From Desulfobacterales bacterium (GTDB taxonomy: Bacteria > Desulfobacterota > Desulfobacteria > Desulfobacterales > UBA5852): DNA of 64,000 nucleotides. A program made the position numbers and the translations under genes. This document shows, piece after piece, positions 1-64,000 of this stretch. Position 1 is the first letter of the stretch; every line of letters starts with the position of its first letter. The stretch is from contig CAXXVS010000003.1 of the NCBI GenBank assembly GCA_963674755.2, forward strand, positions 1,408,001 to 1,472,000. Reading direction: 5' to 3'. Below the pieces are notes generated by a model that was not told the origin of the DNA, did no database searches, and saw only the letters and a list, made by a program, of their open reading frames with translations.

Positions 1-248
1 ATCTGGAACATGATGCCCAGCAAGGCAAAGTCGGCCAGGGAGACGGCCGCATTGATCAGGCCGCCCCAGGGGGCGGGCGGGGTATAGTGGAAGGTGCCGT
101 GGCCCAGCAGCATCAGGGCCCCTGCGGTCAGTACGGCGCCCGTGACCAGCACGGTAAACGTGCGCACAAAGGCCATCCGCACGCTGAAACAGACCACCCC
201 GGCGATCAGGGGGACTCCGATGCACATGAAGAGCAGCAAGGAGGGCAT
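1..248 (-). CDS. Membrane protein, 5' part only (runs off window); resembles the N-terminus of Ech hydrogenase subunit A / NuoL-like antiporter subunit
   Basis: Not in ORF track. Manual translation from ATG 248: MPSLLLFMCIGVPLIAGVVCFSVRMAFVRTFTVLVTGAVLTAGALMLLGHGTFHYTPPAPWGGLINAAVSLADFALLGIMFQ, three hydrophobic helices. Family assignment is from memory of EchA N-termini. Confidence 0.5.
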   Translation of the reverse strand, partial: MPSLLLFMCIGVPLIAGVVCFSVRMAFVRTFTVLVTGAVLTAGALMLLGHGTFHYTPPAPWGGLINAAVSLADFALLGIMFQ

Positions 249-326
249 GGCGTTACTTTCGTAATCGTTTTCGGATCAAGCGTTGCTATTTAGTGTTCTT
301 CAAAAGATGCCATTTATGGATGAACA

Positions 327-727
327 CTATTTAAGGATCCGGCGCATCGTCGTTTCGCTGATGGTCTTGCCGGTCAACGCCGCGAACTTGTTTTTCACGG
401 TGCGGCTGGAATGGGGATAACGCCGCACCAGGCGGCGCACCAGCTCGCGTTCGGCTTCGCCAATGATCCGGGGTGCGCCGCTGCGCGGGCGGTCCTGCAA
501 TCCCTTGAAGCCGTCTTTCTCCCAGCGGTCGATCCAGCCGGATACCGTGTCGCGGCTGACATCGTAAAAGGCGGCGATCACGTCGATGGCCATCCTGCGG
601 TGGCTCAGCAGGATGCTGTGGGCCCGCATCCGCACCCGCGCCGAAGGGTCCTGCTTCATCCGCTGTTCCAGTTCGGCGATGGTTTGTTCCGAAAGGGGCG
701 ACACAAATTTTCGGGGGTGATGCACAA
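327..727 (-). CDS. Helix-turn-helix protein resembling the N-terminal DNA-binding half of IS630 transposases (no DDE domain); start approximate
   Basis: RVRMRAHSILLS..IAAFYDVSRDTVSGWIDRWEKDGFKGLQDRPRSGAP..ISETTMRRILK; no catalytic ORF follows. Confidence 0.7.
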
Positions 728-965
728 CCGCGTCCTGACCGCTTTCCAGCCGATTTCCGTGTTTTCCCGGGGAGATAAGAATCGCGATCCATATCTCATT
801 TTGAAGGTTGTCCGGGAAAACTTGTGGCAGGGGTACTACAAGGGGTGTGCCAGGGGCTTGGGCCGCCAATTGTGGAGACAGGTTAACTGCTTAAAATGGA
901 TCGTTAAATATTTTTTGGATGACCATCTGAAAGGCAGTTCGGAAAATCAAGAATGGGACCGTCTC

Positions 966-1074
966 TGCGACATAAATGGCGTACAATAAGGTGTCGTATA
1001 ACAATATCCATAACAATAATAAACAATTACCAAGTGTTACCGTATGGGGCGCGATATGCGACAGATATGACGTA
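966..1074. promoter_or_regulatory. Pair of imperfect 18-bp palindromes, putative transcription-factor sites
   Basis: TGCGACATAAATGGCGTA (966-983) and TGCGACAGATATGACGTA (1057-1074) in an AT-rich intergenic region. Confidence 0.35.
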
Positions 1075-1376
1075 TCATTTTATTCAGCCATTCACATGCC
1101 TTGTGGTTGGGGATATCTCTATCGGCGGGAAAGATTCGCGGACGCACAGATAGTTGTGCAGTGCGTTGCCTGAACTGTGCGCCGGCCGTTCTGCGGATTG
1201 CCGTACGTTAGGATAAGCCACTCCTCCATATCCAAAAAGCAGTTCTATTTCAACCTCTTATGATCGGGTGGGTCACCTGAAGGCATTGAGCTCGGATTGG
1301 CATGAAAAATGCCAATATCTGTTAGAGCGGCAATTGTGAACGACAACCACTGGCCCTGACCCTTACCGCATCCGAT

Positions 1377-1616
1377 ATGAAACCTGCCCCTGCTCAAAAG
1401 CCGAAACTTCTCGACCGGCTGCGCGAAGCGATCCATAAAAAAGTAGGCTGTCACACCTTGCGGCACTCCTTTGCAACCCACCTGATCGAGCAAGGATACG
1501 ACATTCGGACGGTTCAGGAGCTTTTAGGGCACAAAAGCATCAAGACCACCCAGATTTACACGCACGTTCTTAACCGAGGGGGACAAGGGGTTGTGAGTCC
1601 CGCCGACAGTCTTTAG
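1377..1616 (+). pseudogene. intI: Integron integrase, internally deleted in frame (79 aa)
   Basis: IntI N-terminus [12 protein letters not shown] fused to the IntI C-terminus [56 protein letters not shown]; attC array downstream. Confidence 0.9.
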
Positions 1617-1956
1617 CGGTACCCGATCAGGGGGCTGGTCGAGTATAAGGATATCATTGAAATTCAACCTCTTTCCTGTTATATAGTAAAACGTTTGCCC
1701 TCAAATTAAGCCGGTCAATCCTGCCTTGCCGCGCCAGCGGTTGTTGATTGAAGAGAAAAGTACCGTCGAAGGCGTTTGCCCGAAGCTCGGTGCTATAGGT
1801 CGGTGGCATGTAAACCTGTCCGTTGGTTGTGCCCATCGAGATATCCATCCGATTATGATTCGGGATGGATAGGATGATGCTCCCCCGGCGTCAAACAGGT
1901 TTACGGTCCCCCCACCCCCAACCCGGGTTTTCTGTTATGAAATTATATGATTCAGC

Positions 1957-2148
1957 GCATTACTAACGGGATGGTTAGGCGTCATTTCATGACATATAAC
2001 CAGCTGCGCCGAAATGCGCCGATTGGTAGCATAACAATCTGTATTAATTGGGTTTAAAATTTATAATCTTATAGAAAATTGAGGATGGTTAGGCGTCAAA
2101 AGGTGACGCATTTACTAAAATCATTAGGACATCTAATCTATGTTGGGC
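1957..2148 (+). other. attI-like region; crossover G/TTGGGC at 2142
   Basis: GTTGGGC 2142-2148 is the exact complement of the first cassette's R'' GCCCAAC (2679); no attC hairpin upstream; 16-bp direct repeats GGATGGTTAGGCGTCA at 1969-1984 and 2083-2098. Confidence 0.75.
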
Positions 2149-2163
2149 TTTTGATCTGAAGTT

Positions 2164-2664
2164 ATGAAATCATTGATTGCCACGCTATCGATTATTGTTT
2201 CGTTTTTAATTTTCATTTGTCCAGCACTAGCTGAACAAGTCGATCATTCGGGGATAATCGGCCATGAATATCAAGCTAAAACCCCTCTTAAGGCGGGTGA
2301 TATTGGTCCTGATGGAAACCTTGTTATTTATTCATGGCGTGACAGATACAGAACTCTTGATGGCAATTACGGACTTATGATCTGGTATAATCAATATCAA
2401 GAGAGTTCTGTGCCTGAATATGAATTATTTAATCAAGCCCAAAAGACTATTGATAGAACAAAAAATTTATCGGAATTCCTTAAATTGTTGTCACAAATAC
2501 CAAAAGGGGCTTCGGTATACTTTTATGATTTATGTTCTGCCGGTTCGCACTATGGGCTCGATCACAAGATACTAAAAAGGGTAAAAGAGCACATAAAGAA
2601 TCAAGGTGCCCAATTGTTTGATCCTGGCAATGGAGGATATGTAATCTGTACTTGCCCATTTTAA
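2164..2664 (+). CDS. Cassette: hypothetical exported protein
   Basis: Signal peptide ending ALA-E; bounded by attI and attC. Confidence 0.8.
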   Translation: MKSLIATLSIIVSFLIFICPALAEQVDHSGIIGHEYQAKTPLKAGDIGPDGNLVIYSWRDRYRTLDGNYGLMIWYNQYQESSVPEYELFNQAQKTIDRTKNLSEFLKLLSQIPKGASVYFYDLCSAGSHYGLDHKILKRVKEHIKNQGAQLFDPGNGGYVICTCPF

Positions 2665-2678
2665 ATTAGATATTTGAG

Positions 2679-2739
2679 GCCCAACCAGTTACTGGTAGGG
2701 ACGGCGAAGACCATGCCGCCCCACAGCACAGCGTTCGGC
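2679..2739 (+). other. attC site (61 bp)
   Basis: R'' GCCCAAC, internal GGCG/CGCC dyad, R' GTTCGGC. Confidence 0.85.
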
Positions 2740-2759
2740 TTCTTTTGAAGGAATAGGTT

Positions 2760-5048
2760 ATGAAAACAATTGAAAGCGGCAAGACGCGACTCCTCTTCCT
2801 CATTATTTATATTGGGCTACTTTTCGTAGCGAACCGAATAGCATTCAACTCTTGGGTACCCACTAGAGACGAAAACAGCCTTTGGTTTGGAGCTGGTGTT
2901 CTTAGCCTACTCTTAAGCAGCTTTCTCGTTACACCTTACTTCGAGCGACCTGCGAATCACATTGCCTCAGCCGCTGCGGCCTTCGTTGCATGCTGGTTTG
3001 CGTTTGATTGGCCTTCGTTTAAAGATGCTGAATCATTCATAGCTGGTGCTGTTCTGGTTTACCTAACTCTTGTAATAATCTTATCAGCATGTGCCTTGTT
3101 GCTTCGATCTCGGATGGAAGGAGCAGGACTTCGAGTTGGTACAATCGCTAAGGAGTTTTCTGACCAATTCGGTAACGATAGAATACTCTTCAGTATAGTA
3201 ATTATTAGTGCTGTTGGTTTATACCATCGTGATAATGCATTGCAGGTTTTCACGATACTATCTGTACTGATCTTTATAGTCTTGCTTCGTCCAGAAAATC
3301 ACTTCATTGTATTCTTAAAAAGAATTAGCGCTATCTGGAAAAGTAGGGAGGTTTCAGGCATTGCTGGAGAGATTGCTGGTTTTGATGAGCCAGGCATTGT
3401 TTTGATACGCCAGCCCGCTAAGAATTCAAAATTCGGCGACTATCTTCTGATCAATGATATTGGGACAAAACCTCAGCTTTCACAAGTTCTAGGGTATTTT
3501 GGAAGGGATTCCGGCATGCTTTTGCGGGCAAAGCTGCTTGAGCTACCTATCCATGCGCAGAATACGGTAGAACTATTTGCAAAGACCATTCCTCCGGGAT
3601 GCGCTGCGAGAATTCTACCCGATGGAGATCTTAAAAGGATTCTGGACGAAGAAACATACGCCCAAAGGGCAGATAAGCTTGCGGGTTTGGTCGCTGAAAA
3701 TACATCTATAAATAAACTATACGTTGAAGTCATAAAAGAAACCACTGTAAGTGAAGGTGCAGTTTTGGAAGCATCAATCAAAGGGACTCCAGTTTTATAC
3801 CAGATTACTGATGGACTGACTCGCGAGGAAATAGTTTTCCATCGAAACACGCGAGGTTTCGCTCGTGCCGAGGCCCGTAAGATAGGTCGTTGGGACTCCA
3901 ATAAAGGAAGTTTTAAACTGGTCAAATGGATCCCTGCAATGCACTCACCAGTTTTTCAAAGCGTAGGTCCATTTGAAGAAATAGACGAGACAGCAGTAGG
4001 TTGCCTTCCCTCTACAAAGTATCCGATCAGGATAAAGAATATCCACGAGCTTGTTACTCACAACACTGCAATTCTTGGAATTTTAGGTGTTGGGAAATCA
4101 TTCCTCGCTATTGAACTTATCGAGCGCATGTTTGCAGATTGTGTTAAGGTAGTCTGCCTTGATTTAACCAATCAATATGCCCAAGAGCTTGCTCCTTTCT
4201 ATGATTCTGAAGGTGAGGCTAAGTGCCTTGAAAAGATTCGACTCGCTGCTAATAAAGATCGTAATAAAGTGGAAGATTCAAAGGTTAAAGGAGGCAGCTT
4301 TGAAAATCTCAAAACAGCTATTTATGAGGATCTCGCTGCTTTCCTATATGAAAACTGCGAGTCAATGCTTAAAATCTATAATCCAGCCCAACTAAATGCC
4401 TCCATTCAGGCTGGTGACCTGCGCAACAAGAAGATTGGACCCGGTCCAAATGATTGGGCTCAGGTAGCAGCTTTCCGGGAAACCACACCAGCTGAGATTA
4501 CGCGTATGGTTACTGAATCATGCTTAGCACTCTCCCAAGATAAAATGCGCGATACAGCAAATGTTTGTCTTGTATTCGAAGAAGCCCATTCGCTAGTTCC
4601 CGAGTTTAACAACCTTACTGTCGATTCGGATAAACATGCCGTAGCAGGAACGGCTAGAGCAATATTGCAAGGTCGCAAGTATGGCTTAGGCTGTCTTTTG
4701 ATCTCCCAAAGAACTGCAAATGTAACCAAAACAATATTAAATCAGTGCAACACAGTATTGGCTTTTCGCACGTTTGATGACACGGGCATGGCCTTTCTTG
4801 AAAATTATTTGGGCACTGATTATGCACATGTACTACCAAGCCTTGAAGAAAGGCACGTTGTTTTTTTTGGGAAGGCCTCCAGCTGTGAAAATCCAGTCTT
4901 GATGAAGGTCAATGATCGAAATGATTTTGTCGCCCGATTTCGCGCCAAACACCCCCCACCGGACAATCCTCCAGTTGCATGCATCCCAGGAGTCATAGAC
5001 GAAGTTCAGGTAAAAGAAGAAGAGGAAGATGATGATATCCCCTTCTAA
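2760..5048 (+). CDS. Cassette: HerA/DUF87-family ATPase with N-terminal multi-pass membrane domain
   Basis: Hydrophobic N-terminal ~180 aa; Walker A ILGILGVGKS, Walker B LVFEEAH, GRKYGLGCLLISQR motif; C-terminus EEEEDDDIPF. Confidence 0.85.
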   Translation: MKTIESGKTRLLFLIIYIGLLFVANRIAFNSWVPTRDENSLWFGAGVLSLLLSSFLVTPYFERPANHIASAAAAFVACWFAFDWPSFKDAESFIAGAVLVYLTLVIILSACALLLRSRMEGAGLRVGTIAKEFSDQFGNDRILFSIVIISAVGLYHRDNALQVFTILSVLIFIVLLRPENHFIVFLKRISAIWKSREVSGIAGEIAGFDEPGIVLIRQPAKNSKFGDYLLINDIGTKPQLSQVLGYFGRDSGMLLRAKLLELPIHAQNTVELFAKTIPPGCAARILPDGDLKRILDEETYAQRADKLAGLVAENTSINKLYVEVIKETTVSEGAVLEASIKGTPVLYQITDGLTREEIVFHRNTRGFARAEARKIGRWDSNKGSFKLVKWIPAMHSPVFQSVGPFEEIDETAVGCLPSTKYPIRIKNIHELVTHNTAILGILGVGKSFLAIELIERMFADCVKVVCLDLTNQYAQELAPFYDSEGEAKCLEKIRLAANKDRNKVEDSKVKGGSFENLKTAIYEDLAAFLYENCESMLKIYNPAQLNASIQAGDLRNKKIGPGPNDWAQVAAFRETTPAEITRMVTESCLALSQDKMRDTANVCLVFEEAHSLVPEFNNLTVDSDKHAVAGTARAILQGRKYGLGCLLISQRTANVTKTILNQCNTVLAFRTFDDTGMAFLENYLGTDYAHVLPSLEERHVVFFGKASSCENPVLMKVNDRNDFVARFRAKHPPPDNPPVACIPGVIDEVQVKEEEEDDDIPF

Positions 5049-5163
5049 TAATGTCAAGCGAATCGCTGATTAATTTATATAAAAAGAGTGGGTTCTGAAA
5101 AAATAATTAAAAATGTACTGAGTTTTTTAGATAGAATGCTCTTAAATATGAAGCAATAACTTT

Positions 5164-5223
5164 GCCGAACCACAAAATGCACAGGACGCAAAACAGCATG
5201 CGCCTGTGATTTTAGCGTTCGGC
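5164..5223 (+). other. attC site (60 bp)
   Basis: R'' GCCGAAC (complement of GTTCGGC at 2733), CACAGG/CCTGTG stem, R' GTTCGGC. Confidence 0.9.
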
Positions 5224-5401
5224 GACACTTGAGCACTTGAAGTCGTAGTTTGAATTACCTCGACATTCAATAATTAACGTTCGGAAATATTGCTAAACCG
5301 TACATTCAGCACCCTAAATAAAGAACGGTTACCCATTTTTCTGGCGGCTATGGAACAGTGAATGCGTCGGCGGTTACCCCCAGGGCTGTCAAGTACTCCT
5401 G

Positions 5402-5846
5402 TTGAAACGGTTTCAATGGTTTTGCCAACTGGCGGTGCCGGCCAATCGTAATGAACTAATAACCTTTAATCGGGACAACATCGCTCCAAACTCGATCATC
5501 GCAACGGATCGATGGGCCAGCTATAATGACATTGGCAAAGAACAATATCTACATGAAAGGACCGATCTCAGTAAAAGCAAAGATTACGACAAACTCTATG
5601 GTGCCCATCTGGTCATGATATTAGTCAAACGCCTAATCAGAGGCACTTTCCAGGGACGCTTCGAACCGAAATACCTTCAGAATTACCTGGACGAGTATGT
5701 ATTTCGGTTCAACTGCCGAAAGTCACGGAACATCGGGAAGAAATTCATTCGTATCGTTCAACAGGCGTTAACGTCTATCCCTATTGCCCGGGGCTATTGA
5801 TACAATTTCAGAAGCACTCGTTGTCACTTGAGCTTGATAGAGAACC
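5402..5846 (+). pseudogene. IS1595-family transposase C-terminal remnant with probable right end
   Basis: IIATDRWASY..VKRLIRGTFQG..KYLQNYLDEYVFRFN; N-terminal zinc ribbon/HTH missing. Confidence 0.75.
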
Positions 5847-5922
5847 GGGTATTGTTATTAGATTTTATAAGATATTGATTAAAAAGATGTTCACTATAAT
5901 TTTTATGAATTATATCTACTTA

Positions 5923-7619
5923 GGGCCTCCTGAATAACAAATAAGTCATTGAATAAATTATCAATATATGTCATAAATATTCGGAAAAGTGAAAAGCAAT
6001 CCCCTTCATTTTACCCAAAACCCTTGCACTTTTTCCGGACTTTCCCATGTATCGACACAATCAACGGCAATTGGAATTCGAAGATTTCGCCCTGCCTTTC
6101 GACGGTCGGCTGCGCAGCGACAATCGCTGGGTGAAGATGGCTAAGTTCATCCCTTGGGCGGAGTTTGAAAAAGCCTACCGCAAAAGCTTTAGAAATTCAC
6201 GTTTGGGGCCACCGGCCAAATCAGTGCGGGTGGCCTTAGGCGCGCTGATCATCAAAGAGCGGTTGGGCACCAGCGACGAGGAAACCGTGGAGCAGATCCG
6301 GGAGAATCCGTATCTGCAGTACTTTCTGGGCTACAAGGCTTACCGGGACGAGAAACCGTTCGATCCGTCGCTGTTCGTTTACTTCAGAAAACGCTTCGGA
6401 AAGAAGCGCTTCGCCAAGATCAACGAAAGGATTGCCGGCAAGGCCCTCGAATCCGAAAAGAAAGCAGCGCCATCCAAGGACTCTGATGACGATAATGATC
6501 CGGCAGGAGGGGCCTCAGATAATCGTGGCAAGCTGCTTGTGGATGCCACCTGCACGCCGGCGGACATTACCTTTCCAACCGATCTGAAAATGCTGAACAC
6601 GACCCGCGAGAAAAGCGAAGAAATCATCGATATCCTGCACAAGCCACTCAAGGGAAAACAGAACAAGCCGCGCACTTACCGTAAAGTGGCCCGCAAAGCG
6701 TTTCTTGCCGCCGCCAAGAGCAAACGTTTATCAAAGAACAAGATGAGAAAGGCGCTGCGAAAGCAGTTAGGCTATCTTAAACGTAACCTGAAGACGATTG
6801 AGAAATTGTCCCGTCAAACGCCACTTACGGTTCTCAAGCCGCGCCATTACAAGAACCTGCTGGTCATCCATGAAGTCTATCGCCAGCAGCAATGGCTTTA
6901 TGATCACCGTGAGACTCGAATCGATGATCGCATCGTGAGCGTCTCACAGCCCCACGTCCGACCTATCAAGCGCGGAAAGGCCGGAGCGGCCACTGAGTTT
7001 GGAGCCAAGATATCGGCCAGTCTGATTGACGGCTTCTCCTTTGTGGATCGCATCAGTTGGGATGCCTTCAACGAGTCCGGCGATCTGATCGATCAGATCG
7101 AGGCGTACCGCACACGTTTTGGCCATTATCCGGAATCGGTCCACGCCGATACGATCTACCGCACCCGGGACAACCGCAAGTTTTGCAAGAAGCACGGCAT
7201 TCGGCTTTCCGGTCCGCCATTGGGCCGGCCACCGGCTGATGTCACAAAGCGACAGGCTATCGCCAAGCAAGCCCGCCAAGACGAGTTGGATCGGATACCG
7301 ATCGAAGGCAAATTCGGGCAAGGCAAGCGGCGCTTCAGCCTATCTCGGATCATGTGCAAGCTCGATATCACCTCCGAGGCGGCGATCCTGGTGGCCTTCG
7401 TGGTGATGAATCTGGAGAAGTGGCTCAAGAGCCATTTTTTTGCGCTCTTTTCGTGCCTCACATCTACTATCTGGGCTCCCAGCCGCTGGATTAAGCCTCC
7501 TGCAAGGCGATATTGCCGTATTTGTCTCGGTGGTGACATTGGTCTCGTTGGCTTCTGCAGGCCGTAAAACCTCAGTAGCGATAGGATATACGGCGCAAAA
7601 GACATTATTCAGGAAACCC
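5923..7619 (+). mobile_element. Complete IS5-family insertion sequence
   Basis: Terminal IRs GGGCCTCCTGAATAA / TTATTCAGGAAACCC (13/15 match); 6-bp target duplication TACTTA at 5917-5922 and 7620-7625; GC-rich within AT-rich DNA. Confidence 0.9.
6047..7567 (+). CDS. IS5-family DDE transposase
   Basis: LLVDATCTPADI, VHADTIY, IEGKFGQGKRRF motifs; SDEETVEQIRENPYLQYFLG N-terminal domain. Confidence 0.92.
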   Translation: MYRHNQRQLEFEDFALPFDGRLRSDNRWVKMAKFIPWAEFEKAYRKSFRNSRLGPPAKSVRVALGALIIKERLGTSDEETVEQIRENPYLQYFLGYKAYRDEKPFDPSLFVYFRKRFGKKRFAKINERIAGKALESEKKAAPSKDSDDDNDPAGGASDNRGKLLVDATCTPADITFPTDLKMLNTTREKSEEIIDILHKPLKGKQNKPRTYRKVARKAFLAAAKSKRLSKNKMRKALRKQLGYLKRNLKTIEKLSRQTPLTVLKPRHYKNLLVIHEVYRQQQWLYDHRETRIDDRIVSVSQPHVRPIKRGKAGAATEFGAKISASLIDGFSFVDRISWDAFNESGDLIDQIEAYRTRFGHYPESVHADTIYRTRDNRKFCKKHGIRLSGPPLGRPPADVTKRQAIAKQARQDELDRIPIEGKFGQGKRRFSLSRIMCKLDITSEAAILVAFVVMNLEKWLKSHFFALFSCLTSTIWAPSRWIKPPARRYCRICLGGDIGLVGFCRP

Positions 7620-7642
7620 TACTTAAACTTTATAAATAATTA

Positions 7643-8065
7643 ATGCATATGAAAGATGGACTAAATATTACAACAATTCTTCTAAGTTTGTCTACCTATA
7701 TCAATCTCATGATTGCTATCCTTATGTGGAGATCGACCAAAGCTACTGAGAGAATAATGAAAAATTCACGAAGACCGATATTTAATGTTGCCTTTGAGGG
7801 AAAAGAAAAAGATAATATTATTGTTGCGGTTTCAAACAAGTCTGATTTTTCGGCTATTGAAATAAGCATAAAATACCATTTATTTTACAAAGCCAAAAGG
7901 TTTTCTATCATAGATTCAGGCAAGAAGGAACGATTTTTAGTGTCTAATAAATTGATGAAAAATAAAACGTATTTTAATATGCTAATTAAGTACTTTAATG
8001 AGGATAGCATAAGATATAAAAGCAAACTTATTCTTAAAATACCTGAAACTTTTAGGAGGTCTTAG
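7643..8065 (+). CDS. Hypothetical protein with single N-terminal TM helix
   Basis: 140 aa AT-rich ORF; stop overlaps next start (TAGTG). Confidence 0.65.
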   Translation: MHMKDGLNITTILLSLSTYINLMIAILMWRSTKATERIMKNSRRPIFNVAFEGKEKDNIIVAVSNKSDFSAIEISIKYHLFYKAKRFSIIDSGKKERFLVSNKLMKNKTYFNMLIKYFNEDSIRYKSKLILKIPETFRRS

Positions 8066-9873
8066 TGCGTCTAATTGATGATCCCGATTTTTATCATAAA
8101 CGAGTCCGCCCTATATCTTATTGGGATACTTTTGGCAATTGGTTTTCAAAAGCTTTAGGTGATATTTACAATGATCAAACAATGCTTCAAAACTGTTATG
8201 CTACATGTAGGTCACACCCTTACGATGAAACCGAATTTGCATCCGTAATAAAGGACTACGTTTTAGATTTTGATAGTATAACAAAACCTAGTTCTCCTTT
8301 TATCGTTTATGGACCACCTGGGATAGGGAAAACAACGTATATCTCACATTTGCTTAATATAAAAATACCTAAAGATTATAATTTAAAAATATTTCCTCTT
8401 TTCTTTGATTTTAGAAGCAATGCAGACTTTTCAAAAATTTCAGATGAATTTTATAAGAAAATCAAAGAGGATTTCTTTCAAATTGATGAAATTAACATTT
8501 TTAAAGGTAAATCGATCAATGAAAAGGTTATCTTAAATATTAAAATATTTAAAGAATTACTTAACCAAGACGTTATCGATTTCGATATAAACAATATAGA
8601 TCAAATCATTAATGACTCTAAAAGATTAGATAGAATAGTTACCATAATTCAAGACAGGTATTTAAGTGATATTAGCTTAACATTGGCAAAAATGATTAAA
8701 TATATTAGAAAGTTAATTGATGTTAGAATTGTATTTATATTAGATAACTTTGATCATCTAGAGAACCACAACAAAATACATCAAATGGTTTATAGTTTGA
8801 GCAGAGAAATTATTTCTAAATTTGGTTGCCCTGTTTTCTTGCCGATGAGGAATTATACATTTAAAGATAGCTATAATTTATATGGTTTTGTAGAAGCTGA
8901 TAAACCCAGAAACAAATCTTTATCAGCACCAATACATAAATCTGTATTAAAGAAGAGGAAAGACTATATATTGTCTACTTTGGAGGAAAGAGTTGAACTG
9001 AATGAAATCACGAGCATAAGTTCCGAAAATCTTATAGAACCAATTACCCAAGTATTCAACGGTATTTATCAGAATAAAAAAATTATAGATTATATAGTTG
9101 GGGTCTCAGGTTCTAATATTAGGACATTTCTCGATATAATTGCATTAGCTTTGCAATCTGGACATTTAAGATACGCAAAAACAGACAATAATAATACAAT
9201 TTTAACTTATGAGTCTTTTATAAGAGCAAGTATATATTGCAATAATGTGATTTATCGTCCAAATGATAGAAGGTGTCCTATTATTAATTTGTTTGACAAT
9301 AGAGAAAGTATTGGAAGTAGAAATACGCTAGTCAGAATTAGAATATTGCAAAGATTGAAATATATTAGTTCTCATGAAAAGGCGGAACATTTATCAGAAA
9401 ATTTAAGAAACCTTGGATATCGTGAAGAAAATATTTTACAGGCACTTCCAGTATTGTTGAAGGCTGGCTTAATTGAAGAAGTCCCGTATTTAAAAAGCAG
9501 CATCAAGATAAGCCCAGACCGAAGGTTTAAAATTTCTTCAGTAGGATCATTCTATATTGAAAAACTATTATATGATTTTAACTATTTTGAAGCTATGGCT
9601 CCATCACTAAATTTACCACCAAGCTATAAACAAAATATGTTACATATATTGGATTATGAAAAAAAATCTAAAAGAGAGAGGGAAATAAGGCACAATTCAT
9701 TAGATAGAATTATATCACTTATTGCTCAATATGAAAGTGAAGAATATAAAATTATATCTGAGTCCAATTGTATACCTACAGAACAATATACAATCATAAA
9801 TCCATTTTTAAAAGATTGTCTTATGAGAACTTTTCCTGAAATTAGACCAAATGTTCAATATCACGGACTATGA
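8065..9873 (+). CDS. P-loop NTPase (STAND/AAA-like) with probable C-terminal winged helix
   Basis: GPPGIGKT Walker A, IVFILDNFD Walker B; AGGAGGT RBS at 8054-8060. Confidence 0.8.
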   Translation: MRLIDDPDFYHKRVRPISYWDTFGNWFSKALGDIYNDQTMLQNCYATCRSHPYDETEFASVIKDYVLDFDSITKPSSPFIVYGPPGIGKTTYISHLLNIKIPKDYNLKIFPLFFDFRSNADFSKISDEFYKKIKEDFFQIDEINIFKGKSINEKVILNIKIFKELLNQDVIDFDINNIDQIINDSKRLDRIVTIIQDRYLSDISLTLAKMIKYIRKLIDVRIVFILDNFDHLENHNKIHQMVYSLSREIISKFGCPVFLPMRNYTFKDSYNLYGFVEADKPRNKSLSAPIHKSVLKKRKDYILSTLEERVELNEITSISSENLIEPITQVFNGIYQNKKIIDYIVGVSGSNIRTFLDIIALALQSGHLRYAKTDNNNTILTYESFIRASIYCNNVIYRPNDRRCPIINLFDNRESIGSRNTLVRIRILQRLKYISSHEKAEHLSENLRNLGYREENILQALPVLLKAGLIEEVPYLKSSIKISPDRRFKISSVGSFYIEKLLYDFNYFEAMAPSLNLPPSYKQNMLHILDYEKKSKREREIRHNSLDRIISLIAQYESEEYKIISESNCIPTEQYTIINPFLKDCLMRTFPEIRPNVQYHGL

Positions 9874-10138
9874 GATAACTTATGGAACAAAAACGAAGGT
9901 CACGAAATCCGTTATTTTAGATTTCGAAGATTTAAATGCAATCTAATAGACAACCGGGTTCATAAATACGGTGGCATTCGATTTCCGATGCATCCCGGCT
10001 CGCTGCGTTGCTCGGAGCGTTAATAGAAAACAAAATTCAAATTTGAGAAAAAAGATATTGCAACGCCGAGTCATAGAATTGGGTATAAAATAGGAAATTT
10101 TTTTGGCGGGATGTTCAAAAATACATAAATAGAAGAGG

Positions 10139-10261
10139 TTATAACCTCACCATTCACTGGATTCGCAGGGGCGGGCCGCCTTGGCTTTAGCAAATTTTGG
10201 TGTTGAGCCCTCTTTTGCGAAGTCCGTAGACCCTGCTCACCTGTGACGGTGGGCGTTAGCG
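10139..10261 (+). other. attC site (123 bp)
   Basis: R'' TTATAAC, GCAGGG/CCCTGC dyad, R' GTTAGCG just before the next ATG. Confidence 0.8.
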
Positions 10262-10268
10262 TGATACC

Positions 10269-10772
10269 ATGAAAAAAATTATAGTTATCGGAAATTCTGG
10301 TTCTGGAAAAACTTGGCTGGGGAAGAAATTGGCAACTATTTTAAGAATACCCCATATCGAATTAGATGGAATTTTCTGGGAGCCTGGTGGCTACAACAAG
10401 AAAAGGATGGGCGAGGAGGTTGAAGCAGACATAAAGAGAATTCAAGAGTCCAAGTGTTGGGTTGTAGAAGGAGTATTCGGACATCTTGTTGATAATTTTC
10501 TTTCTTTTGCCGATATTCTCATTCATCTCGATCTACCATGGGAGGAATGTGAAAAGAATCTTTTAATTCGAGGCTCAGAAAGCTCCAAGCAACTGGATCA
10601 TAAAAAAGCTGAGGAAAATTTTCAAGCACTTCTTGAATGGGCTTCAGAATACGACACACGGAATAGCAAAGCATCGAAAAACTATCACAGTTCGCTTTTT
10701 AACTGTTTTTCAGGAAAAAAACATCGGGTTTGCAATCGCGATGAAATTAATCAGTTGTTGAATAAGTGCTAA
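10269..10772 (+). CDS. Cassette: adenylate-kinase-like P-loop protein (FlaR/topology-modulation family)
   Basis: KIIVIGNSGSGKT..HIELDGIFWEPG..WVVEG..LIHLDLP. Confidence 0.85.
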   Translation: MKKIIVIGNSGSGKTWLGKKLATILRIPHIELDGIFWEPGGYNKKRMGEEVEADIKRIQESKCWVVEGVFGHLVDNFLSFADILIHLDLPWEECEKNLLIRGSESSKQLDHKKAEENFQALLEWASEYDTRNSKASKNYHSSLFNCFSGKKHRVCNRDEINQLLNKC

Positions 10773-10904
10773 CCACAAAATGCAGTCGATCCAAAAAGCC
10801 GAGCGCCTTTTTTCGCATTTTTATATGCCTTCATGAGTTCACATGGTTCACTATTTATCATCGTTTCATTCGGCTTTTTGGTTGTCTGATTTTGACCGTT
10901 ATAC
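10767..10904 (+). other. attC site (138 bp)
   Basis: R'' TGCTAAC overlapping the stop codon, CCAAAAAGCCGA/TCGGCTTTTTGG stem, R' GTTATAC. Confidence 0.85.
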
Positions 10905-10912
10905 CGAGGTAC

Positions 10913-11416
10913 ATGATGTGGATTTGGATCGTTCCTATTGTCCCGCTTCTGGTTTTATTAAAGTGGTGGCTTCGCAGGCCTATTCTACACCGAGCCGCCT
11001 CAGATGAGTTCGAGCGTTATATTGATGGCCTAAATATGCAGGGGGCCTCCACAAGCAAACTATTGATTGAGGATCCTACATGTAGCTATGGCCTTTGGAT
11101 TCTTATACATCGGATAAGAAATAGAAATCCAAGCTTATTTTTCGAAATACCAACGTTTCATTGGCCTCAAGAAACAACGGAATCTCTTAAAATAATGTGC
11201 GAAAAGTGGAACCTCGAATTTACTTCTAAACTGCAAAAGTCATCCAACTCTGAAAAATATTTCTCAGTCCGAATACCAAATGGCAGCCCAGTTCGCGCAG
11301 CGGAGTTAGCGAGAGTCGCTTTTCGTTCTGTTGGTGGATCAAATGATTCAATATATAGACTACGGTATGAAGGGAACCTTGATTTAGAAGCTATTAAAAA
11401 AGCTTATAAAAATTAG
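10913..11416 (+). CDS. Cassette: hypothetical membrane-anchored protein (attC missing)
   Basis: ATG just after R' with GAGG RBS; MMWIWIVPIVPLLVLLKWW anchor. Confidence 0.7.
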   Translation: MMWIWIVPIVPLLVLLKWWLRRPILHRAASDEFERYIDGLNMQGASTSKLLIEDPTCSYGLWILIHRIRNRNPSLFFEIPTFHWPQETTESLKIMCEKWNLEFTSKLQKSSNSEKYFSVRIPNGSPVRAAELARVAFRSVGGSNDSIYRLRYEGNLDLEAIKKAYKN

Positions 11417-11425
11417 GTGTCTGAA

Positions 11426-11489
11426 TGGGGTCAAGTCTGCCCATGACCCAATTAAATTTCAAGATGAGTCATGAGCAGACTTGACCCCA
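11426..11489. repeat. 64-bp palindromic REP/MITE-like element, copy 1
   Basis: TGGGGTCAAGTCTGCCCATGACCCA-14 nt-TGAGTCATGAGCAGACTTGACCCCA. Confidence 0.9.
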
Positions 11490-11574
11490 AGGACTGCACC
11501 TGATGCTAAATCGTCATATTTGCAGATAAAAGATATAAAATTAATGTCTTGTGACAGCAAAGCGGAATTGGTGA

Positions 11575-11643
11575 ATTGCGGCATATAGAACATTTTGTGT
11601 TCTATATGCCGCAATCGAAATGTTCTATAATACTATGTTCGCT
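11575..11643 (+). other. Perfect 18-bp inverted repeat followed by a second attI-like crossover (G/TTCGCT at 11637)
   Basis: ATTGCGGCATATAGAACA-TTTTG-TGTTCTATATGCCGCAAT; GTTCGCT complements R'' AGCGAAC at 12261. Confidence 0.6.
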
Positions 11644-11663
11644 TCAAGCAGAAAAGATATGCT

Positions 11664-12278
11664 ATGTCTGTCAAAATAGGAATCACCATTTTAATTGTTT
11701 GCACCGCAATTGGTGTTTGTTGGTTCACATATAAGAAATTTATTGCAAAAAAGGCAGGAATGATCGGAGTTGAAATCTATACTGTATGGGCTGCACAGGG
11801 CCCATTTGAAAATAGCGAAGATTCAGCAAAGGCCATGCGCCGTGCAATTATAGTTGTCCGAGGAAAGGATGCTCTGGAGGACAATAAATTCAATGAGGCT
11901 ATAATACGCCATGCAGATGCGTACAATTCTGATACACAGCGATGGGAAAGGTTACGTGTGAAATCCCTTTCTGTGAATAAGTCAAAGGATTTCGGTAAAT
12001 ATGTGGAAATGGTAAAGCAGATGGCTTCTAATGATATAGCATTATCTAATTTTGGTGAAAGATTAGCGAAAGATACATCGGCGGAGGGAAAAGAGTTACT
12101 TCGGTTTATAAAAGCATCTTATGAAAGCAGATTTAATAAAAAAATTGAAACAGTTGAGGAAGTCGGGGTAATTTACGCTCAAATATATTCTGAAAGTTTC
12201 GGGCATTCCGATGAGGAATTCTACAAACTGTTTCTTGATCTCAACTCAAAATGGAAAGAGAGCGAACAACGGCATTGA
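11664..12278 (+). CDS. Cassette: hypothetical membrane-anchored protein
   Basis: 204 aa, N-terminal TM helix, ends inside attC. Confidence 0.8.
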   Translation: MSVKIGITILIVCTAIGVCWFTYKKFIAKKAGMIGVEIYTVWAAQGPFENSEDSAKAMRRAIIVVRGKDALEDNKFNEAIIRHADAYNSDTQRWERLRVKSLSVNKSKDFGKYVEMVKQMASNDIALSNFGERLAKDTSAEGKELLRFIKASYESRFNKKIETVEEVGVIYAQIYSESFGHSDEEFYKLFLDLNSKWKESEQRH

Positions 12279-12323
12279 AAGGACGCGCAAAAAGCCGCGC
12301 GTCTCTCATGCCGGGCGTTCAAC
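12261..12323 (+). other. attC site (63 bp)
   Basis: R'' AGCGAAC, CGGCAT..GACGCGC/GCGCGTC..ATGCCG stem, R' GTTCAAC. Confidence 0.9.
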
Positions 12324-12917
12324 ATGATTAATTTGCATAAAACTGAAACAGACGATGCTAATTTCTTAAACCTTGTTTTAATGTTGGTAGAGTATCTATA
12401 TCAAAAATATGCTCCCAAAAATATTCATGCCATTCATATCGATAATTGGTTTGGTGATAAATGGCTTGGTTTCAGAGGAAAAATTTTAGGTGCTGCTGGT
12501 GTTAGAGATAAAGATTTTGATTCAAAATTAGTATTACCGCCATTTAATCCATCACGCGTATTAGACACAACAACCTATGATATTAAAAACAATATTGTGT
12601 CTGATATTCATAAAAGAGATCTTCATGTTTACCAGATAAGCGAAAATAATATCGACAATTATGCATATGGTTTTGGGCTATTTGTATGGTACAGCGCTAA
12701 AACAAAAATTAACTCTCAAGGCTCAATTATGATTCACTATAAGGAGAACCCCCTTAGAAAAATTTCAAATAGCGAAGATGGTTATATGCGCGTAAGGCCG
12801 AAATACGCTGCATTTTACATTATGCTTGAGAGAAAGACTAAGTGGGAATTATCTAAAATTATAGGTTCCGATCATGAAGATATTAAAGAGTTGCTCACAA
12901 ATTCGAATGGAAAATAA
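12324..12917 (+). CDS. Cassette: hypothetical protein
   Basis: 197 aa ORF between two attC sites; HIDNWFGDKWLGFRGKILGAAGV segment. Confidence 0.8.
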   Translation: MINLHKTETDDANFLNLVLMLVEYLYQKYAPKNIHAIHIDNWFGDKWLGFRGKILGAAGVRDKDFDSKLVLPPFNPSRVLDTTTYDIKNNIVSDIHKRDLHVYQISENNIDNYAYGFGLFVWYSAKTKINSQGSIMIHYKENPLRKISNSEDGYMRVRPKYAAFYIMLERKTKWELSKIIGSDHEDIKELLTNSNGK

Positions 12918-12918
12918 A

Positions 12919-12980
12919 ATATAACCTTCTGCTGGTTGGGATGCGCGAAAACCGCGCGCCCCACATCAAAGACGTTAGAT
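12919..12980 (+). other. attC site (62 bp)
   Basis: R'' ATATAAC, GCGCG/CGCGC stem, R' GTTAGAT. Confidence 0.85.
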
Positions 12981-12991
12981 AAATTTCTATA

Positions 12992-13543
12992 ATGGAACCA
13001 ATGGAAAAAGAGTTTAAATATCATAAATCATATATTTTGTTATTTTTGATAAGTGTACCGTTTCTTTATTTGATCGTTAATGGGTTCGTATACGAATTAC
13101 GATCTACAGGAAACTGGATGTACACAATTTTAACAATTTCCCTTTTATTATTTTTATCTATTTTATTAATTCGGCGGTGGTACCATTACCAAACAGTTGT
13201 CAAAACGACACCGGAAAAAATAATCATTCGTAAACCATTTAAATCTCAACAATTGAGATGGAACGATGTTTTTGAAGTTGGTAAATTCAAGAAATTAGGA
13301 TTCAAACGATATTATTGGTGTTTTTATATAAAAGGTCGAGAAATTGACGCTAAGAAAATTATTTTTGCCACTGAAGATATAAGGGAAATAAAATCACTAA
13401 TTGCACTCATCTTTCATAAAGCCCAAAATGCCAAATTTGTAGCTATTCAAAATGTACCACTTTTTATATTTTTGAACAAAAAAATAAAAACCAGTTGGGA
13501 TAAAAACGAAGATTTAGAACAATATGGACATGTTTTATATTAA
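12992..13543 (+). CDS. Cassette: hypothetical protein with two TM helices
   Basis: Follows R'; probable R'' TTCTAAC at 13594-13600 with the rest of the attC missing. Confidence 0.75.
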   Translation: MEPMEKEFKYHKSYILLFLISVPFLYLIVNGFVYELRSTGNWMYTILTISLLLFLSILLIRRWYHYQTVVKTTPEKIIIRKPFKSQQLRWNDVFEVGKFKKLGFKRYYWCFYIKGREIDAKKIIFATEDIREIKSLIALIFHKAQNAKFVAIQNVPLFIFLNKKIKTSWDKNEDLEQYGHVLY

Positions 13544-13636
13544 CCTTATTAGTGGCATCCATTCAGTTACAGCAAATTCGGTAAAAATTTTTTTTCTAAC
13601 CTGAAGCTGGAGATATCGACACACAAATGGGTCTAA

Positions 13637-13700
13637 TGGGGTCAAGTCTGCCCATGACCCAATTAAATTTCAAGATGAGTCATGGGCAGACTTGACCCCA
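13637..13700. repeat. 64-bp palindromic element, copy 2
   Basis: 25-bp arms with one mismatch; sits at the AT-rich to GC-rich switch. Confidence 0.9.
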
Positions 13701-13704
13701 AGGA

Positions 13705-14124
13705 TTGCACGACGTGGATCACTTCAAGCAATTCAATGACACCCATGGTCATGAAATGGGTGACCGGGTGCTCAAGGCCATCGGGGCGCTGCTGATGCGT
13801 GGCATCCGGGCGCAGGATGTGCCCTGTCGCTTCGGCGGCGAGGAGTTCGTCCTGATCCTGCCGGGGGCGTCCCTGGAAGATACATGCCGAAAGGCTGATG
13901 AATTGCGGGAGCAGGTGCGCGATACGGCATTGGACCGAACCCCGGGTCCGGGCCTGACCGTGACGATCAGCGCCGGTGTGGCCGCCTATCCCCAGAGCGG
14001 CGGCCAGGCCGATCATATTCTGGCGGCGGCCGATACGGCCCTTTACCAGGCGAAGGCCCAGGGCCGGGATCGGGTGGTGGTGGCCGGAACGTTCAATAAC
14101 ACGGGCACTGATCCGCAATCGTGA
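13705..14124 (+). pseudogene. Diguanylate cyclase (GGDEF) C-terminal fragment
   Basis: DVDHFKQFNDTHGH..GD..RFGGEEF..ADTALYQAKAQGRD; begins right after the repeat, N-terminus absent. Confidence 0.85.
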
Positions 14125-14460
14125 GAAGGTCTTCTCTCATCTGTAGAGCCCCGGCAGAACAGATATCCGTTCATGGATCGGAAGCATTTCTGATAGCCGC
14201 CCTAAATGATGGGAAGGGGGCATTTGACAGCGTCGATTCCGGGCTCACCTTATAGAACCGATCAGGAGGGCTTCAATCAGCAGGTGGTTTATATCCACTA
14301 TAATCCGAATAGAAGCATCTCAACATCCTGATTTTGGGATGGCGTCGAAACACGGCAATGGGCAGCGCGTTTCAGACGGGCCGCAGCTGCCTTTTCCATC
14401 GATCTGTCGGGTTGGCAGGGATTGGCGACATAAGGCATTCCGGGGAATTGGCGACTCGGG

Positions 14461-16446
14461 GTGGGGAAGATTCGAATGATGCGCTTCCTTCGTCAGCACA
14501 TTCTATGGACTGCTTCCAGGCCCTTCAACCCGCTCACGTTAGCTTTCACCCACCAGTGGGCAGGTCTGGAAGCGGAATTTCGGGACTACAATTTTAAGGA
14601 ATCCCTGGTCCGCGTCCGCATTGCCATTTCGGTGGCCCTTTTTTTTTACGGCATTTTCGGCATCCTGGATTATGTCATGGTGCCGGATAAAAAGGCGATT
14701 TTCTGGACCATCCGCTACCTTGTCGTTATCCCGCTGGCGCTGGGCGTGCTGGCCTTCTCATTCCGCCCGCAATTCAAATCGTATGCCCAGCCCCTTTTAT
14801 TTATCATGTGCCTGACCGGCGGCCTGGGCATCGTGCTGATGGTCATCCTGGCGGGCCCGCCCGCTACCTATTCCTATTATGCCGGCATTATCCTTATTTT
14901 CATCACCATCCACACCTTTTTGAACATGCGGCTCCTTTGGGCAAGCGCCTGCTCCTGGACTATAGTGGCCGTCTATGAAATAGCGGCCCTCGGGGTCATG
15001 GACACCCCTTTCATCATCCTGGTCAACAACAACTTTTTTTTCATCTCCGCCGTGGCCATCTGCATGCTGGCCGGGTATACCATGGAGCTCAACGCCCGCT
15101 ACCGGTTCCTGTCCGCCCATATGCTGGCGCTGGAAAAGGACAAGGTCGTCCAGGCCAATAAAACCCTGGATCAGCGGGTCCGGGAGAGGACCCGCGCCCT
15201 GTCCGAAGCCAACCGCCGCCTCAAGGAGGAAATGGCTGAACGGATGAAAACCCAGGCCCGCCAGCTCAAACTTGAAAAGGAGCTGAGCAGGCAACGGAAA
15301 ATGGAAGCCATCGGCACGCTTGCCGGCGGGATCGCCCATGACTTCAATAACATTCTTTCCGCCATCATCGGGTATACGGAACTGGCCATGGAGGATGACG
15401 ATCCTAAAGAACGCCGCGGTGACCAGGACGAAGTCCTGAAAGCGGCACGGAGGGCCAAGGCGCTCATCGCCCAGATTCGGACCTTCAGCCGCCAGAGCGA
15501 ACAGGAGGCCGGTCCCATTAAGCTCGGACCGGTAGTGGAAGAGGCCTTGAAGCTGCTCAAAGTCTCCATTCCATCCAGTGTGATGATCCTCAGCCGCCTG
15601 GCGTCAAAGCGCCGGGTCATCGCCGATTCCACCCAGATCCACCGCATCATGGTCAACCTGTGCACCAATGCGGTCCAAGCCATGGACCATCAGCGCGGTA
15701 CCTTGGAAATCGTACTGGAAGATATTGAATTGGATGCCCTGTTCGAAACGAACAAGGAAGGGCTTGATCCCGGTCCCTATGTCAAACTGAGCATCAGCGA
15801 CACCGGCCGGGGCATGACCGAGGAAGTCCGGGAAAAGATCTTCGATCCCTTTTTTACCACCAAAGCCGTAGACGAGGGAACCGGCATGGGACTTTCCGTG
15901 GTTCACGGCATTGTGAAGCAGTACCGGGGATCCATCAGGGTATACAGCGAGCCGGAAAAAGGCACCACCTTTAACATTCTTTTCCCCGCCACCCCAATTG
16001 AAGAAGGAAAAGCCCCCCAGCCGGCCAGCCCGATTACCGGGGGGAATGAGTCCATCGTGGTGCTGGATGATGAACCCACCCTGGCCCGCATGTTGGACGT
16101 ATCCCTGTCGGCGCTGGGGTACCGGGTAGCCGCCTTCTCCGATGCCGACCAGGCTTTGGCATACGTTAAATCGAACGGCCGAAGCATCGACCTTGTGCTA
16201 ACGGACTATTCCATGCCCAAAATGAACGGCATTGAATTCGCGGAACAGATCCTCTCCCTGACCCGTGGCTGCCCGGTGATTCTATGCACCGGCTACAGTG
16301 AAAATGTCACCCGGGAGAAAATGAACCCTGCCAATATCCGGGGATTTTTAATGAAACCCTTGATACGGCACAGTTTGGCAACCACTGTCCGGCGGGTCTT
16401 GGATCAGGATGAAACAGGGGGGCATGATATCGTGTCCGACCAATGA
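14461..16446 (+). CDS. Membrane hybrid sensor histidine kinase (HisKA-HATPase-REC)
   Basis: ~6 TM helices; [34 protein letters not shown]; receiver LTDYSMP. Confidence 0.93.
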
Positions 16447-16531
16447 GGGTAGGCATTTCAAAAAAGTTTTTCGCCCGATTGAAAGGCTTTCAATCACAAC
16501 GATTGCAATATATGCGGCCAAAGAGGACAGA

Positions 16532-17398
16532 ATGAAATTAGAATCCATTAGCATCAAACGTTCAAGCATGCTTACGGAAAAGTGGGTACAAAATCAGATC
16601 GCGGAGGATCCTTCAATCCTTGGGCTTGGCGATCTCGTACTCAAGGACAAAGAGCGCATTCAACAAAATGCAGGCCGTCTTGATCTTCTCTTGCAGGATC
16701 CAGAAACCTTAAAACGCTATGAAGTTGAAATTCAGCTGGGCGCAACTGACGAAAGCCATATTATCCGGACCATAGAATACTGGGATATAGAGCGTAAACG
16801 ATATCCTCAGTATGAGCACGCAGCTGTTATAATTGCAGAGGATATAACATCACGTTTTTTAAACGTGATACAATTGTTTAATGGCACTATTCCACTAATT
16901 GCTATGAAAATGACCGCTTATAAGATCGGCGACGAGTATGCGTTGACGTTCGTAAAGGTTCTCGATGAAATGATTCTTGGACTGGTGGATGACGATGAGC
17001 CGGTGGCTGAACCAACGGACCGAGCATTTTGGGAGACGAAACGCGGAACAAAGAAAACTTTGCAGGTGACGGATTCGTTGTTGACGCTCGTAAAAGAGAT
17101 CGAACCACGGGCAGCATTGAAATACAATAAGCATTATATCGGTATAGAAGTGGAAGGCACAGCTCGAAACTTTGTAAGCTTTATGCCGCGCAAGGCCCAT
17201 GTAATTATGACTATTAAGCTTCCAAAGACAGGCGAAACAGATGAAGTTTTGGAAGAATCAGGTTTAGAGACACTCAGCTACGAAACTCAGTGGCGGCAAT
17301 ACAGACTCAGAATAGATTCCGCAATAGATGAAAAACAAAAAGAGACAATACTCGGACTCGTTAAGCAGGCAATTGATACTTTCGGCAAGAGCGCATAA
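16532..17398 (+). CDS. NucS/PD-(D/E)xK-like nuclease domain protein with DUF5655-like C-terminus
   Basis: TEKWVQNQI..GRLDLLL..YEVEIQLG..HIIRTIEY; start at ATG 16532 after GAGG. Confidence 0.65.
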   Translation: MKLESISIKRSSMLTEKWVQNQIAEDPSILGLGDLVLKDKERIQQNAGRLDLLLQDPETLKRYEVEIQLGATDESHIIRTIEYWDIERKRYPQYEHAAVIIAEDITSRFLNVIQLFNGTIPLIAMKMTAYKIGDEYALTFVKVLDEMILGLVDDDEPVAEPTDRAFWETKRGTKKTLQVTDSLLTLVKEIEPRAALKYNKHYIGIEVEGTARNFVSFMPRKAHVIMTIKLPKTGETDEVLEESGLETLSYETQWRQYRLRIDSAIDEKQKETILGLVKQAIDTFGKSA

Positions 17399-17555
17399 AC
17401 CCAATGAGATGATAACGGGATGATGGCGATATGATCTTCACAATTCTATAATAAGCTAAATGCCAAAGGCAATCCGTCGCTTCTGGATTAATCGCTAACC
17501 CCCCAGACAAAGAGTTCGTGATGAAAATCAATATAAGAAATGGACAGGAGGAGGC

Positions 17556-17831
17556 GTGATGAACGGACCGCAAGGGCCATTTTGTCAGAGCTGCGCCATG
17601 CCGATGGCGAAACCGGAAATCTTCGGGACCGAGGCGGACGGGTCGCAATCCGAAGCATACTGTACGTATTGTTTCCAGAACGGTTGTTTCACAGCTCCTG
17701 ATATCTCCATGCAGGAGATGATCGACAAGTGTGTGACGATCATGAAGCAACGAAACATTATGCCGGAAGATCAGGCGCGGGAGCTGATGACAAAAACCAT
17801 TCCATCGCTCCAACGGTGGAAAACCGTTTAA
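17556..17831 (+). CDS. Small zinc-ribbon protein
   Basis: FCQSCAMPM..GTEADGS..YCTYCFQNGCFT; strong RBS. Confidence 0.85.
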   Translation: MMNGPQGPFCQSCAMPMAKPEIFGTEADGSQSEAYCTYCFQNGCFTAPDISMQEMIDKCVTIMKQRNIMPEDQARELMTKTIPSLQRWKTV

Positions 17832-18165
17832 TCAAACGACGCCATGTTGCATGGGGAAGCTAATTTTTATTCTGCTGCGTGCCATTTGTGTTTTTCAACC
17901 TAATCGCCATGTCTACAACATATTGAGGGATAAATCGGGCACGAGGATTTCCTGGAAATCATTCGTCAATTTCATGCATCGCGTAAAATCATCGCATCGA
18001 TTTGCGTCGGCGCCTTACCGCTCGGGAAAAGCGGCATTTTGCAAAACAGAAAGGCCACGACATACCACCTCTCGGACGGGAAAAAAACGCCAATGGGTTT
18101 TTTGTAAGAGCCGGGCGAAGAACGCATTGCGAAGTGCAATGGACGTCACCCGGCATCTCCTCTGA

Positions 18166-20187
18166 TTAATCGCCGAAGGCCTTTTCCACCACGTCTTCCA
18201 CCAATCCCTCGTCAGGCAGGTACGGCAGGGTAATGTGGTCGGAGCTGTTGGCATTGTGCTCGATAGCGGTCTGGATTGAATTTTCGTTGCGGGCCCAGGC
18301 CCGCCGGGCCACACCGCCCATCACATCCCAGGTCATGGCCGAACGGATGATGGCATCCGTTTCCGGCCGCCCGTCGAGCACCAGACCGAACCCGCCGTTG
18401 ATTGCCCGGCCGATCCCCACGCCGCCGCCGTTGTGCAGGGTGACCAGGGTCATTCCCCGGGCGGCATTGCCGGCAAAGCATTGGGTGGCCATATCGGCCA
18501 TTACGTTGCTGCCGTCTTTGATATTGGCCGTTTCACGGAAGGGAGAGTCGGTGCCGCCGGTGTCGTGATGGTCCCGTCCGAGCATCACCGGGCCTATTTT
18601 GCCCTCGCGAACCAATTGGTTGAAACGCAAGGCGATCTTTACTCGTCCCTGGGCGTCCTGATACAAAATCCGGGCCTGGGTTCCGACCACCATCCGGTGC
18701 TTTTCCGCATCCCGGATCCAGATGTAATTGTCCCGGTCCTGGGAACGACGATCCGGATCGATGCATGCCATGGCGGCCTGGTCGGTCCGCATCAGATCCT
18801 CGTGGCGCCCGCTCAGGCAGACCCAGCGGAAGGGCCCGTAGCCGAAGTCGAAAATCTGGGGGCCCATGATGTCTTCCACGTAGGAGGGGAAGATAAAGCC
18901 GTCTTTTTCATCGACCCCGTTGCGGGATATTTCCGAGACGCCGGCATCGTAGACCGCTTTCATAAAGGAATTGCCGTAGTCGAAAAAATAGACCCCGCGT
19001 TCGACAAGCGTCTTGATCAGCTCAAACTGGCGTCTGAGGCTCTGATCGATCAAGGCTGCGAAGCGCTGACGATCTTCTTTAAGCATCCGGGTGCGCTCGG
19101 CGAAATCGATTCCCTGGGGGCAGTAGCCGCCACTGTAGGGAACATGGCAGGACGTTTGGTCCGAGAGCAGATCCACGTGGATTTTCTTTGCCACGATATA
19201 TTCGAGCAGGTCGACGATATTGCCGGCATAGGCAATGGAAACCGGCTTTCTGGCTTGCAAATAGTCATTGGCGATCCGAAATACTTCCTCCAGATCCCCG
19301 GACATCTTGCTCACCCATCCCTGGTTGTGGCGGGTTTTAATCCGGGATTCGTCCACCTCGGCAATGATACCCACGGCACCGGCGATTTCCACCGCCTTGC
19401 CCTGGGCGCCGCTCATCCCCCCCAGGCCGGAGGAGACGAACAGCCGGCCGGCCAGGTCCTCGTCGGCGGGTACGCCAAGCTCCAGGCGCCCGGCACTGAG
19501 GATCGTGTTGTAGGTGCCGTGCACAATTCCCTGGGGCCCGATATACATCCATCCGCCGGCGGTCATTTGCCCATAGTTGGCCACCCCCATTTGCTCGGCG
19601 ATTTCCCAGTCTTGCGGATTGTCAAACATGCCGATCATCAGGGCGTTGGTTAAAATCACTCGCGGGCTGTCCGGTTTGGAACGGAAGAGTCCCACCGGGT
19701 GGCCGGACTCCAGCACCAGGGTTTGATCCTCAGTCATCATCTCGAGATACTTCTTGATCAGGCGGTACTGCATCCAGTTCTGGCACACGCTGCCGGTTTC
19801 ACCATAGGTCACCAGCTCATAGGGATAAAGGGCCACATCAAAATCCAGATTGTTATCGATCTGGACCTGCAGGGCTTTTCCGGCTAGGCACTTGCCCTTG
19901 TACGTATCGATGGGGCGCCCCTGAATAGGGCCGGCCGGCCGAAAGCGGTAGCCGTAAATCCGACCCCGGGTACGCAGTTCCTCCATAAATTCCGGCGCCA
20001 GGCGGGCGTGGTGGGATTCGGGTATGTAGCGCAACGCATTCTTCAGCGCGATCTGGGTCTGCGCTTTGGTCAGCCGGAACCCGCGGTCCGGCGCCCGGCG
20101 GATCCCCTCGACGAACGCCGGCAGTTCCGGCAATTCTTCATCCATCTTAATGGTCATGGCATTAGAAATGATCTTGTTGTCCAACAT
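18166..20187 (-). CDS. hutU: Urocanate hydratase (long ~670-aa type)
   Basis: NNLDFDVALYPYELVTYG, YGQMTAGGWMYIGPQGIVHGT, GLGGMSGAQ, SDQTSCH, FDYGN, GRDHHD, HNGGGVG. Confidence 0.95.
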   Translation of the reverse strand: MLDNKIISNAMTIKMDEELPELPAFVEGIRRAPDRGFRLTKAQTQIALKNALRYIPESHHARLAPEFMEELRTRGRIYGYRFRPAGPIQGRPIDTYKGKCLAGKALQVQIDNNLDFDVALYPYELVTYGETGSVCQNWMQYRLIKKYLEMMTEDQTLVLESGHPVGLFRSKPDSPRVILTNALMIGMFDNPQDWEIAEQMGVANYGQMTAGGWMYIGPQGIVHGTYNTILSAGRLELGVPADEDLAGRLFVSSGLGGMSGAQGKAVEIAGAVGIIAEVDESRIKTRHNQGWVSKMSGDLEEVFRIANDYLQARKPVSIAYAGNIVDLLEYIVAKKIHVDLLSDQTSCHVPYSGGYCPQGIDFAERTRMLKEDRQRFAALIDQSLRRQFELIKTLVERGVYFFDYGNSFMKAVYDAGVSEISRNGVDEKDGFIFPSYVEDIMGPQIFDFGYGPFRWVCLSGRHEDLMRTDQAAMACIDPDRRSQDRDNYIWIRDAEKHRMVVGTQARILYQDAQGRVKIALRFNQLVREGKIGPVMLGRDHHDTGGTDSPFRETANIKDGSNVMADMATQCFAGNAARGMTLVTLHNGGGVGIGRAINGGFGLVLDGRPETDAIIRSAMTWDVMGGVARRAWARNENSIQTAIEHNANSSDHITLPYLPDEGLVEDVVEKAFGD

Positions 20188-20256
20188 GGTTCGTTCCCTC
20201 TCCCGTATTTCCTTTAACCCTATGATTCCGGCACCGGCTGTCGGCCGGGCCGTGTC

Positions 20257-21654
20257 CTAGTGACCGTGCAATTCAGTTATGATCTGGGCCATACTCCGCT
20301 CGCCCGGATCGTCTTCGATAGTTTTCAGAAAACGTTTCGCGTTTTTGCCACCGACTATCGGGGCCGCGAGTTTCATGAATTTGTCCTGGATTTCGCTCAT
20401 CGTAAAAGGGTTCTCGGGGCTTCCCTTGACGAAGCTGACCTCTTTTTCATAGCGTGTATCGCCAACCCAGACGGCGGCTTTACCCAGCAAGCGGTCCTGG
20501 TCATCAAGAAGCTGCTGAAGTCCCTCATCCAGGTGAACTTCGATCTTGTCGGCAATGCGCCGGTAGGCTTCGTTTTCCAGATACTGGTCGAAGGCCAGGT
20601 ACCAGTCCGGCCCGGGGTCTTCGGTGAGCAGATACATGGCCGTCAGGTATTTTACGCTGGAGGCCGTATCCACGGATGTGCCCGGCGGATAATAGCTGAA
20701 ATTTTTTCCCAGCTTCGTCGGTGCGAAGAGATCGATCTTTTTCACGTCGTCGACCTTGAGATCGTTTTCCTCCAGCGCCAGGCGTACAGCTTCGATGCAG
20801 GGCTGGTTGAAGTAGCAGCTCGGAATCTGCTTATAGGTGATGGAATCGATGACGAACGTGCGGCCCCAGTCTGCGAACAGCTTGTCGGGGTCGTAGTGTG
20901 CCGAGCCGGCGATTTTGAAGAACTCCGTCTCCTTTTCCAGCAACAGATGGCTAGCCTTGAAGGGCGTCCGGGCAAACAGGGCGGCGGTGATGCCGGCGAA
21001 ACAGGCATGGCCGGGCATGTCCCGATGCCAGGAAGCGGGGCGCTGGTCTTCGCGAAAGCCCCACATGGCCATGGTAACCGGCAGCGGCGCCAGCGTGCCG
21101 GCAATGCCAAGCGCGTTAACGGTTTCGGCTTCGTCAAAACCGAGCACCCGGGCGCAGGCAACTGCGGCTGCCAGGGCGTAATGGGTCGAAAAGCTGTAGA
21201 CTTCCGGCCGCCGGGGTTCAATCGCCAGTGCATAACGACCGGCCATTTCGTACCCCAAAATGGTGGCGGCGAAAACCTTTTGCAAACTGGCATCCACTTT
21301 TTCCGCCACCGCCAGAACCGCCGGGACGATGCCCTCGCCGGGGTGGCTGATGATAATCGTCCCCGGTTTGAAATTGTCGCTCAGATCGGGGCCGACACAG
21401 CACTGTCCGGTGATGTAGGCCGCAATGGGAGCGGGCAGTTTGCGGCCATCACCGAGGACTGTGGCTTCCGGCAGGCCGCCGAAACTACCGAAGACCTCGA
21501 TGGCGGCCCTTCCCACCGGCGAACGGGCCCCGGCGATCATACAACCAACCGTATCGATAATCGCCTTCTTGGTTTCCGTGATCGTTTTTTCCGGAAAAGA
21601 TTCCGTACCCACAACCTGCTGGACAAACTGTTGTGTCACACCTTCCATTCTCAC
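20257..21654 (-). CDS. MmgE/PrpD family protein (divergent)
   Basis: IIDTVGCMIAG, SHPG, GYE, KQIPSCYF, KGSPENP. Confidence 0.85.
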   Translation of the reverse strand: MRMEGVTQQFVQQVVGTESFPEKTITETKKAIIDTVGCMIAGARSPVGRAAIEVFGSFGGLPEATVLGDGRKLPAPIAAYITGQCCVGPDLSDNFKPGTIIISHPGEGIVPAVLAVAEKVDASLQKVFAATILGYEMAGRYALAIEPRRPEVYSFSTHYALAAAVACARVLGFDEAETVNALGIAGTLAPLPVTMAMWGFREDQRPASWHRDMPGHACFAGITAALFARTPFKASHLLLEKETEFFKIAGSAHYDPDKLFADWGRTFVIDSITYKQIPSCYFNQPCIEAVRLALEENDLKVDDVKKIDLFAPTKLGKNFSYYPPGTSVDTASSVKYLTAMYLLTEDPGPDWYLAFDQYLENEAYRRIADKIEVHLDEGLQQLLDDQDRLLGKAAVWVGDTRYEKEVSFVKGSPENPFTMSEIQDKFMKLAAPIVGGKNAKRFLKTIEDDPGERSMAQIITELHGH

Positions 21655-21672
21655 ATCCTTTCTTTACGGTCT

Positions 21673-23049
21673 TTACGCAAATAACTGGATCAGCTCAGCT
21701 ATATCCGTACACGCTTCCAGGTGGTCGATGCTTTCGATAACGTGTCTTACGCGGTTTTCTCCGATGGACTTTACAGCGTTGTCGCGGAATTTGTCTTCAA
21801 AGTCCTTTCGGGAAAAGGGTTTTTGGGGATGGCCTTTGGCGCAGTACTCTTGCTTTTCGTAAACGCGTCCGCTTTTAGCCCGGAGGCGCACCTTCGGGCT
21901 AAGCACGCTTTCCTCCGCTCGCCGCCGTTCCACCGCTTCATCAGCAATGAGCTTGATGTTCCGGCTGATCCGGCGGATTTCCGGGCTGGTCAGGTTCTCC
22001 GGCGAATACCAGTCCGGCGAAGGCGCAACCCCCTTCAAGATCATCGCCGCGGCATAGGGCAGGCTGAACTGGGCATCGATCATGGAGACCGGTTCGGTGA
22101 CGTTAAAAACCTTGGCCAGATAGGGGGTCAGGTACACTTCCACGGTTTCGATGTCGGCGGGTGTCAGCGCCGTCTCGGCCAGCAGCATGACCAGCGAATC
22201 AAGGCTGGACTGCATGAAGCGGCAGGTGGGGTAGGGCTTGAAACTGAGCTGGTCGAACAGGTAGTCTTCCCCGAAACCCTTCAAGATTTCCCTGTCTTTG
22301 TAATCGGAAGAACCGCACAGCAGATAATAGCCGCTCCGGGCATCGAGTGCGTTCTGGCAGCCGAACAGACCGTTGCGGGCCAGCAGCGCACTCATCAATC
22401 CGGTTGAGGCCGCAAAGCCGACCCCGTCCTTGACCCAGGACATGGGCCGTGATTCAAGTCCCCACATCATATTCGTGTTCGGTACCGGCGCTGAGGCGGC
22501 GGCGATGCCCAGGGCATTGACCAGCGCCCTGGCGGGCAGGTCCAGGACCACCGCCGAAGCGGCCGCCGCTCCCATCACCTGGGTATTGCCGAATCCCCAG
22601 AAATCGTCACGCCGGGGTTCGATGGCCTTGGCAAGCCGGGCCGCGACCTCGTAGCCCATAACAATGGCGCGTATGAGCGCTTTCCCGGTGCATTTGCCGA
22701 TCTCGGCCGCGGCCACCGCCGCCGGTACAATGGCCGGGCCCGGATGGGAGACCGCCAGCGATCCGATCTCGACCGTATCGTCGAAATCGAGCACCTGGCA
22801 CAAAAAGGCATTGATGAAAGCGGCTTCCATCATGGCGGCCCGGCCGGCCCCGCCCCAAATCGTGCAGCCCCCATCGGCGGATGGAGAGCGGGATTTCAGA
22901 AAGATGCCTCCGACCTCTGTTTCCAGGGCCCCCAGGGCATTGCCGACATTGTCCATGATGGCCATTTTGGCCTGAAGGACAGTCGTTTCCGGCAAATCGC
23001 CGAATCCGATCCGGCCGATCCGTTCGGCTAGTGTGCTTGTGATCTTCAT
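21673..23049 (-). CDS. MmgE/PrpD family protein
   Basis: LDFDD..SHPG, GYEV, FKPYPTCRF, AQFSLPY, KGHPQKP. Confidence 0.9.
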   Translation of the reverse strand: MKITSTLAERIGRIGFGDLPETTVLQAKMAIMDNVGNALGALETEVGGIFLKSRSPSADGGCTIWGGAGRAAMMEAAFINAFLCQVLDFDDTVEIGSLAVSHPGPAIVPAAVAAAEIGKCTGKALIRAIVMGYEVAARLAKAIEPRRDDFWGFGNTQVMGAAAASAVVLDLPARALVNALGIAAASAPVPNTNMMWGLESRPMSWVKDGVGFAASTGLMSALLARNGLFGCQNALDARSGYYLLCGSSDYKDREILKGFGEDYLFDQLSFKPYPTCRFMQSSLDSLVMLLAETALTPADIETVEVYLTPYLAKVFNVTEPVSMIDAQFSLPYAAAMILKGVAPSPDWYSPENLTSPEIRRISRNIKLIADEAVERRRAEESVLSPKVRLRAKSGRVYEKQEYCAKGHPQKPFSRKDFEDKFRDNAVKSIGENRVRHVIESIDHLEACTDIAELIQLFA

Positions 23050-23085
23050 ATTGCGTAACTTTTCCCCGTACCCGTCCGGCAGACC

Positions 23086-23775
23086 TTAAAGCTGCTTTTG
23101 CGTCAATTTGAGGCCCGGGATTTCCATTTTCTTTTCAAAGGCGTTAATCAGACGGCTGGCGAACGTCACCAACACCCAGTAAATCACGCCTGCCATGATA
23201 AAAATCTCGATCGGCTTGAAATAGCGGCTTGTCAGGACCTTGGCCTCGGTCATCAGTTCGGGTACCGTGACCATATAGGCCAGTGAAGAGTACTTGATCA
23301 GGTAGGTGATCTCATTAGAGCAGGAGGGAATGGCCTTGCGCAGGGCCTGCGGCAGCACGATAAACACGATCGCCTGCCATTTGCTCATGGCCAGGGAACG
23401 GGCGGCCATCACCTGGGTGGCGGCGATGGAATTGATGGCCCCACGAATGTATTCGGCGTGATAGGCGCCGCTGCAGATGCTGAATGCCGTGATGGCGCAA
23501 AAAAACGGCGTGAGACGCAGCCCCCATGCTGCCAGAACATAAAAAAGAATAAACAATTGCACCAATAGCGGAATGCCGCGGAAGATGATTTGGTGCAGCA
23601 GACACAGGTGCCGGATTCCCGGCCGTCCGTAAACCCGCCCCACGGCGGACAAAATACCCACCAGAAGACCAATGGGCGCCGAGGCAACAATCAATTCCAA
23701 AGAGACGATGGTGCCTTTAATCAGCGGGGGCAGCACCGTGTGGTACAAAAAATTAATTTCTCCCATTGGATTCAA
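23086..23775 (-). CDS. Polar amino-acid ABC transporter permease
   Basis: FRGIPLLVQLF, AYHAEYIRGAI, LPQALR. Confidence 0.92.
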   Translation of the reverse strand: MNPMGEINFLYHTVLPPLIKGTIVSLELIVASAPIGLLVGILSAVGRVYGRPGIRHLCLLHQIIFRGIPLLVQLFILFYVLAAWGLRLTPFFCAITAFSICSGAYHAEYIRGAINSIAATQVMAARSLAMSKWQAIVFIVLPQALRKAIPSCSNEITYLIKYSSLAYMVTVPELMTEAKVLTSRYFKPIEIFIMAGVIYWVLVTFASRLINAFEKKMEIPGLKLTQKQL

Positions 23776-24533
23776 CCCTTGCCGTAAAGCTCTTCGAGTT
23801 TGTGAAGAAATTCGCCCGTCCGTTTCTCGCGGGGATTTGAAAACATCTGGGTTATCGGCCCGCTTTCGAGAATTTTGCCGCCCTCCATGAAAAACATCCG
23901 GTCCCCGGCCGAACGGGCAAACCCCATTTCATGGGTCACCACCATCATGGTCATTTGGCGCTGCGCCAGCTTTTTCATAATTTCAAGCACTTCTCCGATC
24001 AATTCCGGATCCAGGGCCGAGGTCGGTTCGTCGAACAGGATCAACTCCGGCTCCATGGCCAGGGCCCGGGCAATGCCCACCCGTTGTTTTTGCCCTCCCG
24101 AGAGTTCCCCCGGATAGACGTTCATCCATCGGTCCAGCCCCACATCGGTCAGCTTTTCCGAAGCGATTTCCCGCGCGGCGATCTTGTCCATATTTTTCCC
24201 TTTGATCAAACCGATGGTGACATTCGAGAGCACCGTCAAATGATCGAAAAGGGCGAAATCCTGAAATACCATGCTCATTTTCTGCCGGATCTCGTTAACG
24301 TTTTTCCTGGCCACCTCTTTTCCGTTGAACCAAATGCGACCTGTTTCCGGGGGAACCAGATGGTTGATGCAGCGCAAAAGGGTGCTTTTTCCTGTTCCTG
24401 AAGGTCCCGCAATGATGATGCATTCTCCTCGTTCGACTTCAAACGAGATGCCATCCAGGATTTTGGTTTCACCGTAGGATTTGTGAATGTCTTCCGCCTT
24501 TAAGATGACATCCGGCTGCTCTTTTGTATTCAT
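23772..24533 (-). CDS. Polar amino-acid ABC transporter ATP-binding protein
   Basis: GPSGTGKST, LSGGQKQR, DEPTSALDPE, VVTHEMGFA; start MNTKEQ at 24533. Confidence 0.95.
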   Translation of the reverse strand: MNTKEQPDVILKAEDIHKSYGETKILDGISFEVERGECIIIAGPSGTGKSTLLRCINHLVPPETGRIWFNGKEVARKNVNEIRQKMSMVFQDFALFDHLTVLSNVTIGLIKGKNMDKIAAREIASEKLTDVGLDRWMNVYPGELSGGQKQRVGIARALAMEPELILFDEPTSALDPELIGEVLEIMKKLAQRQMTMMVVTHEMGFARSAGDRMFFMEGGKILESGPITQMFSNPREKRTGEFLHKLEELYGKG

Positions 24534-24534
24534 C

Positions 24535-25200
24535 TTAATGGTATCCAGGGATTTTGAATTTTTTTTCCGCGATGTGCAGCACCTTGATGCCGCCATAAGT
24601 CAGGCAAAGATAGATGCCGGCGATGGTCAGATAGATAGTGGTTGGATCGAAAGTGCGCTCGATAATGAAGCCGCCCCGGGTCACCAGCTCGGCCAGGCCG
24701 ATCGAGTAGGCCACTGCTGAATCCTTCAGCACGATGCTGTACTCGCTGGTAAAGCCCGGGATCGACAGCCGCAGGGTTTGCGGCAAGAGAATGTATACAA
24801 TGGACTTGTGCAGGCTCAGCCCCATGGAGCGCGCCGCCATCAGTTGACTGGAGCCGATGGCCTGGATGCTGCCCCGAAAAATTTGGGACTGGTAGGCCGC
24901 ACTGCGCAGCCCGAAGGCCAGCAGCGCCGCTCCGAAAGCGCCGACTTTGATCCCGACGGCGGGCAGCCCCAGCCAGAACAGCCACAGCAAAAGCAGTTCC
25001 GGTTGGCTTCGGAAAAAATTGACATATGTGTTGAGTGCGCGCTGGATGGCCTTACCACCGAACAATTGGCCGAAAGCAATCAAAAGGCCCAGGACCGCAC
25101 CGACCAAAAGGGCGCTCAACACGATGCCGATCGTGATCCCTGCTCCCGACAGCAGATAGGGCAACGATTTCAGTGCCAGCCCGACATCAAATCCCATCAT
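24535..25200 (-). CDS. Polar amino-acid ABC transporter permease
   Basis: SAAYQSQIFRGSI, LPQTLR, LKDSA. Confidence 0.92.
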   Translation of the reverse strand: MMGFDVGLALKSLPYLLSGAGITIGIVLSALLVGAVLGLLIAFGQLFGGKAIQRALNTYVNFFRSQPELLLLWLFWLGLPAVGIKVGAFGAALLAFGLRSAAYQSQIFRGSIQAIGSSQLMAARSMGLSLHKSIVYILLPQTLRLSIPGFTSEYSIVLKDSAVAYSIGLAELVTRGGFIIERTFDPTTIYLTIAGIYLCLTYGGIKVLHIAEKKFKIPGYH

Positions 25201-25292
25201 TCGTCCTTTTCAGCATCAGAAAAACGATTTGCCTGAAGGAGCCGCAGATGACCAAGCCGCCAGCGGTCCTTCAGACAACATCGAAGAGAGGA

Positions 25293-26069
25293 TTACCGCA
25301 AATGGTACTTTGCAATGAGTTCATCCCACTCTGGGGAAGACTTGATCTTGGCCAATCCCGCATTTAATTTCGCCTTGAGATCTCCGTCACCTTTTCGTAC
25401 CCCGATGCCATAGCCGGACCCCCAGACGGTGGCACCAATGATTTTTAGAGACTTACCCTTGATGACCTCCCGGCCGGTGGACATGGCGCTGCAGAACGCC
25501 AAATCGGCCCGCTTGACCAGGACGGCCTGGACCGCCAGGGGAAAGGTATCGTACCAATCGAGTTTCAGATCGATCTTGGTGTTTTTCTTCAGTTGCTGGG
25601 CAAACCACTCGCCATTGGCAGATCCGCGCTGGACAGCGATGGTTCCTCCCGAGAACAAGGCGTTAACCAAGTCGTCCTGATAGCCCTCGGAGGCAATGAT
25701 CGGGGCCATACTTTTCCAGTAGATCTCGGTAAAATCGATGATTTTTTTTCGTTCCGCCGTGGCGGACATGCCCGAGGCAATAAAATCGATTTCACCCGCT
25801 TGAAGCGCCGGAATGATACTTTCCCACTTCAAGGGTTTGACAACGACCTTGAAGTTCTGATCTTTGGCGATCCAGGCGATCATGTCGATGTCAAATCCGC
25901 TGGCCTTGCCATTTTCGTCTACAAAGGTAAAAGGCGGATAGGCCGGATCCACCCCTTGAACGAGGGTCAGTTGTTCACCGGCCCGGACAGGGCCGACCCC
26001 GACGCCCACCATCATCAACAGAGAAACGGACAAAACAACAGACGCTACACGGCACAGATTCTGACTCAT
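25293..26069 (-). CDS. Amino-acid ABC substrate-binding protein (family 3)
   Basis: Signal peptide; YPPFTF, GFDID, GMSATAERKK. Confidence 0.92.
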   Translation of the reverse strand: MSQNLCRVASVVLSVSLLMMVGVGVGPVRAGEQLTLVQGVDPAYPPFTFVDENGKASGFDIDMIAWIAKDQNFKVVVKPLKWESIIPALQAGEIDFIASGMSATAERKKIIDFTEIYWKSMAPIIASEGYQDDLVNALFSGGTIAVQRGSANGEWFAQQLKKNTKIDLKLDWYDTFPLAVQAVLVKRADLAFCSAMSTGREVIKGKSLKIIGATVWGSGYGIGVRKGDGDLKAKLNAGLAKIKSSPEWDELIAKYHLR

Positions 26070-26192
26070 GGTTTTCTCCCTTTAGTTTTGGGCGACCTCG
26101 TCGCGTTTACTATCTCATTCCGTAGGCCCTTCTTTTTCGTCTCCTGGCATTCGCCGGCTTGAGCGCCAAGTCGGACCTCTGGCTTTAGCCGC

Positions 26193-26897
26193 TTACCTCA
26201 GCTGATCCAAAATACTTTGATAGTGTTTTCGAATGGCGGAACTAAACTGATGAAAGGATTTGCTCTTCAAGCCTTCGATGATATTTTTATGGCTCAGTAG
26301 ATGTTCTGGGATACGCCCTCCACTGTAATCCTCATGGATATCGCGGCTGATGGCCAGATTGGTCTCTTTCCAGAGGTATTCCATCAGATTTTCCAGGGGT
26401 TTGTTTTTCCGTTTCATCAGGATTTTGGATAAATCCGAATGGAACTCCTGACTGGCCTTGAGGTACCCTTTGTAATTTCCTTTTTCACCCGCCGCCTTCA
26501 TCTTCTCTAAGCATTTTTCCAGTGTATCGATGTCGTCTATAGTAACTTCTTCCAATTTTTCGGCCGCACACCCCAACTCGATAACCTGGCGCAATCCGAT
26601 GATCTCATCGATGTCGGCATTTCCCAGGATCCCAAATCTGCCTTCCGGGCTTGCTTGTTTTCGTGAGACATAGGTGCCGTTCCCCTGGTGAGATTCAACA
26701 ATACCTAATATAATCAATGCTTTAAGTGACTCGCGCAACGCGCCTCGGCTGACCCCCAGCGCTTCTGCCATCTGCCGCTCATTGGGCAGCTTGTCTCCCG
26801 GCTTGTAGGCACCGTTTTGGATCAACTCCATGATTTGATCGATAATCATGGAATACTTGGTCTTTGTCTCGATTTTGGCGAATCCTGTTTTTGCCAT
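26193..26897 (-). CDS. GntR/FadR-family regulator
   Basis: PGDKLPNERQMAEALGVSRGALRE..GNGTYV; start MAKTG. Confidence 0.92.
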   Translation of the reverse strand: MAKTGFAKIETKTKYSMIIDQIMELIQNGAYKPGDKLPNERQMAEALGVSRGALRESLKALIILGIVESHQGNGTYVSRKQASPEGRFGILGNADIDEIIGLRQVIELGCAAEKLEEVTIDDIDTLEKCLEKMKAAGEKGNYKGYLKASQEFHSDLSKILMKRKNKPLENLMEYLWKETNLAISRDIHEDYSGGRIPEHLLSHKNIIEGLKSKSFHQFSSAIRKHYQSILDQLR

Positions 26898-26936
26898 TCT
26901 GCGGTGAATTCCTTTAGAGGCTGAGGTGGAAGGATA

Positions 26937-26992
26937 AATTGGTAAAACCATTTGGCCAATTAACCATTAACATCGGTTGTGATCACTGTCAA
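26937..26992 (-). promoter_or_regulatory. FadR-type operator AATTGGTAAAACCATTT plus TTGACA -35
   Basis: TGGT-N3-ACCA core at 26940-26950, 40 bp upstream of the gntR start; TTGACA on minus strand at 26992-26987. Confidence 0.65.
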
Positions 26993-27391
26993 GCTTCTTT
27001 TCATAGCCATCGGTGTGCCGGTCGATCAACTGGGGAGATATTGAAATGACGGGTGGAAAGGATACTTTCCAGGCGGGTTCAAAAGTGCTCCCGATCAAGG
27101 CGTGAAAGAAGATATCCCGCTGTTTTTAAATGACATCGAATTTAATCGATACAATAGGATCTAATCGCGCAATTTCAGGGCCACTGTCTTGAGAGATTTA
27201 AAAGAACTGCAGGAATTAAATTTGATAGTAAAACAAGGGCATCGCTATCGTGCAAATACGGGATTGTTAGGGGCGATGTTGCCCAGCAGAGAATCTGCGT
27301 CAGAAAGATCATGTTCAATAAGAATTGATCAACCTTTACAATGACAAGGTTCCCCTGACGCCACTTCTGGCAGTATTAACAGCCGTTTTCC

Positions 27392-28285
27392 TCAGATTCT
27401 CTTCCCGAACGCCTGTCGGGCCAATTTGCGGTTTCTCGGCCGGTAGGTGCCGTCGGCCTTTTCCCGCCGCATGACCTGCTCCATCAGCTTGAACATCTTC
27501 ATGCGCTGGGGCTCATCGTGGTAGAAGGTCCGCCAGGCATAGCCCAGCAGTTCCTGCAGTTTTTCCGGGGCCATCTGACGGGGCTGGTAGACCACCTTGT
27601 CGGCGGTGTACTGGTCCCAGTCGTAAGTCAGGATGCGTTTTTGCTCGTGCAGCTCCTCGTAAGCCAGGGTGTGGGGAAAGGGTGTCAGCACGGTGAACTC
27701 CGCCAGGTCCAGATCGATTTCCAGGAGAAAATCCACCAGGCGTTTGATGCTGTCCTCGGTGTGGCTGTCCAGGCCCAACAGGATGGTGCCCTCCACGCCG
27801 ATGCCGTGGTCGTGGTAGCGCCTGATGCGGTCCCGGATGGTGTCCGAGCAGTCGAAGACCGCCTGATAGACGTACCAGGCCCCGGCTTGGGCGGCCAGGT
27901 CGAGCACGTCCGGCTTGTCCTCGATGGGATGGCTGCACCACTTCTTCTTCAGCGGGATCATCTCCCGGAAGAGGTCCCGCTCCCACTGGGTGTCCTGGGC
28001 CAGGGAGTTGTCCACGATAAAGAGGCGGTTGTTGTCGATGGCGGCCATTTCGGCAATGGTCTTCTCGATGGGCCGGGGACGGAAATGCCGGCCTCCCAGG
28101 AAGGCCACGCAGCAGGGGTAACAGTTGAAGCGGCATCCCCGGGAGGCGTGCACCAGATCCACCATCTGGATGCCTTTGTAGTTGTAAAGGTCGCGGTTCA
28201 AGATATCCCGGCGGGCCGTGCCCACCCATTCGATGGGGGGGGGGCGGTCGTCCAGATAGTCGTAGACCGGCTTGAGGCGATCGTG
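27392..28285 (-). pseudogene. 5'-truncated near-identical duplicate of the radical SAM gene at 38100-39359
   Basis: Five aa differences over ~297 aa; B12-binding domain absent; breaks at the palindromic element. Confidence 0.92.
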
Positions 28286-28297
28286 TCGTGGGTCTAA

Positions 28298-28361
28298 TGG
28301 GGTCAAGTCTGCCCATGACCCAATTAAATTTCAAGATGAGTCATGGGCAGACTTGACCCCA
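28298..28361. repeat. 64-bp palindromic element, copy 3
   Basis: Identical to copy 2; right end followed by a tandem echo TTGACTCCAAGGATTGAC. Confidence 0.92.
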
Positions 28362-28365
28362 AGGA

Positions 28366-28953
28366 TTGACTCCAAGGATTGACTACCTAAAATACGAAAA
28401 TAATGGACGTCCTTTTTTCCTCGCAGGCCACAGCCAAGGCTCTATGATTCTGACCGATCTTATGCTTGAGCATTGGGGCGCCACCGGTGCAGAGAAGCAG
28501 CTTGTCGCTGCTATTCTTATCGGCTGGTCTTTGACGCCGGCCGACCTCGCAGCCCATCGGGCCGTGCGCATGTGCGAAGGGCCAAACCAGACGGGATGTG
28601 TCATTTCATATAATACCGTAGAAAATGGCAGGCAGTCTGTTGCGCCGACCCTCAAGGCCGGTGCTTTAGCGGTTAACCCCCTCTCCTGGACCACGGACGG
28701 GGCCTTCGTTCCGGCTAAAAAAAATCTGGGATCGGTCTTCTTCGATTCTGACGGTAAATCAAAAATATACCCGCATTTCACTTCAGCCCAGATCGTGGAC
28801 GGCGGGCTGGTTGTCCAGCCAGAAAATGTTGACTTGGTTACGATCAAAGGCGGCCATTTCCCTGAAGGCGTCTACCATGCTTTCGACTATTCGCTCTTTT
28901 TCATGAATCTCAAAGCCAATATTGCGGAGCGTATCGAGGCTTTTAGGCGATAG
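28366..28953 (+). pseudogene. DUF3089-like alpha/beta hydrolase, 5'-truncated
   Basis: NNGRPFFLAGHSQGS, TGCVISYN, VNPLSW, YHAFDYSLF; starts at the repeat. Confidence 0.8.
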
Positions 28954-29769
28954 CCATGTGCGCCGTGGTCTATCAGATTGCCGTGGCGAGTTTGCCAGAT
29001 GCACAAAGCAGGAGGGCATTCCGGGAACAGCAGACTCAATTCTTATGAAGATCGGGTTCGGGGGCCCTTTTGCGTTATCGCCAAACGTTCTGGATATAAA
29101 ATCGGAATGCGTTTTGTAACCCTGGAACGCTCTTATAAAGGGGTTAAAACCCACTCGGTATGGAGAAATTCAAAATCCACTGTTGACGCTTAAAACGCGA
29201 AATACGTGTCGGGTGTGAAATGACCCGATTCGTAACAGACCCGGACGCCGCCAACGCCCCTTTTCCTGACAAAGCGCTTGATCCTCCTATTCAGGGTGGC
29301 GCAATTGGTACCATTCTTGACCCAAAGAATCTCACAGTTCCATCGCCTGTTTTTGTAACCATCCTGCGTCTCGTTCGTTCCGTTTATGGCACCCTCCTTG
29401 ACCATGACAACGGTTTTGTGGACGAAACACTCATGCAATTGCACGAAGAGGAGTCGCCACGGCTGAGTGTCGCGCTAAACCTCAGCGATTACATCCAAAC
29501 ACATTTCCTGGGAGATGGCCAAGTCCGCGTCAGTGCGATAACAATTCAATGATCGGGACGTTGGGCTTCGGTCCCTCGCTGACGGGATTCTCAACTCCCG
29601 TATGGGTCAGGCACTGTCGCGTAGACTATCGCGTAAGGTGCTTTTAGACTTTGGCGGGTAATAACGGGTTGGGTCGAAAGGCCTGCCAGGGTTTATTCCG
29701 CCGACCTAAAAAGCCGCGCGGCTGATGAGCGGCGTTGCGCTCCACAACCCTCACCAAGGGAGGAAAGCC

Positions 29770-30315
29770 ATGAATCGCACCTCACGTCATGAGCACCAAA
29801 CGGTATGCATCGGTCGTCGGACGTTTCTGAAACTGGGTGTCCTGGGAGGCGGTGTCAGCCTCCTCGCGCTCACGTTTCCCGGTGGCCTGGCCCGGGCCGC
29901 AGGCCAGACCGAGGCCTTGCTTCTCAGCTGCATGGACTACCGCCTGATCGATGACACCGAGCGCTACATGTCGAGCCGGGGGCTTCAAAACAAGTACGAT
30001 CACGTCATCCTGGCCGGTGCCTCTCTGGGCGCCATCACCGACCAGTACCCGGCCTGGAACAAGACCTTCTGGGAGCATCTGGATATCGCCATACAATTGC
30101 ACCAGATTCACAAAGTCATCGTGCTCGACCACCGAGATTGTGGTGCCTACAAGGTCATCCTCGGTGAGGATTTCTCGCAGGATCCCGCGAAAGAGACGGC
30201 CATTCATTCCGAAGAACTCAAAACGCTTCGCAAACAAATCAACGAAAAGCACCCCAATCTGGAAGTTGAACTGCTGCTCATGAGTCTCGATGGGAAGGTC
30301 GAGCAGATCGCGTAG
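29770..30315 (+). CDS. Tat-exported beta-type carbonic anhydrase-like protein
   Basis: GRRTFLK twin-arginine signal; CMDYR and HRDC zinc motifs. Confidence 0.85.
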   Translation: MNRTSRHEHQTVCIGRRTFLKLGVLGGGVSLLALTFPGGLARAAGQTEALLLSCMDYRLIDDTERYMSSRGLQNKYDHVILAGASLGAITDQYPAWNKTFWEHLDIAIQLHQIHKVIVLDHRDCGAYKVILGEDFSQDPAKETAIHSEELKTLRKQINEKHPNLEVELLLMSLDGKVEQIA

Positions 30316-30332
30316 ATTAGCGGCCGGCGGGA

Positions 30333-30359
30333 GTCGCCGCGCAAAGACGATGCGCGGCG
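30333..30359 (+). terminator. GC hairpin downstream of the carbonic anhydrase gene
   Basis: CGCCGCGCA-7 nt-TGCGCGGCG; no clear U tract. Confidence 0.35.
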
Positions 30360-30610
30360 CCGGCGGAGAATTGCCGGTATTGAAGGAGAATGAAGCGTAA
30401 GCCGGATAGGCTATTTGCGAATAGATTCAGACACCGCTGGATGCCCTCATTTTGAAACAAAAAACGTCGGGTTGGCAACCAGACGATGTGCGGGTGTTTG
30501 GGAACAAGGTTACGATTCTATTTCTTATCTTCCCATTCGGACGTTGAATCCGCGTGTTCCATGCTTCAAAAAGAGAGTCATAACGGCGCGCGTAGCTTGC
30601 GGTCCCTCCA

Positions 30611-30740
30611 TCAAATTTTCTTGCCAAACGCCTGGCGGGCCAGTTTGCGATTGCGGGGGCGGTAGCTGCCGTCGGCTTTTTCCCCCGCATGACTTGCTCC
30701 ATCAGCTTGAGAATTTCATGCCTTGGGGTTCACCGTGTTA
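30611..30740 (-). pseudogene. Third, decayed copy of the radical SAM gene 3' end
   Basis: Aligns with 38100-38230 from the stop codon; encodes ..RPRNRKLARQAFGKKI*; small indels upstream. Confidence 0.85.
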
Positions 30741-30810
30741 TCTAGCTTTAAAACCTCCAGCTTCCCAAAGAGAATGCACCCCTTTCAGATAAGCTCGCCG
30801 GAGCACGGCA

Positions 30811-31518
30811 CTAACTTGCCTTTCCAGCCAGAAACTCCATGACGAATTTAATGTGATCGCGCATGATATCGTAGGCCAGCTGGGTGTCGTGTTGACGGAT
30901 GGCGTCCAGAACACCGGTGTGCTGATCTATAATAGTATCAAGATTGGACTTTTCTTCGTACAGATGTACGTGGCTGCGTTGAATTCCGTAGTAGAGCAGG
31001 TCGTAGAAGTTTTTCATCATGTGGATTTGAACGCGGTTCTTGGAAGCATAGGCAATGCCCATGTGAAAACGTACATCGGCCTCGTGCCCCATGTTGCCTT
31101 GGGCCACCAGCTCGGTCATTTCTTCCATGACACTGCTCAGGTAGGCAATGTCTTCGCTGGTGGCCTTGCGGGCCGCAAGCACGGCCGCGTTGCACTCCAG
31201 GCCGAGGCGGAATTCCAATAGCTCTTGAATGGAAATATCATCGCCAAGTACGGTTTTCAGCGGATTGTCTGACTGGCCGGGTTTGGGCAGGCGCACAAAA
31301 GTACCCATACCTTGGCGGTTTTCGATCAGGTTACGGTCAACCAGCTTGTTAATGGCCTCGCGTACCGAGTTGCGGCTGACATTGAAGGCCTCGGCCAGCT
31401 CGCGTTCGGGCAGCAGCTTTTCCCCGGGCCGCAGCTGTCCTCTGTATATAAGATCCTGAATCTGCTCAAAAACATGATCCGAGATTTTTCTGGGCCTGAT
31501 TTCTTTAAAAAGGTTCAT
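30811..31518 (-). CDS. FadR/GntR regulator (LldR-like by context)
   Basis: PGEKLLPERELAEAFNVSRNSVRE; FCD domain; divergent from lactate genes. Confidence 0.9.
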   Translation of the reverse strand: MNLFKEIRPRKISDHVFEQIQDLIYRGQLRPGEKLLPERELAEAFNVSRNSVREAINKLVDRNLIENRQGMGTFVRLPKPGQSDNPLKTVLGDDISIQELLEFRLGLECNAAVLAARKATSEDIAYLSSVMEEMTELVAQGNMGHEADVRFHMGIAYASKNRVQIHMMKNFYDLLYYGIQRSHVHLYEEKSNLDTIIDQHTGVLDAIRQHDTQLAYDIMRDHIKFVMEFLAGKAS

Positions 31519-31864
31519 TAAATCGTTTCCTATTGCGGGGTGTTTCGGGTCGATGCTGCCAGCAGCAGCACTATAGATGCGCACCTGAATAATTTCAAGC
31601 GACGGTGTGGCCGCAGATCCTTCGATGCACGTAGAAAAATTTAAAGTCCTACCATAGATCCCATTATTATAAATCAGATAACTATCTTAAAAAACATAAA
31701 ATATAAATTATTTAAAATTTATGATTGACATTAATTTAATTATTGATTTATTTAGGTTCTAAAAAAGAACCAATAAGTAAGAGGCCATTTTTAAATCCGA
31801 AGGCTGGCATAAATGCTTGGTGCTGCCGGTCTTTCAACGCAACAAAAAAGGGAGGTTCGCTATC

Positions 31865-33013
31865 ATGAAGAAAGCAATCACAGCCGGATTGGTCGTTTTG
31901 ATGTTCGCTGCCTTCACTGTTTCCAGTGGTTATGCCGCCCGGGAAAAATTCGGGGTGGATGACCGCCACAAAGTTGCCCAGCGGGTCAATTTCAAACCTT
32001 CTACCGAAAAAATCCGCTGGAAAATGGTCATGCCCTGGTCCAAGGGGCTGCTCTTTTACGATGTCGCGGTTCACTTTGCCGACAGCGTGCGCCTGGCTTC
32101 CGCCGGCCGTCTGGATATAAAGCCGTTTTCAGCAAACGAGCTGGTGCCGGCCATGCAGAGTTTCGACGCTGTCAGCCAAGGATCAGCCCAGGTTGGTCAC
32201 GATTGGCCGGGTTACTGGAAGGGCAAGAATGAGGCCTTTGTGCCGCTGGGGGACGTTCCCTTCGGATTGGACCCGGAAGGCTACAATATCTGGCTGTATG
32301 AAAAAGGCGGTCTGGGAATGATGCAGGAGCTTTACGGCCGTTACAACCTGGTGGCTTTACCCTGCGGCCAGACCGGCCAAGACATGGGATTGTTTTCAAA
32401 TAAACGGGCCACCAAAATGGAGGATTTCAAAGGTCTGCGTGTGCGAACCGTGGGCTGGTATATGGATATCCTCAATGAACTGGGCGCTTCGGTCAGCCCT
32501 CTGCCCGGTGGTGAAGTATATCTGTCCCTGGAACGCGGTGTCATTGATGCCGCCGAATTCTCGGCGCCAGCCATGAACTACCCCATGGGATTCGACGAAA
32601 TTACCAAGTATGTCATCGAACCCGGTGTCCATCAACCTGGAAGCCAATGCGTCATTTTCTTCAACAAGGACGCTTATGACAAGCTTCCCGAAGATCTGAA
32701 ATACATCATCGATATCTGTGCCAAGGAGACCCAGTTGTGGTCCATCAACTGGATCAATAACCTCAATGCCGAAGCGATCAATCGGTTTGCCAAGAAAGTT
32801 GAAATCGTCCAGATGGACAAGGATACCCTCATCCAATTCCGTAAGACGACCCATGACTATGTTGAGAGTTTGAAAGCCAAGTATCCTGATGTGAAGAAAA
32901 TCGTGGAGTCCCAGGAAGCCTTTGTGGAGTCATTTGCCCCATGGCGCCGAGCACGCGGCAACGTGACCCCCTGGCCGTACGAAGATTACATTAACGGAAC
33001 CATGCAACAGTAG
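31865..33013 (+). CDS. dctP: TRAP substrate-binding protein (lactate/2-oxoacid type)
   Basis: Signal peptide; FDAVSQG, YWKGK, DFKGLRVR, EVYLSLERGVIDAAEF. Confidence 0.9.
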   Translation: MKKAITAGLVVLMFAAFTVSSGYAAREKFGVDDRHKVAQRVNFKPSTEKIRWKMVMPWSKGLLFYDVAVHFADSVRLASAGRLDIKPFSANELVPAMQSFDAVSQGSAQVGHDWPGYWKGKNEAFVPLGDVPFGLDPEGYNIWLYEKGGLGMMQELYGRYNLVALPCGQTGQDMGLFSNKRATKMEDFKGLRVRTVGWYMDILNELGASVSPLPGGEVYLSLERGVIDAAEFSAPAMNYPMGFDEITKYVIEPGVHQPGSQCVIFFNKDAYDKLPEDLKYIIDICAKETQLWSINWINNLNAEAINRFAKKVEIVQMDKDTLIQFRKTTHDYVESLKAKYPDVKKIVESQEAFVESFAPWRRARGNVTPWPYEDYINGTMQQ

Positions 33014-33085
33014 TGATTTACAGGCAAACACTCCGGGGCGGCGGGACGCCGTGGACGAGTGCCGACCTTTTTTACCGCGGCAACC

Positions 33086-33116
33086 CCCTTGCCCGTTACC
33101 CGGAGGCGGGCAAGGG
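33086..33116 (+). terminator. Intercistronic hairpin after dctP
   Basis: CCCTTGCCCG/CGGGCAAGGG 10-bp stem. Confidence 0.4.
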
Positions 33117-33156
33117 CGGCCTTGCCCAGACGGCAATCTGGTTTAGAGGTGATTTC

Positions 33157-33663
33157 ATGCTGGAACAAGTCAGCGCAATAATAGATGGATTCAACCGCAA
33201 GGAGGGTGAATGGAGTGCCCTGTTAATTCTTCCTTTGACCGTCGTGGTGATTTACGAGGTGATCATGCGGTATGCTTTCGACGCACCTACGATCTGGGGT
33301 TTCGAGGCAACGACATTCATCTATGGTATCCATTTCATGCTCGGCCTGGCTTATTGCGATGTGGAGGATGGACATGTCAAGGTAGATATTTTTACTTCCC
33401 GTATGAGCCATAAAGCCCAGGCTCTTCTCGTCATTCTGACCAACCTGATTATCTTTCTGCCCGTGTTTACCTGCGTAACCATCTGGGCCTGGAAGTATGC
33501 CATTACATCCACCATGCAACTGGAGCTCAACTCGACAAGCTGGGCGCCGCCCGTGTGGCCGATCAAACTGATTATGGCTGTGGCGTTTACCTTTCTCTTG
33601 CTGCAAGGCGTTTCCACGGTAATAAAAGCGGTCAATACAATTACTTCCGCTCGTAAGGCCTGA
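33157..33663 (+). CDS. dctQ: TRAP small permease
   Basis: YEVIMRYAFDAPTIW, GHVKVDIF; 4 TM helices. Confidence 0.92.
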   Translation: MLEQVSAIIDGFNRKEGEWSALLILPLTVVVIYEVIMRYAFDAPTIWGFEATTFIYGIHFMLGLAYCDVEDGHVKVDIFTSRMSHKAQALLVILTNLIIFLPVFTCVTIWAWKYAITSTMQLELNSTSWAPPVWPIKLIMAVAFTFLLLQGVSTVIKAVNTITSARKA

Positions 33664-33686
33664 GCCGTGCTGGAGGTATAATCATC

Positions 33687-35030
33687 ATGAGTTTGGAACT
33701 ACTCACCCTGGCGATGTTCGTGACGCTGATTCTGTCCATCGCTCTTGGGCACCAACTGGCCTTCACCCTGGCAGGAGTGGCAACCCTGTTCGGGCTGATC
33801 GACAATGGATTCAATATTCCAGGATTGTTCGACCTGTATGCCAACAACGTTTGGGGGCTGATGAACAACTACACCCTGGTGGCCGTGCCCTTGTTCATCT
33901 TCATGGCCCAGTTGCTTGACCAGTCCAAAGTGGCCGAGGCTCTTTTCGAATCCCTGTATGTGGTCCTGGGCGGGATTAAAGGCGGGCTTGGCTTGGCCGT
34001 GGTGGTGGTCTGCACGGTGTTTGCAGCGACCACGGGCATCATCGGCGCCTCCGTAGTGGCCATGGGTTTGTTGGCCACACCGGCCCTGATGAACAAGGGC
34101 TATCAGAAAGAGATGGCCAGCGGCATCATTTGTGCGTCCGGCACTCTGGGCATCCTGATTCCGCCAAGCATCATGATGGTGGTGTATGCCGGCCTGACCG
34201 GGCTCAAGGAGACCTCAGTGGGCAACCTGTTTGCCGGCGCCATCTTTCCGGGACTGCTGCTGTCGGGGCTCTATTTTTTCTACATCGTGCTGCGCTGCAA
34301 TATAAACCCGAAGCTGGGCCCGCCCATTACACGCGAGGAAGCCAGCAAGTACACCCCCGCCCAAAAATGGTCCATGACCTTGAAATCGCTGTTGCCGCCC
34401 CTGGGGCTGATTTTGATGGTCATGGGCACCATCCTGGCCGGCGTGGCCACGGCCACTGAGGCCGCCGGCATGGGCGCACTGGGGGCTTTTCTTCTGGCGC
34501 TGTTCAACAAAGCCATCAGTTGGGATGTGATCCGCAAATCCAGCATGGCCACCCTAAAGACCACGGCCATGGTGATGATGCTCTTTATCGGCGGCACCTT
34601 TTTTTCAACGGTCTTTCTCAGCATGGGAGGCGGCGACGTGGTCGCCGACCTGTTCATCGGCAGCGGTATGAATCCCTGGTTAGCCCTGGGCATCATGATG
34701 CTCATCATATTCATCCTGGGCATGTTCATCGACTGGGCCGCCATTCTTTTAGTCACCGTGCCTATATTCATGCCCATCGCCATGGAACTGGGATTCGATC
34801 CCCTCTGGTTTGCCATCCTGATGTGCGTGAACTTGCAGACCTCCTTCCTGACGCCGCCCTTCGGCTATGCCTTGTTTTACTTTAAGGGCGTGGCGCCACC
34901 GGAGTACAACATCATGCATATCTATAAAGGAATCATCCCCTTTGTAGGAATCCAAATTCTGGGGCTGGTTGTTCTCGCGTTGTTTCCGGGTATCTGCACC
35001 TGGCTTCCGTCGTTCTTTTTCGGTGGGTAG
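33687..35030 (+). CDS. dctM: TRAP large permease
   Basis: AVPLFIFM, GTLGILIPPS, FLTPPFG. Confidence 0.95.
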   Translation: MSLELLTLAMFVTLILSIALGHQLAFTLAGVATLFGLIDNGFNIPGLFDLYANNVWGLMNNYTLVAVPLFIFMAQLLDQSKVAEALFESLYVVLGGIKGGLGLAVVVVCTVFAATTGIIGASVVAMGLLATPALMNKGYQKEMASGIICASGTLGILIPPSIMMVVYAGLTGLKETSVGNLFAGAIFPGLLLSGLYFFYIVLRCNINPKLGPPITREEASKYTPAQKWSMTLKSLLPPLGLILMVMGTILAGVATATEAAGMGALGAFLLALFNKAISWDVIRKSSMATLKTTAMVMMLFIGGTFFSTVFLSMGGGDVVADLFIGSGMNPWLALGIMMLIIFILGMFIDWAAILLVTVPIFMPIAMELGFDPLWFAILMCVNLQTSFLTPPFGYALFYFKGVAPPEYNIMHIYKGIIPFVGIQILGLVVLALFPGICTWLPSFFFGG

Positions 35031-35196
35031 CGTGGAAATGTCAGGTTGGCATGCCATCTCAAGGAGAGGTCGATCCGAGCGGTTCGAATTGTGACGGTAA
35101 ACATCGCCCAGGAATAGAATGGCAATGCTTGAAACCCGTTCGACCCACGCCCAATCTTCCTGTCCTGGCAGGAAACAGCCAAGCATGGGGACAGTC

Positions 35197-35823
35197 ATGG
35201 AGAACACACAAATACTGGTCCAAACGTTTACCGCCGCAGCCGAAAAGGTGTCCGCCGCCGTGTCCCGGGTGTCCACCATGGCGCAGGCCTATGACTACGC
35301 CGTGGAGCTTTGCGAGCGTAAAGAAGCCTGCCAGTTGCTGATCGCCGGCTGCCAGGAATCCCTTTCCGCCCCGGCGGACACGCTTTGCCGTCATAAGCAG
35401 AAAAAGGTAATCGCCGCGCCCCTTCTCGCATCAAACGACGCCGCGCAGATGAAGGCGCTGTGCCAAGCGCGCGGCATCGTATTCATCCGCAGCGGAGTGC
35501 GCGACCACCTGGCCGGCGTCGACATCGGGTTCACCGTGGCCGAATATGGCATTGCCGAAACCGGCACCTTGGTCCTTGACGCCTCCAGCGAAGAACTTCG
35601 CCTGGCCACCATGGTCAGCGAAGTGCATGTGGCCGTATTGCCCATCAATCGGCTGCGCGCCACGTCCCTTCACCTGGAAGCGGAACTGGCGCAAATCATG
35701 AGCGCGGCGCCCAATTACTGCGCGTTCATCACCGGCGCCAGCCGTACAGCCGATATCGAGCGTGTTCTGGCGCTCGGCGTCCACGGCCCACTTGAATTGC
35801 ACATTCTCTTGATGGAGACCTAG
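35197..35823 (+). CDS. Lactate utilization LUD-domain protein (LutC/YkgG-like)
   Basis: GIAETGTL, FITGASRTADIERVLALGVHGP. Confidence 0.9.
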   Translation: MENTQILVQTFTAAAEKVSAAVSRVSTMAQAYDYAVELCERKEACQLLIAGCQESLSAPADTLCRHKQKKVIAAPLLASNDAAQMKALCQARGIVFIRSGVRDHLAGVDIGFTVAEYGIAETGTLVLDASSEELRLATMVSEVHVAVLPINRLRATSLHLEAELAQIMSAAPNYCAFITGASRTADIERVLALGVHGPLELHILLMET

Positions 35824-35826
35824 CTC

Positions 35827-37983
35827 ATGCAAACTGCCCGCAACCTGAAAACCTACCGCAAGGAAGTGGCCAAAGCGCTCAGCAACGATTTTCAGCGCCA
35901 GGCCATGGACAAGTTTGCCGTGGCCTACCGGAATTCGCGTGACAACGCCTTTGCCGACCTGGATTCGGAGGCGCTGGTGGCGGAAATCGCCCGAATAAAA
36001 GACCATGCCCTGGAACGGTTGGACGATCTCTTCGCCCGGTTCAAGGAAAACGCTGAAAAGATCGGCGTCCAGGTCCACCTGGCCCGCACCGCCGAAGAGG
36101 CCAACGCGCTCGTTGCCAGCATTGCCGAAGAGAACCAGGTCCAGCGCATTGTCAAATCCAAATCCATGACCGCTGAAGAAACCCTGCTCAACCACTACTT
36201 GGAGGCCAGGGGGCTGGAAGTAACGGAAACCGACCTGGGCGAATGGATTATCCAACTACGCGGCGAAGGCCCCTCCCATATGGTAATGCCGGCGATCCAT
36301 CTTTCGCGCTTTCAGGTGGCCGACCTGTTCAGCGACGTCACGGGTAAAGCACAGGACGCCGAAATCGAGCGGCTGGTCAAGGTGGCCCGCCGTGAACTGC
36401 GGCGGAAATATGTGGAGGCCGATATGGGCATCAGCGGGGCCAACTTCGCCTTGGCCGAAACCGGCACCATCGGGCTCACCACCAACGAGGGCAATGCCCG
36501 TCTGGTGACCACCCTGCCGCGGGTACATGTGGCGCTGGTGGGCATCGATAAACTGCTGCCCGGGCTGGGAGACGCCCTTCGGATCAACAAGGTTTTGCCT
36601 CGGAATGCCACCGGCCAGGCCATCACGTCTTACGTCACCTGGATCACCGGAGCCAATGCCTGCGGTCCAGCTCCGGGAGGCAAAAAGATCATGCACATCG
36701 TTTTCCTGGACAACGGACGCAGCCGGATGGCCGGCGATCCCGACTTCGCTCAGGTGCTGCGTTGCGTTCGCTGCGGGGCCTGCGCCAATGTCTGCCCGGT
36801 CTACCGCATGGTAGGCGGACACCAGTACGGCCATATCTACATTGGAGCCATCGGCCTGATCCTGACCTACTTCTTGCACGGCCGCGACAAGGCCCGTAAC
36901 CTGGTGCAGAACTGCATCAACTGCGGCGCCTGCAAGGAGATCTGCGCCGCCGGTATCGATCTGCCGCGATTGATAAAGGCCGTGCACGCTAGAGTTCAGG
37001 ATGAGGAGGGTCACCCCCTGCAAAGCCTTCTGCTGGGGAAGCTGCTCAAAAACCGCAAACTTTTCCACAGCTTGTTGCAAACTGCGCGCACGGCCCAGAA
37101 ACCGCTTACCGGCGGCACGCCCTACCTGCGCCACCTGCCCATGATCGTTTCCGGGGAGCACAACTTTCGCCGCCTCCCGGCCATTGCTCCCAGAGCCTTC
37201 CGCGACTTGTGGCCAGGATTGCGTTCTCGGGTCAAGAACCCTGTGCTTCGGGTTGGACTCTTTTCCGGTTGCGTACAGGATTTCGTCTATCCGGAACAGC
37301 TCGTGGCGGGGGTGGACGTATTGGCCAAACATAAGGTGGCTGTAGAATTCCCCATGCAGCAGTCCTGCTGCGGTCTACCGGTGGAGATGATGGGCGAAGT
37401 GGATGCGGCCCGCCATGTGGCGGCCCAGAATGTGCTGGCCATGTCCAAAGGGGAATTCGACTACATCATTACCCTGTGCGCTTCCTGCGCTTCCCACCTG
37501 ATCCACGCCTATCCACGGTTGCTGGTCGATGATCCCGCGCTGGAGAAAAAGGCTAAAACCATGGCGGCGAAGGTAGTGCCATTCAGCGTCCTGATGAACG
37601 ATGTCTTGACTGTGGGCCAAACCGCCTCCAACGGTCCGAGGACTGCCACCACCTACCATGCGCCCTGCCACCTATGCCGCGGGTTGCATGTAAAAAAGGC
37701 TCCTCGCGAGCTGATCCGCAAAGTTGGGTTGGATTTCCGACCGGCCGACGAGGAGCAGACCTGCTGCGGTTTCGGCGGCACCTATTCGAGCAAGTTCCCG
37801 AAAATTTCGGCCCAAATTCTTGAGAAAAAACTTGAGGATGCGGCGGCAACAGGTGCACGACAGCTGGTCACCGAGTGCCCCGGCTGCATCCTGCAACTGC
37901 GTGGGGGGGTCCAACAGCGTGGTATGGATTTACGGGTAATGCATATTGCGGAAATGATATGGAATTGTGAGCGGCACGCTTAA
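35827..37983 (+). CDS. L-lactate dehydrogenase large subunit (LutB-like LUD + 2x[4Fe-4S] + CCG domains; LdhH type)
   Basis: KSKSMTAEE, ETDLGEW, CVRCGACANVCP, CINCGACKEIC, SCCG, TCCGFGG. Confidence 0.9.
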   Translation: MQTARNLKTYRKEVAKALSNDFQRQAMDKFAVAYRNSRDNAFADLDSEALVAEIARIKDHALERLDDLFARFKENAEKIGVQVHLARTAEEANALVASIAEENQVQRIVKSKSMTAEETLLNHYLEARGLEVTETDLGEWIIQLRGEGPSHMVMPAIHLSRFQVADLFSDVTGKAQDAEIERLVKVARRELRRKYVEADMGISGANFALAETGTIGLTTNEGNARLVTTLPRVHVALVGIDKLLPGLGDALRINKVLPRNATGQAITSYVTWITGANACGPAPGGKKIMHIVFLDNGRSRMAGDPDFAQVLRCVRCGACANVCPVYRMVGGHQYGHIYIGAIGLILTYFLHGRDKARNLVQNCINCGACKEICAAGIDLPRLIKAVHARVQDEEGHPLQSLLLGKLLKNRKLFHSLLQTARTAQKPLTGGTPYLRHLPMIVSGEHNFRRLPAIAPRAFRDLWPGLRSRVKNPVLRVGLFSGCVQDFVYPEQLVAGVDVLAKHKVAVEFPMQQSCCGLPVEMMGEVDAARHVAAQNVLAMSKGEFDYIITLCASCASHLIHAYPRLLVDDPALEKKAKTMAAKVVPFSVLMNDVLTVGQTASNGPRTATTYHAPCHLCRGLHVKKAPRELIRKVGLDFRPADEEQTCCGFGGTYSSKFPKISAQILEKKLEDAAATGARQLVTECPGCILQLRGGVQQRGMDLRVMHIAEMIWNCERHA

Positions 37984-38099
37984 AGCAGATTCATTGTATC
38001 GTCCCACTCTTGGGACCCTACCGCATAAGTAACGAAAGACAGACGATGGGTGACACAGTTTAGTCCATTTCTTTGGTTTGATACGATCCGACGCGTCCT

Positions 38100-39359
38100 T
38101 CAAATTTTCCTGCCAAAGGCCTGCCTGGCCAGTTTGCGGTTGCGCGGCCGGTAGGTGCCGTCGGCCTTTTCCCGCCGCATGACCTGCTCCATCAGCTTGA
38201 ACATCTTCATGCGCTGGGGCTCATCGTGGTAGAAGGTCCGCCAGGCATAGTCCAGCAGTTCCTGCAGCTTTTCCGGCGCCATCTGGCGGGGCTGGTAGAC
38301 CACCTTGTCGGCGGTGTACTGGTCCCAGTCGTAAGTCAGGATGCGTTTTTGCTCGTGCAGCTCCTCGTAAGCCCGGGTGTGGGGAAAGGGGGTCAGCACG
38401 GTGAACTCGGCCAGGTCCAGATCGATTTCCAGGAGAAAATCCACCAGGCGTTTGATGCTGTCCTCGGTGTGGCTGTCCAGGCCCAACAGGATGGTGCCCT
38501 CCACGCCGATGCCGTGGTCGTGGTAGCGCCTGATGCGGTCCCGGATGGTGTCCGAGCAGTCGAAGACCGCCTGATAGACGTACCAGGCCCCGGCTTGGGC
38601 GGCCAGGTCGAGCACGTCCGGCTTGTCCTCGATGGGATGGCTGCACCACTTCTTCTTCAGCGGGATCATCTCCCGGAAGAGGTCCCGCTCCCACTGGGTG
38701 TCCTGGGCCAGGGAGTTGTCCACGATAAAGAGGCGGTTGTTGTCGATGGCGGCCATTTCGGCAATGGTCTTCTCGATGGGCCGGGGACGGAAATGCCGGC
38801 CTCCCAGGAAGGCCACGCAGCAGGGGTAACAGTTGAAGCGGCATCCCCGGGAGGCATGCACCAGGTCCACCATCTGGATGCCCTTGTAGTTGTAAAGATC
38901 GCGGTCCAGGATGTCCCGGCGGGCCGTGCCCACCCATTCGATGGGGGGCCGGTCGTCCAGATAGTCGTAGACCGGCTTGAGGCGATCGTGCCGGAAATCG
39001 TCGATCACCCCCGGCATGCGCCCCTCGGCTTCTCCTAGAAAGACACTGTCGGCATGCCGTTGGGTTTCTTCAGCATGCAGCATGGTGGCGATGCCGCCGA
39101 AGATCACCTTGACGCCCCGGGCCCGGTAGGCATCGGCGATCTCCCAGCCCCGTTTGACCTGGATCGTCAGCATCATGGAGATGCCCACCATGTCCACCGG
39201 CTCGTCGAAGTCGATGGTCTGCAGGTTTTCATCGATGAAGTCCACCGCGATGTCCTCGGGCAGGCTGGCGGCGAAGACCACCGGGCCGTGGGGGGGCAGG
39301 TGAAACTCGGTTTGCTGGTACAGCTTGGCCCAGCGGGGATAGATGATGCGGAATTTCAT
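38100..39359 (-). CDS. B12-binding domain / radical SAM protein
   Basis: IFGGIAT..VFLGEAE B12-type domain; SRGCRFNCYPC; LTPFPHT. Confidence 0.9.
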   Translation of the reverse strand: MKFRIIYPRWAKLYQQTEFHLPPHGPVVFAASLPEDIAVDFIDENLQTIDFDEPVDMVGISMMLTIQVKRGWEIADAYRARGVKVIFGGIATMLHAEETQRHADSVFLGEAEGRMPGVIDDFRHDRLKPVYDYLDDRPPIEWVGTARRDILDRDLYNYKGIQMVDLVHASRGCRFNCYPCCVAFLGGRHFRPRPIEKTIAEMAAIDNNRLFIVDNSLAQDTQWERDLFREMIPLKKKWCSHPIEDKPDVLDLAAQAGAWYVYQAVFDCSDTIRDRIRRYHDHGIGVEGTILLGLDSHTEDSIKRLVDFLLEIDLDLAEFTVLTPFPHTRAYEELHEQKRILTYDWDQYTADKVVYQPRQMAPEKLQELLDYAWRTFYHDEPQRMKMFKLMEQVMRREKADGTYRPRNRKLARQAFGRKI

Positions 39360-39724
39360 CGGAATCGAAACCTCCTGTGGCGAATCGGGAATGACGATGC
39401 GTTTGCGGCTTATAGGTGATCGTCGTTAGCCCGATTATGCGTTTACGTTTAGCTATTAGCACCTTTCGTTGTGACGCCAGCGATGTCGATTTTCTTAGGG
39501 TTTGCGCCTTGATTCCCATTGGCGCACGCGGAAACTCACCCGCCTAGGGCAAGCCATCAGCGGGTTCAGACCGTCCGCGCGCCTTTTCCCATCCGCTCCG
39601 TCGATGCTCGGCGCGGAACAACGGGATGAAACCAGCGCCAAAATCCTTATAAAACAACCGCCCAATACATATCCAAAGCGGTCTGCTTTGGCGGGTGAAA
39701 CCGATCATCACGCTTGGTTGAATG

Positions 39725-40408
39725 CTATGGCCCGCTGCCCTGCTTGTCCAGCACCGGACGGGCCTCGACGAGCTCCAGATCGAGCTGGTAGGCGTTGGCT
39801 CCCATGGCTTCCAGATGGATGCGGCAGGGCACGGTCCCATGGCCCTCGACCCCGGGGGGGCGGCATTCACTGATTTCCACGCGGCGGATCATGCGCTGCC
39901 GGCGGTTGTAGCGTTCCAGAAGATAGGTCCCCTCCGGCCTGCGGATGACATCCAGGAAACCGTCCGCCAGGGCATAGCGGCAGGTCGGATTCCCCGAGGG
40001 ATTGATGCCGGTGGCGACGGGCTTTCCCCGGGGAGGGAAGAAGATCAGGCGGATGTCCTGCATCATCCCCCCGGCCAGGGTCGGCCGGTCAAAGGGCGGC
40101 AGCGCCCTGCGGATGGTGAGGGTCCCGTCGTCCCGGGCCTCGAACAGCCGCAGCCCCTCGATGGACAGCAAGGCGCATTCGATGGTGTTCGTAGCCGGTG
40201 AGAGGGATACGACCCCGAGCATGACGCCCCGGCGCCCGCCCGGCAGGTCCGTGGTGATGGTATGCACCATGCGCCAGGCGCGATGGGGAAAAGCGGCGTC
40301 ACAAACCGTCGCTACATCCCCGGGCGTCTGCTCCGCCGGCATGATGGGCGGCAGGCTGTGGCAGGCCATAATCAGCAGGGCAAACGACGGCAGCAGGAAG
40401 TGTTTCAT
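39725..40408 (-). CDS. Lipoprotein (DUF3261-like)
   Basis: Lipobox IMAC; follows the LolA-like gene. Confidence 0.7.
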   Translation of the reverse strand: MKHFLLPSFALLIMACHSLPPIMPAEQTPGDVATVCDAAFPHRAWRMVHTITTDLPGGRRGVMLGVVSLSPATNTIECALLSIEGLRLFEARDDGTLTIRRALPPFDRPTLAGGMMQDIRLIFFPPRGKPVATGINPSGNPTCRYALADGFLDVIRRPEGTYLLERYNRRQRMIRRVEISECRPPGVEGHGTVPCRIHLEAMGANAYQLDLELVEARPVLDKQGSGP

Positions 40409-41067
40409 GGGTGATCGGTAAACAGGGCGGGGTCCACGGGCTGGTTGACAACGACATCCGTGAACTGCAGCCGGGTGAAATTGTGGTCGTCCTCATAGAC
40501 CGTGACCGACTCGATGACCCCGGGGCTATCGGCCAGCTGCAGGACGATTTTCTGTATGACAGTGGAAAGCGCTTTTTTGCGCGGTGACAGGATGATACGC
40601 CCGCCGGGCTCCAGGCGGGCCTCGAACTCCGGATTTTCATCGAAGCGGCCGTTCATCCAGCGGCCGATTTCCTGCATCACGAAAGACATGGCCGGAAGGG
40701 CGGCGGAGGCATCTTCCGTCCAGGTCGGGCCGGTCTTGACGAAACGCTGCACCCGGCCCTCATTCATCAGCAGGACACTGGGCAGGGGGGCTTCATATTC
40801 CCAGCGCAGCCGGTCGGGTGCGGCAAAGATCAGCCGGCCGCGGGATACCAGGGGCTGCGCCAGAATCTGCAGGTGCTTCTCCTGGGTAAAAGCGGCCTGT
40901 ACGCTCCGGATGTCCCGGGCGGCGGCGTGGATGCTTTCCCAGGAGGTGGTCCAGCCCGCCGCGATCAGCAACAGGGCCGCGCCCGCCATAAATCCGATCC
41001 CGATCATAGCAGACCGTATGCGATCCCGCCGTCGCCCGTTGGGACGACCAACTCGTGGACGCTTCAT
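40405..41067 (-). CDS. LolA-family lipid/lipoprotein carrier-like protein
   Basis: SVQAAFTQEKHL..SRGRLIF..LRWEYEAP..DPALF. Confidence 0.85.
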   Translation of the reverse strand: MKRPRVGRPNGRRRDRIRSAMIGIGFMAGAALLLIAAGWTTSWESIHAAARDIRSVQAAFTQEKHLQILAQPLVSRGRLIFAAPDRLRWEYEAPLPSVLLMNEGRVQRFVKTGPTWTEDASAALPAMSFVMQEIGRWMNGRFDENPEFEARLEPGGRIILSPRKKALSTVIQKIVLQLADSPGVIESVTVYEDDHNFTRLQFTDVVVNQPVDPALFTDHP

Positions 41068-41068
41068 T

Positions 41069-41806
41069 TCAGCACATGCCGCCGTTGACGCCGATCACCT
41101 GACCGGTGATGTAGGAGGCCTCCTCCGAGCAGAGGAAGCGCACCAGGCCGCTGACCTCTTCAGGGCGCCCCACCCGTGACATGGGGATGGCCTGCTTGAT
41201 CATATCCACCGGCAGGTCCTTGGTCATCTCCGTATCGATCAGCCCCGGTGCCACCACATTGACCCGGATGCCCAACCGTCCCACCTCGGCCGCCAACGCC
41301 TTGCTGGCGCCGATCAGCCCTGCCTTGGCCGCCGAATAGTTGACCTGTCCCCGGTTGCCCATGATGCCCGAGACCGAAGAGATCGTGACAATCGAGCCCT
41401 TTTTGCGGCGGATCATTTTTTTGATGACCGGCTTGGTGACGTTGTAGAAGCCCTTGAGGGCCACATCGATGACCGAATTCCACTTGCTGTCCTTCATCAT
41501 AAGGAAGAGGTCGTCGGCCGTGATGCCGGCATTGTTGACCAGCACCTCGATGGCATCGTAGCGGGCGGTGATGTCCTTCATGGCCGCACCGGCCTTTTCC
41601 GGGTCGGCCACATCGAAGGCCACGGTTTCAATGGTCCCCCCGGCGCCTTCGATTTCCGCCCGGGTCTCATCGGCCGAAGCCTGGTTGGAGTGGTAGTTGG
41701 CCACCACATGGTAGCCGGCGGCCGCCAGGGTGGCCGATATGGCGCGCCCGATGCCGCGGGTGCCGCCGGTGACGATGGCCACGCGTTTTTCGTTGTCCGT
41801 GCTCAT
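41069..41806 (-). CDS. fabG: 3-oxoacyl-ACP reductase
   Basis: TGGTRGIG, NNAGITAD, NYSAAKAG, YITGQVIGVNGG. Confidence 0.92.
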   Translation of the reverse strand: MSTDNEKRVAIVTGGTRGIGRAISATLAAAGYHVVANYHSNQASADETRAEIEGAGGTIETVAFDVADPEKAGAAMKDITARYDAIEVLVNNAGITADDLFLMMKDSKWNSVIDVALKGFYNVTKPVIKKMIRRKKGSIVTISSVSGIMGNRGQVNYSAAKAGLIGASKALAAEVGRLGIRVNVVAPGLIDTEMTKDLPVDMIKQAIPMSRVGRPEEVSGLVRFLCSEEASYITGQVIGVNGGMC

Positions 41807-42183
41807 GGGGAAGATCCTCCTGTGGGATCGAAGTCCGCCGCGATGGCCGCAGCCAGTTTCGATCCGGAAACGCTGAAGCGTCCCATTGGCGGAAATGTCA
41901 TACGCCTTGCGCTTGTGACGGCTTTTCCTACAACAGAAGCGACGCGTCTGTAAAGGGTGAAGCCCGAGGCCGGTGATCGCGGGTGTGGCCCAAAAAGCGG
42001 TTGAACTGGCCCCTGGCTTGAACTATGTTCTTTTAATTTAAACAGGGGATAAGCACAGCTTGACCCCGATCATCAAGGGCATCGATCCCCGCCGTCGGTG
42101 GGAGACGGGAGGTGCCGGCCAGCCCGGCATTTTCAGGAATGCGTTGCAGACGTGGTCTTAACAACATGTGGAGCGGTGATTGA

Positions 42184-42456
42184 ATGGACGATTTTATCGA
42201 GGAACTGAAAGTACAGATTATTGAAACCCTGGCCCTGGAAGATGTTACCCCCCAGGATATCGATCCGGAAGGCCAATTGGTGGGCGGCGATCTCGGCATC
42301 GACTCCATCGACGTGCTCGAACTGGTGATGATGGTGGAAAAGGAATACGGCGTGGTGATCGACAGCAAGGAGCTGGGGGCCCAGGTTTTCGCCAGCCTGA
42401 AAGCGCTGGGCGATTATATCCGGCAGGTGCGCAGCGAGGGACGGGCGGTTGGCTGA
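42184..42456 (+). CDS. Acyl carrier protein
   Basis: LGIDSIDVLEL. Confidence 0.92.
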   Translation: MDDFIEELKVQIIETLALEDVTPQDIDPEGQLVGGDLGIDSIDVLELVMMVEKEYGVVIDSKELGAQVFASLKALGDYIRQVRSEGRAVG

Positions 42457-44695
42457 CCGGCAACGGGTCTTTATCAGCGGCATGGGCATTATCAGCGCCA
42501 TGGGGATCGGCGTGGACGCGACGCTCAAGGCGCTGCAGCGCGCCGCCACGGGCATTCGCCCCCTGACGCTTTTCCCGTGCCCGTTTGAAACGCCCCTGCC
42601 GGTGGGTGAGGTGGGGGACCTGCCCCGGGTGGCGGTGGGCCTGCCGCGGACCCACCAGCTGGCGCTGGCGGCCGTTCAGGAGGCCATGCAGGATGCGGAA
42701 ACGGTTCCGGACATGGTCATTATGGGAGTGACCACCGGGGGGATGCTCTCCACCGAGCGTGATTTGAAGCAGGGGCGGCGCATTCCGCGGTTTTCGCCCT
42801 ACCATGCGGCCGGTTCGGTGGCGGGAGTGCTTGCGGAAGAATGCGGCTGCCGCGGGCCGGTGATGACCGTATCTACGGCCTGTTCCTCCGGCGCCGTGGC
42901 CATCAAACTGGCCCTGGAGGTGCTTCGGCAGGGGGGCGCCCGGACCGTCCTGGTGGGGGGAGCGGATTCTCTGTGCCGGTTGACCTATTACGGTTTCAAC
43001 AGCCTGCAGATCGTGGACCGCCACGGCGCCCGTCCCATGGATCGGGACCGCCAGGGCATGAATGTGGGCGAGGGGGCGGCCATGCTGCTCTTGACAGCGG
43101 CCCACCAACCGCCACCCCGGGCGGTGGCCGAGGTCCTCGGCGGGGGGCTGTCCTGCGATGCCCACCACCCGGCGGCCCCCCACCCCGAAGGCCGGGGGGC
43201 CTACGATGCCATGGCCGCCGCCCTGTCGGACGCCGGCTTGCCGCCCCTATCCATAGATTATGTCAATCTGCATGGCACCGGCACCAAAGAAAACGATTTG
43301 TCCGAAGCGGTTGCCCTGCGGCGCATTTTCAAAGAGAACCTGCCGCCCGTCTCCTCGGTCAAAGGCTGTTTCGGCCACTCGCTGGCCGCGTCCGGTGTTA
43401 TCGAAGCGGTTGTGGCGGCCCTGTGTATCCGGGAAGGCTTTTTGCCGGCCAACGTGGGCTGGCGTCATCGCGACGAGGCCATCGGCTTCTGCCCGCTGGA
43501 GGCCCCCCGGTCCCAGGCGGTGGGGAAAGTCCTTTCCAACTCGTTTGGCTTCGGCGGCAACAACGCCGTGCTGGTGCTTGGGGACGCCGCGCCCTTGTCG
43601 ACGGCCCCCTCCGCGTCGGACTGGCGCACGCTGCAGGTCCGCAGCTACGCTTGTCTTACCGGGGCCGGCGGCACCGCCGCTACGCTGGAACGATTTTTCA
43701 GGGGGGCGTCCTGCAAGGGCACACTGGCGGCGGATCGCCTGACCGAAGGCCTGCCGCCCCGATCCGTAAGGCGGATGAAGCGCCTGCCGCGGATCGCCCT
43801 GGGGCTGGCGGCCCGAACCCTGAGGCGGATCGAGGGCGTCGGTCCTATCAGCGATGTCTATTTCGGGACGGCCTGGGGGGCGCTTTCGGAAACCCATGAT
43901 TTTCTGGACAAACTTTACGCAACCCAGGAGTTTTTCACCAGCCCCATCGATTTCGTGGGATCGGTCCACAATGCCCCGGCCGGTCAGATCGCCATGCGGG
44001 AGGGCGCCCGGGGGGCCAACGTCACCATGACCGGCGGCGATGCCTCTTTCGAGCAGGCCCTGACCGCGGCCCGTTTTCTGGCCGCCGGCGGCCGACAGTC
44101 GGTCCTGGTGGGAGGCGCCGATGAAATGCATCCCATTTTTTCAGCCCTCTTCGATCGATCGGTGACAATGGCCGACACCCCTTCGGACGGCGGCGGCATG
44201 CTGCTGCTGGAAACGGCCGGCGAAGCGGCCGGGCTGACGCTGCAGCCGGGATTTTTGGCGCCGGTGGGGAATCTGGGCGATTCCCTGGAGGCTGCGGCCG
44301 CTTTTCATGGCGGACCGGACGGCATCAACCAGCGCATCGGTGCGATCATGGTTGGCATCCCCGCCGTCTGCCGGGAGGAGGCCACCCCGCTTCTGGAAGC
44401 GTTCCGGCGCCGACTGGGGTTTGAAGGCCCTTTTATCGATTATCGCCGCTATGTGGGGGAATTCGGCTCGGCTTCGGCCGTGGCCGCCGTGATCGCCCTG
44501 GCGCTCCTGGAGCGCGGGTCGGTTCCCGGCCCGCTGGCAGGAGGAAAAGAGTGGGCCCTGGCCGGCCGCGGCATCTTGCTGCTGGGCCTGGGGGCGACCC
44601 TGTCGACGATGCTGGCCGATTCGTCCGGCAGCGTTGTGCGCGACAGCGGGGGATCCTACTGCCGGAAGACCCCGTTTGGGGAGCCTATCCCTTGA
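42449..44695 (+). CDS. Ketosynthase fused to a catalytically degenerate KS (chain-length-factor-like) domain
   Basis: STACSSG, NLHGTGT, FGHSL, SNSFGFGG; second domain SPIDFVGSVHNAPAG..GGDASFEQAL lacks the Cys. Confidence 0.88.
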   Translation: MADRQRVFISGMGIISAMGIGVDATLKALQRAATGIRPLTLFPCPFETPLPVGEVGDLPRVAVGLPRTHQLALAAVQEAMQDAETVPDMVIMGVTTGGMLSTERDLKQGRRIPRFSPYHAAGSVAGVLAEECGCRGPVMTVSTACSSGAVAIKLALEVLRQGGARTVLVGGADSLCRLTYYGFNSLQIVDRHGARPMDRDRQGMNVGEGAAMLLLTAAHQPPPRAVAEVLGGGLSCDAHHPAAPHPEGRGAYDAMAAALSDAGLPPLSIDYVNLHGTGTKENDLSEAVALRRIFKENLPPVSSVKGCFGHSLAASGVIEAVVAALCIREGFLPANVGWRHRDEAIGFCPLEAPRSQAVGKVLSNSFGFGGNNAVLVLGDAAPLSTAPSASDWRTLQVRSYACLTGAGGTAATLERFFRGASCKGTLAADRLTEGLPPRSVRRMKRLPRIALGLAARTLRRIEGVGPISDVYFGTAWGALSETHDFLDKLYATQEFFTSPIDFVGSVHNAPAGQIAMREGARGANVTMTGGDASFEQALTAARFLAAGGRQSVLVGGADEMHPIFSALFDRSVTMADTPSDGGGMLLLETAGEAAGLTLQPGFLAPVGNLGDSLEAAAAFHGGPDGINQRIGAIMVGIPAVCREEATPLLEAFRRRLGFEGPFIDYRRYVGEFGSASAVAAVIALALLERGSVPGPLAGGKEWALAGRGILLLGLGATLSTMLADSSGSVVRDSGGSYCRKTPFGEPIP

Positions 44696-46041
44696 ATGTC
44701 CTGCTCGTGTCGGCCAACCGGCTCAAGGCCCCCTATGTGGTCTATCCCCTGGGGCTGGACTATGTGATGCAGGCCATCGAAGACCGCCATCAGGTGCGGG
44801 TGGTGGACCTCAACGCCTCTGGCGACGACACAGCCCTGGGAACGATGATAAAGGACTTCCCTCCCGACATCGTGGGACTTTCCATCCGCAACATCGACAA
44901 CACGGATGGCCTCGATTCGCGGGGCTTCATCGGGCAGCACCGGGATCTGGTGACCTTGATCAGATCCCAGACCGCGGCGCCCATCGTTCTGGGCGGCAGC
45001 GGCTTCACGATCTTCCCGGCCGAATTGATGGCCCTGCTGGGGGCCGACTACGGGATCATCGGAGAGGGCGAGCGCCTGGCCGCGCTGCTGGAGGCCATCG
45101 AAAAGGGGAGGGACCCCGCCGGGCTCCCCGGGGTGATCCTGCCGGGTCAGGCCGCGAATCTGCCTGAGCCGCTCGATACCCCCGTGGGCCGGACGCTCAA
45201 TGGGTCCCCTGCCGTAACGGATTACTATGTGCGCCACGGGGGCATGCTCAATCTCCAGTCCAAAAGAGGATGTCCGTTCCGCTGCATCTATTGCACCTAT
45301 CCCCACATCGAGGGGCGCTCCATGCGGCTGATCCCGCCCGGGGAAGTGGCGGCCACGGCCCTGGCCCTGCAAAAGGCCGGTGCGCGCTACCTGTTTATCA
45401 CGGATTCCGCCTTCAATGCGGATTATGCGCACAGCCGGGCGGTGGCGGAGGCCTTCCGGGGTGCCGGCCTGTCCATTCCCTGGGGAGCCTTTTTTGCGCC
45501 CACCCGTCCGCCGGGGGACTATTTCGTCCGTCTGGCCCAGGCCGGGCTGTCCCACGTCGAGTTCGGCACCGAGGCCATGGCGGACACCGTTCTTAAGGCC
45601 TACCGCAAGCCCTTTCGGGTGGCCGACATCCGCGTCGCCCATCAGGCGGCCCAGGCGGCGGGGGTGCATTGCGCCCATTATCTGCTGTTGGGCGGGCCAG
45701 GCGAGACAGCGGCCACCCTTGCGGAAACGCTTTCCAATATTGACAAATTGCGCAACACCGTTGTATTTTTTTTCTGCGGTATGCGGATTTACCCGCATAC
45801 CGCTCTTTATCGTTTGGCGGTCGCGCAAGGGGTCATTGCCCCGGACGCGGACCTGCTGAAACCCGTCTTCTACCGATCCGAGGATCTCGATGAAGACATC
45901 ATCCTGGAAAAGGTAAGGCAGGCGGCCGGCGGAAGAGCCAACTGGCTTTTCGGCGCCGGCGGGGAAGAAACGGAAAAGATCCTGGCTCGGTTGCACCGCA
46001 GCGGATTCACCGGACCGCTGTGGGAATTCCTGATTCGCTGA
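44692..46041 (+). CDS. Lipid-biosynthesis-type B12-binding radical SAM protein
   Basis: YPLGLDY, GLSIRNIDN, LGGSGF, KRGCPFRCIYC; TTG start overlapping the upstream stop. Confidence 0.9.
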   Translation: MNVLLVSANRLKAPYVVYPLGLDYVMQAIEDRHQVRVVDLNASGDDTALGTMIKDFPPDIVGLSIRNIDNTDGLDSRGFIGQHRDLVTLIRSQTAAPIVLGGSGFTIFPAELMALLGADYGIIGEGERLAALLEAIEKGRDPAGLPGVILPGQAANLPEPLDTPVGRTLNGSPAVTDYYVRHGGMLNLQSKRGCPFRCIYCTYPHIEGRSMRLIPPGEVAATALALQKAGARYLFITDSAFNADYAHSRAVAEAFRGAGLSIPWGAFFAPTRPPGDYFVRLAQAGLSHVEFGTEAMADTVLKAYRKPFRVADIRVAHQAAQAAGVHCAHYLLLGGPGETAATLAETLSNIDKLRNTVVFFFCGMRIYPHTALYRLAVAQGVIAPDADLLKPVFYRSEDLDEDIILEKVRQAAGGRANWLFGAGGEETEKILARLHRSGFTGPLWEFLIR

Positions 46042-46074
46042 GCGCCATCCGAAAAGAGAAGGACTTGATTACCA

Positions 46075-46422
46075 ATGCCGCCCAACACCGAACAGACCGC
46101 AGCCACAACCCGGCAGGTTGCCGTTCCGGCGGATTCGCTCTGGTTCCAGGGACATTTTCCGGGCGATCCCATGCTGCCGGGCATCGCCCAACTGCATCTC
46201 GTTGTGGAGACGCTAAAGGAGCGCCTGGGAGAAGGCCTACGTCTGACCAGCCTCAAACGGGTGCGGTTCAAACGCGTCATCCGGCCCGACGAGACCGTCG
46301 CGATCGCCGCCGATCCTGTGCCGGACAAGCCCGGCCTGTACCGCTTTCAATTGACAATCGGGGGCGAAAATGCCTGCGGCGGCTTGATGATGACCGATCG
46401 TGCCAATGCTGATGATCCGTGA
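46075..46422 (+). CDS. FabZ/ApeI-like hotdog dehydratase
   Basis: WFQGHFPGDPMLPG..VRFKRVIRP. Confidence 0.85.
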   Translation: MPPNTEQTAATTRQVAVPADSLWFQGHFPGDPMLPGIAQLHLVVETLKERLGEGLRLTSLKRVRFKRVIRPDETVAIAADPVPDKPGLYRFQLTIGGENACGGLMMTDRANADDP

Positions 46423-46488
46423 CGGGACCCCCGTGACGGTTAATGTTTAGGGTGAATTTGGAAATAGCTTAGAAGGGAGACACCATCA

Positions 46489-46749
46489 ATGGCAGTTGAA
46501 AGCAAGGAATCCGAGATTGTCCTGAAGGTCGCCGAAGTGCTGATCGATGAGTTGAAGCTGGAGGATGTGACCCCGGCGACCTTCGATCCGGAGATCGACC
46601 TGGTGGATGAAATCGGCATCGATAGCATGGATCTGGCCACCGTGGCGCTGGTCCTGCAGGATCATTACGGTATCCGCTTTGACGAGGACGATTATCCGAC
46701 GCTGACGACCGTGCGCAAGATTGCGGCTTATATCGGGGAGCGCCTCTAA
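46489..46749 (+). CDS. Acyl carrier protein
   Basis: IGIDSMDLA. Confidence 0.9.
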   Translation: MAVESKESEIVLKVAEVLIDELKLEDVTPATFDPEIDLVDEIGIDSMDLATVALVLQDHYGIRFDEDDYPTLTTVRKIAAYIGERL

Positions 46750-46776
46750 TTCTGAAAATCCCATGGGGAAAACCGC

Positions 46777-47871
46777 GTGACTGTACCACAAATAAAGGAT
46801 GATCAACACGTTTGCCGCGAACCTGAAACCCAATGGAAATTCGCCGATATCCTGGCGGATGCGGCCATCAATGAACGCTGGCAAAAGGTGCGCCGCTATT
46901 TTTTCCTGCGGGAGTCCACCTATGACATGACCCGGCGCTGCAATATCCGCTGCGAGGGCTGCTACTTCTTCGAAGGCGCCAAGCAATTTGCCGATGAAAA
47001 TGCCGATCCGGACGCCTGGCGGCAGCTCATGCAGGACGAAAAAGCCCGCGGGGTGACCTTTGTGGTGCTGGCCGGCGCCGAGCCGGGGCTCGTGCCGGAA
47101 CTCTGCCGGGTGTGCTACGAAGAGATGCCCCTGGGAACCATCGCCACCAACGGTCTGGTCCGCATCCCGGAAACCGTGGGCTACAAAATCCATATCTCGG
47201 TATGGGGCAATGATGCCACCAGCCGGCGCGTTCGCGGGGCCGCGCACATGCTGGAGCGCCAGATCGAAAATTACCGGAACGATCCCCGGGCGGTTTTCGT
47301 CTACACCTTTACCCCGGCCAACATCGAGGACGCCCGCGAGGTGGCGGAGATTCTGGCCGCCCGGGATGCCAAACTCACCTTCAACATGTTTTCCGCCCCG
47401 GTGGGGTATGACGGCCCGTTGAAGCACACCCCGGCTTCCCTGCGGAAAGTCCGGGAAACGATGCTGCAACTCCTTGCCGACTACCCGGAGCATGTCCTGT
47501 TTTCCAATTACAATGCCGTGGTACACACCCACGAGTTGGGCCTGCATGCCTTGTTCGCCTGCCCCTATCCCCGACGGAATGCTTCCCACAATGTCGGCCT
47601 GGGGCGTTCCTTCCGTCAATACCGCACCGACCTGAACTGGGATCGCCAGGCGGCCTGTTGCGTGCCGGATACGGACTGCGGCGATTGCCGCCATTACGCC
47701 GCCGGGAGCGCCATCGTGACCGCCAAACTGTTCCGCCACGCCACCGACCCGGTAACCTTCAGCGCCTGGTTGGACTATGTGGACACCTACCTGGCGGTTT
47801 GGGTCAAGGGGTATGAAAAAGGCGCCAATCTCTACAGCGGTGTCACCGAACCTCCCTGTTGTGCGCCTTGA
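46777..47871 (+). CDS. Radical SAM protein
   Basis: TRRCNIRCEGC, AGAEP, ATNG; C-terminal CC-x5-C-x2-C. Confidence 0.88.
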   Translation: MTVPQIKDDQHVCREPETQWKFADILADAAINERWQKVRRYFFLRESTYDMTRRCNIRCEGCYFFEGAKQFADENADPDAWRQLMQDEKARGVTFVVLAGAEPGLVPELCRVCYEEMPLGTIATNGLVRIPETVGYKIHISVWGNDATSRRVRGAAHMLERQIENYRNDPRAVFVYTFTPANIEDAREVAEILAARDAKLTFNMFSAPVGYDGPLKHTPASLRKVRETMLQLLADYPEHVLFSNYNAVVHTHELGLHALFACPYPRRNASHNVGLGRSFRQYRTDLNWDRQAACCVPDTDCGDCRHYAAGSAIVTAKLFRHATDPVTFSAWLDYVDTYLAVWVKGYEKGANLYSGVTEPPCCAP

Positions 47872-47956
47872 ACAGGTGCCGGCCCAGGAGGGTTGCCCCC
47901 ACGCTGACCGGCAATCCCAGGGCTTTATGGCTGATTGTCGTTAGAAGGAGTTGTTG

Positions 47957-48955
47957 ATGAAAACGGTAAGTTCCCTGCTGGATGAGGCCTGGTATGCACG
48001 CTACAAGCGCATTTCCAAGCTGAACATCCGCAGTTCGATCTATGATGTCACCAACCGCTGCAACCTGCGCTGCAAGGGTTGCTTTTTCTTCTCTTCCGGC
48101 GAGGACAAGGCGGCCGACGAGGAAACCCGTCTGGAACGCTGGGAGACCTTTATCGACGACGAGATGGCCCGGGGGGTCAACCTGGCCATCCTGATCGGCG
48201 GTGAGCCCACCCTCCACCTGGATCGCGTGGAAGCCTTCTACCGGCGGCTGCCCACCTTCTGTGCCACCAACGGCCTGATCAAGGTGCCCCGGGACCGGTT
48301 CCCGGACCTGATGGTGGGGATCTCTCTGTGGGGGGACGAAAACGACGAGAAGGCCCTGCGAGGCAAAGACACTTTCGCCGTGTCGAGCCGCAACTACGCG
48401 GGCGATCCCCACACCTACTACCTTTACACCATCACCCCCAAACAGATCGGCAAGATCGAAACGGTGGTGCGCAAGATCCGGGATGTGGGCGTCAAGGTCC
48501 ATATGCAGCTGCTCTCCAACGACGAGGGCGTGGACGGTTTTTCCTGGAAGGACGAAGAGCTTCGGGATGTGCGCTTCGAGATGGACGAGATGCTGGACCG
48601 CTACCCGGACACCGTGATCTCCTGCAAATATTACCACCAGGTGATCACCTCGGGGGAGATGCTGGGGCGCCCCTTCGGGTGGAACGAATGCCCTTCGGTC
48701 ACCGAACCCCTGGACACCCGGGACCCCCAGCCCAAGCGCCTGATCCATTTCATCCGCTGGGCCTCGGACCTCGAGACCATGCACCGCTGCTGCACCTCGG
48801 AGACCCGGGACTGCCGGACCTGCAAGGACGGGGCCGCCCACATGAGCTGGATTATGGTCAACAAGCGGGCCCATATCCGCACCAGCGAAGATTTGCAGAA
48901 CTGGATCGAGGTTTACGAGATGTTCGCCAAACTTTACCAGTTCATTCCCTGGTAG
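47957..48955 (+). CDS. Radical SAM protein (paralog of the upstream gene)
   Basis: TNRCNLRCKGC, GGEP, ATNG; C-terminal CC-x6-C-x2-C. Confidence 0.88.
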   Translation: MKTVSSLLDEAWYARYKRISKLNIRSSIYDVTNRCNLRCKGCFFFSSGEDKAADEETRLERWETFIDDEMARGVNLAILIGGEPTLHLDRVEAFYRRLPTFCATNGLIKVPRDRFPDLMVGISLWGDENDEKALRGKDTFAVSSRNYAGDPHTYYLYTITPKQIGKIETVVRKIRDVGVKVHMQLLSNDEGVDGFSWKDEELRDVRFEMDEMLDRYPDTVISCKYYHQVITSGEMLGRPFGWNECPSVTEPLDTRDPQPKRLIHFIRWASDLETMHRCCTSETRDCRTCKDGAAHMSWIMVNKRAHIRTSEDLQNWIEVYEMFAKLYQFIPW

Positions 48956-49165
48956 AGCGGCGCGTGCCGCTCCCGCCGATGCATTTTCCGGCCGGAGCAC
49001 AGGACCTTTTTCGCCGCCGTTTCGGCCCTGATTCAGGACACGCCGAAGCGGCGGTTCGTTTTCTTCGACGTGGAGGAAAATGAACGCTTTTTTTAAACGC
49101 TTCCGGAAAGGTTCTATCTTTTTTCTACCCTTTTACCGGAAGCTGTGCATTAGCATTAACAACAA

Positions 49166-50416
49166 ATGAAATCTTCGAAAACCGTCATTGTCGGCTGGGA
49201 CATGGTCTCCCCCCTGGGGACCGAGCTGGAGGACCAGTGGACCCGTGCCGCCGCCGGGACGAGCGGCATCGGTCCCCTGACGCGCTTCGCCCTTCCGGAA
49301 AACTTCCCGGTGGCCATCGCCGGCCAGGTGCCGGACTGGGACGCCGGCCCCTATCCCTTCCTATCCCCCCGGCAAATGGCCCACTGGACATCGCCCATTT
49401 TCCCCCATGCCCTGCTGGTGGTGCACCGTGCCCTGGCCCGGGCCGGGATCGCGATCACCTCCGAGCTGGCCCCCCGGGTGGCCGTCACCTTCAGCAGCGC
49501 CGTCGGCGGCCTGGATGCGGTGCTCGCGGCCGACCGCAGGATGATCGCGGAAAACAAGCTGCCGCATCCCTTCACCAACCCCAATTCCTGCATCAACATG
49601 GTGGGGGGCAAGGTCTCCATCCTGACCGGCGCCACCGGCCCCATCACCGCCACCATCACGGCCTGCGCCACCGGCGTGACTTCCCTCATCATGGGGCACT
49701 TGCTCCTGGAACAGGGCCGGGCCGACCTGGCCATCTGCGGGGCCGTGGATTTCTGCCTGGTGGAGCCCATCGTGGCCGGCTTCGCCACCATGAACGGGGC
49801 CTACCAGCCCAAACCCGGCCAGGCACCGCTGCCGCCCGCACAGGCCAGCCGGCCTTTTTCCATGGGCCGGCGGGGATTCGTCATTGCGGAGGGGGCCGGC
49901 TGCCTCCTCCTGGCCACCGAGGCCTTTGCCCGGGACCACGGCCTGCCCCGGGACATTGCCCTGGCGGGCTGGAGCATGACCTCGGATGCCGCCCACTTCG
50001 TGGCGCCCAACCCGGCCACGGTTACCCGCTGCATCGCGGAAGCCGTGAACGACGCCGGTTTAAAGCCGGCCGAGGTGGATGCGGTCAACGCCCACGGGAC
50101 CTCCACCCGCATCGGAGACACGGTGGAAGCCGATGCCCTGACGGCTGTTTTCGGGGATCGCCCGCCGCCGGTGTCGGCCAACAAATCCATGACCGGCCAC
50201 GCCATGGGCGCTTCCAGCGCCATCGAAACCATTCTGGCCATCGAAGGCCTGCGGCGGGGGGCGTTGCTGCCCACCATCAACCACCAGCCGGACCCGGACA
50301 TCAAACTGGATGTGGTGGGGGAAGGGGCCCGCGCGCTGGATCAGACCTTCGTTTTGAAAAATGCCTTCGGGTTCGGCGGCTGCAACGCCTGCATCATTCT
50401 TCAGCGGCGGGGATGA
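49166..50416 (+). CDS. Beta-ketoacyl-ACP synthase (FabF-like)
   Basis: TACATG, NAHGTST, TGHAMGA, NAFGFGG. Confidence 0.92.
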   Translation: MKSSKTVIVGWDMVSPLGTELEDQWTRAAAGTSGIGPLTRFALPENFPVAIAGQVPDWDAGPYPFLSPRQMAHWTSPIFPHALLVVHRALARAGIAITSELAPRVAVTFSSAVGGLDAVLAADRRMIAENKLPHPFTNPNSCINMVGGKVSILTGATGPITATITACATGVTSLIMGHLLLEQGRADLAICGAVDFCLVEPIVAGFATMNGAYQPKPGQAPLPPAQASRPFSMGRRGFVIAEGAGCLLLATEAFARDHGLPRDIALAGWSMTSDAAHFVAPNPATVTRCIAEAVNDAGLKPAEVDAVNAHGTSTRIGDTVEADALTAVFGDRPPPVSANKSMTGHAMGASSAIETILAIEGLRRGALLPTINHQPDPDIKLDVVGEGARALDQTFVLKNAFGFGGCNACIILQRRG

Positions 50417-50658
50417 TAGAGCCGTTCCGGCTCGGCCGGCAGTGCATCCTGTCCAAACCGGCCAATCCATGATATGGCCCCCCTTCGGAAAAGGTGAAAA
50501 AGGACCGGCCGAAACCGACATCCCGGGTGCGGCCCCTTTATTATCCGACAATTGCGGTTATATTGGAAAAATGTGTGACCCTGCAAGCCGCCGGCTGTCG
50601 CGCGGCCTGGGATGAATGATGATCCGTACCTGACCGTGAAAAGGTGATCCGCTAGACC

Positions 50659-51924
50659 ATGAAAGCACCGGCCAATCGACACGTCTACGTTGTGGGCTAC
50701 GGGACGGCCACCCCGCTGGGGTTGACCTTCCCCGAAACCTGGCGGCGCGCCGTCCGGGGGGAATCGGGCCTGCGCCCCATCACCCGCTGCCAGGTGGAGA
50801 CCCGCAACAACGTGGTGGGCGAGATTCCGGGCTGGAACCCCGAGACCCTGGATTTCGTCGATAAAAAAGAGGCCTACAACTGGAATGCGGACTTCGTTCT
50901 GCTGACCATGGCCGTCTGCCGGGAAGCCCTGGCCCATGCGGGGCTCCCCATGGACGAGAAGATCGGACCGCGCACGGCCTGCCTGGTGGGATCGGCCTTG
51001 AACGGAACCGACGCCTACCGGACCGCCATGGACAATTACGTCAACCGCGGGCCGCTGAAGGTCAGTCCCTATCTTCTGCCCAACCTGTGCGCCAACCTGC
51101 CGGCGGGCAAGAGCGGCATGCTGGAGGGGTTCACCGGTCCGATTTTTTCCCCCCAGGGGGCCTGCGCCTCGGGCAACCACGCCATCGGTATCGGGGCCCG
51201 CATGATCCGCGACGGGGATTGCGACGTGGCCCTGGTGGGGGGCGTGGATACCTGCCTGATTCCGGAGATCATTCACGGTTTTGCCAATATGCTGGCCACC
51301 ATCAGCATCGGCCCCAAGGATCGGGCTTTTGGGGATCCGGGACAGGCCTCACGTCCCTTCAGCAGCGACCGTAAGGGGATGGTACTGTCCGAAGGAGGCG
51401 GCGTCCTGGTGCTGGCAGCGGACGACATCGTGTCCGCCCATGGCCTCAAGGCCCGGGCCGAGGTCCTGGGGATCGGCTGGACCTCGGATGCCTTTCACTT
51501 CACCCAGCCCAACGCGGAGACCATCGTGCGGGCCATCCGGGAGGCCATCGACGATGCCGGCCTGCAGCCGGAGGACATCCAGGTTGTCAATGCCCACGGC
51601 ACCTCGACCCTCAAGGGGGACCGCACGGAAATCGAGTGCCTGCGCAGCGTCTTCGGCGGGCGCGTTGGACGGATTCCGGTCTCGGCCAACAAATCCCAGA
51701 TCGGCCATTCCCTGGGGGCGGCGGCGGCCATCGAGGCCGCCCTGGCCATCGAGGGCATGCAGCGGGGGCTGATCCTGCCCACCATCAACCACATCCCCGA
51801 TCCGCATTTCGACGATATCGACGTGGTGCCCGGCCAGGCCCGGCACCAGGCCCACGAAATCGTGCTCTCCAATGCCTTCGGGTTCGGCGGCACCAACTGC
51901 TGCGTCGTGCTGCGAGGTCTGTAA
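50659..51924 (+). CDS. Beta-ketoacyl-ACP synthase (FabF-like)
   Basis: GACASG, NAHGTST, IGHSLGA, NAFGFGG. Confidence 0.92.
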   Translation: MKAPANRHVYVVGYGTATPLGLTFPETWRRAVRGESGLRPITRCQVETRNNVVGEIPGWNPETLDFVDKKEAYNWNADFVLLTMAVCREALAHAGLPMDEKIGPRTACLVGSALNGTDAYRTAMDNYVNRGPLKVSPYLLPNLCANLPAGKSGMLEGFTGPIFSPQGACASGNHAIGIGARMIRDGDCDVALVGGVDTCLIPEIIHGFANMLATISIGPKDRAFGDPGQASRPFSSDRKGMVLSEGGGVLVLAADDIVSAHGLKARAEVLGIGWTSDAFHFTQPNAETIVRAIREAIDDAGLQPEDIQVVNAHGTSTLKGDRTEIECLRSVFGGRVGRIPVSANKSQIGHSLGAAAAIEAALAIEGMQRGLILPTINHIPDPHFDDIDVVPGQARHQAHEIVLSNAFGFGGTNCCVVLRGL

Positions 51925-52404
51925 ATGAAGCCCAAACCCTTTCGGCCGGAACCGTTCGACGGAGCGCCCAACTATGTGCGCGATGACTCCGGCGGACAGG
52001 TTTGGCACCGCTGCCACACCCGCGTGCTCTACGCCGACACCGACCGCTCCCAGGTGGTCTACCACGGCAACTACCTGCGCTATTTCGAGTTCGGACGGGC
52101 CTCCCTGATGCGGGATGCCGGCTATCCTTACAAGGCGGTCGAAGAAAATGGGTTTGTCTACCCGATCATCGAGATCGGCCTCAAATATGTCAGCCCCTTG
52201 CACTATGACGACCCCATCTGGGTCAATACCCGCCCGGCCGACCTGGAGCGGGTGCGGCTGAGCTTCGACTACGTGATTACCCACCGGGAGACGGGCGACC
52301 TGATCTGTACGGGCACCACCCGCCACTGCGCCACCAACACCGCCGGTGTGCCGGTGGGCATCGACGAACAGACCTTAAACCTATGGCAGACTTTTCCCCG
52401 CTAA
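51925..52404 (+). CDS. Acyl-CoA/ACP thioesterase (YbgC/4HBT family)
   Basis: RVLYADTD..VVYHGNYLRYFEFGR. Confidence 0.9.
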   Translation: MKPKPFRPEPFDGAPNYVRDDSGGQVWHRCHTRVLYADTDRSQVVYHGNYLRYFEFGRASLMRDAGYPYKAVEENGFVYPIIEIGLKYVSPLHYDDPIWVNTRPADLERVRLSFDYVITHRETGDLICTGTTRHCATNTAGVPVGIDEQTLNLWQTFPR

Positions 52405-53276
52405 GCGGCCCCCGACGCATTGCGTTGGCGATTTCAAACCCGGCCTGGCTGCAAGATCACCGCTTTATGGGGCAGGCCGTGCTGCCCGGCGTTTGGGCCC
52501 TTGAATACCTGGCCCGGGCGGTGGAGGGTGTATTCCCCGAAGCGGTGCTGACTTCCTGCACAGCGGTGCATTTCGACAAGTTCCTGGCGTTGCCGCCGCC
52601 TGGCATCGCGGCGGTCGATGCGGTGGCCGAGATCGCGCCACTTGCCGGAGGCCTATTCGAAACCGTGCTCCTTACCCGTCATGTGGCTCCCCGAAGCGGG
52701 ATATCCCGTATGAAGGCCCATGTCAGGGCCCGCTTCGGTTTGTGGAGGCGGGCAGGTCATGACCGGCGGCCGGAGCCCCGGCCCGTCGAAGCGCTGCGGG
52801 ATGTCTTCGAGGTGGAACCGGAGCGCCTGTATGCGGAGATGGTGCCTTTCGGTCGCACCTTCCGGAACGTCGTCTCCCCGGTCCGGCTCGCTACCGGCGG
52901 TGCCCGGGCTACGGTAGCGGGGGGCGATCCCAAAGGTGAAGACACCTTTTTGCGGCTGGGCTCGCCTTTCCCGCTGGATGCGGCTTTCCACGCGGCCTGC
53001 GCCTGGGCCCAGCGCTATCGCGGCATCGTGGCCTTTCCCGTGGCCCTGCAGCAGCGCCTGATCCACCAGTCCACCTGCTTCGGGCATCGTTACGATGCGG
53101 AGATCTGCTTCAGAGAAGAAGAGGGCCGGGATCTCCTGTTCGATCTTTATCTTCGTGAAGGCGGGGGACGGCTTTGCGAAGTCGTGCGAGGTCTTGTCAT
53201 GCGGGATGTCAGCGGCGGCAAACGGCAGCCGCCGGACTGGGTCCGAACCGGGTTGAATGACGATGTGACGCGCTGA
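52383..53276 (+). CDS. Stand-alone type I PKS-like double-hotdog dehydratase
   Basis: WLQDHRFMGQAVLPG (HxxxGxxxxP) and LDAAFH. Confidence 0.8.
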   Translation: MADFSPLSGPRRIALAISNPAWLQDHRFMGQAVLPGVWALEYLARAVEGVFPEAVLTSCTAVHFDKFLALPPPGIAAVDAVAEIAPLAGGLFETVLLTRHVAPRSGISRMKAHVRARFGLWRRAGHDRRPEPRPVEALRDVFEVEPERLYAEMVPFGRTFRNVVSPVRLATGGARATVAGGDPKGEDTFLRLGSPFPLDAAFHAACAWAQRYRGIVAFPVALQQRLIHQSTCFGHRYDAEICFREEEGRDLLFDLYLREGGGRLCEVVRGLVMRDVSGGKRQPPDWVRTGLNDDVTR

Positions 53277-53287
53277 AGGGGAAAACG

Positions 53288-54034
53288 ATGCGGATACGAC
53301 AATGGCTTGGGCGCCTCATGCTGGCCGCGGCGACGATCTTGCCGGCGAGCTGCTCCTGGGTTGCCAAGGCCCCCATGGATGTTCTCTATTACCCTGCCGA
53401 CGAAGGCCAAACGCAGAAGAACCTGTTTGTTTTCATGCGCGGCATGGGCGGCAGCCATCGCAGCTTCGCGGAGGAAGGCCTGGTGGCGGATGTGCGCACC
53501 GCGGGGCTGCCCTTCGACATGGCCGCGCCCAACGCCCATCTGGGCTATTATGCCCGCCGCACCCTGATCGAGCGCCTGAAGGCCGACGTCATCGATCCGG
53601 CCCGCCGGCAGGGCAAGGACAATATCTGGCTGGTGGGGTTTTCCATGGGCGGGCTGGGTTCCCTGCTCTACCTGAAGGGCCACCCGGAGGATGTCGACGG
53701 GGTCTGTGTGATCGCGCCTTTTCTGGGGGACAATGACATCATTGAAGAAATCCGTTCCGCCGGCGGGGTGCGGGCCTGGCAGCCGGGGGATTACGATCCG
53801 GACGACGATTACCAGCGCATGCTTTGGCACTGGATCAAGGACAATGTCTCGGGCGATTCACCGGTACCGATTTTCCTGGGCTATGGGACGGACGACCGTC
53901 TGGCACCGGGCGGTGCCCTCCTGGCGGAGGTTTTACCAAAGGACCATGTGGTCACTATGCCTGGGGGGCACGACTACCCGACCTTCAAGGCATTGTGGAA
54001 GCGGTTTCTTGAGAGCAGGATCTACCTGCCATAA
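53288..54034 (+). CDS. Exported alpha/beta hydrolase (probable lipoprotein)
   Basis: GFSMGG, GTDD, GGHDY. Confidence 0.85.
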   Translation: MRIRQWLGRLMLAAATILPASCSWVAKAPMDVLYYPADEGQTQKNLFVFMRGMGGSHRSFAEEGLVADVRTAGLPFDMAAPNAHLGYYARRTLIERLKADVIDPARRQGKDNIWLVGFSMGGLGSLLYLKGHPEDVDGVCVIAPFLGDNDIIEEIRSAGGVRAWQPGDYDPDDDYQRMLWHWIKDNVSGDSPVPIFLGYGTDDRLAPGGALLAEVLPKDHVVTMPGGHDYPTFKALWKRFLESRIYLP

Positions 54035-54121
54035 TCTTTTGGGGCATTTCATGTCCCAAAAGATTATAATGGACACCGCCAGTGCAAGCAGGCACCTGTG
54101 AGGTGGCGGGGTCTGCTTCCA

Positions 54122-54808
54122 TTACAATGTGAAGATTGAGTGGGGGGCGTCGCCATAGGGTGCCTGCGATTCACGAATCACCCGCCTGATGCCGCGTGCG
54201 ATGTGGGCGCCGACGCCGTCCACCGCCGTTAGATCTTCCAACGCCGCATTCAATACGTTTTGAACGCTGCCGAAGCGCTCCAGCAGGCGGGCCGCCCGTG
54301 CGGGCCCTACACCCGGAAGACTTTGCAGGATATACAGCTGCTGCTTGCGCCGGCCCTTGGGCCGGTAACCGGATCGTGAAAGTCCGCCGGCGGCCATACG
54401 GTTGACCTGGCGTCCGGCATAGACCATCAGGCGCGCGGTTTCCTCGGGGCTCAAGGCCCGCAGCACTGGAATTCCCAGGACCAGGCTGGTGGTGATGAGC
54501 GCCCCCTGCAAGGCTTCCCGCTGGATTTCACCCTGCCGCAGATCGCGGCTTTTACCTTCCAGAATGAGAACCCCTTTCAACGGCGAGGCGGCCAGGCGGG
54601 TCATTTGCCTGAAAAGACGGCCGTCGATGACCGAAAGGGCAAAATCCGGCAGGGTTTTACGTTCAAAAACCAGGCGCCCGTCCACTTGGAAATCGCCCAT
54701 GGTCAACCGTTGCACTTCGCAGGTGACGCCTTCCATGGCGCTCAGTGCCTGGCGGATCGGCTGCGAGCGTTCGCGGTCGTCGATGACGATATTGATGGTT
54801 GTCTTCAA
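54122..54808 (-). CDS. ERCC4/XPF-type nuclease with tandem HhH
   Basis: DDRE, GDF..ERKT..D, LPGVG and VDGVG hairpins. Confidence 0.88.
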   Translation of the reverse strand: MKTTINIVIDDRERSQPIRQALSAMEGVTCEVQRLTMGDFQVDGRLVFERKTLPDFALSVIDGRLFRQMTRLAASPLKGVLILEGKSRDLRQGEIQREALQGALITTSLVLGIPVLRALSPEETARLMVYAGRQVNRMAAGGLSRSGYRPKGRRKQQLYILQSLPGVGPARAARLLERFGSVQNVLNAALEDLTAVDGVGAHIARGIRRVIRESQAPYGDAPHSIFTL

Positions 54809-54964
54809 GGGGTTGCCTTTACCGTTCGCTATTTAGTGTTCATCCAGAGATGGTAGATTTTGGTTTCGGCCAAGGCCGCAGTGATTTGGGAACCGCAGGC
54901 GTAGCTGAGCTACGTTGAGGATTTCCAAAGAGCGAGAACGCCGGGCGGGACCAAAAGATGCCAT

Positions 54965-56290
54965 TTATGGATGGGCACTATTTAGGTATTCTCCGATGAT
55001 GCGGAGACGCTGATTAAACCCCTGTATCGTACTGTCGACGAGTTGTTGGGGGAAGTCTCCGGGCAAGTCCGCGACGGTGTTCTCAAGTGCTATGGGTGCG
55101 TTTGTGACGATGGCCTCGAAAATCTTATTCAGACGTGTTTGGGCGAAACCGGCCCTGATGGCGGTCTGAACAAAATGACGGGGGTCTATGGTGCGAAAGA
55201 CATAGTGCCTCTTGTCGCCAACGGCCATGGCGAATTTCATTTGGTTATGGCGCAGTTGGCCGGCATCCAGGTTGGGTTGGGCCGTCATGATGTCATAGAG
55301 CGGCGTCAAGTGGAAGCGCCCGCCGGGCAGCAGAAAGATGCTGAAATTCTTGGCGTGGCCGTCTGTGGCACCCAACAGCCAGAAGAGGATTTGGGCCCGC
55401 AGGAACATCTCCTGATCTGATCCCGGTTCATCACTGGCTTTGAGGAAGTTAAGAAGTGCCTTCAGCCCCGGTCCGCCATCCGGCTCATATTTTTTTGTAG
55501 GGGGAACGGAGAGAGACTGGCAGCAATCCTCCTGGGGAAGGCGCAGCAGGCGGTTGTCCCGGGTCCAATGTCGGTCGAACCGCTCGATCACGAGAACACG
55601 CTGGTCTTCGAAATCTTTAATCACCGCATCGGCGGCCGGCAGACCGAACGCTTTGACCAGCCGCAGGCATAGATATTCATTTTCGACGCTCCGGGTCAGG
55701 TCAATGCCATTCCTCAGTTTTCCAATCTGGGGTTTGAAGATATGGGTGGTGGCCGTCGTCCCCAGAGGGATGTGCCAACGCCCTTTCCATTGCAGGAGAG
55801 CTGTTTTTTCCTGGGCACCGGCAATGGAGATGCGAAAGGCATCATCCTCGCTGACGCCGAGCGGGTATTGATTCAGCTCCCGGATGATACGGGCGATTTC
55901 GCCATCGCTGACAGTTCGTCCTTCCACTAAGCCGGCACCCGCCGGCAGGACGTTCTCCGGCAGGAATTGGAGGGCACCCACACAGTCACGCCCGACCGCT
56001 GCCAGCAGGCTGTAGGCGTCGTAACCATCGGCATGCACCCGTTGGGCCATACGGCGGCGAATTTGTTCGCTGTCCGGCAGCAGGTTATCGAAAACCGCAA
56101 CCACGGGCGCGCCGATATAGTGGTCTTCGCGCAGCGGGAGCGACAATGAGACGGGCAGGGCATGCTTCCAGGCCAGCCATGTTTCGTCATACTGAAAATC
56201 GATGGCGCCGCTGACTTGTCGGTTGAGCCGGCCTACCAGACGGCTGTTCAGGTAGAGCGAGAGGGGGCTGCGCACACGCCGCCGCGCCAT
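54965..56290 (-). CDS. hipA: HipA toxin kinase
   Basis: ISIAGAQEKT, THIFKP, ERFDR, QEDCCQ, TDGHAKNFS, PLYD. Confidence 0.95.
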   Translation of the reverse strand: MARRRVRSPLSLYLNSRLVGRLNRQVSGAIDFQYDETWLAWKHALPVSLSLPLREDHYIGAPVVAVFDNLLPDSEQIRRRMAQRVHADGYDAYSLLAAVGRDCVGALQFLPENVLPAGAGLVEGRTVSDGEIARIIRELNQYPLGVSEDDAFRISIAGAQEKTALLQWKGRWHIPLGTTATTHIFKPQIGKLRNGIDLTRSVENEYLCLRLVKAFGLPAADAVIKDFEDQRVLVIERFDRHWTRDNRLLRLPQEDCCQSLSVPPTKKYEPDGGPGLKALLNFLKASDEPGSDQEMFLRAQILFWLLGATDGHAKNFSIFLLPGGRFHLTPLYDIMTAQPNLDAGQLRHNQMKFAMAVGDKRHYVFRTIDPRHFVQTAIRAGFAQTRLNKIFEAIVTNAPIALENTVADLPGDFPQQLVDSTIQGFNQRLRIIGEYLNSAHP

Positions 56291-56541
56291 TAGAAAATAT
56301 CCTCGATGGTGCGGGTGTCCGCTTTCGTGCGTGCCCGGATGACCAGTTCCAGATCAAGGGCGGCAAGGACGTCCACCAGCGTCTGGAGCTGGGTTTTCGG
56401 CTCGCCGTTTTCGAGGCGCGATATGGTGCCCTGCCGCCGGTGGGTCCGGGTGCCGACCTCGGCTTGGGTCAGGCCCAGCGTGCGGCGTCTGCGATGCAGG
56501 GCAGCGCCGATCTGATCGGCGGTGCGTGCAATCTGCTCCAT
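56290..56541 (-). CDS. hipB: HipB antitoxin (XRE HTH)
   Basis: GLTQAEVG..QGTISRLENG; overlaps the hipA start. Confidence 0.9.
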   Translation of the reverse strand: MEQIARTADQIGAALHRRRRTLGLTQAEVGTRTHRRQGTISRLENGEPKTQLQTLVDVLAALDLELVIRARTKADTRTIEDIF

Positions 56542-56575
56542 GAAGGTTCTCTCCCTCTTTGGTCTTAATGGCGTA

Positions 56576-56648
56576 ATTATACGCCTCTGCGTATAAATGT
56601 CAATATACGCATGAGCGTATAATTATATTTTATACGCTCATGCGTATA
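56576..56648 (-). promoter_or_regulatory. hipBA promoter with three 18-bp operators
   Basis: TATACGC-N4-GCGTATA at 56578, 56604, 56631; TTGACA (56603-56598)-N16-TATAAT (56581-56576). Confidence 0.9.
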
Positions 56649-56713
56649 AGATTGGAAGTATTGACCGATCGCCATTGGGTGCATCTACCCCTCAAGCATT
56701 TGGCCTTTCTGCT

Positions 56714-57085
56714 TCAATTTCGCCAAATGCCGATGGCCAGCATCAGCCAAGCCGCTATAAAGGCGACTCCGCCGATGGGCGTGATGATGCCCAGTGAGCG
56801 GATGCCGGTCATGCTGATGACATAGAGGCTTCCGGAGAAGAGCAGGATACCGGCCGCCATGAGCAGGCCGGCCGCCGGCAGCAGGGAGGATCCCTTGTAG
56901 AGTTGGGTCAGGATGCCCACCAGGATCAGGCCCAGGGAGTGGTAGAACTGGTATTGGACGCCGGTCTGGAAAACGGCCAGGATGTCTTGCGGCAGACGGG
57001 CCTTGAGGCCATGGGCGGCAAAGGCCCCCAGGGCAACGGACAGGGCGGCGCTGACGGCGCCTGTGGCAATCAGGAAACGGGTCAT
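56714..57085 (-). CDS. DUF423 (YgdD/TMEM256) membrane protein
   Basis: VALGAFAAHGL, YQFYH, FSGSLY, ITPIGG. Confidence 0.92.
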   Translation of the reverse strand: MTRFLIATGAVSAALSVALGAFAAHGLKARLPQDILAVFQTGVQYQFYHSLGLILVGILTQLYKGSSLLPAAGLLMAAGILLFSGSLYVISMTGIRSLGIITPIGGVAFIAAWLMLAIGIWRN

Positions 57086-57253
57086 GGCATTGTCCCTATG
57101 TTAGGCGTTATCGGACCCCAACCACAAACGATGTTCTGGGGTGCAATCGCAACAAAGAAAATTATGGGCCGATGGCCTGAGATCTTTCCATTGCTATGCT
57201 TATCCTAATTTTACCAAATTGCCAGAAGGAAAGGCGATGGATCAGGCATGTCG

Positions 57254-57496
57254 CTATTTGCGGCCATTTTGAATCCCGAGCCACTCCTTAGCGTCTTCTT
57301 CAATATTATCGAGGGTAAATTGGGAGACGTCGGCATCGGAGATATCCCACAGATGCAACGAAGTCACCGTTCCGGAACAATAAGTGGCGGTCCATTGACG
57401 GAAATCATCCGCTTCCATCTTGCCGACGGCTTTGATGATCGTCAGATCCCGGGATAAATCGTAAGTCGTTTCGATGACTCCCATCGTGTGTTCCAA
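57254..57496 (-). CDS. Hypothetical protein, possibly a fragment
   Basis: 80 aa ORF co-oriented with neighbours. Confidence 0.35.
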   Translation of the reverse strand: MEHTMGVIETTYDLSRDLTIIKAVGKMEADDFRQWTATYCSGTVTSLHLWDISDADVSQFTLDNIEEDAKEWLGIQNGRK

Positions 57497-57519
57497 ATTT
57501 TAGGGGCTTCCGTATTAGA

Positions 57520-58884
57520 TCATGCAAACAAATCGGCTGCTGTCTGCCGGTCGTATTTGCCGGCGGCGGACATGGGGATTTTGTCAACGACAACGATCCG
57601 TCGGGGAAGCGCGTAAGGCTCCACCCTGGCCGCCAACGCCTGGCGAATCTCCATGGCATCGCGCGTGCCTTCCACCAGCGCCACGATTTCGTTTTCCCGG
57701 CCCCGACCGGCGGGCAAAGACAGCACCAGGGCGTCCGTGATGCCCGGCAGTTCCTTCAGACAGGTCTGCACGCCCTCCAGGTCCACCCGCCTGCCGCCCA
57801 CCTTGACGATGCCATCGGCCCGGCCTTTGAGGAGAAAACTCCCCTTGTTATCTTCACCCACACGATCGCCGGTCAGGAAAAACCCCTTGGCATCAGTTTT
57901 TAAGTTGGGGGAAAGATAGGGGCTGCGGACATAGAGCCGCTCGCCGATGATTTTGGTTTCCACGGAGGCCAGCGGCGAGAGGCCGGTTTCGTTGTTGGCC
58001 CGGTTGCGGGTGGCCACGCCGCCGGTTTCGGTGGAGCCGTAGACTTCGGTGACGCCGATCCCGGTCTGCTCGAAAAAGGCTGCACCGTCCTCGGGCTCCA
58101 GGCGGCCGGCCGAAGAGACGGCCAGGCGCAGGTGGCCGGCGTCGACGTCCACGCTGCGGAGCACCCGGTAGTGCATGGGCACTCCGGCGAAGATCGTGGC
58201 CTTGTGGCGGGTCAGGGCCTCCATGATGCCGTCGGGATAGACGGAGATGCCGGGGTTCACGCCGGCCGAGGCGACCATGGGGATCAGGACGGCGAAGAGC
58301 AGGCCGTAGATGTGATAGGGCACGGTCATGGCCACAAAACGGTCTTCCGGCGCTATGGCGAAGCGTTGCGCCATGAAAAAGGCTTCCCCGAAGAGATTGC
58401 CCACGGTTTTGGGCCAGACCTGGGGTTTTCCAGTTGTGCCGCCCGTGAACAGGCGCACCATCACCTTGTCGATCGGGGCAGGCTGTAAGCCCGCCTCCGA
58501 GAATCCGGCCGGGGTGATATAGACCGGCTGGAGGGGCGCGGGCAGGTCGTCCGGCCGGTCGGTGATAACCCGGCGGGCACCGGTGGCGGCGTGGATCTCC
58601 TGCAGGGCATTGGTGCTCAAGGCGTAGGGCAGCAATAGTGGGGGCGTTCCTTGGGCGGCGGCGGCCAGCATGGCTGCGGCGGTAAAGGCTTTGCCCTCGG
58701 TGTAGAGACAGACCGGCTCCTCGGGGGTATCAAAATCGGCCAGGGCGCCCACCAGGCCGTAGGCCAGATCGTAAAGCGCCTGGTAGGTGGTCAGGTGTTC
58801 GATAAAGGTCTTCTCCGGTATGGACGGCGCTGCCAGGAGCCGTGCCATCTGCTCTTCGAGTGGGATAGGGTAGTGCAAGGCCAT
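57520..58884 (-). CDS. AMP-dependent acyl ligase
   Basis: FTGGTTGKP, YGSTETG, TGD, GRADGIVKVGG, GKYD. Confidence 0.9.
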   Translation of the reverse strand: MALHYPIPLEEQMARLLAAPSIPEKTFIEHLTTYQALYDLAYGLVGALADFDTPEEPVCLYTEGKAFTAAAMLAAAAQGTPPLLLPYALSTNALQEIHAATGARRVITDRPDDLPAPLQPVYITPAGFSEAGLQPAPIDKVMVRLFTGGTTGKPQVWPKTVGNLFGEAFFMAQRFAIAPEDRFVAMTVPYHIYGLLFAVLIPMVASAGVNPGISVYPDGIMEALTRHKATIFAGVPMHYRVLRSVDVDAGHLRLAVSSAGRLEPEDGAAFFEQTGIGVTEVYGSTETGGVATRNRANNETGLSPLASVETKIIGERLYVRSPYLSPNLKTDAKGFFLTGDRVGEDNKGSFLLKGRADGIVKVGGRRVDLEGVQTCLKELPGITDALVLSLPAGRGRENEIVALVEGTRDAMEIRQALAARVEPYALPRRIVVVDKIPMSAAGKYDRQTAADLFA

Positions 58885-58887
58885 CCG

Positions 58888-60321
58888 TCAGTGATCCTTT
58901 TGGGGTTCGAAATTGCGCTTGGCTGCGATGAAGCCCGGCAAGTGGGCCATCACGTGCCACAGGCTCCAGCGGTGCTCCCATAGCCGGCGATGGAAGCGCC
59001 GCCGCCAGTCCGGGCTGGAATAGAAGCGTTTGACATGCTGGTTGTAGAGTTCGTCCAGGGCTTCCCGGGAGGCGATGGCCCGGGGCACGAAGACGAAGTT
59101 CAGGCAGTTCATCTGTCGCCAGTCTTCCCGGAAGGTACCGTGCTCCTGAAGATTCTGCCACACCGGGGCGCCGTGAAAAGGAGTGAACTTGGTCATGTTC
59201 ATGTCGTCCAGGCCGAGGGACATGACGAAATCGCTGGTGCGGCGGATGGAGGCCTCGGTTTCCCCGGGCAGGCCCATTATGAAAAGGCCCTTGGTCCGCA
59301 GCCCGTGGGCCTGGATGCGGCGAATGGTGTCCCGGACCGCCTCCGGATGGACGCCGGGTTTGTGGCGGTCCATCAACTCCGTGTCGCCGGTTTCGATGCC
59401 CAGGGACACTTGCAGGCAGTCGGCGGCTTTGAGCATCCGCAGCAGGTCGTCGTCGGCGTGTCCCACCCGCACCGCGCAGTTGAATTGTATCCCCAGGGGC
59501 TTGTCGCCCAGCAAAGTGCACAATTCGGTGATGCGGCGGCGGTGGGCGGTAAACAGGTCGTCGTAAATATTGATGTGGCGCACGCCGAAGCGGTCGTGCA
59601 GATAATGCATATGGGCGTAAATGTAGGCGGCGGAGTTATAGCGGTAGCCCTGCTTGAACACCGAGCGGTCGCAGTAGGAGCATTTGTAGGGGCATCCCCG
59701 GCTGGTGACCATGGTGGCGCCGGGGCGCTGGATGTAACTGAAAAGCGGCAGATGGTAGCGCCGGGGAAAGCCTTCCAGCAGATCGTAGGCCGGAAAGGGT
59801 AATTGGTCGAGATCCGGCAGGAGGCTGCGCGCCGGGTTGCTGACGACCTGTGCACCATCCCGCCAGATCAGTCCCGGGATGTCGGCCGGGGAGACCCCGT
59901 CGGCCAACTCGGCCAGGGTGGCCTCGCCTTCCCCCATGCAGAGAAAATCGATGGCGGCAAACGCTTTCAGCAAAGGCGCGCCGATGGCGGAGACGTGTAC
60001 TCCGCCGAAGATGCACACGATTTCGGGACGCTGCGCTTTGAGGGCCTCGGCCAGGGCGTAACCGTCCAGAAAGCCCGAGGTGGTGGCGGAAAAACCCACC
60101 AGATCGGGCTTCAGGGCCAGGATATCCCGGACCACCAGGTTATGGGGGCGGGTCCGGTCCCAGGCCAGGCAGTCGTAGACCTGCACCCGGTGGCGCCCTT
60201 CCCGCAGCCAGGCGGCCATGGAAAGCAGCCCCAAGGGCGCCATACGGTTGGCGATGGGGGTGAAGTCGGTTTGACCGGGCACCCAGTTGGAGCCGGCCGG
60301 ATGGATCAGGACGATGTTCAT
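58888..60321 (-). CDS. B12-binding radical SAM protein (class B methyltransferase-like architecture)
   Basis: PLGLLSMAA, FGGVHVS, GEGE, SRGCPYKCSYC, GLPGET. Confidence 0.92.
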   Translation of the reverse strand: MNIVLIHPAGSNWVPGQTDFTPIANRMAPLGLLSMAAWLREGRHRVQVYDCLAWDRTRPHNLVVRDILALKPDLVGFSATTSGFLDGYALAEALKAQRPEIVCIFGGVHVSAIGAPLLKAFAAIDFLCMGEGEATLAELADGVSPADIPGLIWRDGAQVVSNPARSLLPDLDQLPFPAYDLLEGFPRRYHLPLFSYIQRPGATMVTSRGCPYKCSYCDRSVFKQGYRYNSAAYIYAHMHYLHDRFGVRHINIYDDLFTAHRRRITELCTLLGDKPLGIQFNCAVRVGHADDDLLRMLKAADCLQVSLGIETGDTELMDRHKPGVHPEAVRDTIRRIQAHGLRTKGLFIMGLPGETEASIRRTSDFVMSLGLDDMNMTKFTPFHGAPVWQNLQEHGTFREDWRQMNCLNFVFVPRAIASREALDELYNQHVKRFYSSPDWRRRFHRRLWEHRWSLWHVMAHLPGFIAAKRNFEPQKDH

Positions 60322-60336
60322 AGGGGGCAGGTGATC

Positions 60337-61494
60337 CTAATGGCCGGTGTCTCCGCCGGGCGTGGGGTTGATGCTGCGTACGCCGGCCATGCTGCGGGCG
60401 GCCAGGCGTGCCAAAATCAGAGTGGTCCCGCCCATCAGGCAGGCCAGAAGGGGCGCCAGCACGAGGGCGCCGATCAGCCATTCGTATAGGCGTTCCAGGG
60501 CCTGGTAGCCGATTGTTTCCAGTGAAATTTCGGTCAGGAAACGGCCGTGGCGCAGGAGGTAACCCAACTCGATGCACAGGGCCGGCACCACCGGGGGCAT
60601 GCAGAGCTGGCTGGCCGCCAGGGCCGCGAGTTTGTTCAGTCGGAAATAGGTGGCCGCCAGGATGATGACGAGGGTGTGGCAGGCAATCAGGGGCAGGGCG
60701 CCCAGGAAGACCCCCATGCCGGCCGCCAGGGCCAGCTGGGTGGGGGAGGTGTTTTCCCGCAGCAGGGTGCGCAGGGACTGCATGGGATGCCATACGGAAA
60801 TGGCCCTCCCCGGCATGTCGTTCCCGGCCACCAGCTTGCGGTGGGGTACCGGGAGAACCGAGCGCAGGGTGTAATGAATGTTCAGCAGGAACCGCCACAG
60901 GCTGCGCCGTGGGGGCTCCCCCGCGCCCCCGGGCGTCGCCGGGTTTGCCTCCAGCGCTATCTCATGAAACGGCACGTCGGCCCAGGCGGATTTAATCAGG
61001 AGTTCGGTGGCAAGCGCCTTGCCCCCCTGAAAGAGCCGCAAATGGTCGATAACCGCCAGGGGGTAGATGCGCAGCGGGCTGGCAGGGTCTTCCAGATGGC
61101 GTCCGGTCTGGATTTTAAGCCAGAACCGCGGCAGGGACCGTTCGGCCCATCGTTCCCGCCACCCGATCCGGCCGGCTGCCTGGCGACACCCCATGACAAG
61201 CGCCGTGGGATGGGACCGGCAGGCCTCGACCAGCCGCTTCAGATTCACCTCGCTGGATATGGATGCGGCCGTGATGATGGCCAGATGGGAGGCATCGCGC
61301 GTTCGGGCCCGATGGGCGGCCTCCCGCAGGGTGGAAACCGTTAAACGGTCCGCCCCATGGCCGCCGACCGCAATCAGGACCCCATCGGCAGCGCGGGAGA
61401 TTTGTCGCGCGGCGGCGTTGAAATGCGTCCCGTTTTTTTTCGGGCCGGGCCATATGAAAAAGGCGATTCGGATTGTTATAAGTCCCCGTTGCAA
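60337..61494 (-). CDS. Degenerate GT2-like domain fused to DUF2062-like membrane domain; start uncertain
   Basis: FWLKIQTG..EDPASPLRIYPL; C-terminal SPTQLALAAGMGVFLG..WLIG. Confidence 0.75.
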   Translation of the reverse strand: MQRGLITIRIAFFIWPGPKKNGTHFNAAARQISRAADGVLIAVGGHGADRLTVSTLREAAHRARTRDASHLAIITAASISSEVNLKRLVEACRSHPTALVMGCRQAAGRIGWRERWAERSLPRFWLKIQTGRHLEDPASPLRIYPLAVIDHLRLFQGGKALATELLIKSAWADVPFHEIALEANPATPGGAGEPPRRSLWRFLLNIHYTLRSVLPVPHRKLVAGNDMPGRAISVWHPMQSLRTLLRENTSPTQLALAAGMGVFLGALPLIACHTLVIILAATYFRLNKLAALAASQLCMPPVVPALCIELGYLLRHGRFLTEISLETIGYQALERLYEWLIGALVLAPLLACLMGGTTLILARLAARSMAGVRSINPTPGGDTGH

Positions 61495-61607
61495 TTCGAA
61501 AATAAGAAAGGACGGGCATCGTCCGGAAATCCAAACCTACCGTTTAGCAGGCTCTCCGGCAGATGGCAAGGATGATGGTGGATGCGGACTTCGACGCGCT
61601 GTTCTTT

Positions 61608-62492
61608 TCAGGTAGGCGTGGTTTGGCGGACGGTCGCCTGGAATGAGGATAGGGGGCGGTCGGCAGCGGTCAGGGATGCTGTTGCCCGATATGTTTCCGA
61701 TTCCTGTTCCAGGCGGCAGAGAACCTGCACCCTTTGTCCGGGCCGCAACGGTTCGCGGAATTTGGCTTTGTCGAGGCGTTCCAGCACAACCGGGTTGCGC
61801 CAAGCGGAGGCCAACATGGCCAGGACCACCCGGACCTGGGCAAAGGCGGGCAGCACCGGGTTGCCGGGAAAATGGCCCTGGAAAGCGATGAAGGGCTGCG
61901 GGAAGCAGAAAGAACGGACGATGGTATGGTCATTCTCCCATTCCAGCGGGCAGAGGGCGGCGGAGGCCATGGCCTGGTCCCAGGGGGCAGGAGGGGTAAA
62001 AGTGGCTGGGGCTTCGCTCCCGGGCGCAGGGGCAGGTTTCTCGTCGGGAGGCACCAGCCAAAGCTTGAGTCGTCCCCGGGCCAGACATCGATCCCGGCGG
62101 TGAACCTGGCCCCGGACTACCACGAAGGCACCGATATGATCGCTTTCCTGCATGGTGACGCTGACCCGGTCCCCGATTCGGGCGGTGCCGCTGAAAGAAA
62201 CGGCGTCGGCGCCCACCAGATAGCCGGTCTGGGGCGGTGCATCGTGTTGCCGCTCGCGCCAGCCCTTCACCGCCGCAAAGGTCTGGGCAATGAGCTCCAA
62301 ATGGGCGGTGGGATTCAGGCGGCCGTCCGGATCGATAAAGAGCGGATTGCCGGGAATCGAAACTCCGGCACGGCCACCCCGGTCATCCACCGCCTGGAGG
62401 GTATCGATCAGACGTACCGGCCGCCGGTGGGGCAGCAATCCGGCGGCCGGTGCCGGCAGGCCGGCAATGGCATTTCGTTCAGATTGAGGCAT
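61608..62492 (-). CDS. Two-domain hotdog dehydratase-like protein
   Basis: LLPHRRPVRLID..ELIAQ; second domain FQGHFPGNPVLPA. Confidence 0.82.
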   Translation of the reverse strand: MPQSERNAIAGLPAPAAGLLPHRRPVRLIDTLQAVDDRGGRAGVSIPGNPLFIDPDGRLNPTAHLELIAQTFAAVKGWRERQHDAPPQTGYLVGADAVSFSGTARIGDRVSVTMQESDHIGAFVVVRGQVHRRDRCLARGRLKLWLVPPDEKPAPAPGSEAPATFTPPAPWDQAMASAALCPLEWENDHTIVRSFCFPQPFIAFQGHFPGNPVLPAFAQVRVVLAMLASAWRNPVVLERLDKAKFREPLRPGQRVQVLCRLEQESETYRATASLTAADRPLSSFQATVRQTTPT

Positions 62493-62502
62493 GCCGGGCG
62501 GG

Positions 62503-63093
62503 CTATTGCACGCTGGTAACTTTGCCGTTGCTGAAGGTCACTGATTTCATGACCCAGCGGTTGCGCCAGTAGGTCCAGACGTTGTCTTCGAGGGAGGGCG
62601 TGCGGTGTTTGGCCGGGTAGCCCCAGGCGATTTCGACGCCCTTTTTGGTCATGCCCTTCAAAACGCGCCCCTCCTTGATGCCCTTGAGATCCGTGGCGCT
62701 GAAGCCTTTCAACGACAAGGGCTGGGGGCCGGTGATCAGATCGAGGTATTCCTTCACCGACATGCCGCCCATGTTGCCGGAGCGGTACTCGAAGTAGATC
62801 AGCTGGCCGTTGTCCTGGCGGGTCATGGTGAAACCGCCCCGCCATTTGCCAATGGAGACCACCGTATTGACCGGCACGAAGAAGTGGCCGGTGTCCGGCT
62901 GGACATAGTTGGCGTAGCTGGCAAGATATTCCATATTGCCGCGGTTGTTGCGGGTATAGCCGTGGATGTTGGTGTGGAGGTAAACACTGGAATAGCCTTC
63001 AATAGGACCCGAAGACACGCTGGCGCATCCCAGCAGACCGAGCAATGCCGTCGTCAAGATGGCCAGAATCATCAACGTGGATTTCGTTCGCAT
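62503..63093 (-). CDS. Lipoprotein
   Basis: MRTKST..LLGC lipobox after AAGGAGG RBS; GMTKKGVEIAWGYP. Confidence 0.8.
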   Translation of the reverse strand: MRTKSTLMILAILTTALLGLLGCASVSSGPIEGYSSVYLHTNIHGYTRNNRGNMEYLASYANYVQPDTGHFFVPVNTVVSIGKWRGGFTMTRQDNGQLIYFEYRSGNMGGMSVKEYLDLITGPQPLSLKGFSATDLKGIKEGRVLKGMTKKGVEIAWGYPAKHRTPSLEDNVWTYWRNRWVMKSVTFSNGKVTSVQ

Positions 63094-63378
63094 GATGTCC
63101 TCCTTTAGGTTTTGGATGGAGCCGGTTCGTCGGGGAAAGAAGTATGAAAAGATACAATAGAACAGTTCAAAAAGATTTCCATGGGGGAAGCCCTGTTTTT
63201 GCGACCATCGTCTGTTCGCGTCGGTTGTTGCGCTTCCGGCACATGGGGCTGATCGTGTTGTCATACGGGACTTCAGCTTGCGGAGAGCGGGCAGCGTAAG
63301 CTATCATGGGTTACCAAAAATTCCAGCGGGGCGCAACATCCGTCCCGCTTGCTATTTGGGGGAAGAAAAGGAGGCGCC

Positions 63379-64000
63379 ATGTTATTTGAATTTGCAACTG
63401 CCGGCCGCATCGTTTTCGGCCGGGGCTGCGCCGCCCGCGTCGGGGAAGAGGCCGCTGCCCTGGGACGGCGGGTATTTGTTCTGACCGGGCGCCACGGGGA
63501 CCGCTGGACGTTTTTGTGGCAAGATCTGGAACGTCGGCGGTTGCCCTGGCAGCGGTTTGCCATTCCCGGCGAGCCCACCGTGGAGATGATCGGGCAGGCG
63601 GCCGCGGCGGCGCAAAGGGCCGCGGCCGACGTCGTGATCGGCATCGGCGGGGGCAGCGTGATTGATGCCGCCAAGGCCGTGGCGGCCAAGGTCGCCAATC
63701 CGGGAGACCTGCTGGACTACCTGGAAGTGATCGGCCGGGGCCGGGCCCTCGCCAAACCGTCCCTGCCCTGCGTGGCCGTGCCCACCACGGCCGGCACGGG
63801 GGCCGAGGTGACCCGCAACGCTGTGCTGCGATCCGCGGGCCACGGGGTGAAGGTCAGCCTGCGCAGTCCCACCATGCTGCCGGTGCGGGCCCTGGTGGAC
63901 CCGGAGCTGACCTTGAGCGTGCCGCCGGCCGTGACCGCTGCTACGGGTATGGATGCCCTGACCCAACTCATGGAAGCCTTTGTCAGTTGCCGGGCCAATC
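63379..64000 (+). CDS. Iron-containing alcohol dehydrogenase, 5' part (runs off window)
   Basis: Manual translation MLFEFATAGRIVFGRG..GEPT..GIGGGSVIDAAKA..PTTAGTGAEVT..GMDALTQ; AAGGAGG RBS. Confidence 0.9.
   Translation, partial: MLFEFATAGRIVFGRGCAARVGEEAAALGRRVFVLTGRHGDRWTFLWQDLERRRLPWQRFAIPGEPTVEMIGQAAAAAQRAAADVVIGIGGGSVIDAAKAVAAKVANPGDLLDYLEVIGRGRALAKPSLPCVAVPTTAGTGAEVTRNAVLRSAGHGVKVSLRSPTMLPVRALVDPELTLSVPPAVTAATGMDALTQLMEAFVSCRAN

What the first reader, a model, noticed from the sequence alone, without database searches (positions are those of the whole stretch)
18166..26992. hutU linked to two MmgE/PrpD enzymes and an amino-acid ABC importer, with no histidase
Seen: co-directional gntR, SBP, permease, ATPase, permease, prpD-like, prpD-like, hutU; 69 bp between the last prpD-like gene and hutU; a FadR-type operator upstream; no hutH/hutI in the window. 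Established: urocanate normally comes from HutH; the MmgE/PrpD family includes 2-methylcitrate dehydratase, iminodisuccinate epimerase and cis-aconitate decarboxylase. Inference: an alternative entry to urocanate, such as dehydration of imidazole-lactate, or epimerisation/elimination on an N-substituted or D-histidine derivative imported by the ABC system. The second paralog is divergent (PDLSD for LDFDD), so the two may form a heteromer.
Basis: partly seen in the sequence, partly recalled or inferred. Interest (0 to 1): 0.72.

Follow-up and report, generated by a model that had tools for sequence, protein, structure and literature searches.

The report
Histidase-independent urocanate entry, selenocysteine variant
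Some anaerobic bacteria carry a pair of uncharacterised enzymes, one of which uses selenium in some lineages, that probably turn an imported histidine-derived acid (not histidine itself) into urocanate, a side door into histidine breakdown that we did not find described.

Summary
The gene run is real. The genome has a normal hutH-hutU-hutI cluster 440 kb away, so this is a second, intact urocanase with its own importer and regulator. The two MmgE/PrpD genes (A, B) are sister paralogs. A lies directly before B in 16 of 20 related loci, and hut genes lie nearby in 10 of 20 (9 of 11 loci of 7 kb or more), under four different transporter types; hutH is in only 1. A Clostridia MAG has the pair, hutU, hutI, ftcD and fhs but no histidase hit. 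Both enzymes keep the catalytic His and the Lys pair but lose the two His that help hold dicarboxylates; the binding protein lost the Asp that holds alpha-amino groups. New here: B is not degenerate. In all 5 Synergistales-type loci its invariant Cys280 is an in-frame TGA followed by a covarying SECIS-type hairpin; ten database proteins stop at that residue. B there is a predicted selenoprotein, a family not found in a 2026 review of prokaryotic selenoproteins. Best model: imidazole-lactate or cis-urocanate is converted to trans-urocanate through a Cys/Sec nucleophile. The substrate is inferred, not shown.

The parts
26987..26992 (-). candidate -35 hexamer (TTGACA) of the operon promoter; -10 imperfect
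   Evidence: read in sequence; not passed by the sigma-70 scan
26937..26953 (.). FadR/PdhR-type palindromic operator, between the candidate promoter and the likely gntR start
   Evidence: 3 sites in the genome at up to 1 mismatch
26193..26951 (-). GntR/FCD (FadR-subfamily) regulator; likely start is the ATG at 26897
   Evidence: PF00392 + PF07729; start inferred
25293..26069 (-). SBP_bac_3 binding protein; carboxylate motif GMSxTxER kept, alpha-amino-binding Asp replaced by Ser
24535..25200 (-). ABC permease 1 (polar amino acid type)
23772..24533 (-). ABC ATPase (GlnQ/TcyN-like, below their cut-offs); start placed at the ATG one base after the permease stop
23086..23775 (-). ABC permease 2
21673..23049 (-). 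MmgE/PrpD-family enzyme A (458 aa): Q85, D88, H102, K207, K271, C276
20257..21648 (-). MmgE/PrpD-family enzyme B (463 aa from the ATG at 21648; residue numbers here count from 21654): D90, H104, R211, K275, C280. C280 is TGC here and TGA (predicted Sec) in Synergistales-type orthologs
18166..20187 (-). long-type urocanate hydratase HutU, second copy in the genome, conserved motifs intact

Best explanation
A self-contained scavenging operon. The ABC system imports an imidazole-propionate-skeleton carboxylic acid that has no free alpha-amino group; the PrpD-fold pair converts it without redox cofactor into trans-urocanate; the dedicated HutU passes it on to HutI/FtcD encoded elsewhere. Most likely chemistry (inferred): A does the PrpD-type step, dehydrating imidazole-lactate to the cis (maleate-like) product, with the imidazole ring taking the place of the second carboxylate. 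B then isomerises cis- to trans-urocanate: Cys280 (Sec in Synergistales) adds reversibly to C-beta, Lys275/Arg211 stabilise the enolate and His104 moves the proton. A simpler form of the same model is that free cis-urocanate is the imported substrate. Shown: gene content, synteny, residue pattern, TGA/SECIS pattern. Inferred: substrate, reaction, division of labour, heterodimer. About 0.75 that the pair feeds urocanate without histidase; about 0.45 for this particular chemistry.
For: Synteny: A directly before B in 16 of 20 loci; hutU in 8 of 20; any hut gene in 10 of 20 and 9 of 11 loci of 7 kb or more; hutH in 1 of 20. G439 has both its urocanases at this locus, followed by ftcD, hutI, fhs and cyclodeaminase, and no PF00221 or HutH hit. 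The window's genome has no hit at E<1e-8 to the MtaA-like, AcnX or cupin partners seen elsewhere, so A+B+HutU is the minimal module. All known family substrates share a C4 1,4-dicarboxylate held by H85, D88, H150, K198, K266 with catalytic H99 (PMC12290011, passages). A and B keep D88, H99, K/R198, K266 but lack His at 85 (A Gln 34 of 34; B Val/Met/Ala 27 of 27; other hits His 63 of 77) and at 150 (other hits His 73 of 77). ACOD1's pocket favours cis-oriented carboxylates (PMC9170585, modelling passages). The SBP has Ser for the amino-binding Asp in 9 of 9 orthologs, against Asp in 11 of 12 more distant ones (role of that Asp recalled). Synergistales loci use TRAP carriers; the nearest solved relatives of one binder include lactate and keto-acid binders (E about 1e-35, weak). 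The L023 operon adds a LarA-family racemase and a D-2-hydroxyacid dehydrogenase. Cys280 is invariant (27 of 27), aligns next to the ACOD1 carboxylate-contacting Leu278, and is TGA in 5 of 5 Synergistales-type loci with a SECIS-type hairpin; Sec typically marks a nucleophile, redox or metal-ligand site (general knowledge). A:B model: score 0.87, best control 0.00 (mark reached by 116 of 157 solved and 2 of 215 mismatched pairs; runs agree in at least 92% of contacts, partner pLDDT at least 89). The family is dimeric, so the pass may come from likeness to solved dimers.
Against: No substrate was tested. Removing water from a 2-hydroxy acid needs an unactivated C-beta proton next to imidazole and a poor leaving group, with no metal known in this family. 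The model does not explain the MtaA/UroD-type Zn-thiolate methyltransferase that follows B in 6 of 20 loci, nor AcnX in 4 of 20. The LarA/dehydrogenase hint comes from one locus. The same Cys is common across the family (67 of 77 other hits; IDS epimerase has it too), so it is not specific to this reaction. The genome does have hutH elsewhere, and L033 has an intact hutH beside the pair, so a route through histidine cannot be excluded there. G439 is a MAG of unstated completeness. Ten of 20 loci show no hut gene, although 8 of these are under 6 kb and the other two are near-copies of loci that do.
Confidence: 0.45

Rival explanations
1. Sulfur removal. The substrate is thiourocanate or S-methyl-thiourocanate (cross-fed ergothioneine products) or another thio-imidazole. 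Cys/Sec280 attacks sulfur, releasing urocanate and leaving an enzyme persulfide that cell thiols reduce. The MtaA-like partner strips or transfers the S-methyl group.
For: Explains Sec, the non-amino-acid SBP, the missing histidase and the HxC...C methyltransferase after B in 6 of 20 loci. A second Cys six residues on is present in 25 of 27 Cys forms and is Gly in the Sec forms, resembling a resolving Cys. Reductive thiourocanate desulfuration is reported in gut anaerobes (bioRxiv 10.64898/2026.04.22.720169, passages).
Against: No reductant, rhodanese or ergothionase gene seen in the loci. From recall, the known desulfhydrase belongs to the xanthine oxidoreductase family. No redox precedent in the PrpD fold. 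Two Cys forms also lack the second Cys.
Confidence: 0.17
2. C-N lyase or racemase-plus-lyase on an N-substituted or D-histidine (hercynine, N-alpha-methylhistidine, an opine).
For: Cofactor-free elimination next to a plain imidazole is known for histidine betaine TMA-lyase (bioRxiv 10.1101/2025.08.13.670108, abstract). A quaternary amine would not need the SBP Asp as a hydrogen-bond partner. Members of the wider subfamily sit near MttB genes (L060; probably also G000 C3:2037007, judged by eye).
Against: The known enzymes for this are HAL-family. No MttB was seen in the A/B loci. TRAP carriers and the Asp-to-Ser change argue against a cationic amino acid. Sec is poorly explained.
Confidence: 0.13
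3. Retro-Michael lyase on a C-beta adduct of urocanate (3-hydroxy- or 3-thioether imidazole-propionate, for example a cysteine or methanethiol adduct), a damage-repair role like the yxe operon for S-(2-succino)cysteine.
For: Fits the family's alpha-proton/enolate chemistry best. The top sequence hit in the PDB is the B. subtilis 'IRG1' protein, which I recall to be YxeQ; YxeQ is of unknown function in an ABC-importer operon for a thioether adduct (PMC9706529, passages). Wider-subfamily genes sit with peptide importers and M20 hydrolases.
Against: No evidence that such adducts are abundant in these habitats. A free cysteine adduct would still carry an alpha-amino group.
Confidence: 0.13
4. The pair acts on something unrelated to urocanate, or on a modified urocanate, and hutU is a passenger or has a shifted specificity.
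For: L023 carries an extra short-type urocanase with changed motifs (GQSTAG for GQMTAG). In L038/L041 hutU is on the opposite strand a few genes away.
Against: The link survives four transporter types and several lineages. Ten of 11 long-HutU motifs are identical in all 9 sequences and the eleventh varies only F/Y. Related subfamily members showed no such link.
Confidence: 0.12

Closest known systems
Iminodisuccinate epimerase (PDB 2HP0/2HP3) and (S)-(R)-methylsuccinate isomerase (PMC12290011)
   Same: Fold (B model against 2HP0: TM 0.84, rmsd 2.9, 19% identity), catalytic His, Asp88, Lys198/Lys266 positions, and the Cys five residues after Lys266 in IDS epimerase.
   Different: His85 and His150 lost in both A and B; a W..xRPxSW loop added at the predicted dimer interface; an obligate paralog pair; Sec variant; hut context.
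2-Methylcitrate dehydratase PrpD/MmgE
   Same: Family and fold (TM 0.71-0.76); dehydration to a cis product is the template for the proposed step of A.
   Different: 59.8 and 24.1 bits against a 950 cut-off for the one PrpD model hit; no methylcitrate-cycle genes identified beside the pair; dicarboxylate-binding His lost.
cis-Aconitate decarboxylase ACOD1 and B. subtilis 'IRG1' (7BRA)
   Same: Best sequence and structure hits; His103, Lys207, Lys272 equivalents kept.
   Different: His159 equivalent lost; ACOD1 has His277 where A and B have Cys; no tricarboxylate context.
Known non-HutH sources of urocanates: histidine betaine TMA-lyase, ergothionase, thiourocanate desulfhydrase
   Same: Feed urocanate or a derivative from a modified histidine in anaerobes.
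   Different: The lyases are HAL-family proteins (family recalled for the betaine lyase); none is reported as PrpD-fold in the passages read.
Thiol-dependent cis-trans isomerases (maleate isomerase; cis-urocanate isomerase activity of Micrococcus luteus) - recalled, no call
   Same: Proposed mechanism: reversible thiolate addition to an acrylate.
   Different: Unrelated folds; I recall no gene assigned to the Micrococcus activity, and the listing showed none by title or abstract start.

Membership tests
MmgE/PrpD superfamily | PF03972 + PF19305 domains and two-domain fold | tested here: met
   Both domains above cut-off in A and B; AF2 pLDDT 95.1 and 93.7; Foldseek TM 0.78-0.84 to ACOD1, 7BRA and IDS epimerase for B
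MmgE/PrpD superfamily | Catalytic His (H99), D88, K198, K266 | tested here: met
   A: H102, D88, K207, K271 in 34 of 34; B: H104, D90, K275 in 27 of 27, with Arg for K198 in 27 of 27
Characterised MmgE/PrpD enzymes (C4-dicarboxylate substrates) | His85 and His150 that help bind the two carboxylates | tested here: not met
   No His at either position in 34 A or 27 B sequences; the His150 column differs between MAFFT and phmmer but has no His in either
IDS epimerase / methylsuccinate isomerase | Second base Tyr145/Tyr148 | tested here: inconclusive
2-methylcitrate dehydratase PrpD | Curated model cut-off and prp operon context | tested here: not met
   59.8 and 24.1 bits against 950; neighbours are hut, transport and methyltransferase genes
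Urocanate hydratase HutU | TIGR01228 above cut-off; conserved motifs | tested here: met
   422.7 against 375; best PDB hit 6UEK, long type; motifs match the hutHUI copy
Thiourocanate and S-methyl-thiourocanate hydratases | NF058530 / NF058531 cut-offs | tested here: not met
   308 against 930 and 343 against 880
HisJ/GlnH-type amino-acid binding proteins | Asp that binds the alpha-amino group (role recalled) | tested here: not met
   Ser in 9 of 9 orthologs aligned, Asp in 11 of 12 others; no NCBIfam SBP model reaches its cut-off
Bacterial selenoproteins (Synergistales-type B orthologs, not the window copy) | In-frame TGA aligned to a conserved Cys, homology continuing in frame | tested here: met
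   5 of 5 loci with the split form (3 distinct lineages); read-through gives 465 aa; 10 clusters 61-83% identical to each other all end at that residue; TGA is a normal stop and Trp is TGG in the 16 neighbouring ORFs counted
Bacterial selenoproteins (Synergistales-type B orthologs) | SECIS model: 3-9 nt loop, 4-16 bp stem, G in the first two loop positions, 16-37 nt from UGA, MFE at most -7.5 (PMC13188914) | tested here: met
   Loop CGUGC, 6 bp, 26 nt, -8.2 to -11.1 kcal/mol; 24 of 24 cells paired, 2 pairs with changes on both sides, though 66 of 500 shuffles reach this with only 4 sequences; 1-3% of synonymous recodings are as stable; no Rfam SECIS hit
Bacterial selenoproteins (Synergistales-type B orthologs) | selA/selB/selC/selD in the host genome; Se incorporation | not testable with these tools
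   Those contigs are not held as genomes; Synergistota are named as selenoprotein-rich in PMC13188914
Operon | Co-transcription of B and hutU | not testable with these tools
   No RNA run listed

The most novel reading that the evidence does not exclude
A heterodimeric PrpD-fold enzyme, the first of its family with a selenocysteine, uses a Cys/Sec nucleophile to open a histidase-independent route to urocanate from imidazole-lactate, cis-urocanate or a thio-urocanate. This would show that the family's overlooked Cys is catalytic and that the fold works on monocarboxylates.
Probability: 0.55. Interest if true: 0.85.

Novelty: new variant of a known kind. Interest (0 to 1): 0.74.

Why it matters
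It would add a new entry to the urocanate node, whose neighbours (cis-urocanate, imidazole-lactate, imidazole-propionate, ergothioneine products) are host-relevant metabolites, several with poorly known degrading enzymes. It challenges the published generalisation that MmgE/PrpD enzymes act on C4-dicarboxylates through a His/Lys(/Tyr) mechanism, and points to a Cys present in most family members as a catalytic residue. It adds a candidate selenoprotein family of an unusual, apparently non-redox enzyme class that databases hold as truncated 277-aa proteins. All of this is testable with a UV/HPLC assay and a short substrate list. The system is rare, which limits its ecological weight.

Tried and rejected
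Distribution: no B ortholog in 40 relatives, 400 genomes of the same phylum (at most 4 candidates scored per genome) or 87 others of G439's class; the 400-genome search of G439's phylum with the A alignment gave only two wider-subfamily genes besides G439. So the system is patchy, not lineage-wide. 'Split gene' reading of the 277-aa proteins rejected: the break is an in-frame TGA at the invariant Cys. Genetic code 4/25 rejected. Pseudogene rejected: pN 0.25-0.29 against pS 0.78-0.88 downstream of the TGA between lineages, like upstream. 'B is an inactive subunit' rejected. A specialised HutU not supported. Promoter and terminator scans at chance level. Rfam: nothing in the window, no SECIS family at L038. 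ESM Atlas gave only generic MmgE/PrpD clusters. Literature: 'PrpD'+'urocanate' 4 papers, none on this by title or abstract start; 'imidazole lactate'+'urocanate'+'dehydratase'+'bacteria' 0; 'selenoprotein'+'MmgE'+'PrpD' 1, only in its reference list; cis-urocanic acid isomerase listing uninformative; listing uninformative. PrpD, MmgE, PF03972 and PF19305 occur 0 times in the 2026 selenoproteome review and not as names in the deep-Sep supplements. The one BSepDB supplement held was cut and showed only a genome list, so it is uninformative. Subscription papers (Seebeck and others) are not in the library and bioRxiv supplements are closed, so 'not in print' is limited to these searches. A metal or Fe-S ligand role for Cys/Sec280 was considered because the fold resembles CyuA and serine dehydratase; no three-Cys pattern is evident, but it is not excluded.

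Full report
OBSERVATION. The eight co-directional genes, the 69-bp gap and the operator are present as described. The urocanase is the long, about 670-aa type (best PDB hit 6UEK). The genome (97% complete) also has a normal cluster about 440 kb away: hutH, hutI and a second hutU 69% identical to this one, with hutC-like and ftcD-like ORFs recognised by eye. So the organism has a histidase; what needs explaining is a duplicate, intact hutU under its own FadR-type regulator and importer.

THE PAIR IS A DISTINCT, RARE UNIT. B has 37 other hits at 50-76% identity and then a drop to about 28% (best 120 of 284 listed). A has a matching set down to about 37-40%. Against all 50%-identity representatives the B profile gives one full-length representative far above the rest (860 bits), one truncated one (476), then 325 and below. 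In a FastTree tree of 91 sequences (a chosen subset, midpoint-rooted), A and B are sister clades (support 0.937, with one outside sequence on the A side and one further hit inside A), B on a long branch, inside a larger uncharacterised subfamily (0.926). Sources label members Clostridia, Spirochaetes and Synergistales. B orthologs were not found in 40 relatives, 400 genomes of the phylum or 87 of G439's class.

SYNTENY. Of 20 loci found with B, A is directly upstream on the same strand in 16 (in L042 only as a fragment). One has an A fragment on the other strand, and three have under 430 bp upstream. Long hutU lies in 8 of 20; hutI or a cyclodeaminase in 2 more. Of 11 loci of 7 kb or more, 9 have hut genes; the other two (L037, L039) are over 90% identical in DNA to loci that do and are cut by contig ends. 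The loci are not independent: two groups are near-copies in DNA, and a third pair has 95% identical HutU, leaving about seven lineages with hut genes besides the window. Transporters differ: SBP_bac_3 ABC here, sodium/solute symporter (with a cupin in 3 loci), TRAP, SBP_bac_8 ABC. Only L033 has hutH, with an intact ASG motif. In the Clostridia MAG G439 the run is hutU, symporter, cupin, A, B, MtaA-like, corrinoid, MtaA-like, DMT, D-2-hydroxyacid dehydrogenase, AcnX, LarA-like, ftcD, hutI, fhs, cyclodeaminase, with a divergent short urocanase opposite; both of its urocanases lie here and two histidase searches found nothing (completeness not given). SBP, A and B proteins with equal longest-contig lengths (20208, 184226, 9891) suggest the window's own layout recurs in at least three other assemblies (inference). 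Control: five genes of the wider subfamily in four genomes sit with peptide importers, M20 hydrolases, ATC-hydrolase-like or MttB genes and showed no hutU in the DNA fetched; two of those genomes have hutU elsewhere.

ACTIVE SITES. PMC12290011 (passages) states that all characterised members act on a C4 1,4-dicarboxylate held by H85, D88, H150, K198 and K266 with H99 as base. In an alignment of 153 sequences (34 A, 27 B, 8 near, 77 other hits, 7 genome paralogs; part of the 240 proteins then held) both A and B keep D88, H99 and K266; K198 is Lys in A and Arg in B; H85 and H150 are lost in all 61. Both fold confidently and B matches the family's structures at TM about 0.8. A with B scores 0.87 against a best control of 0.00 (116 of 157 solved and 2 of 215 mismatched pairs reach the mark; at least 92% contact agreement; partner pLDDT at least 89). 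ACOD1 is a dimer (PMC13495696, passages), so this shows likeness and cannot separate a heterodimer from two homodimers. The subfamily's added loop (about 186-209) is in the predicted interface.

SELENOCYSTEINE. Ten B clusters are recorded as about 277-aa proteins. All ten end at KxVP[ST] or KxIPT, one residue before the Cys that is invariant in 27 of 27 full-length B, although they are only 61-83% identical to each other. In the 5 loci with DNA for this form (L035, L036, L037, L038, L041; three lineages) the codon is TGA, the frame continues to a normal end, and read-through gives 465 aa. The 15 Cys-form sequences examined, the window included, have TGC or TGT. Synonymous sites between the lineages are near saturation, yet the downstream half is under purifying selection. 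A 6-bp hairpin with loop CGUGC lies 26 nt after the TGA in all of them, with two pairs changed on both sides. It meets every criterion of the bacterial SECIS model quoted in PMC13188914 (passages), and only 1-3% of synonymous recodings fold as well. With four sequences the covariation alone is not significant (66 of 500 shuffles), and Rfam has no hit. Neighbouring genes use TGA as stop and TGG for Trp. L037/L038 and L041 match proteins labelled Synergistales. The host sel genes could not be checked. MmgE/PrpD was not found in that review or in the deep-Sep supplements. The window's copy has Cys, although its genome has tRNA-Sec. The Cys aligns with IDS epimerase Cys271 and ACOD1 His277, next to Leu278, which contacts a carboxylate in modelling.

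LIGAND CLUES. The SBP keeps the carboxylate motif but has Ser for the Asp that binds alpha-amino groups (role recalled) in 9 of 9 orthologs aligned (of 10 found; one partial left out), against Asp in 11 of 12 others. The Synergistales TRAP binder is nearest to structures that include lactate and keto-acid binders, at low identity, and its metal site is not obviously kept. The MtaA-like gene after B in 6 of 20 loci has an intact HxC...C motif; it, AcnX and the cupin have no hit in the window's genome.

MECHANISM. With no oxidoreductase in the minimal module, the substrate should be an isomer or adduct of urocanate. The family pocket is shaped for cis-butenedioates; replacing one carboxylate by imidazole gives cis-urocanate, and the 2-methylcitrate dehydratase reaction mapped the same way gives imidazole-lactate to cis-urocanate. 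A dehydratase (A) and a Cys/Sec cis-trans isomerase (B) would explain an obligate pair with two complete catalytic sets, the Sec, the non-amino-acid binder and the LarA/dehydrogenase neighbours. It does not explain the methyltransferase unless ring-methylated variants are used, and the dehydration is chemically demanding. I put this at 0.45, thio-urocanate desulfuration at 0.17, a C-N lyase at 0.13, a C-beta adduct lyase at 0.13, and no true link to plain urocanate at 0.12.

COMPARISON AND VERDICT. A and B are MmgE/PrpD proteins but fail the residue test for every characterised subgroup; HutU is an ordinary long-type urocanase. Known non-HutH sources of urocanates are not reported as PrpD-fold in what I read. 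Papers seen: passages of PMC12290011, PMC13495696, PMC9170585, PMC12647591, PMC13188914, PMC9706529 and bioRxiv 10.64898/2026.04.22.720169; abstract and outline of bioRxiv 10.1101/2025.08.13.670108; supplement searches only for PMC13326102 and PMC12013277. Verdict: a real, conserved, apparently undescribed variant pathway with a new candidate selenoprotein family; substrate open but directly testable. Interest 0.74.

Noticed in passing
L023:2608-4269 (-): Short-type urocanase with changed motifs (GQSTAG for GQMTAG, SPYRETE, YQGGG for HHGGG), followed by an AraC gene and divergent from the PrpD-pair operon; below both thio-urocanate hydratase cut-offs. Possibly acts on a substituted urocanate.
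   Followed up: partly
L023:15061-18957; L035:16830-18454; L038:15347-16618 and 20855-21364: Two-subunit aconitase X genes beside the pair in 4 of 20 loci (two copies in L038/L041), and a LarA-family racemase below all subfamily cut-offs in L023.
   Followed up: partly
L027:5398-7350; L039:9303-11978: Two tandem histidinol-dehydrogenase-family genes downstream of the pair; in L039 they follow a sugar-type ABC system, a TIM-barrel isomerase and an SDR.
   Followed up: no
L061:8409-9773 and 15603-16973; L063:10095-11474; L064:9647-11026; L060:3316-4761: The wider subfamily (Asn for His85, no His150, invariant Cys) is large and uncharacterised; its genes sit with peptide ABC importers, M20 hydrolases, ATC-hydrolase-like proteins or MttB.
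   Followed up: partly
G000:C3:2037007-2044026: A related PrpD-like gene lies downstream of what look like a betaine-type ABC importer and an MttB-like gene (recognised by eye, not scanned).
   Followed up: no
G000:C2:2202864-2203259: A PF03972 hit with one internal TAG close to two other PrpD-family genes; probably a broken copy.
   Followed up: no
G000:C2:1713078-1714637: Second aromatic amino acid lyase (ASG motif intact) beside ORFs that look like TRAP, acyl-CoA ligase and ketosynthase genes.
   Followed up: no
window:16409-17398 (+): 329-aa ORF with no Pfam hit, near the end of the operon on the opposite strand; a D-x(n)-E-x-Q-like stretch resembles a nuclease motif (by eye).
   Followed up: no
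window:30811-33013: A second GntR/FCD regulator divergent from a TRAP binding protein 35% identical to the Synergistales one; appears unrelated to the hutU operon.
   Followed up: no
L044:1263-2975; L042:1-579: A TPP-dependent 2-oxoacid:ferredoxin oxidoreductase subunit follows B in one locus, and an aldehyde:ferredoxin oxidoreductase precedes A in another.
   Followed up: no

Follow-up and report, generated by a model that had tools for sequence, protein, structure and literature searches.

An aryl polyene-type gene cluster with a twin radical SAM module, predicted to build an envelope lipid without oxygen, in a Desulfobacterales bacterium

Gene content and the aryl polyene-type scaffold

The window analysed here is a 64,000-nt stretch of the genome of a Desulfobacterales bacterium (GCA_963674755.2 CAXXVS010000003.1:1408001-1472000), of which we followed up the region 38100-62492 (Table 1). 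Every gene listed in an earlier, sequence-only reading was found in its place: three B12-binding (38100, 44692, 58888) and two non-B12 (46777, 47957) radical SAM enzymes, a ketosynthase-chain-length factor (KS-CLF) fusion and two FabF-like ketosynthases (KS) with intact Cys-His-His triads, two acyl carrier proteins (ACP), both bearing the DS motif, FabG, three dehydratase genes in which the motifs are present, a thioesterase of the hotdog type, an AMP ligase, lipoproteins and a LolA-like protein. The proposed extent, 38100..62492, stood as regards gene content, but the cluster is split by an unrelated insert, extends to 63093, and belongs to a pathway that continues elsewhere in the genome. 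Some relatives within the genus also have DUF423 and ERCC4 genes at the insert slot, whose other contents vary between them; the closing lipoprotein has homologues at 5 of 10 mapped relatives' loci. A phytoene-desaturase-like gene lies 3 kb past the cluster end.

Table 1. Genes and features of the cluster, with positions counted from the first nucleotide of the window
Feature	Position	Strand	Evidence
B12-binding radical SAM A, 419 aa	38100..39359	-	PF02310 E=2.7e-7; CxxxCxxC at 173-180
Lipoprotein, likely ApeN/LolB-like (DUF3261)	39725..40408	-	Atlas lead
LolA-like carrier (ApeL / flexirubin LolA2-like)	40405..41067	-	PF03548 E=6e-15
FabG-type ketoreductase (ApeQ/FlxB-like)	41069..41806	-	NF004200 311 bits > 273
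ACP1	42184..42456	+	PRK09184 69.7 bits vs 70; DS motif at 40
KS-CLF fusion (ApeO-ApeC-like)	42449..44695	+	PRK09185; C-half PF13723
TIGR04072 B12 radical SAM (kuste3342-type), TsrM-related	44692..46041	+	415 bits vs 360
ApeI-like hotdog dehydratase	46075..46422	+	PF22818
ACP2, dedicated to twin radical SAM module	46489..46749	+	PF00550
Non-B12 radical SAM N1, unnamed family	46777..47871	+	C-terminal CC-x5-C-x2-C motif
Non-B12 radical SAM N2, unnamed family	47957..48955	+	C-terminal CC-x6-C-x2-C motif
FabF-like ketosynthase KS2	49166..50416	+	Triad intact
FabF-like ketosynthase KS3	50659..51924	+	Triad intact
Hotdog thioesterase (YbgC/FadM family)	51925..52404	+	TIGR00051 81 bits vs 68.7
PKS-type double-hotdog dehydratase	52383..53276	+	PF14765 + PF21089; His and Asp motifs
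Alpha/beta-hydrolase lipoprotein, accessory	53288..54034	+	Pfam
Unrelated insert: ERCC4/XPF-like gene, HipA-HipB pair, DUF423, short ORF	54122..57484	-	Pfam
Acyl-AMP / acyl-ACP ligase (ApeH-, FlxW- or kuste3344-like)	57520..58884	-	PF00501; A3, GDR motifs
B12 radical SAM C, accessory	58888..60321	-	Pfam
DUF2062 membrane protein, degenerate glycosyltransferase-like N-terminus	60337..61494	-	PF09835
Fused ApeP-like + ApeI/FabZ-like dehydratase	61608..62492	-	PF22817 + PF07977
Lipoprotein, no known family; last cluster gene	62503..63093	-	Lipobox seen in sequence

The N-half of the KS-CLF fusion retains Cys-His-His, whereas the triad is absent from its C-half, which matches Pfam Ketoacyl-synt_2 and has 6kxd_B and 6qsp_B as top PDB matches; the best NCBIfam model for the fusion reaches 318 bits, below 407. 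The triads of KS2 and KS3 are kept in 73/73 and 64/64 aligned homologues (the window's own counted). The FabG-type gene scores 308 bits against NF053542 (FlxB), under the 340 cut-off, and the LolA-like carrier 92 bits against NF053544, under its 125. As the second half of a Lol-like export pair, the lipoprotein at 39725 has no Pfam match, and an Atlas score of 0.97 to a cluster with DUF3261 in 17% of members is the lead by which it is likely ApeN/LolB-like. The DUF2062 protein lacks a Pfam GT2 match, with 30% identity to GT2 proteins in related clusters, and no enoyl reductase is present among the polyene-extension genes.

The aryl polyene (APE)-type scaffold proposed from the sequence is supported. 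The APE core genes, namely KS, CLF, ACPs, dehydratase, ketoreductase and transporter (Grammbitter 2020), are all present in the genome once the satellite at C1:742464-756534 is counted (for KS, CLF, ACP, ApeI/P dehydratase, ketoreductase and MMPL); the putative pathway as a whole holds every core APE gene together with flexirubin-type genes, and the cluster is part of a larger flexirubin/APE-type system. With the ape clusters of E. coli CFT073 and Xenorhabdus doucetiae it shares KS/CLF, a further KS, at least two ACPs, ApeI/ApeP, FabG, an acyl-ACP ligase, a hotdog thioesterase, LolA-like, DUF3261-like and MMPL genes, and two acyltransferase/glycosyltransferase types. In contrast to these clusters, KS with CLF and ApeP with ApeI are both fused in the window, and the listed ape genes hold no counterpart to its five radical SAM enzymes or to the line formed by ACP2, KS2, KS3, thioesterase and dehydratase. 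No ApeB-type SAM-dependent head-group methyltransferase gene occurs in the window or satellites. The MMPL protein of one relative (G032) bears a methyltransferase domain; that of the genome studied has no Pfam match to such a domain.

The pathway continues at four further loci. There we find an MMPL exporter, acyltransferases, GT2, an ammonia-lyase, DarA/B/G/H-type genes and two additional radical SAM enzymes, bringing the five of the cluster to seven. The C1 satellite carries MMPL, LpxL, PlsC, GT2, ACP and KS; at C2:1713078-1716452, an aromatic amino acid ammonia-lyase adjoins a CoA ligase, its substrate not readable from sequence (FlxA model 289 vs 700, HAL 420 vs 524). In relatives, most satellite pieces are united with the window cluster, and the C1 satellite is largely joined to it, MMPL included (G014, G027, G032, G005, G114, G162). 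Cluster-type PlsY, GT25 and polysaccharide deacetylase are absent from the genome at E<1e-10, with just a 37.5% PlsY elsewhere.

Flexirubin and arcuflavin (aryl polyene-dialkylresorcinol) clusters offer a second comparison: shared are the ammonia-lyase, CoA ligase, at least five KS, LolA, a glycosyltransferase, an exporter, candidate DarA/DarB genes, a BtrH-like gene and an ABC transporter, as well as the splitting into several loci, as in Azoarcus. On the other hand, the hosts are anaerobe lineages, judged by record titles, darA was found in 12/44 N2 genomes, and most flexirubin and APE NCBIfam models fall under cut-off for the genome's proteins, the flexirubin-specific ones among them. The genome encodes members of the StlD/DarB (530 bits vs 450), DarG (130 vs 70) and DarH (472 vs 300) families, the DarB candidate passing the subfamily model and staying under resorcinol_DarB (447 vs 550). 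Its neighbour, which we take to be DarA-like from its position, has no NCBIfam match; such a gene occurs in 12/151 genomes of the order, all 12 with N2 and, being kin, not independent, and is missing, with the query used, in 32/44 N2 genomes. DarAB lies inside the cluster in one relative (G114), and in two others (G162, G168) a B12 radical SAM, 54% identical between them, precedes darB instead of darA.

These genes, along with an ABC-2 exporter and two thioesterases, could suggest that the product is set free as a small molecule (a polyene acid, dialkylresorcinol or cyclohexanedione) rather than anchored as a lipid. We consider this improbable: LolA-like, DUF3261-like, MMPL, LpxL, PlsC and GT2 genes are the set by which APE lipids are anchored and exported, and the DarA-like gene is limited to a minority of N2 genomes.

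The twin radical SAM module

The genes around N1 and N2 follow a near-invariant order (dehydratase, ACP, two radical SAMs, two KS, thioesterase, dehydratase) in 44/151 genomes of the order, with PlsY often coming next. Neighbourhoods were counted over the best 80 of 539 genome matches, with loci having enough flank as denominators; within these best 80, N2 is accompanied by N1 at 66/66, ACP2 at 66/66, KS2 at 72/75 and the ApeI-like dehydratase at 61/61 loci, whilst the KS-CLF fusion is absent nearby at 26/50, the TIGR04072 gene is absent beside N2 at 12/56, and the alpha/beta-hydrolase lipoprotein (53288) is found at 7/80. The near-constant adjacency of N1, ACP2 and KS2 to N2 indicates that the clustering is not due to chance. 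The sequence-only reading had named co-occurrence of radical SAM with KS and ACP genes in other genomes as a test of itself, and they do co-occur.

Mean column identity over 50 sequences is 86% for N2 and 71% for ACP2, and the predicted model of N2 has a pLDDT of 94. N1 and N2 fall into two deep subfamilies, the N1 profile matching N2 at 99.95%. With SPASM/twitch enzymes (SkfB, BlsE, GDGT-MAS/Tes) they share the radical SAM core and a C-terminal cysteine motif, each position of which is conserved in 52 to 68 of the 70 members of the family; yet SkfB, the best solved relative of N2, aligns over the core only, no Pfam SPASM match is found despite the conserved CC..C..C motif, and no NCBIfam model fits the pair, none coming near cut-off for N1. 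In a sister clade of N2, a PaaA-type diiron protein occupies the place of the first radical SAM: the clade adjoins a PaaA/PaaC-type diiron gene at 19/32 metagenome loci examined, where genes for a thioesterase, MaoC, thiolase, ligase or acyltransferase are often close by, and does so too at the loci opened in Alteromonas, Burkholderia and a Tistrella plasmid.

Since many SPASM/twitch enzymes are peptide maturases, and the close diiron pairing is also compatible with a redox-partner role, N1 and N2 might have a protein, not the acyl chain, as their target, serving ACP2, KS2/KS3 or one another as maturases or redox partners. We doubt this: no precursor peptide is seen, the pair co-travels with ACP2, KS2, KS3, thioesterase and dehydratase, and one relative (P0017) carries a thioesterase and a TubC docking domain as fusion partners.

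B12-binding radical SAM enzymes and the anammox link

The five radical SAM enzymes belong to separable modules, and both the TIGR04072 and the N1/N2 modules are uncharacterised additions to the APE scaffold. The TIGR04072 enzyme (44692) scores above the curated cut-off and is surrounded by lipid genes, and 0/14 control genomes have it. Its closest solved structure is the tryptophan 2-C-methyltransferase TsrM (PDB 6wte, E=1.8e-38), and after TIGR04072 the NCBIfam models that it matches best are BzaD and TsrM. Arg69 of TsrM, at the lower cobalamin face, is conserved in 35/35 sequences, but the Fe-S ligand Glu273 is replaced (Ala 24, Val 9, Thr 1, Glu 1; Ala in the window) and the substrate is likely ACP-bound. 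With the cluster-ligating Glu lost in 34/35, the non-radical mechanism of TsrM is not simply retained, and the reaction may be other than C-methylation. Radical SAM A (PF02310 30.9 bits vs the 32.1 cut-off; no Pfam Radical_SAM match) is present in 44/44 N2 genomes and 55/151 of the order overall; by eye it resembles anammox kuste3608 over ~125 residues and may fall in the broad subfamily of kuste3608 and kuste2803. Radical SAM C occurs at 3/80 loci of the best 80 of 539 matches, and follows Dar-ABC-ACP-KS-CLF genes in two Smithella-type genomes.

The link to anammox bacteria drawn in the sequence-only reading holds in part: with TIGR04072 above cut-off and Rattray 2009 in support, it leads to the APE-like genes kuste3335-3352, not to the ladderane Cluster I (kuste3603-3608). 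With these Kuenenia genes and the FAS II cluster of Desulfotalea psychrophila (Rattray 2009), the system shares kuste3342-type and kuste3343-type radical SAMs, a ligase, ACPs, KS/CLF, FabG and a glycosyltransferase; it differs in that the window has no desaturase-like gene or SAM methylase, and the N1/N2 pair is not among the four listed Kuenenia radical SAMs, none of which is N1/N2-like at its N-terminus by eye. The cluster type itself is already known, reported in 2009 with DP1860 named among Kuenenia-like clusters (Rattray 2009), and entered as a polyene cluster (DP1836-DP1860) in Schoner 2014 (Table S7). As the earlier reading had supposed, the papers found give no characterised product.

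Ladderane (cyclobutane) lipids or their precursors, suggested for anammox clusters, are an unlikely product, to which we give very little weight. TIGR04072 membership is consistent with them, the 44692 gene and a satellite SPASM enzyme correspond by eye to kuste3342 and kuste3343, and a KS with a triad-less KS lies at C2:1716477-1718940. However, D. psychrophila, with its syntenic cluster, had no ladderanes (Rattray 2009), and Cluster I is described as confined to ladderane producers; a pair like its FabF2 with a triad-less FabF occurs only at that C2 locus. The window has no triad-less stand-alone FabF, its KS2 and KS3 both being intact, and no phytoene-desaturase-like gene lies within 38100-63093.

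Proposed pathway and product

Genes, motifs, conserved order and union with the satellites in relatives are what the comparison gives; the steps that we infer would run as follows, and the methylated, cyclised or cross-linked lipid put forward in the sequence-only reading is likewise a prediction. The AMP ligase would load an aromatic acid, possibly from the ammonia-lyase and CoA ligase on C2, onto ACP1, where the KS-CLF fusion, FabG and ApeI/ApeP dehydratases would elongate it to a polyene, and the TIGR04072 enzyme, standing in for the missing ApeB, may C-methylate an sp2 or aromatic carbon. A second line (ApeI-like dehydratase, ACP2, KS2, KS3 and the PKS-type dehydratase) would make a separate acyl chain; the known product of ape clusters has a second, conjugated acyl chain (Grammbitter 2020). 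N1 and N2 could abstract hydrogen from the ACP2-bound chain and oxidise the radical via a putative Fe-S cluster at their C-terminus, so that a double bond or ring forms, before the thioesterase releases the modified acid. A FakA-FakB-like fusion and PlsY/PlsC-type acyltransferases might then join this acid to glycerol phosphate, with sugar and polyene added by GT2 and an LpxL-type acyltransferase, and transport to the outer membrane would fall to MMPL, the LolA-like protein and lipoproteins. Further changes may be made by radical SAMs A and C, and in darAB-bearing genomes a dialkylresorcinol may be the anchor.

Could these rather be two neighbouring pathways? The set from ACP1, TIGR04072, ACP2, N1 and N2 to KS2, KS3, thioesterase and dehydratase (at times PlsY) would then make a modified fatty acid (cyclic, desaturated or methyl-branched) that goes into ordinary membrane phospholipids, with the aryl polyene lipid separate; we regard this as possible, if somewhat unlikely. 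In Smithella-type genomes, ACP1 and TIGR04072 share a locus with FabA, PlsY and the N module, apart from the polyene genes, which argues for action on the fatty chain and not the aryl head; PlsY is within reach after the N module at 25/50 loci of the best 80 of 539 matches; and of the 151 genomes, 15 have TIGR04072 and 11 radical SAM A without N2. Against this, all 44 N2 genomes retain radical SAM A, which sits amid polyene and transport genes, and MMPL adjoins the N module at 10/80 of the same best-80 loci. The Smithella-type genomes themselves retain radical SAM A, placed after the KS/CLF pair, and further KS genes (5 searched), as well as a polyene locus (3 mapped).

An APE/flexirubin-type envelope lipid made without oxygen, with a radical-modified second acyl chain, is our best reading, which we hold a little above an even chance. 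Judged from its genes, the product is likely an outer-membrane lipid with an aromatic head and a second chain tailored by radical SAM enzymes instead of oxygen, made by a cluster that many anaerobic bacteria, sulfate reducers and others, have in conserved form.

Anatomy and surroundings of the cluster

The cluster is real and widespread, its scaffold is of a known type and its radical chemistry is uncharacterised. Each gene named in the sequence-only reading was found again by ORF listing, translation and Pfam/NCBIfam scans, with gene starts that come from our own codon-usage gene caller and are possibly off by a few codons. An extension of the cluster beyond 63093 was ruled out, as an Fe-ADH and unrelated genes come next. 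The Cys-His-His residues are intact in both free-standing ketosynthases (73/73 sequences for KS2, 64/64 for KS3), and each carries an invariant Cys where the same genome's own FabF has Ile, at a position which presumably lines the acyl tunnel.

Coordinates and content of the cluster, its surroundings and related loci
Feature	Location	Strand	Content
Left arm		minus	FabG, LolA-like protein, lipoprotein, B12-binding radical SAM A
Central run		plus	ACP1, KS-CLF fusion, TIGR04072 B12 radical SAM, ApeI-like dehydratase, ACP2, non-B12 radical SAMs N1 and N2, KS2, KS3, thioesterase, PKS-type dehydratase, alpha/beta hydrolase
Insert	window 54122-57484		ERCC4-like, HipA-HipB, DUF423; separates central run from right arm
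Right arm		minus	lipoprotein, ApeP-ApeI fusion, DUF2062 protein, B12-binding radical SAM C, AMP ligase
Repeat	window 54822-54990		~160 bp, between ERCC4-like gene and hipA
Toxin-antitoxin pair	window 54965-56603		HipB-HipA
Longer 3'-partial copy of A	window 27389-28285		897 bp, 96.7%
Shorter 3'-partial copy of A	window 30607-30740		136 bp, 85%
MITE-like element	window 28295-28363, 11419-11499, 13626-13710		70-80 bp, inverted arms
Lactate-use blocks	window 30811-37983; L001:16010-19266		GntR/TRAP/LutABC type
Low-GC region	window 2001-14000		GC 0.29-0.49, transposase genes
Piece (a)	C1:742464-756534		ACP, DAK2-DegV (FakA-FakB-like) fusion, thioesterase, DarG family, DarH, ABC-2 exporter, GT2, MMPL, LpxL-type acyltransferase, ACP, KS, PlsC
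Piece (b)	C2:1713078-1719709		aromatic amino acid lyase, CoA ligase, triad-less KS, KS, ApeP-like dehydratase
Piece (c)	C2:761451-762944		additional B12 radical SAM
Piece (d)	C3:1194506-1197862		StlD/DarB, DarA-like gene, SPASM radical SAM
Flavoprotein and reductase	L001:5020-8027		phytoene-desaturase-like flavoprotein, FAD/2Fe-2S reductase
Alteromonas plasmid cassette	L131:19180-21535		PaaA-like diiron, N-family radical SAM, MaoC dehydratase
Burkholderia stagnalis locus	L132:11087-22052		AHL synthase, adenylation domain, two carriers, chlorinating enzyme, thioesterase, PaaA-like gene, N-family radical SAM

The gene content of the insert slot varies among three genus relatives; the HipB-HipA pair was not found in the slot of the three that were mapped, and the genome holds over 15 copies of the neighbouring repeat. 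Promoter and terminator scans stayed near shuffle level (10 against 5.2+/-2.5 and 22 against 18.1+/-4.3 in shuffles, respectively), and the only perfect promoter, a sigma-70 consensus, sits upstream of hipB. Contigs of relatives in metatranscriptome X1 (share 0.10) covered 29 of 30 bins, mostly at less than 90% likeness, and are not counted as expression since DNA is possible in the library.

The two 3'-partial copies of radical SAM A mark the borders of a TRAP-lactate block and an amino-acid ABC block, which gives the impression of islands joined at the 3' end of the gene. A MITE-like element, with about ten copies in the genome, stands in for the 5' part of the longer partial copy. The cluster itself is flanked by two related lactate-use blocks, whose Lut genes are ~75% alike, and the low-GC region near the start of the window is likely foreign.

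Pathway pieces at other loci and their distribution

Four further pieces of the pathway lie beyond the window in the same genome. Most of piece (a) is contiguous with a window-type cluster in the related genomes G014, G027, G032, G005, G114 and G162, and G114 also holds darAB within the cluster. The KS of piece (b) finds its top PDB match in 9s5h, which we take to be the anammox heterodimer. The gene order of the cluster is common to three genomes of the genus and to other families; in three Smithella-type genomes, ACP1, the TIGR04072 gene and the N module (ACP2, N1, N2, KS2, KS3, thioesterase and flanking dehydratases) form a locus of their own, with FabA and PlsY present at the majority of these loci, whilst A comes after a KS/CLF pair of the piece (b) type and, in two of the three, C comes after Dar-ABC-ACP-KS-CLF genes. 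The five radical SAMs thus form at least three separable units, and this arrangement, together with the lack of a cluster-type PlsY in our genome, is what chiefly speaks against a single product. FakA/FakB enzymes supply acyl-phosphate, which PlsY uses.

A scan of a species-level genome collection with N2 returned 539 relatives, the best 80 of which belong, by title, mostly to Desulfobacterales, Smithella/Syntrophaceae, Desulfobulbaceae and Spirochaetota. Among those of the best 80 loci with enough flank, N2 is accompanied by N1 and ACP2 (66/66 each), the ApeI-type dehydratase (61/61), KS2 (72/75), KS3 (61/65), the thioesterase (56/62), the PKS-type dehydratase (45/53), TIGR04072 (44/56) and ACP1 (45/50), and less regularly by KS-CLF (24/50) and PlsY (25/50). 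Within a 151-genome sample of the order, 44 genomes carry N2 (in one of them interrupted by stops), 55 carry A, 54 score above the TIGR04072 cut-off and 12 carry a DarA-like gene; A is found in 44/44 N2 genomes, TIGR04072 in 39/44 and N2 in 12/12 DarA genomes, figures which are counts rather than tests, as related genomes are not independent. The absence of a DarA-like gene from 32 of the 44 N2 genomes rules out the N module as a dialkylresorcinol maker.

Two loci, L155 (G162) and L159 (G168), place a B12 radical SAM directly before darB, in darA's usual place; the two enzymes are 54% identical, and could take over from the aromatase or modify the ring. A phytoene-desaturase-like flavoprotein gene and a reductase gene lie 3 kb beyond the cluster end.

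Kinship with aryl polyene and anammox genes

The aryl polyene (APE)-type scaffold proposed from sequence is borne out, as all six APE core gene types are present once piece (a) is counted in, and the working of the system is alike in APE/flexirubin clusters. However, this cluster is without ApeB and has added modules, and is thus a variant rather than a plain member of that group. We take PDB 6qsp to be the ApeO-ApeC complex. Schoner 2014 (PMC3949708) counts D. psychrophila DP1836-DP1860 and Desulfurivibrio loci among its polyene clusters (Table S7).

Identity with anammox Cluster I was rejected. Rattray 2009 (PMC2649909) describes the FAS II clusters of D. psychrophila as syntenic and reports no ladderanes from this species. 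Compared by eye with the first ~400 bases of four genes from Javidpour 2016 (PMC4790861, in part), the TIGR04072 gene resembles kuste3342, the satellite SPASM enzyme resembles kuste3343, and A falls in the same broad subfamily as kuste3608/2803. A homologue search aimed at named anammox proteins found none among the best 120 of 6035 matches, and the ACP2 profile matched ordinary ACPs alone in the PDB, none recognisable as amxACP.

The 44692 gene scores 415 bits against TIGR04072 (cut-off 360), followed by BzaD, presumably an aromatic-ring methylating enzyme, and TsrM, also its nearest solved structure. TsrM Arg69 and Glu273, both called central to non-radical methylation in the pertinent section of a review (PMC9204698), are kept in 35/35 and 1/35 sequences, respectively. 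Kinship with TsrM and the invariant Arg69 make it likely that this enzyme methylates an sp2 carbon, perhaps by another mechanism, as Glu273 is mostly lost. We also considered 10-methylhexadecanoate as a candidate product.

A literature search, with most subscription journals outside its coverage, found no paper giving the cluster or N1/N2 a product or activity; further sources, each in part, were 10.64898/2026.05.19.726425, PMC10139942, PMC13459092, PMC3992019, PMC8253772, PMC9902471 and 10.1101/2020.12.19.423268.

The twin radical SAMs N1 and N2

N1 and N2 are homologous to one another and neither fits a named family. Their family counts 636 representatives at E<=0.001, and a quick tree of 70 aligned sequences places them in two deep subfamilies; on this basis a recent tandem duplication was rejected. 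The structure model of N2 is confident (pLDDT 94); its fold, compared through sequence profiles, matches PDB entries in the core region only, with SkfB best, and C-terminal cysteines conserved in 68, 52, 67 and 67 of the 70 sequences would fit an auxiliary Fe-S cluster.

A metagenome scan of the N2 sister clade gave 38 loci, of which 32 were examined once a single near-duplicate and five matches that were short or weak had been set aside. With up to two same-strand ORFs per side considered (98/99 ORFs searched), and some loci being near-identical pairs, a PaaA/PaaC-type gene neighbours the N2-like gene in 19/32, directly upstream in 16/32. The same pairing, of an N-family gene with a PaaA-type gene, recurs in three of four plasmid loci opened; the fourth, from an N1-side clade whose context is known from one plasmid, has an ACP, TauD and an NRPS as neighbours. 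These surroundings point to thioester substrates and suggest, as inference only, that N1 could stand in place of an oxygen-using diiron step.

The Alteromonas plasmid cassette adjoins a Tn3 element, and near-identical matches to its radical SAM occur on further Alteromonas plasmids and on a single plasmid of Enterobacter. The Burkholderia stagnalis locus gave no match to a known product.

We could go further and propose, whilst regarding it as rather unlikely, that N1 and N2 together form an oxygen-free oxidase acting on carrier-bound fatty chains, with N1, in anaerobes, at the diiron enzyme's place and doing its job, and that acyl-ACP2 would thereby gain a C=C double bond or a carbon ring. 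If true, the pair would represent a radical SAM class of fatty-acyl desaturases or cyclases, encoded at locus L105 of Desulfogranum japonicum DSM 18378, a sulfate reducer in culture; with strains that have the kuste3342-type enzyme as well, the candidate chemistry of anammox bacteria could be tested in other organisms.

Genes, motifs, synteny and co-occurrence are observed directly, and from them we infer every chemical step and the product. What they reveal is five to seven radical SAM enzymes encoded next to dedicated ACPs. If our reading of the cluster holds, APE/flexirubin-type envelope lipids would be made by a route that needs no oxygen, with C-H chemistry new to acyl-ACPs, and the product could serve as a lipid biomarker of sulfate reducers and syntrophs. 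Some of the anammox genes regarded as 'ladderane candidate' genes would then belong to polyene-lipid synthesis, which would narrow the ladderane question.
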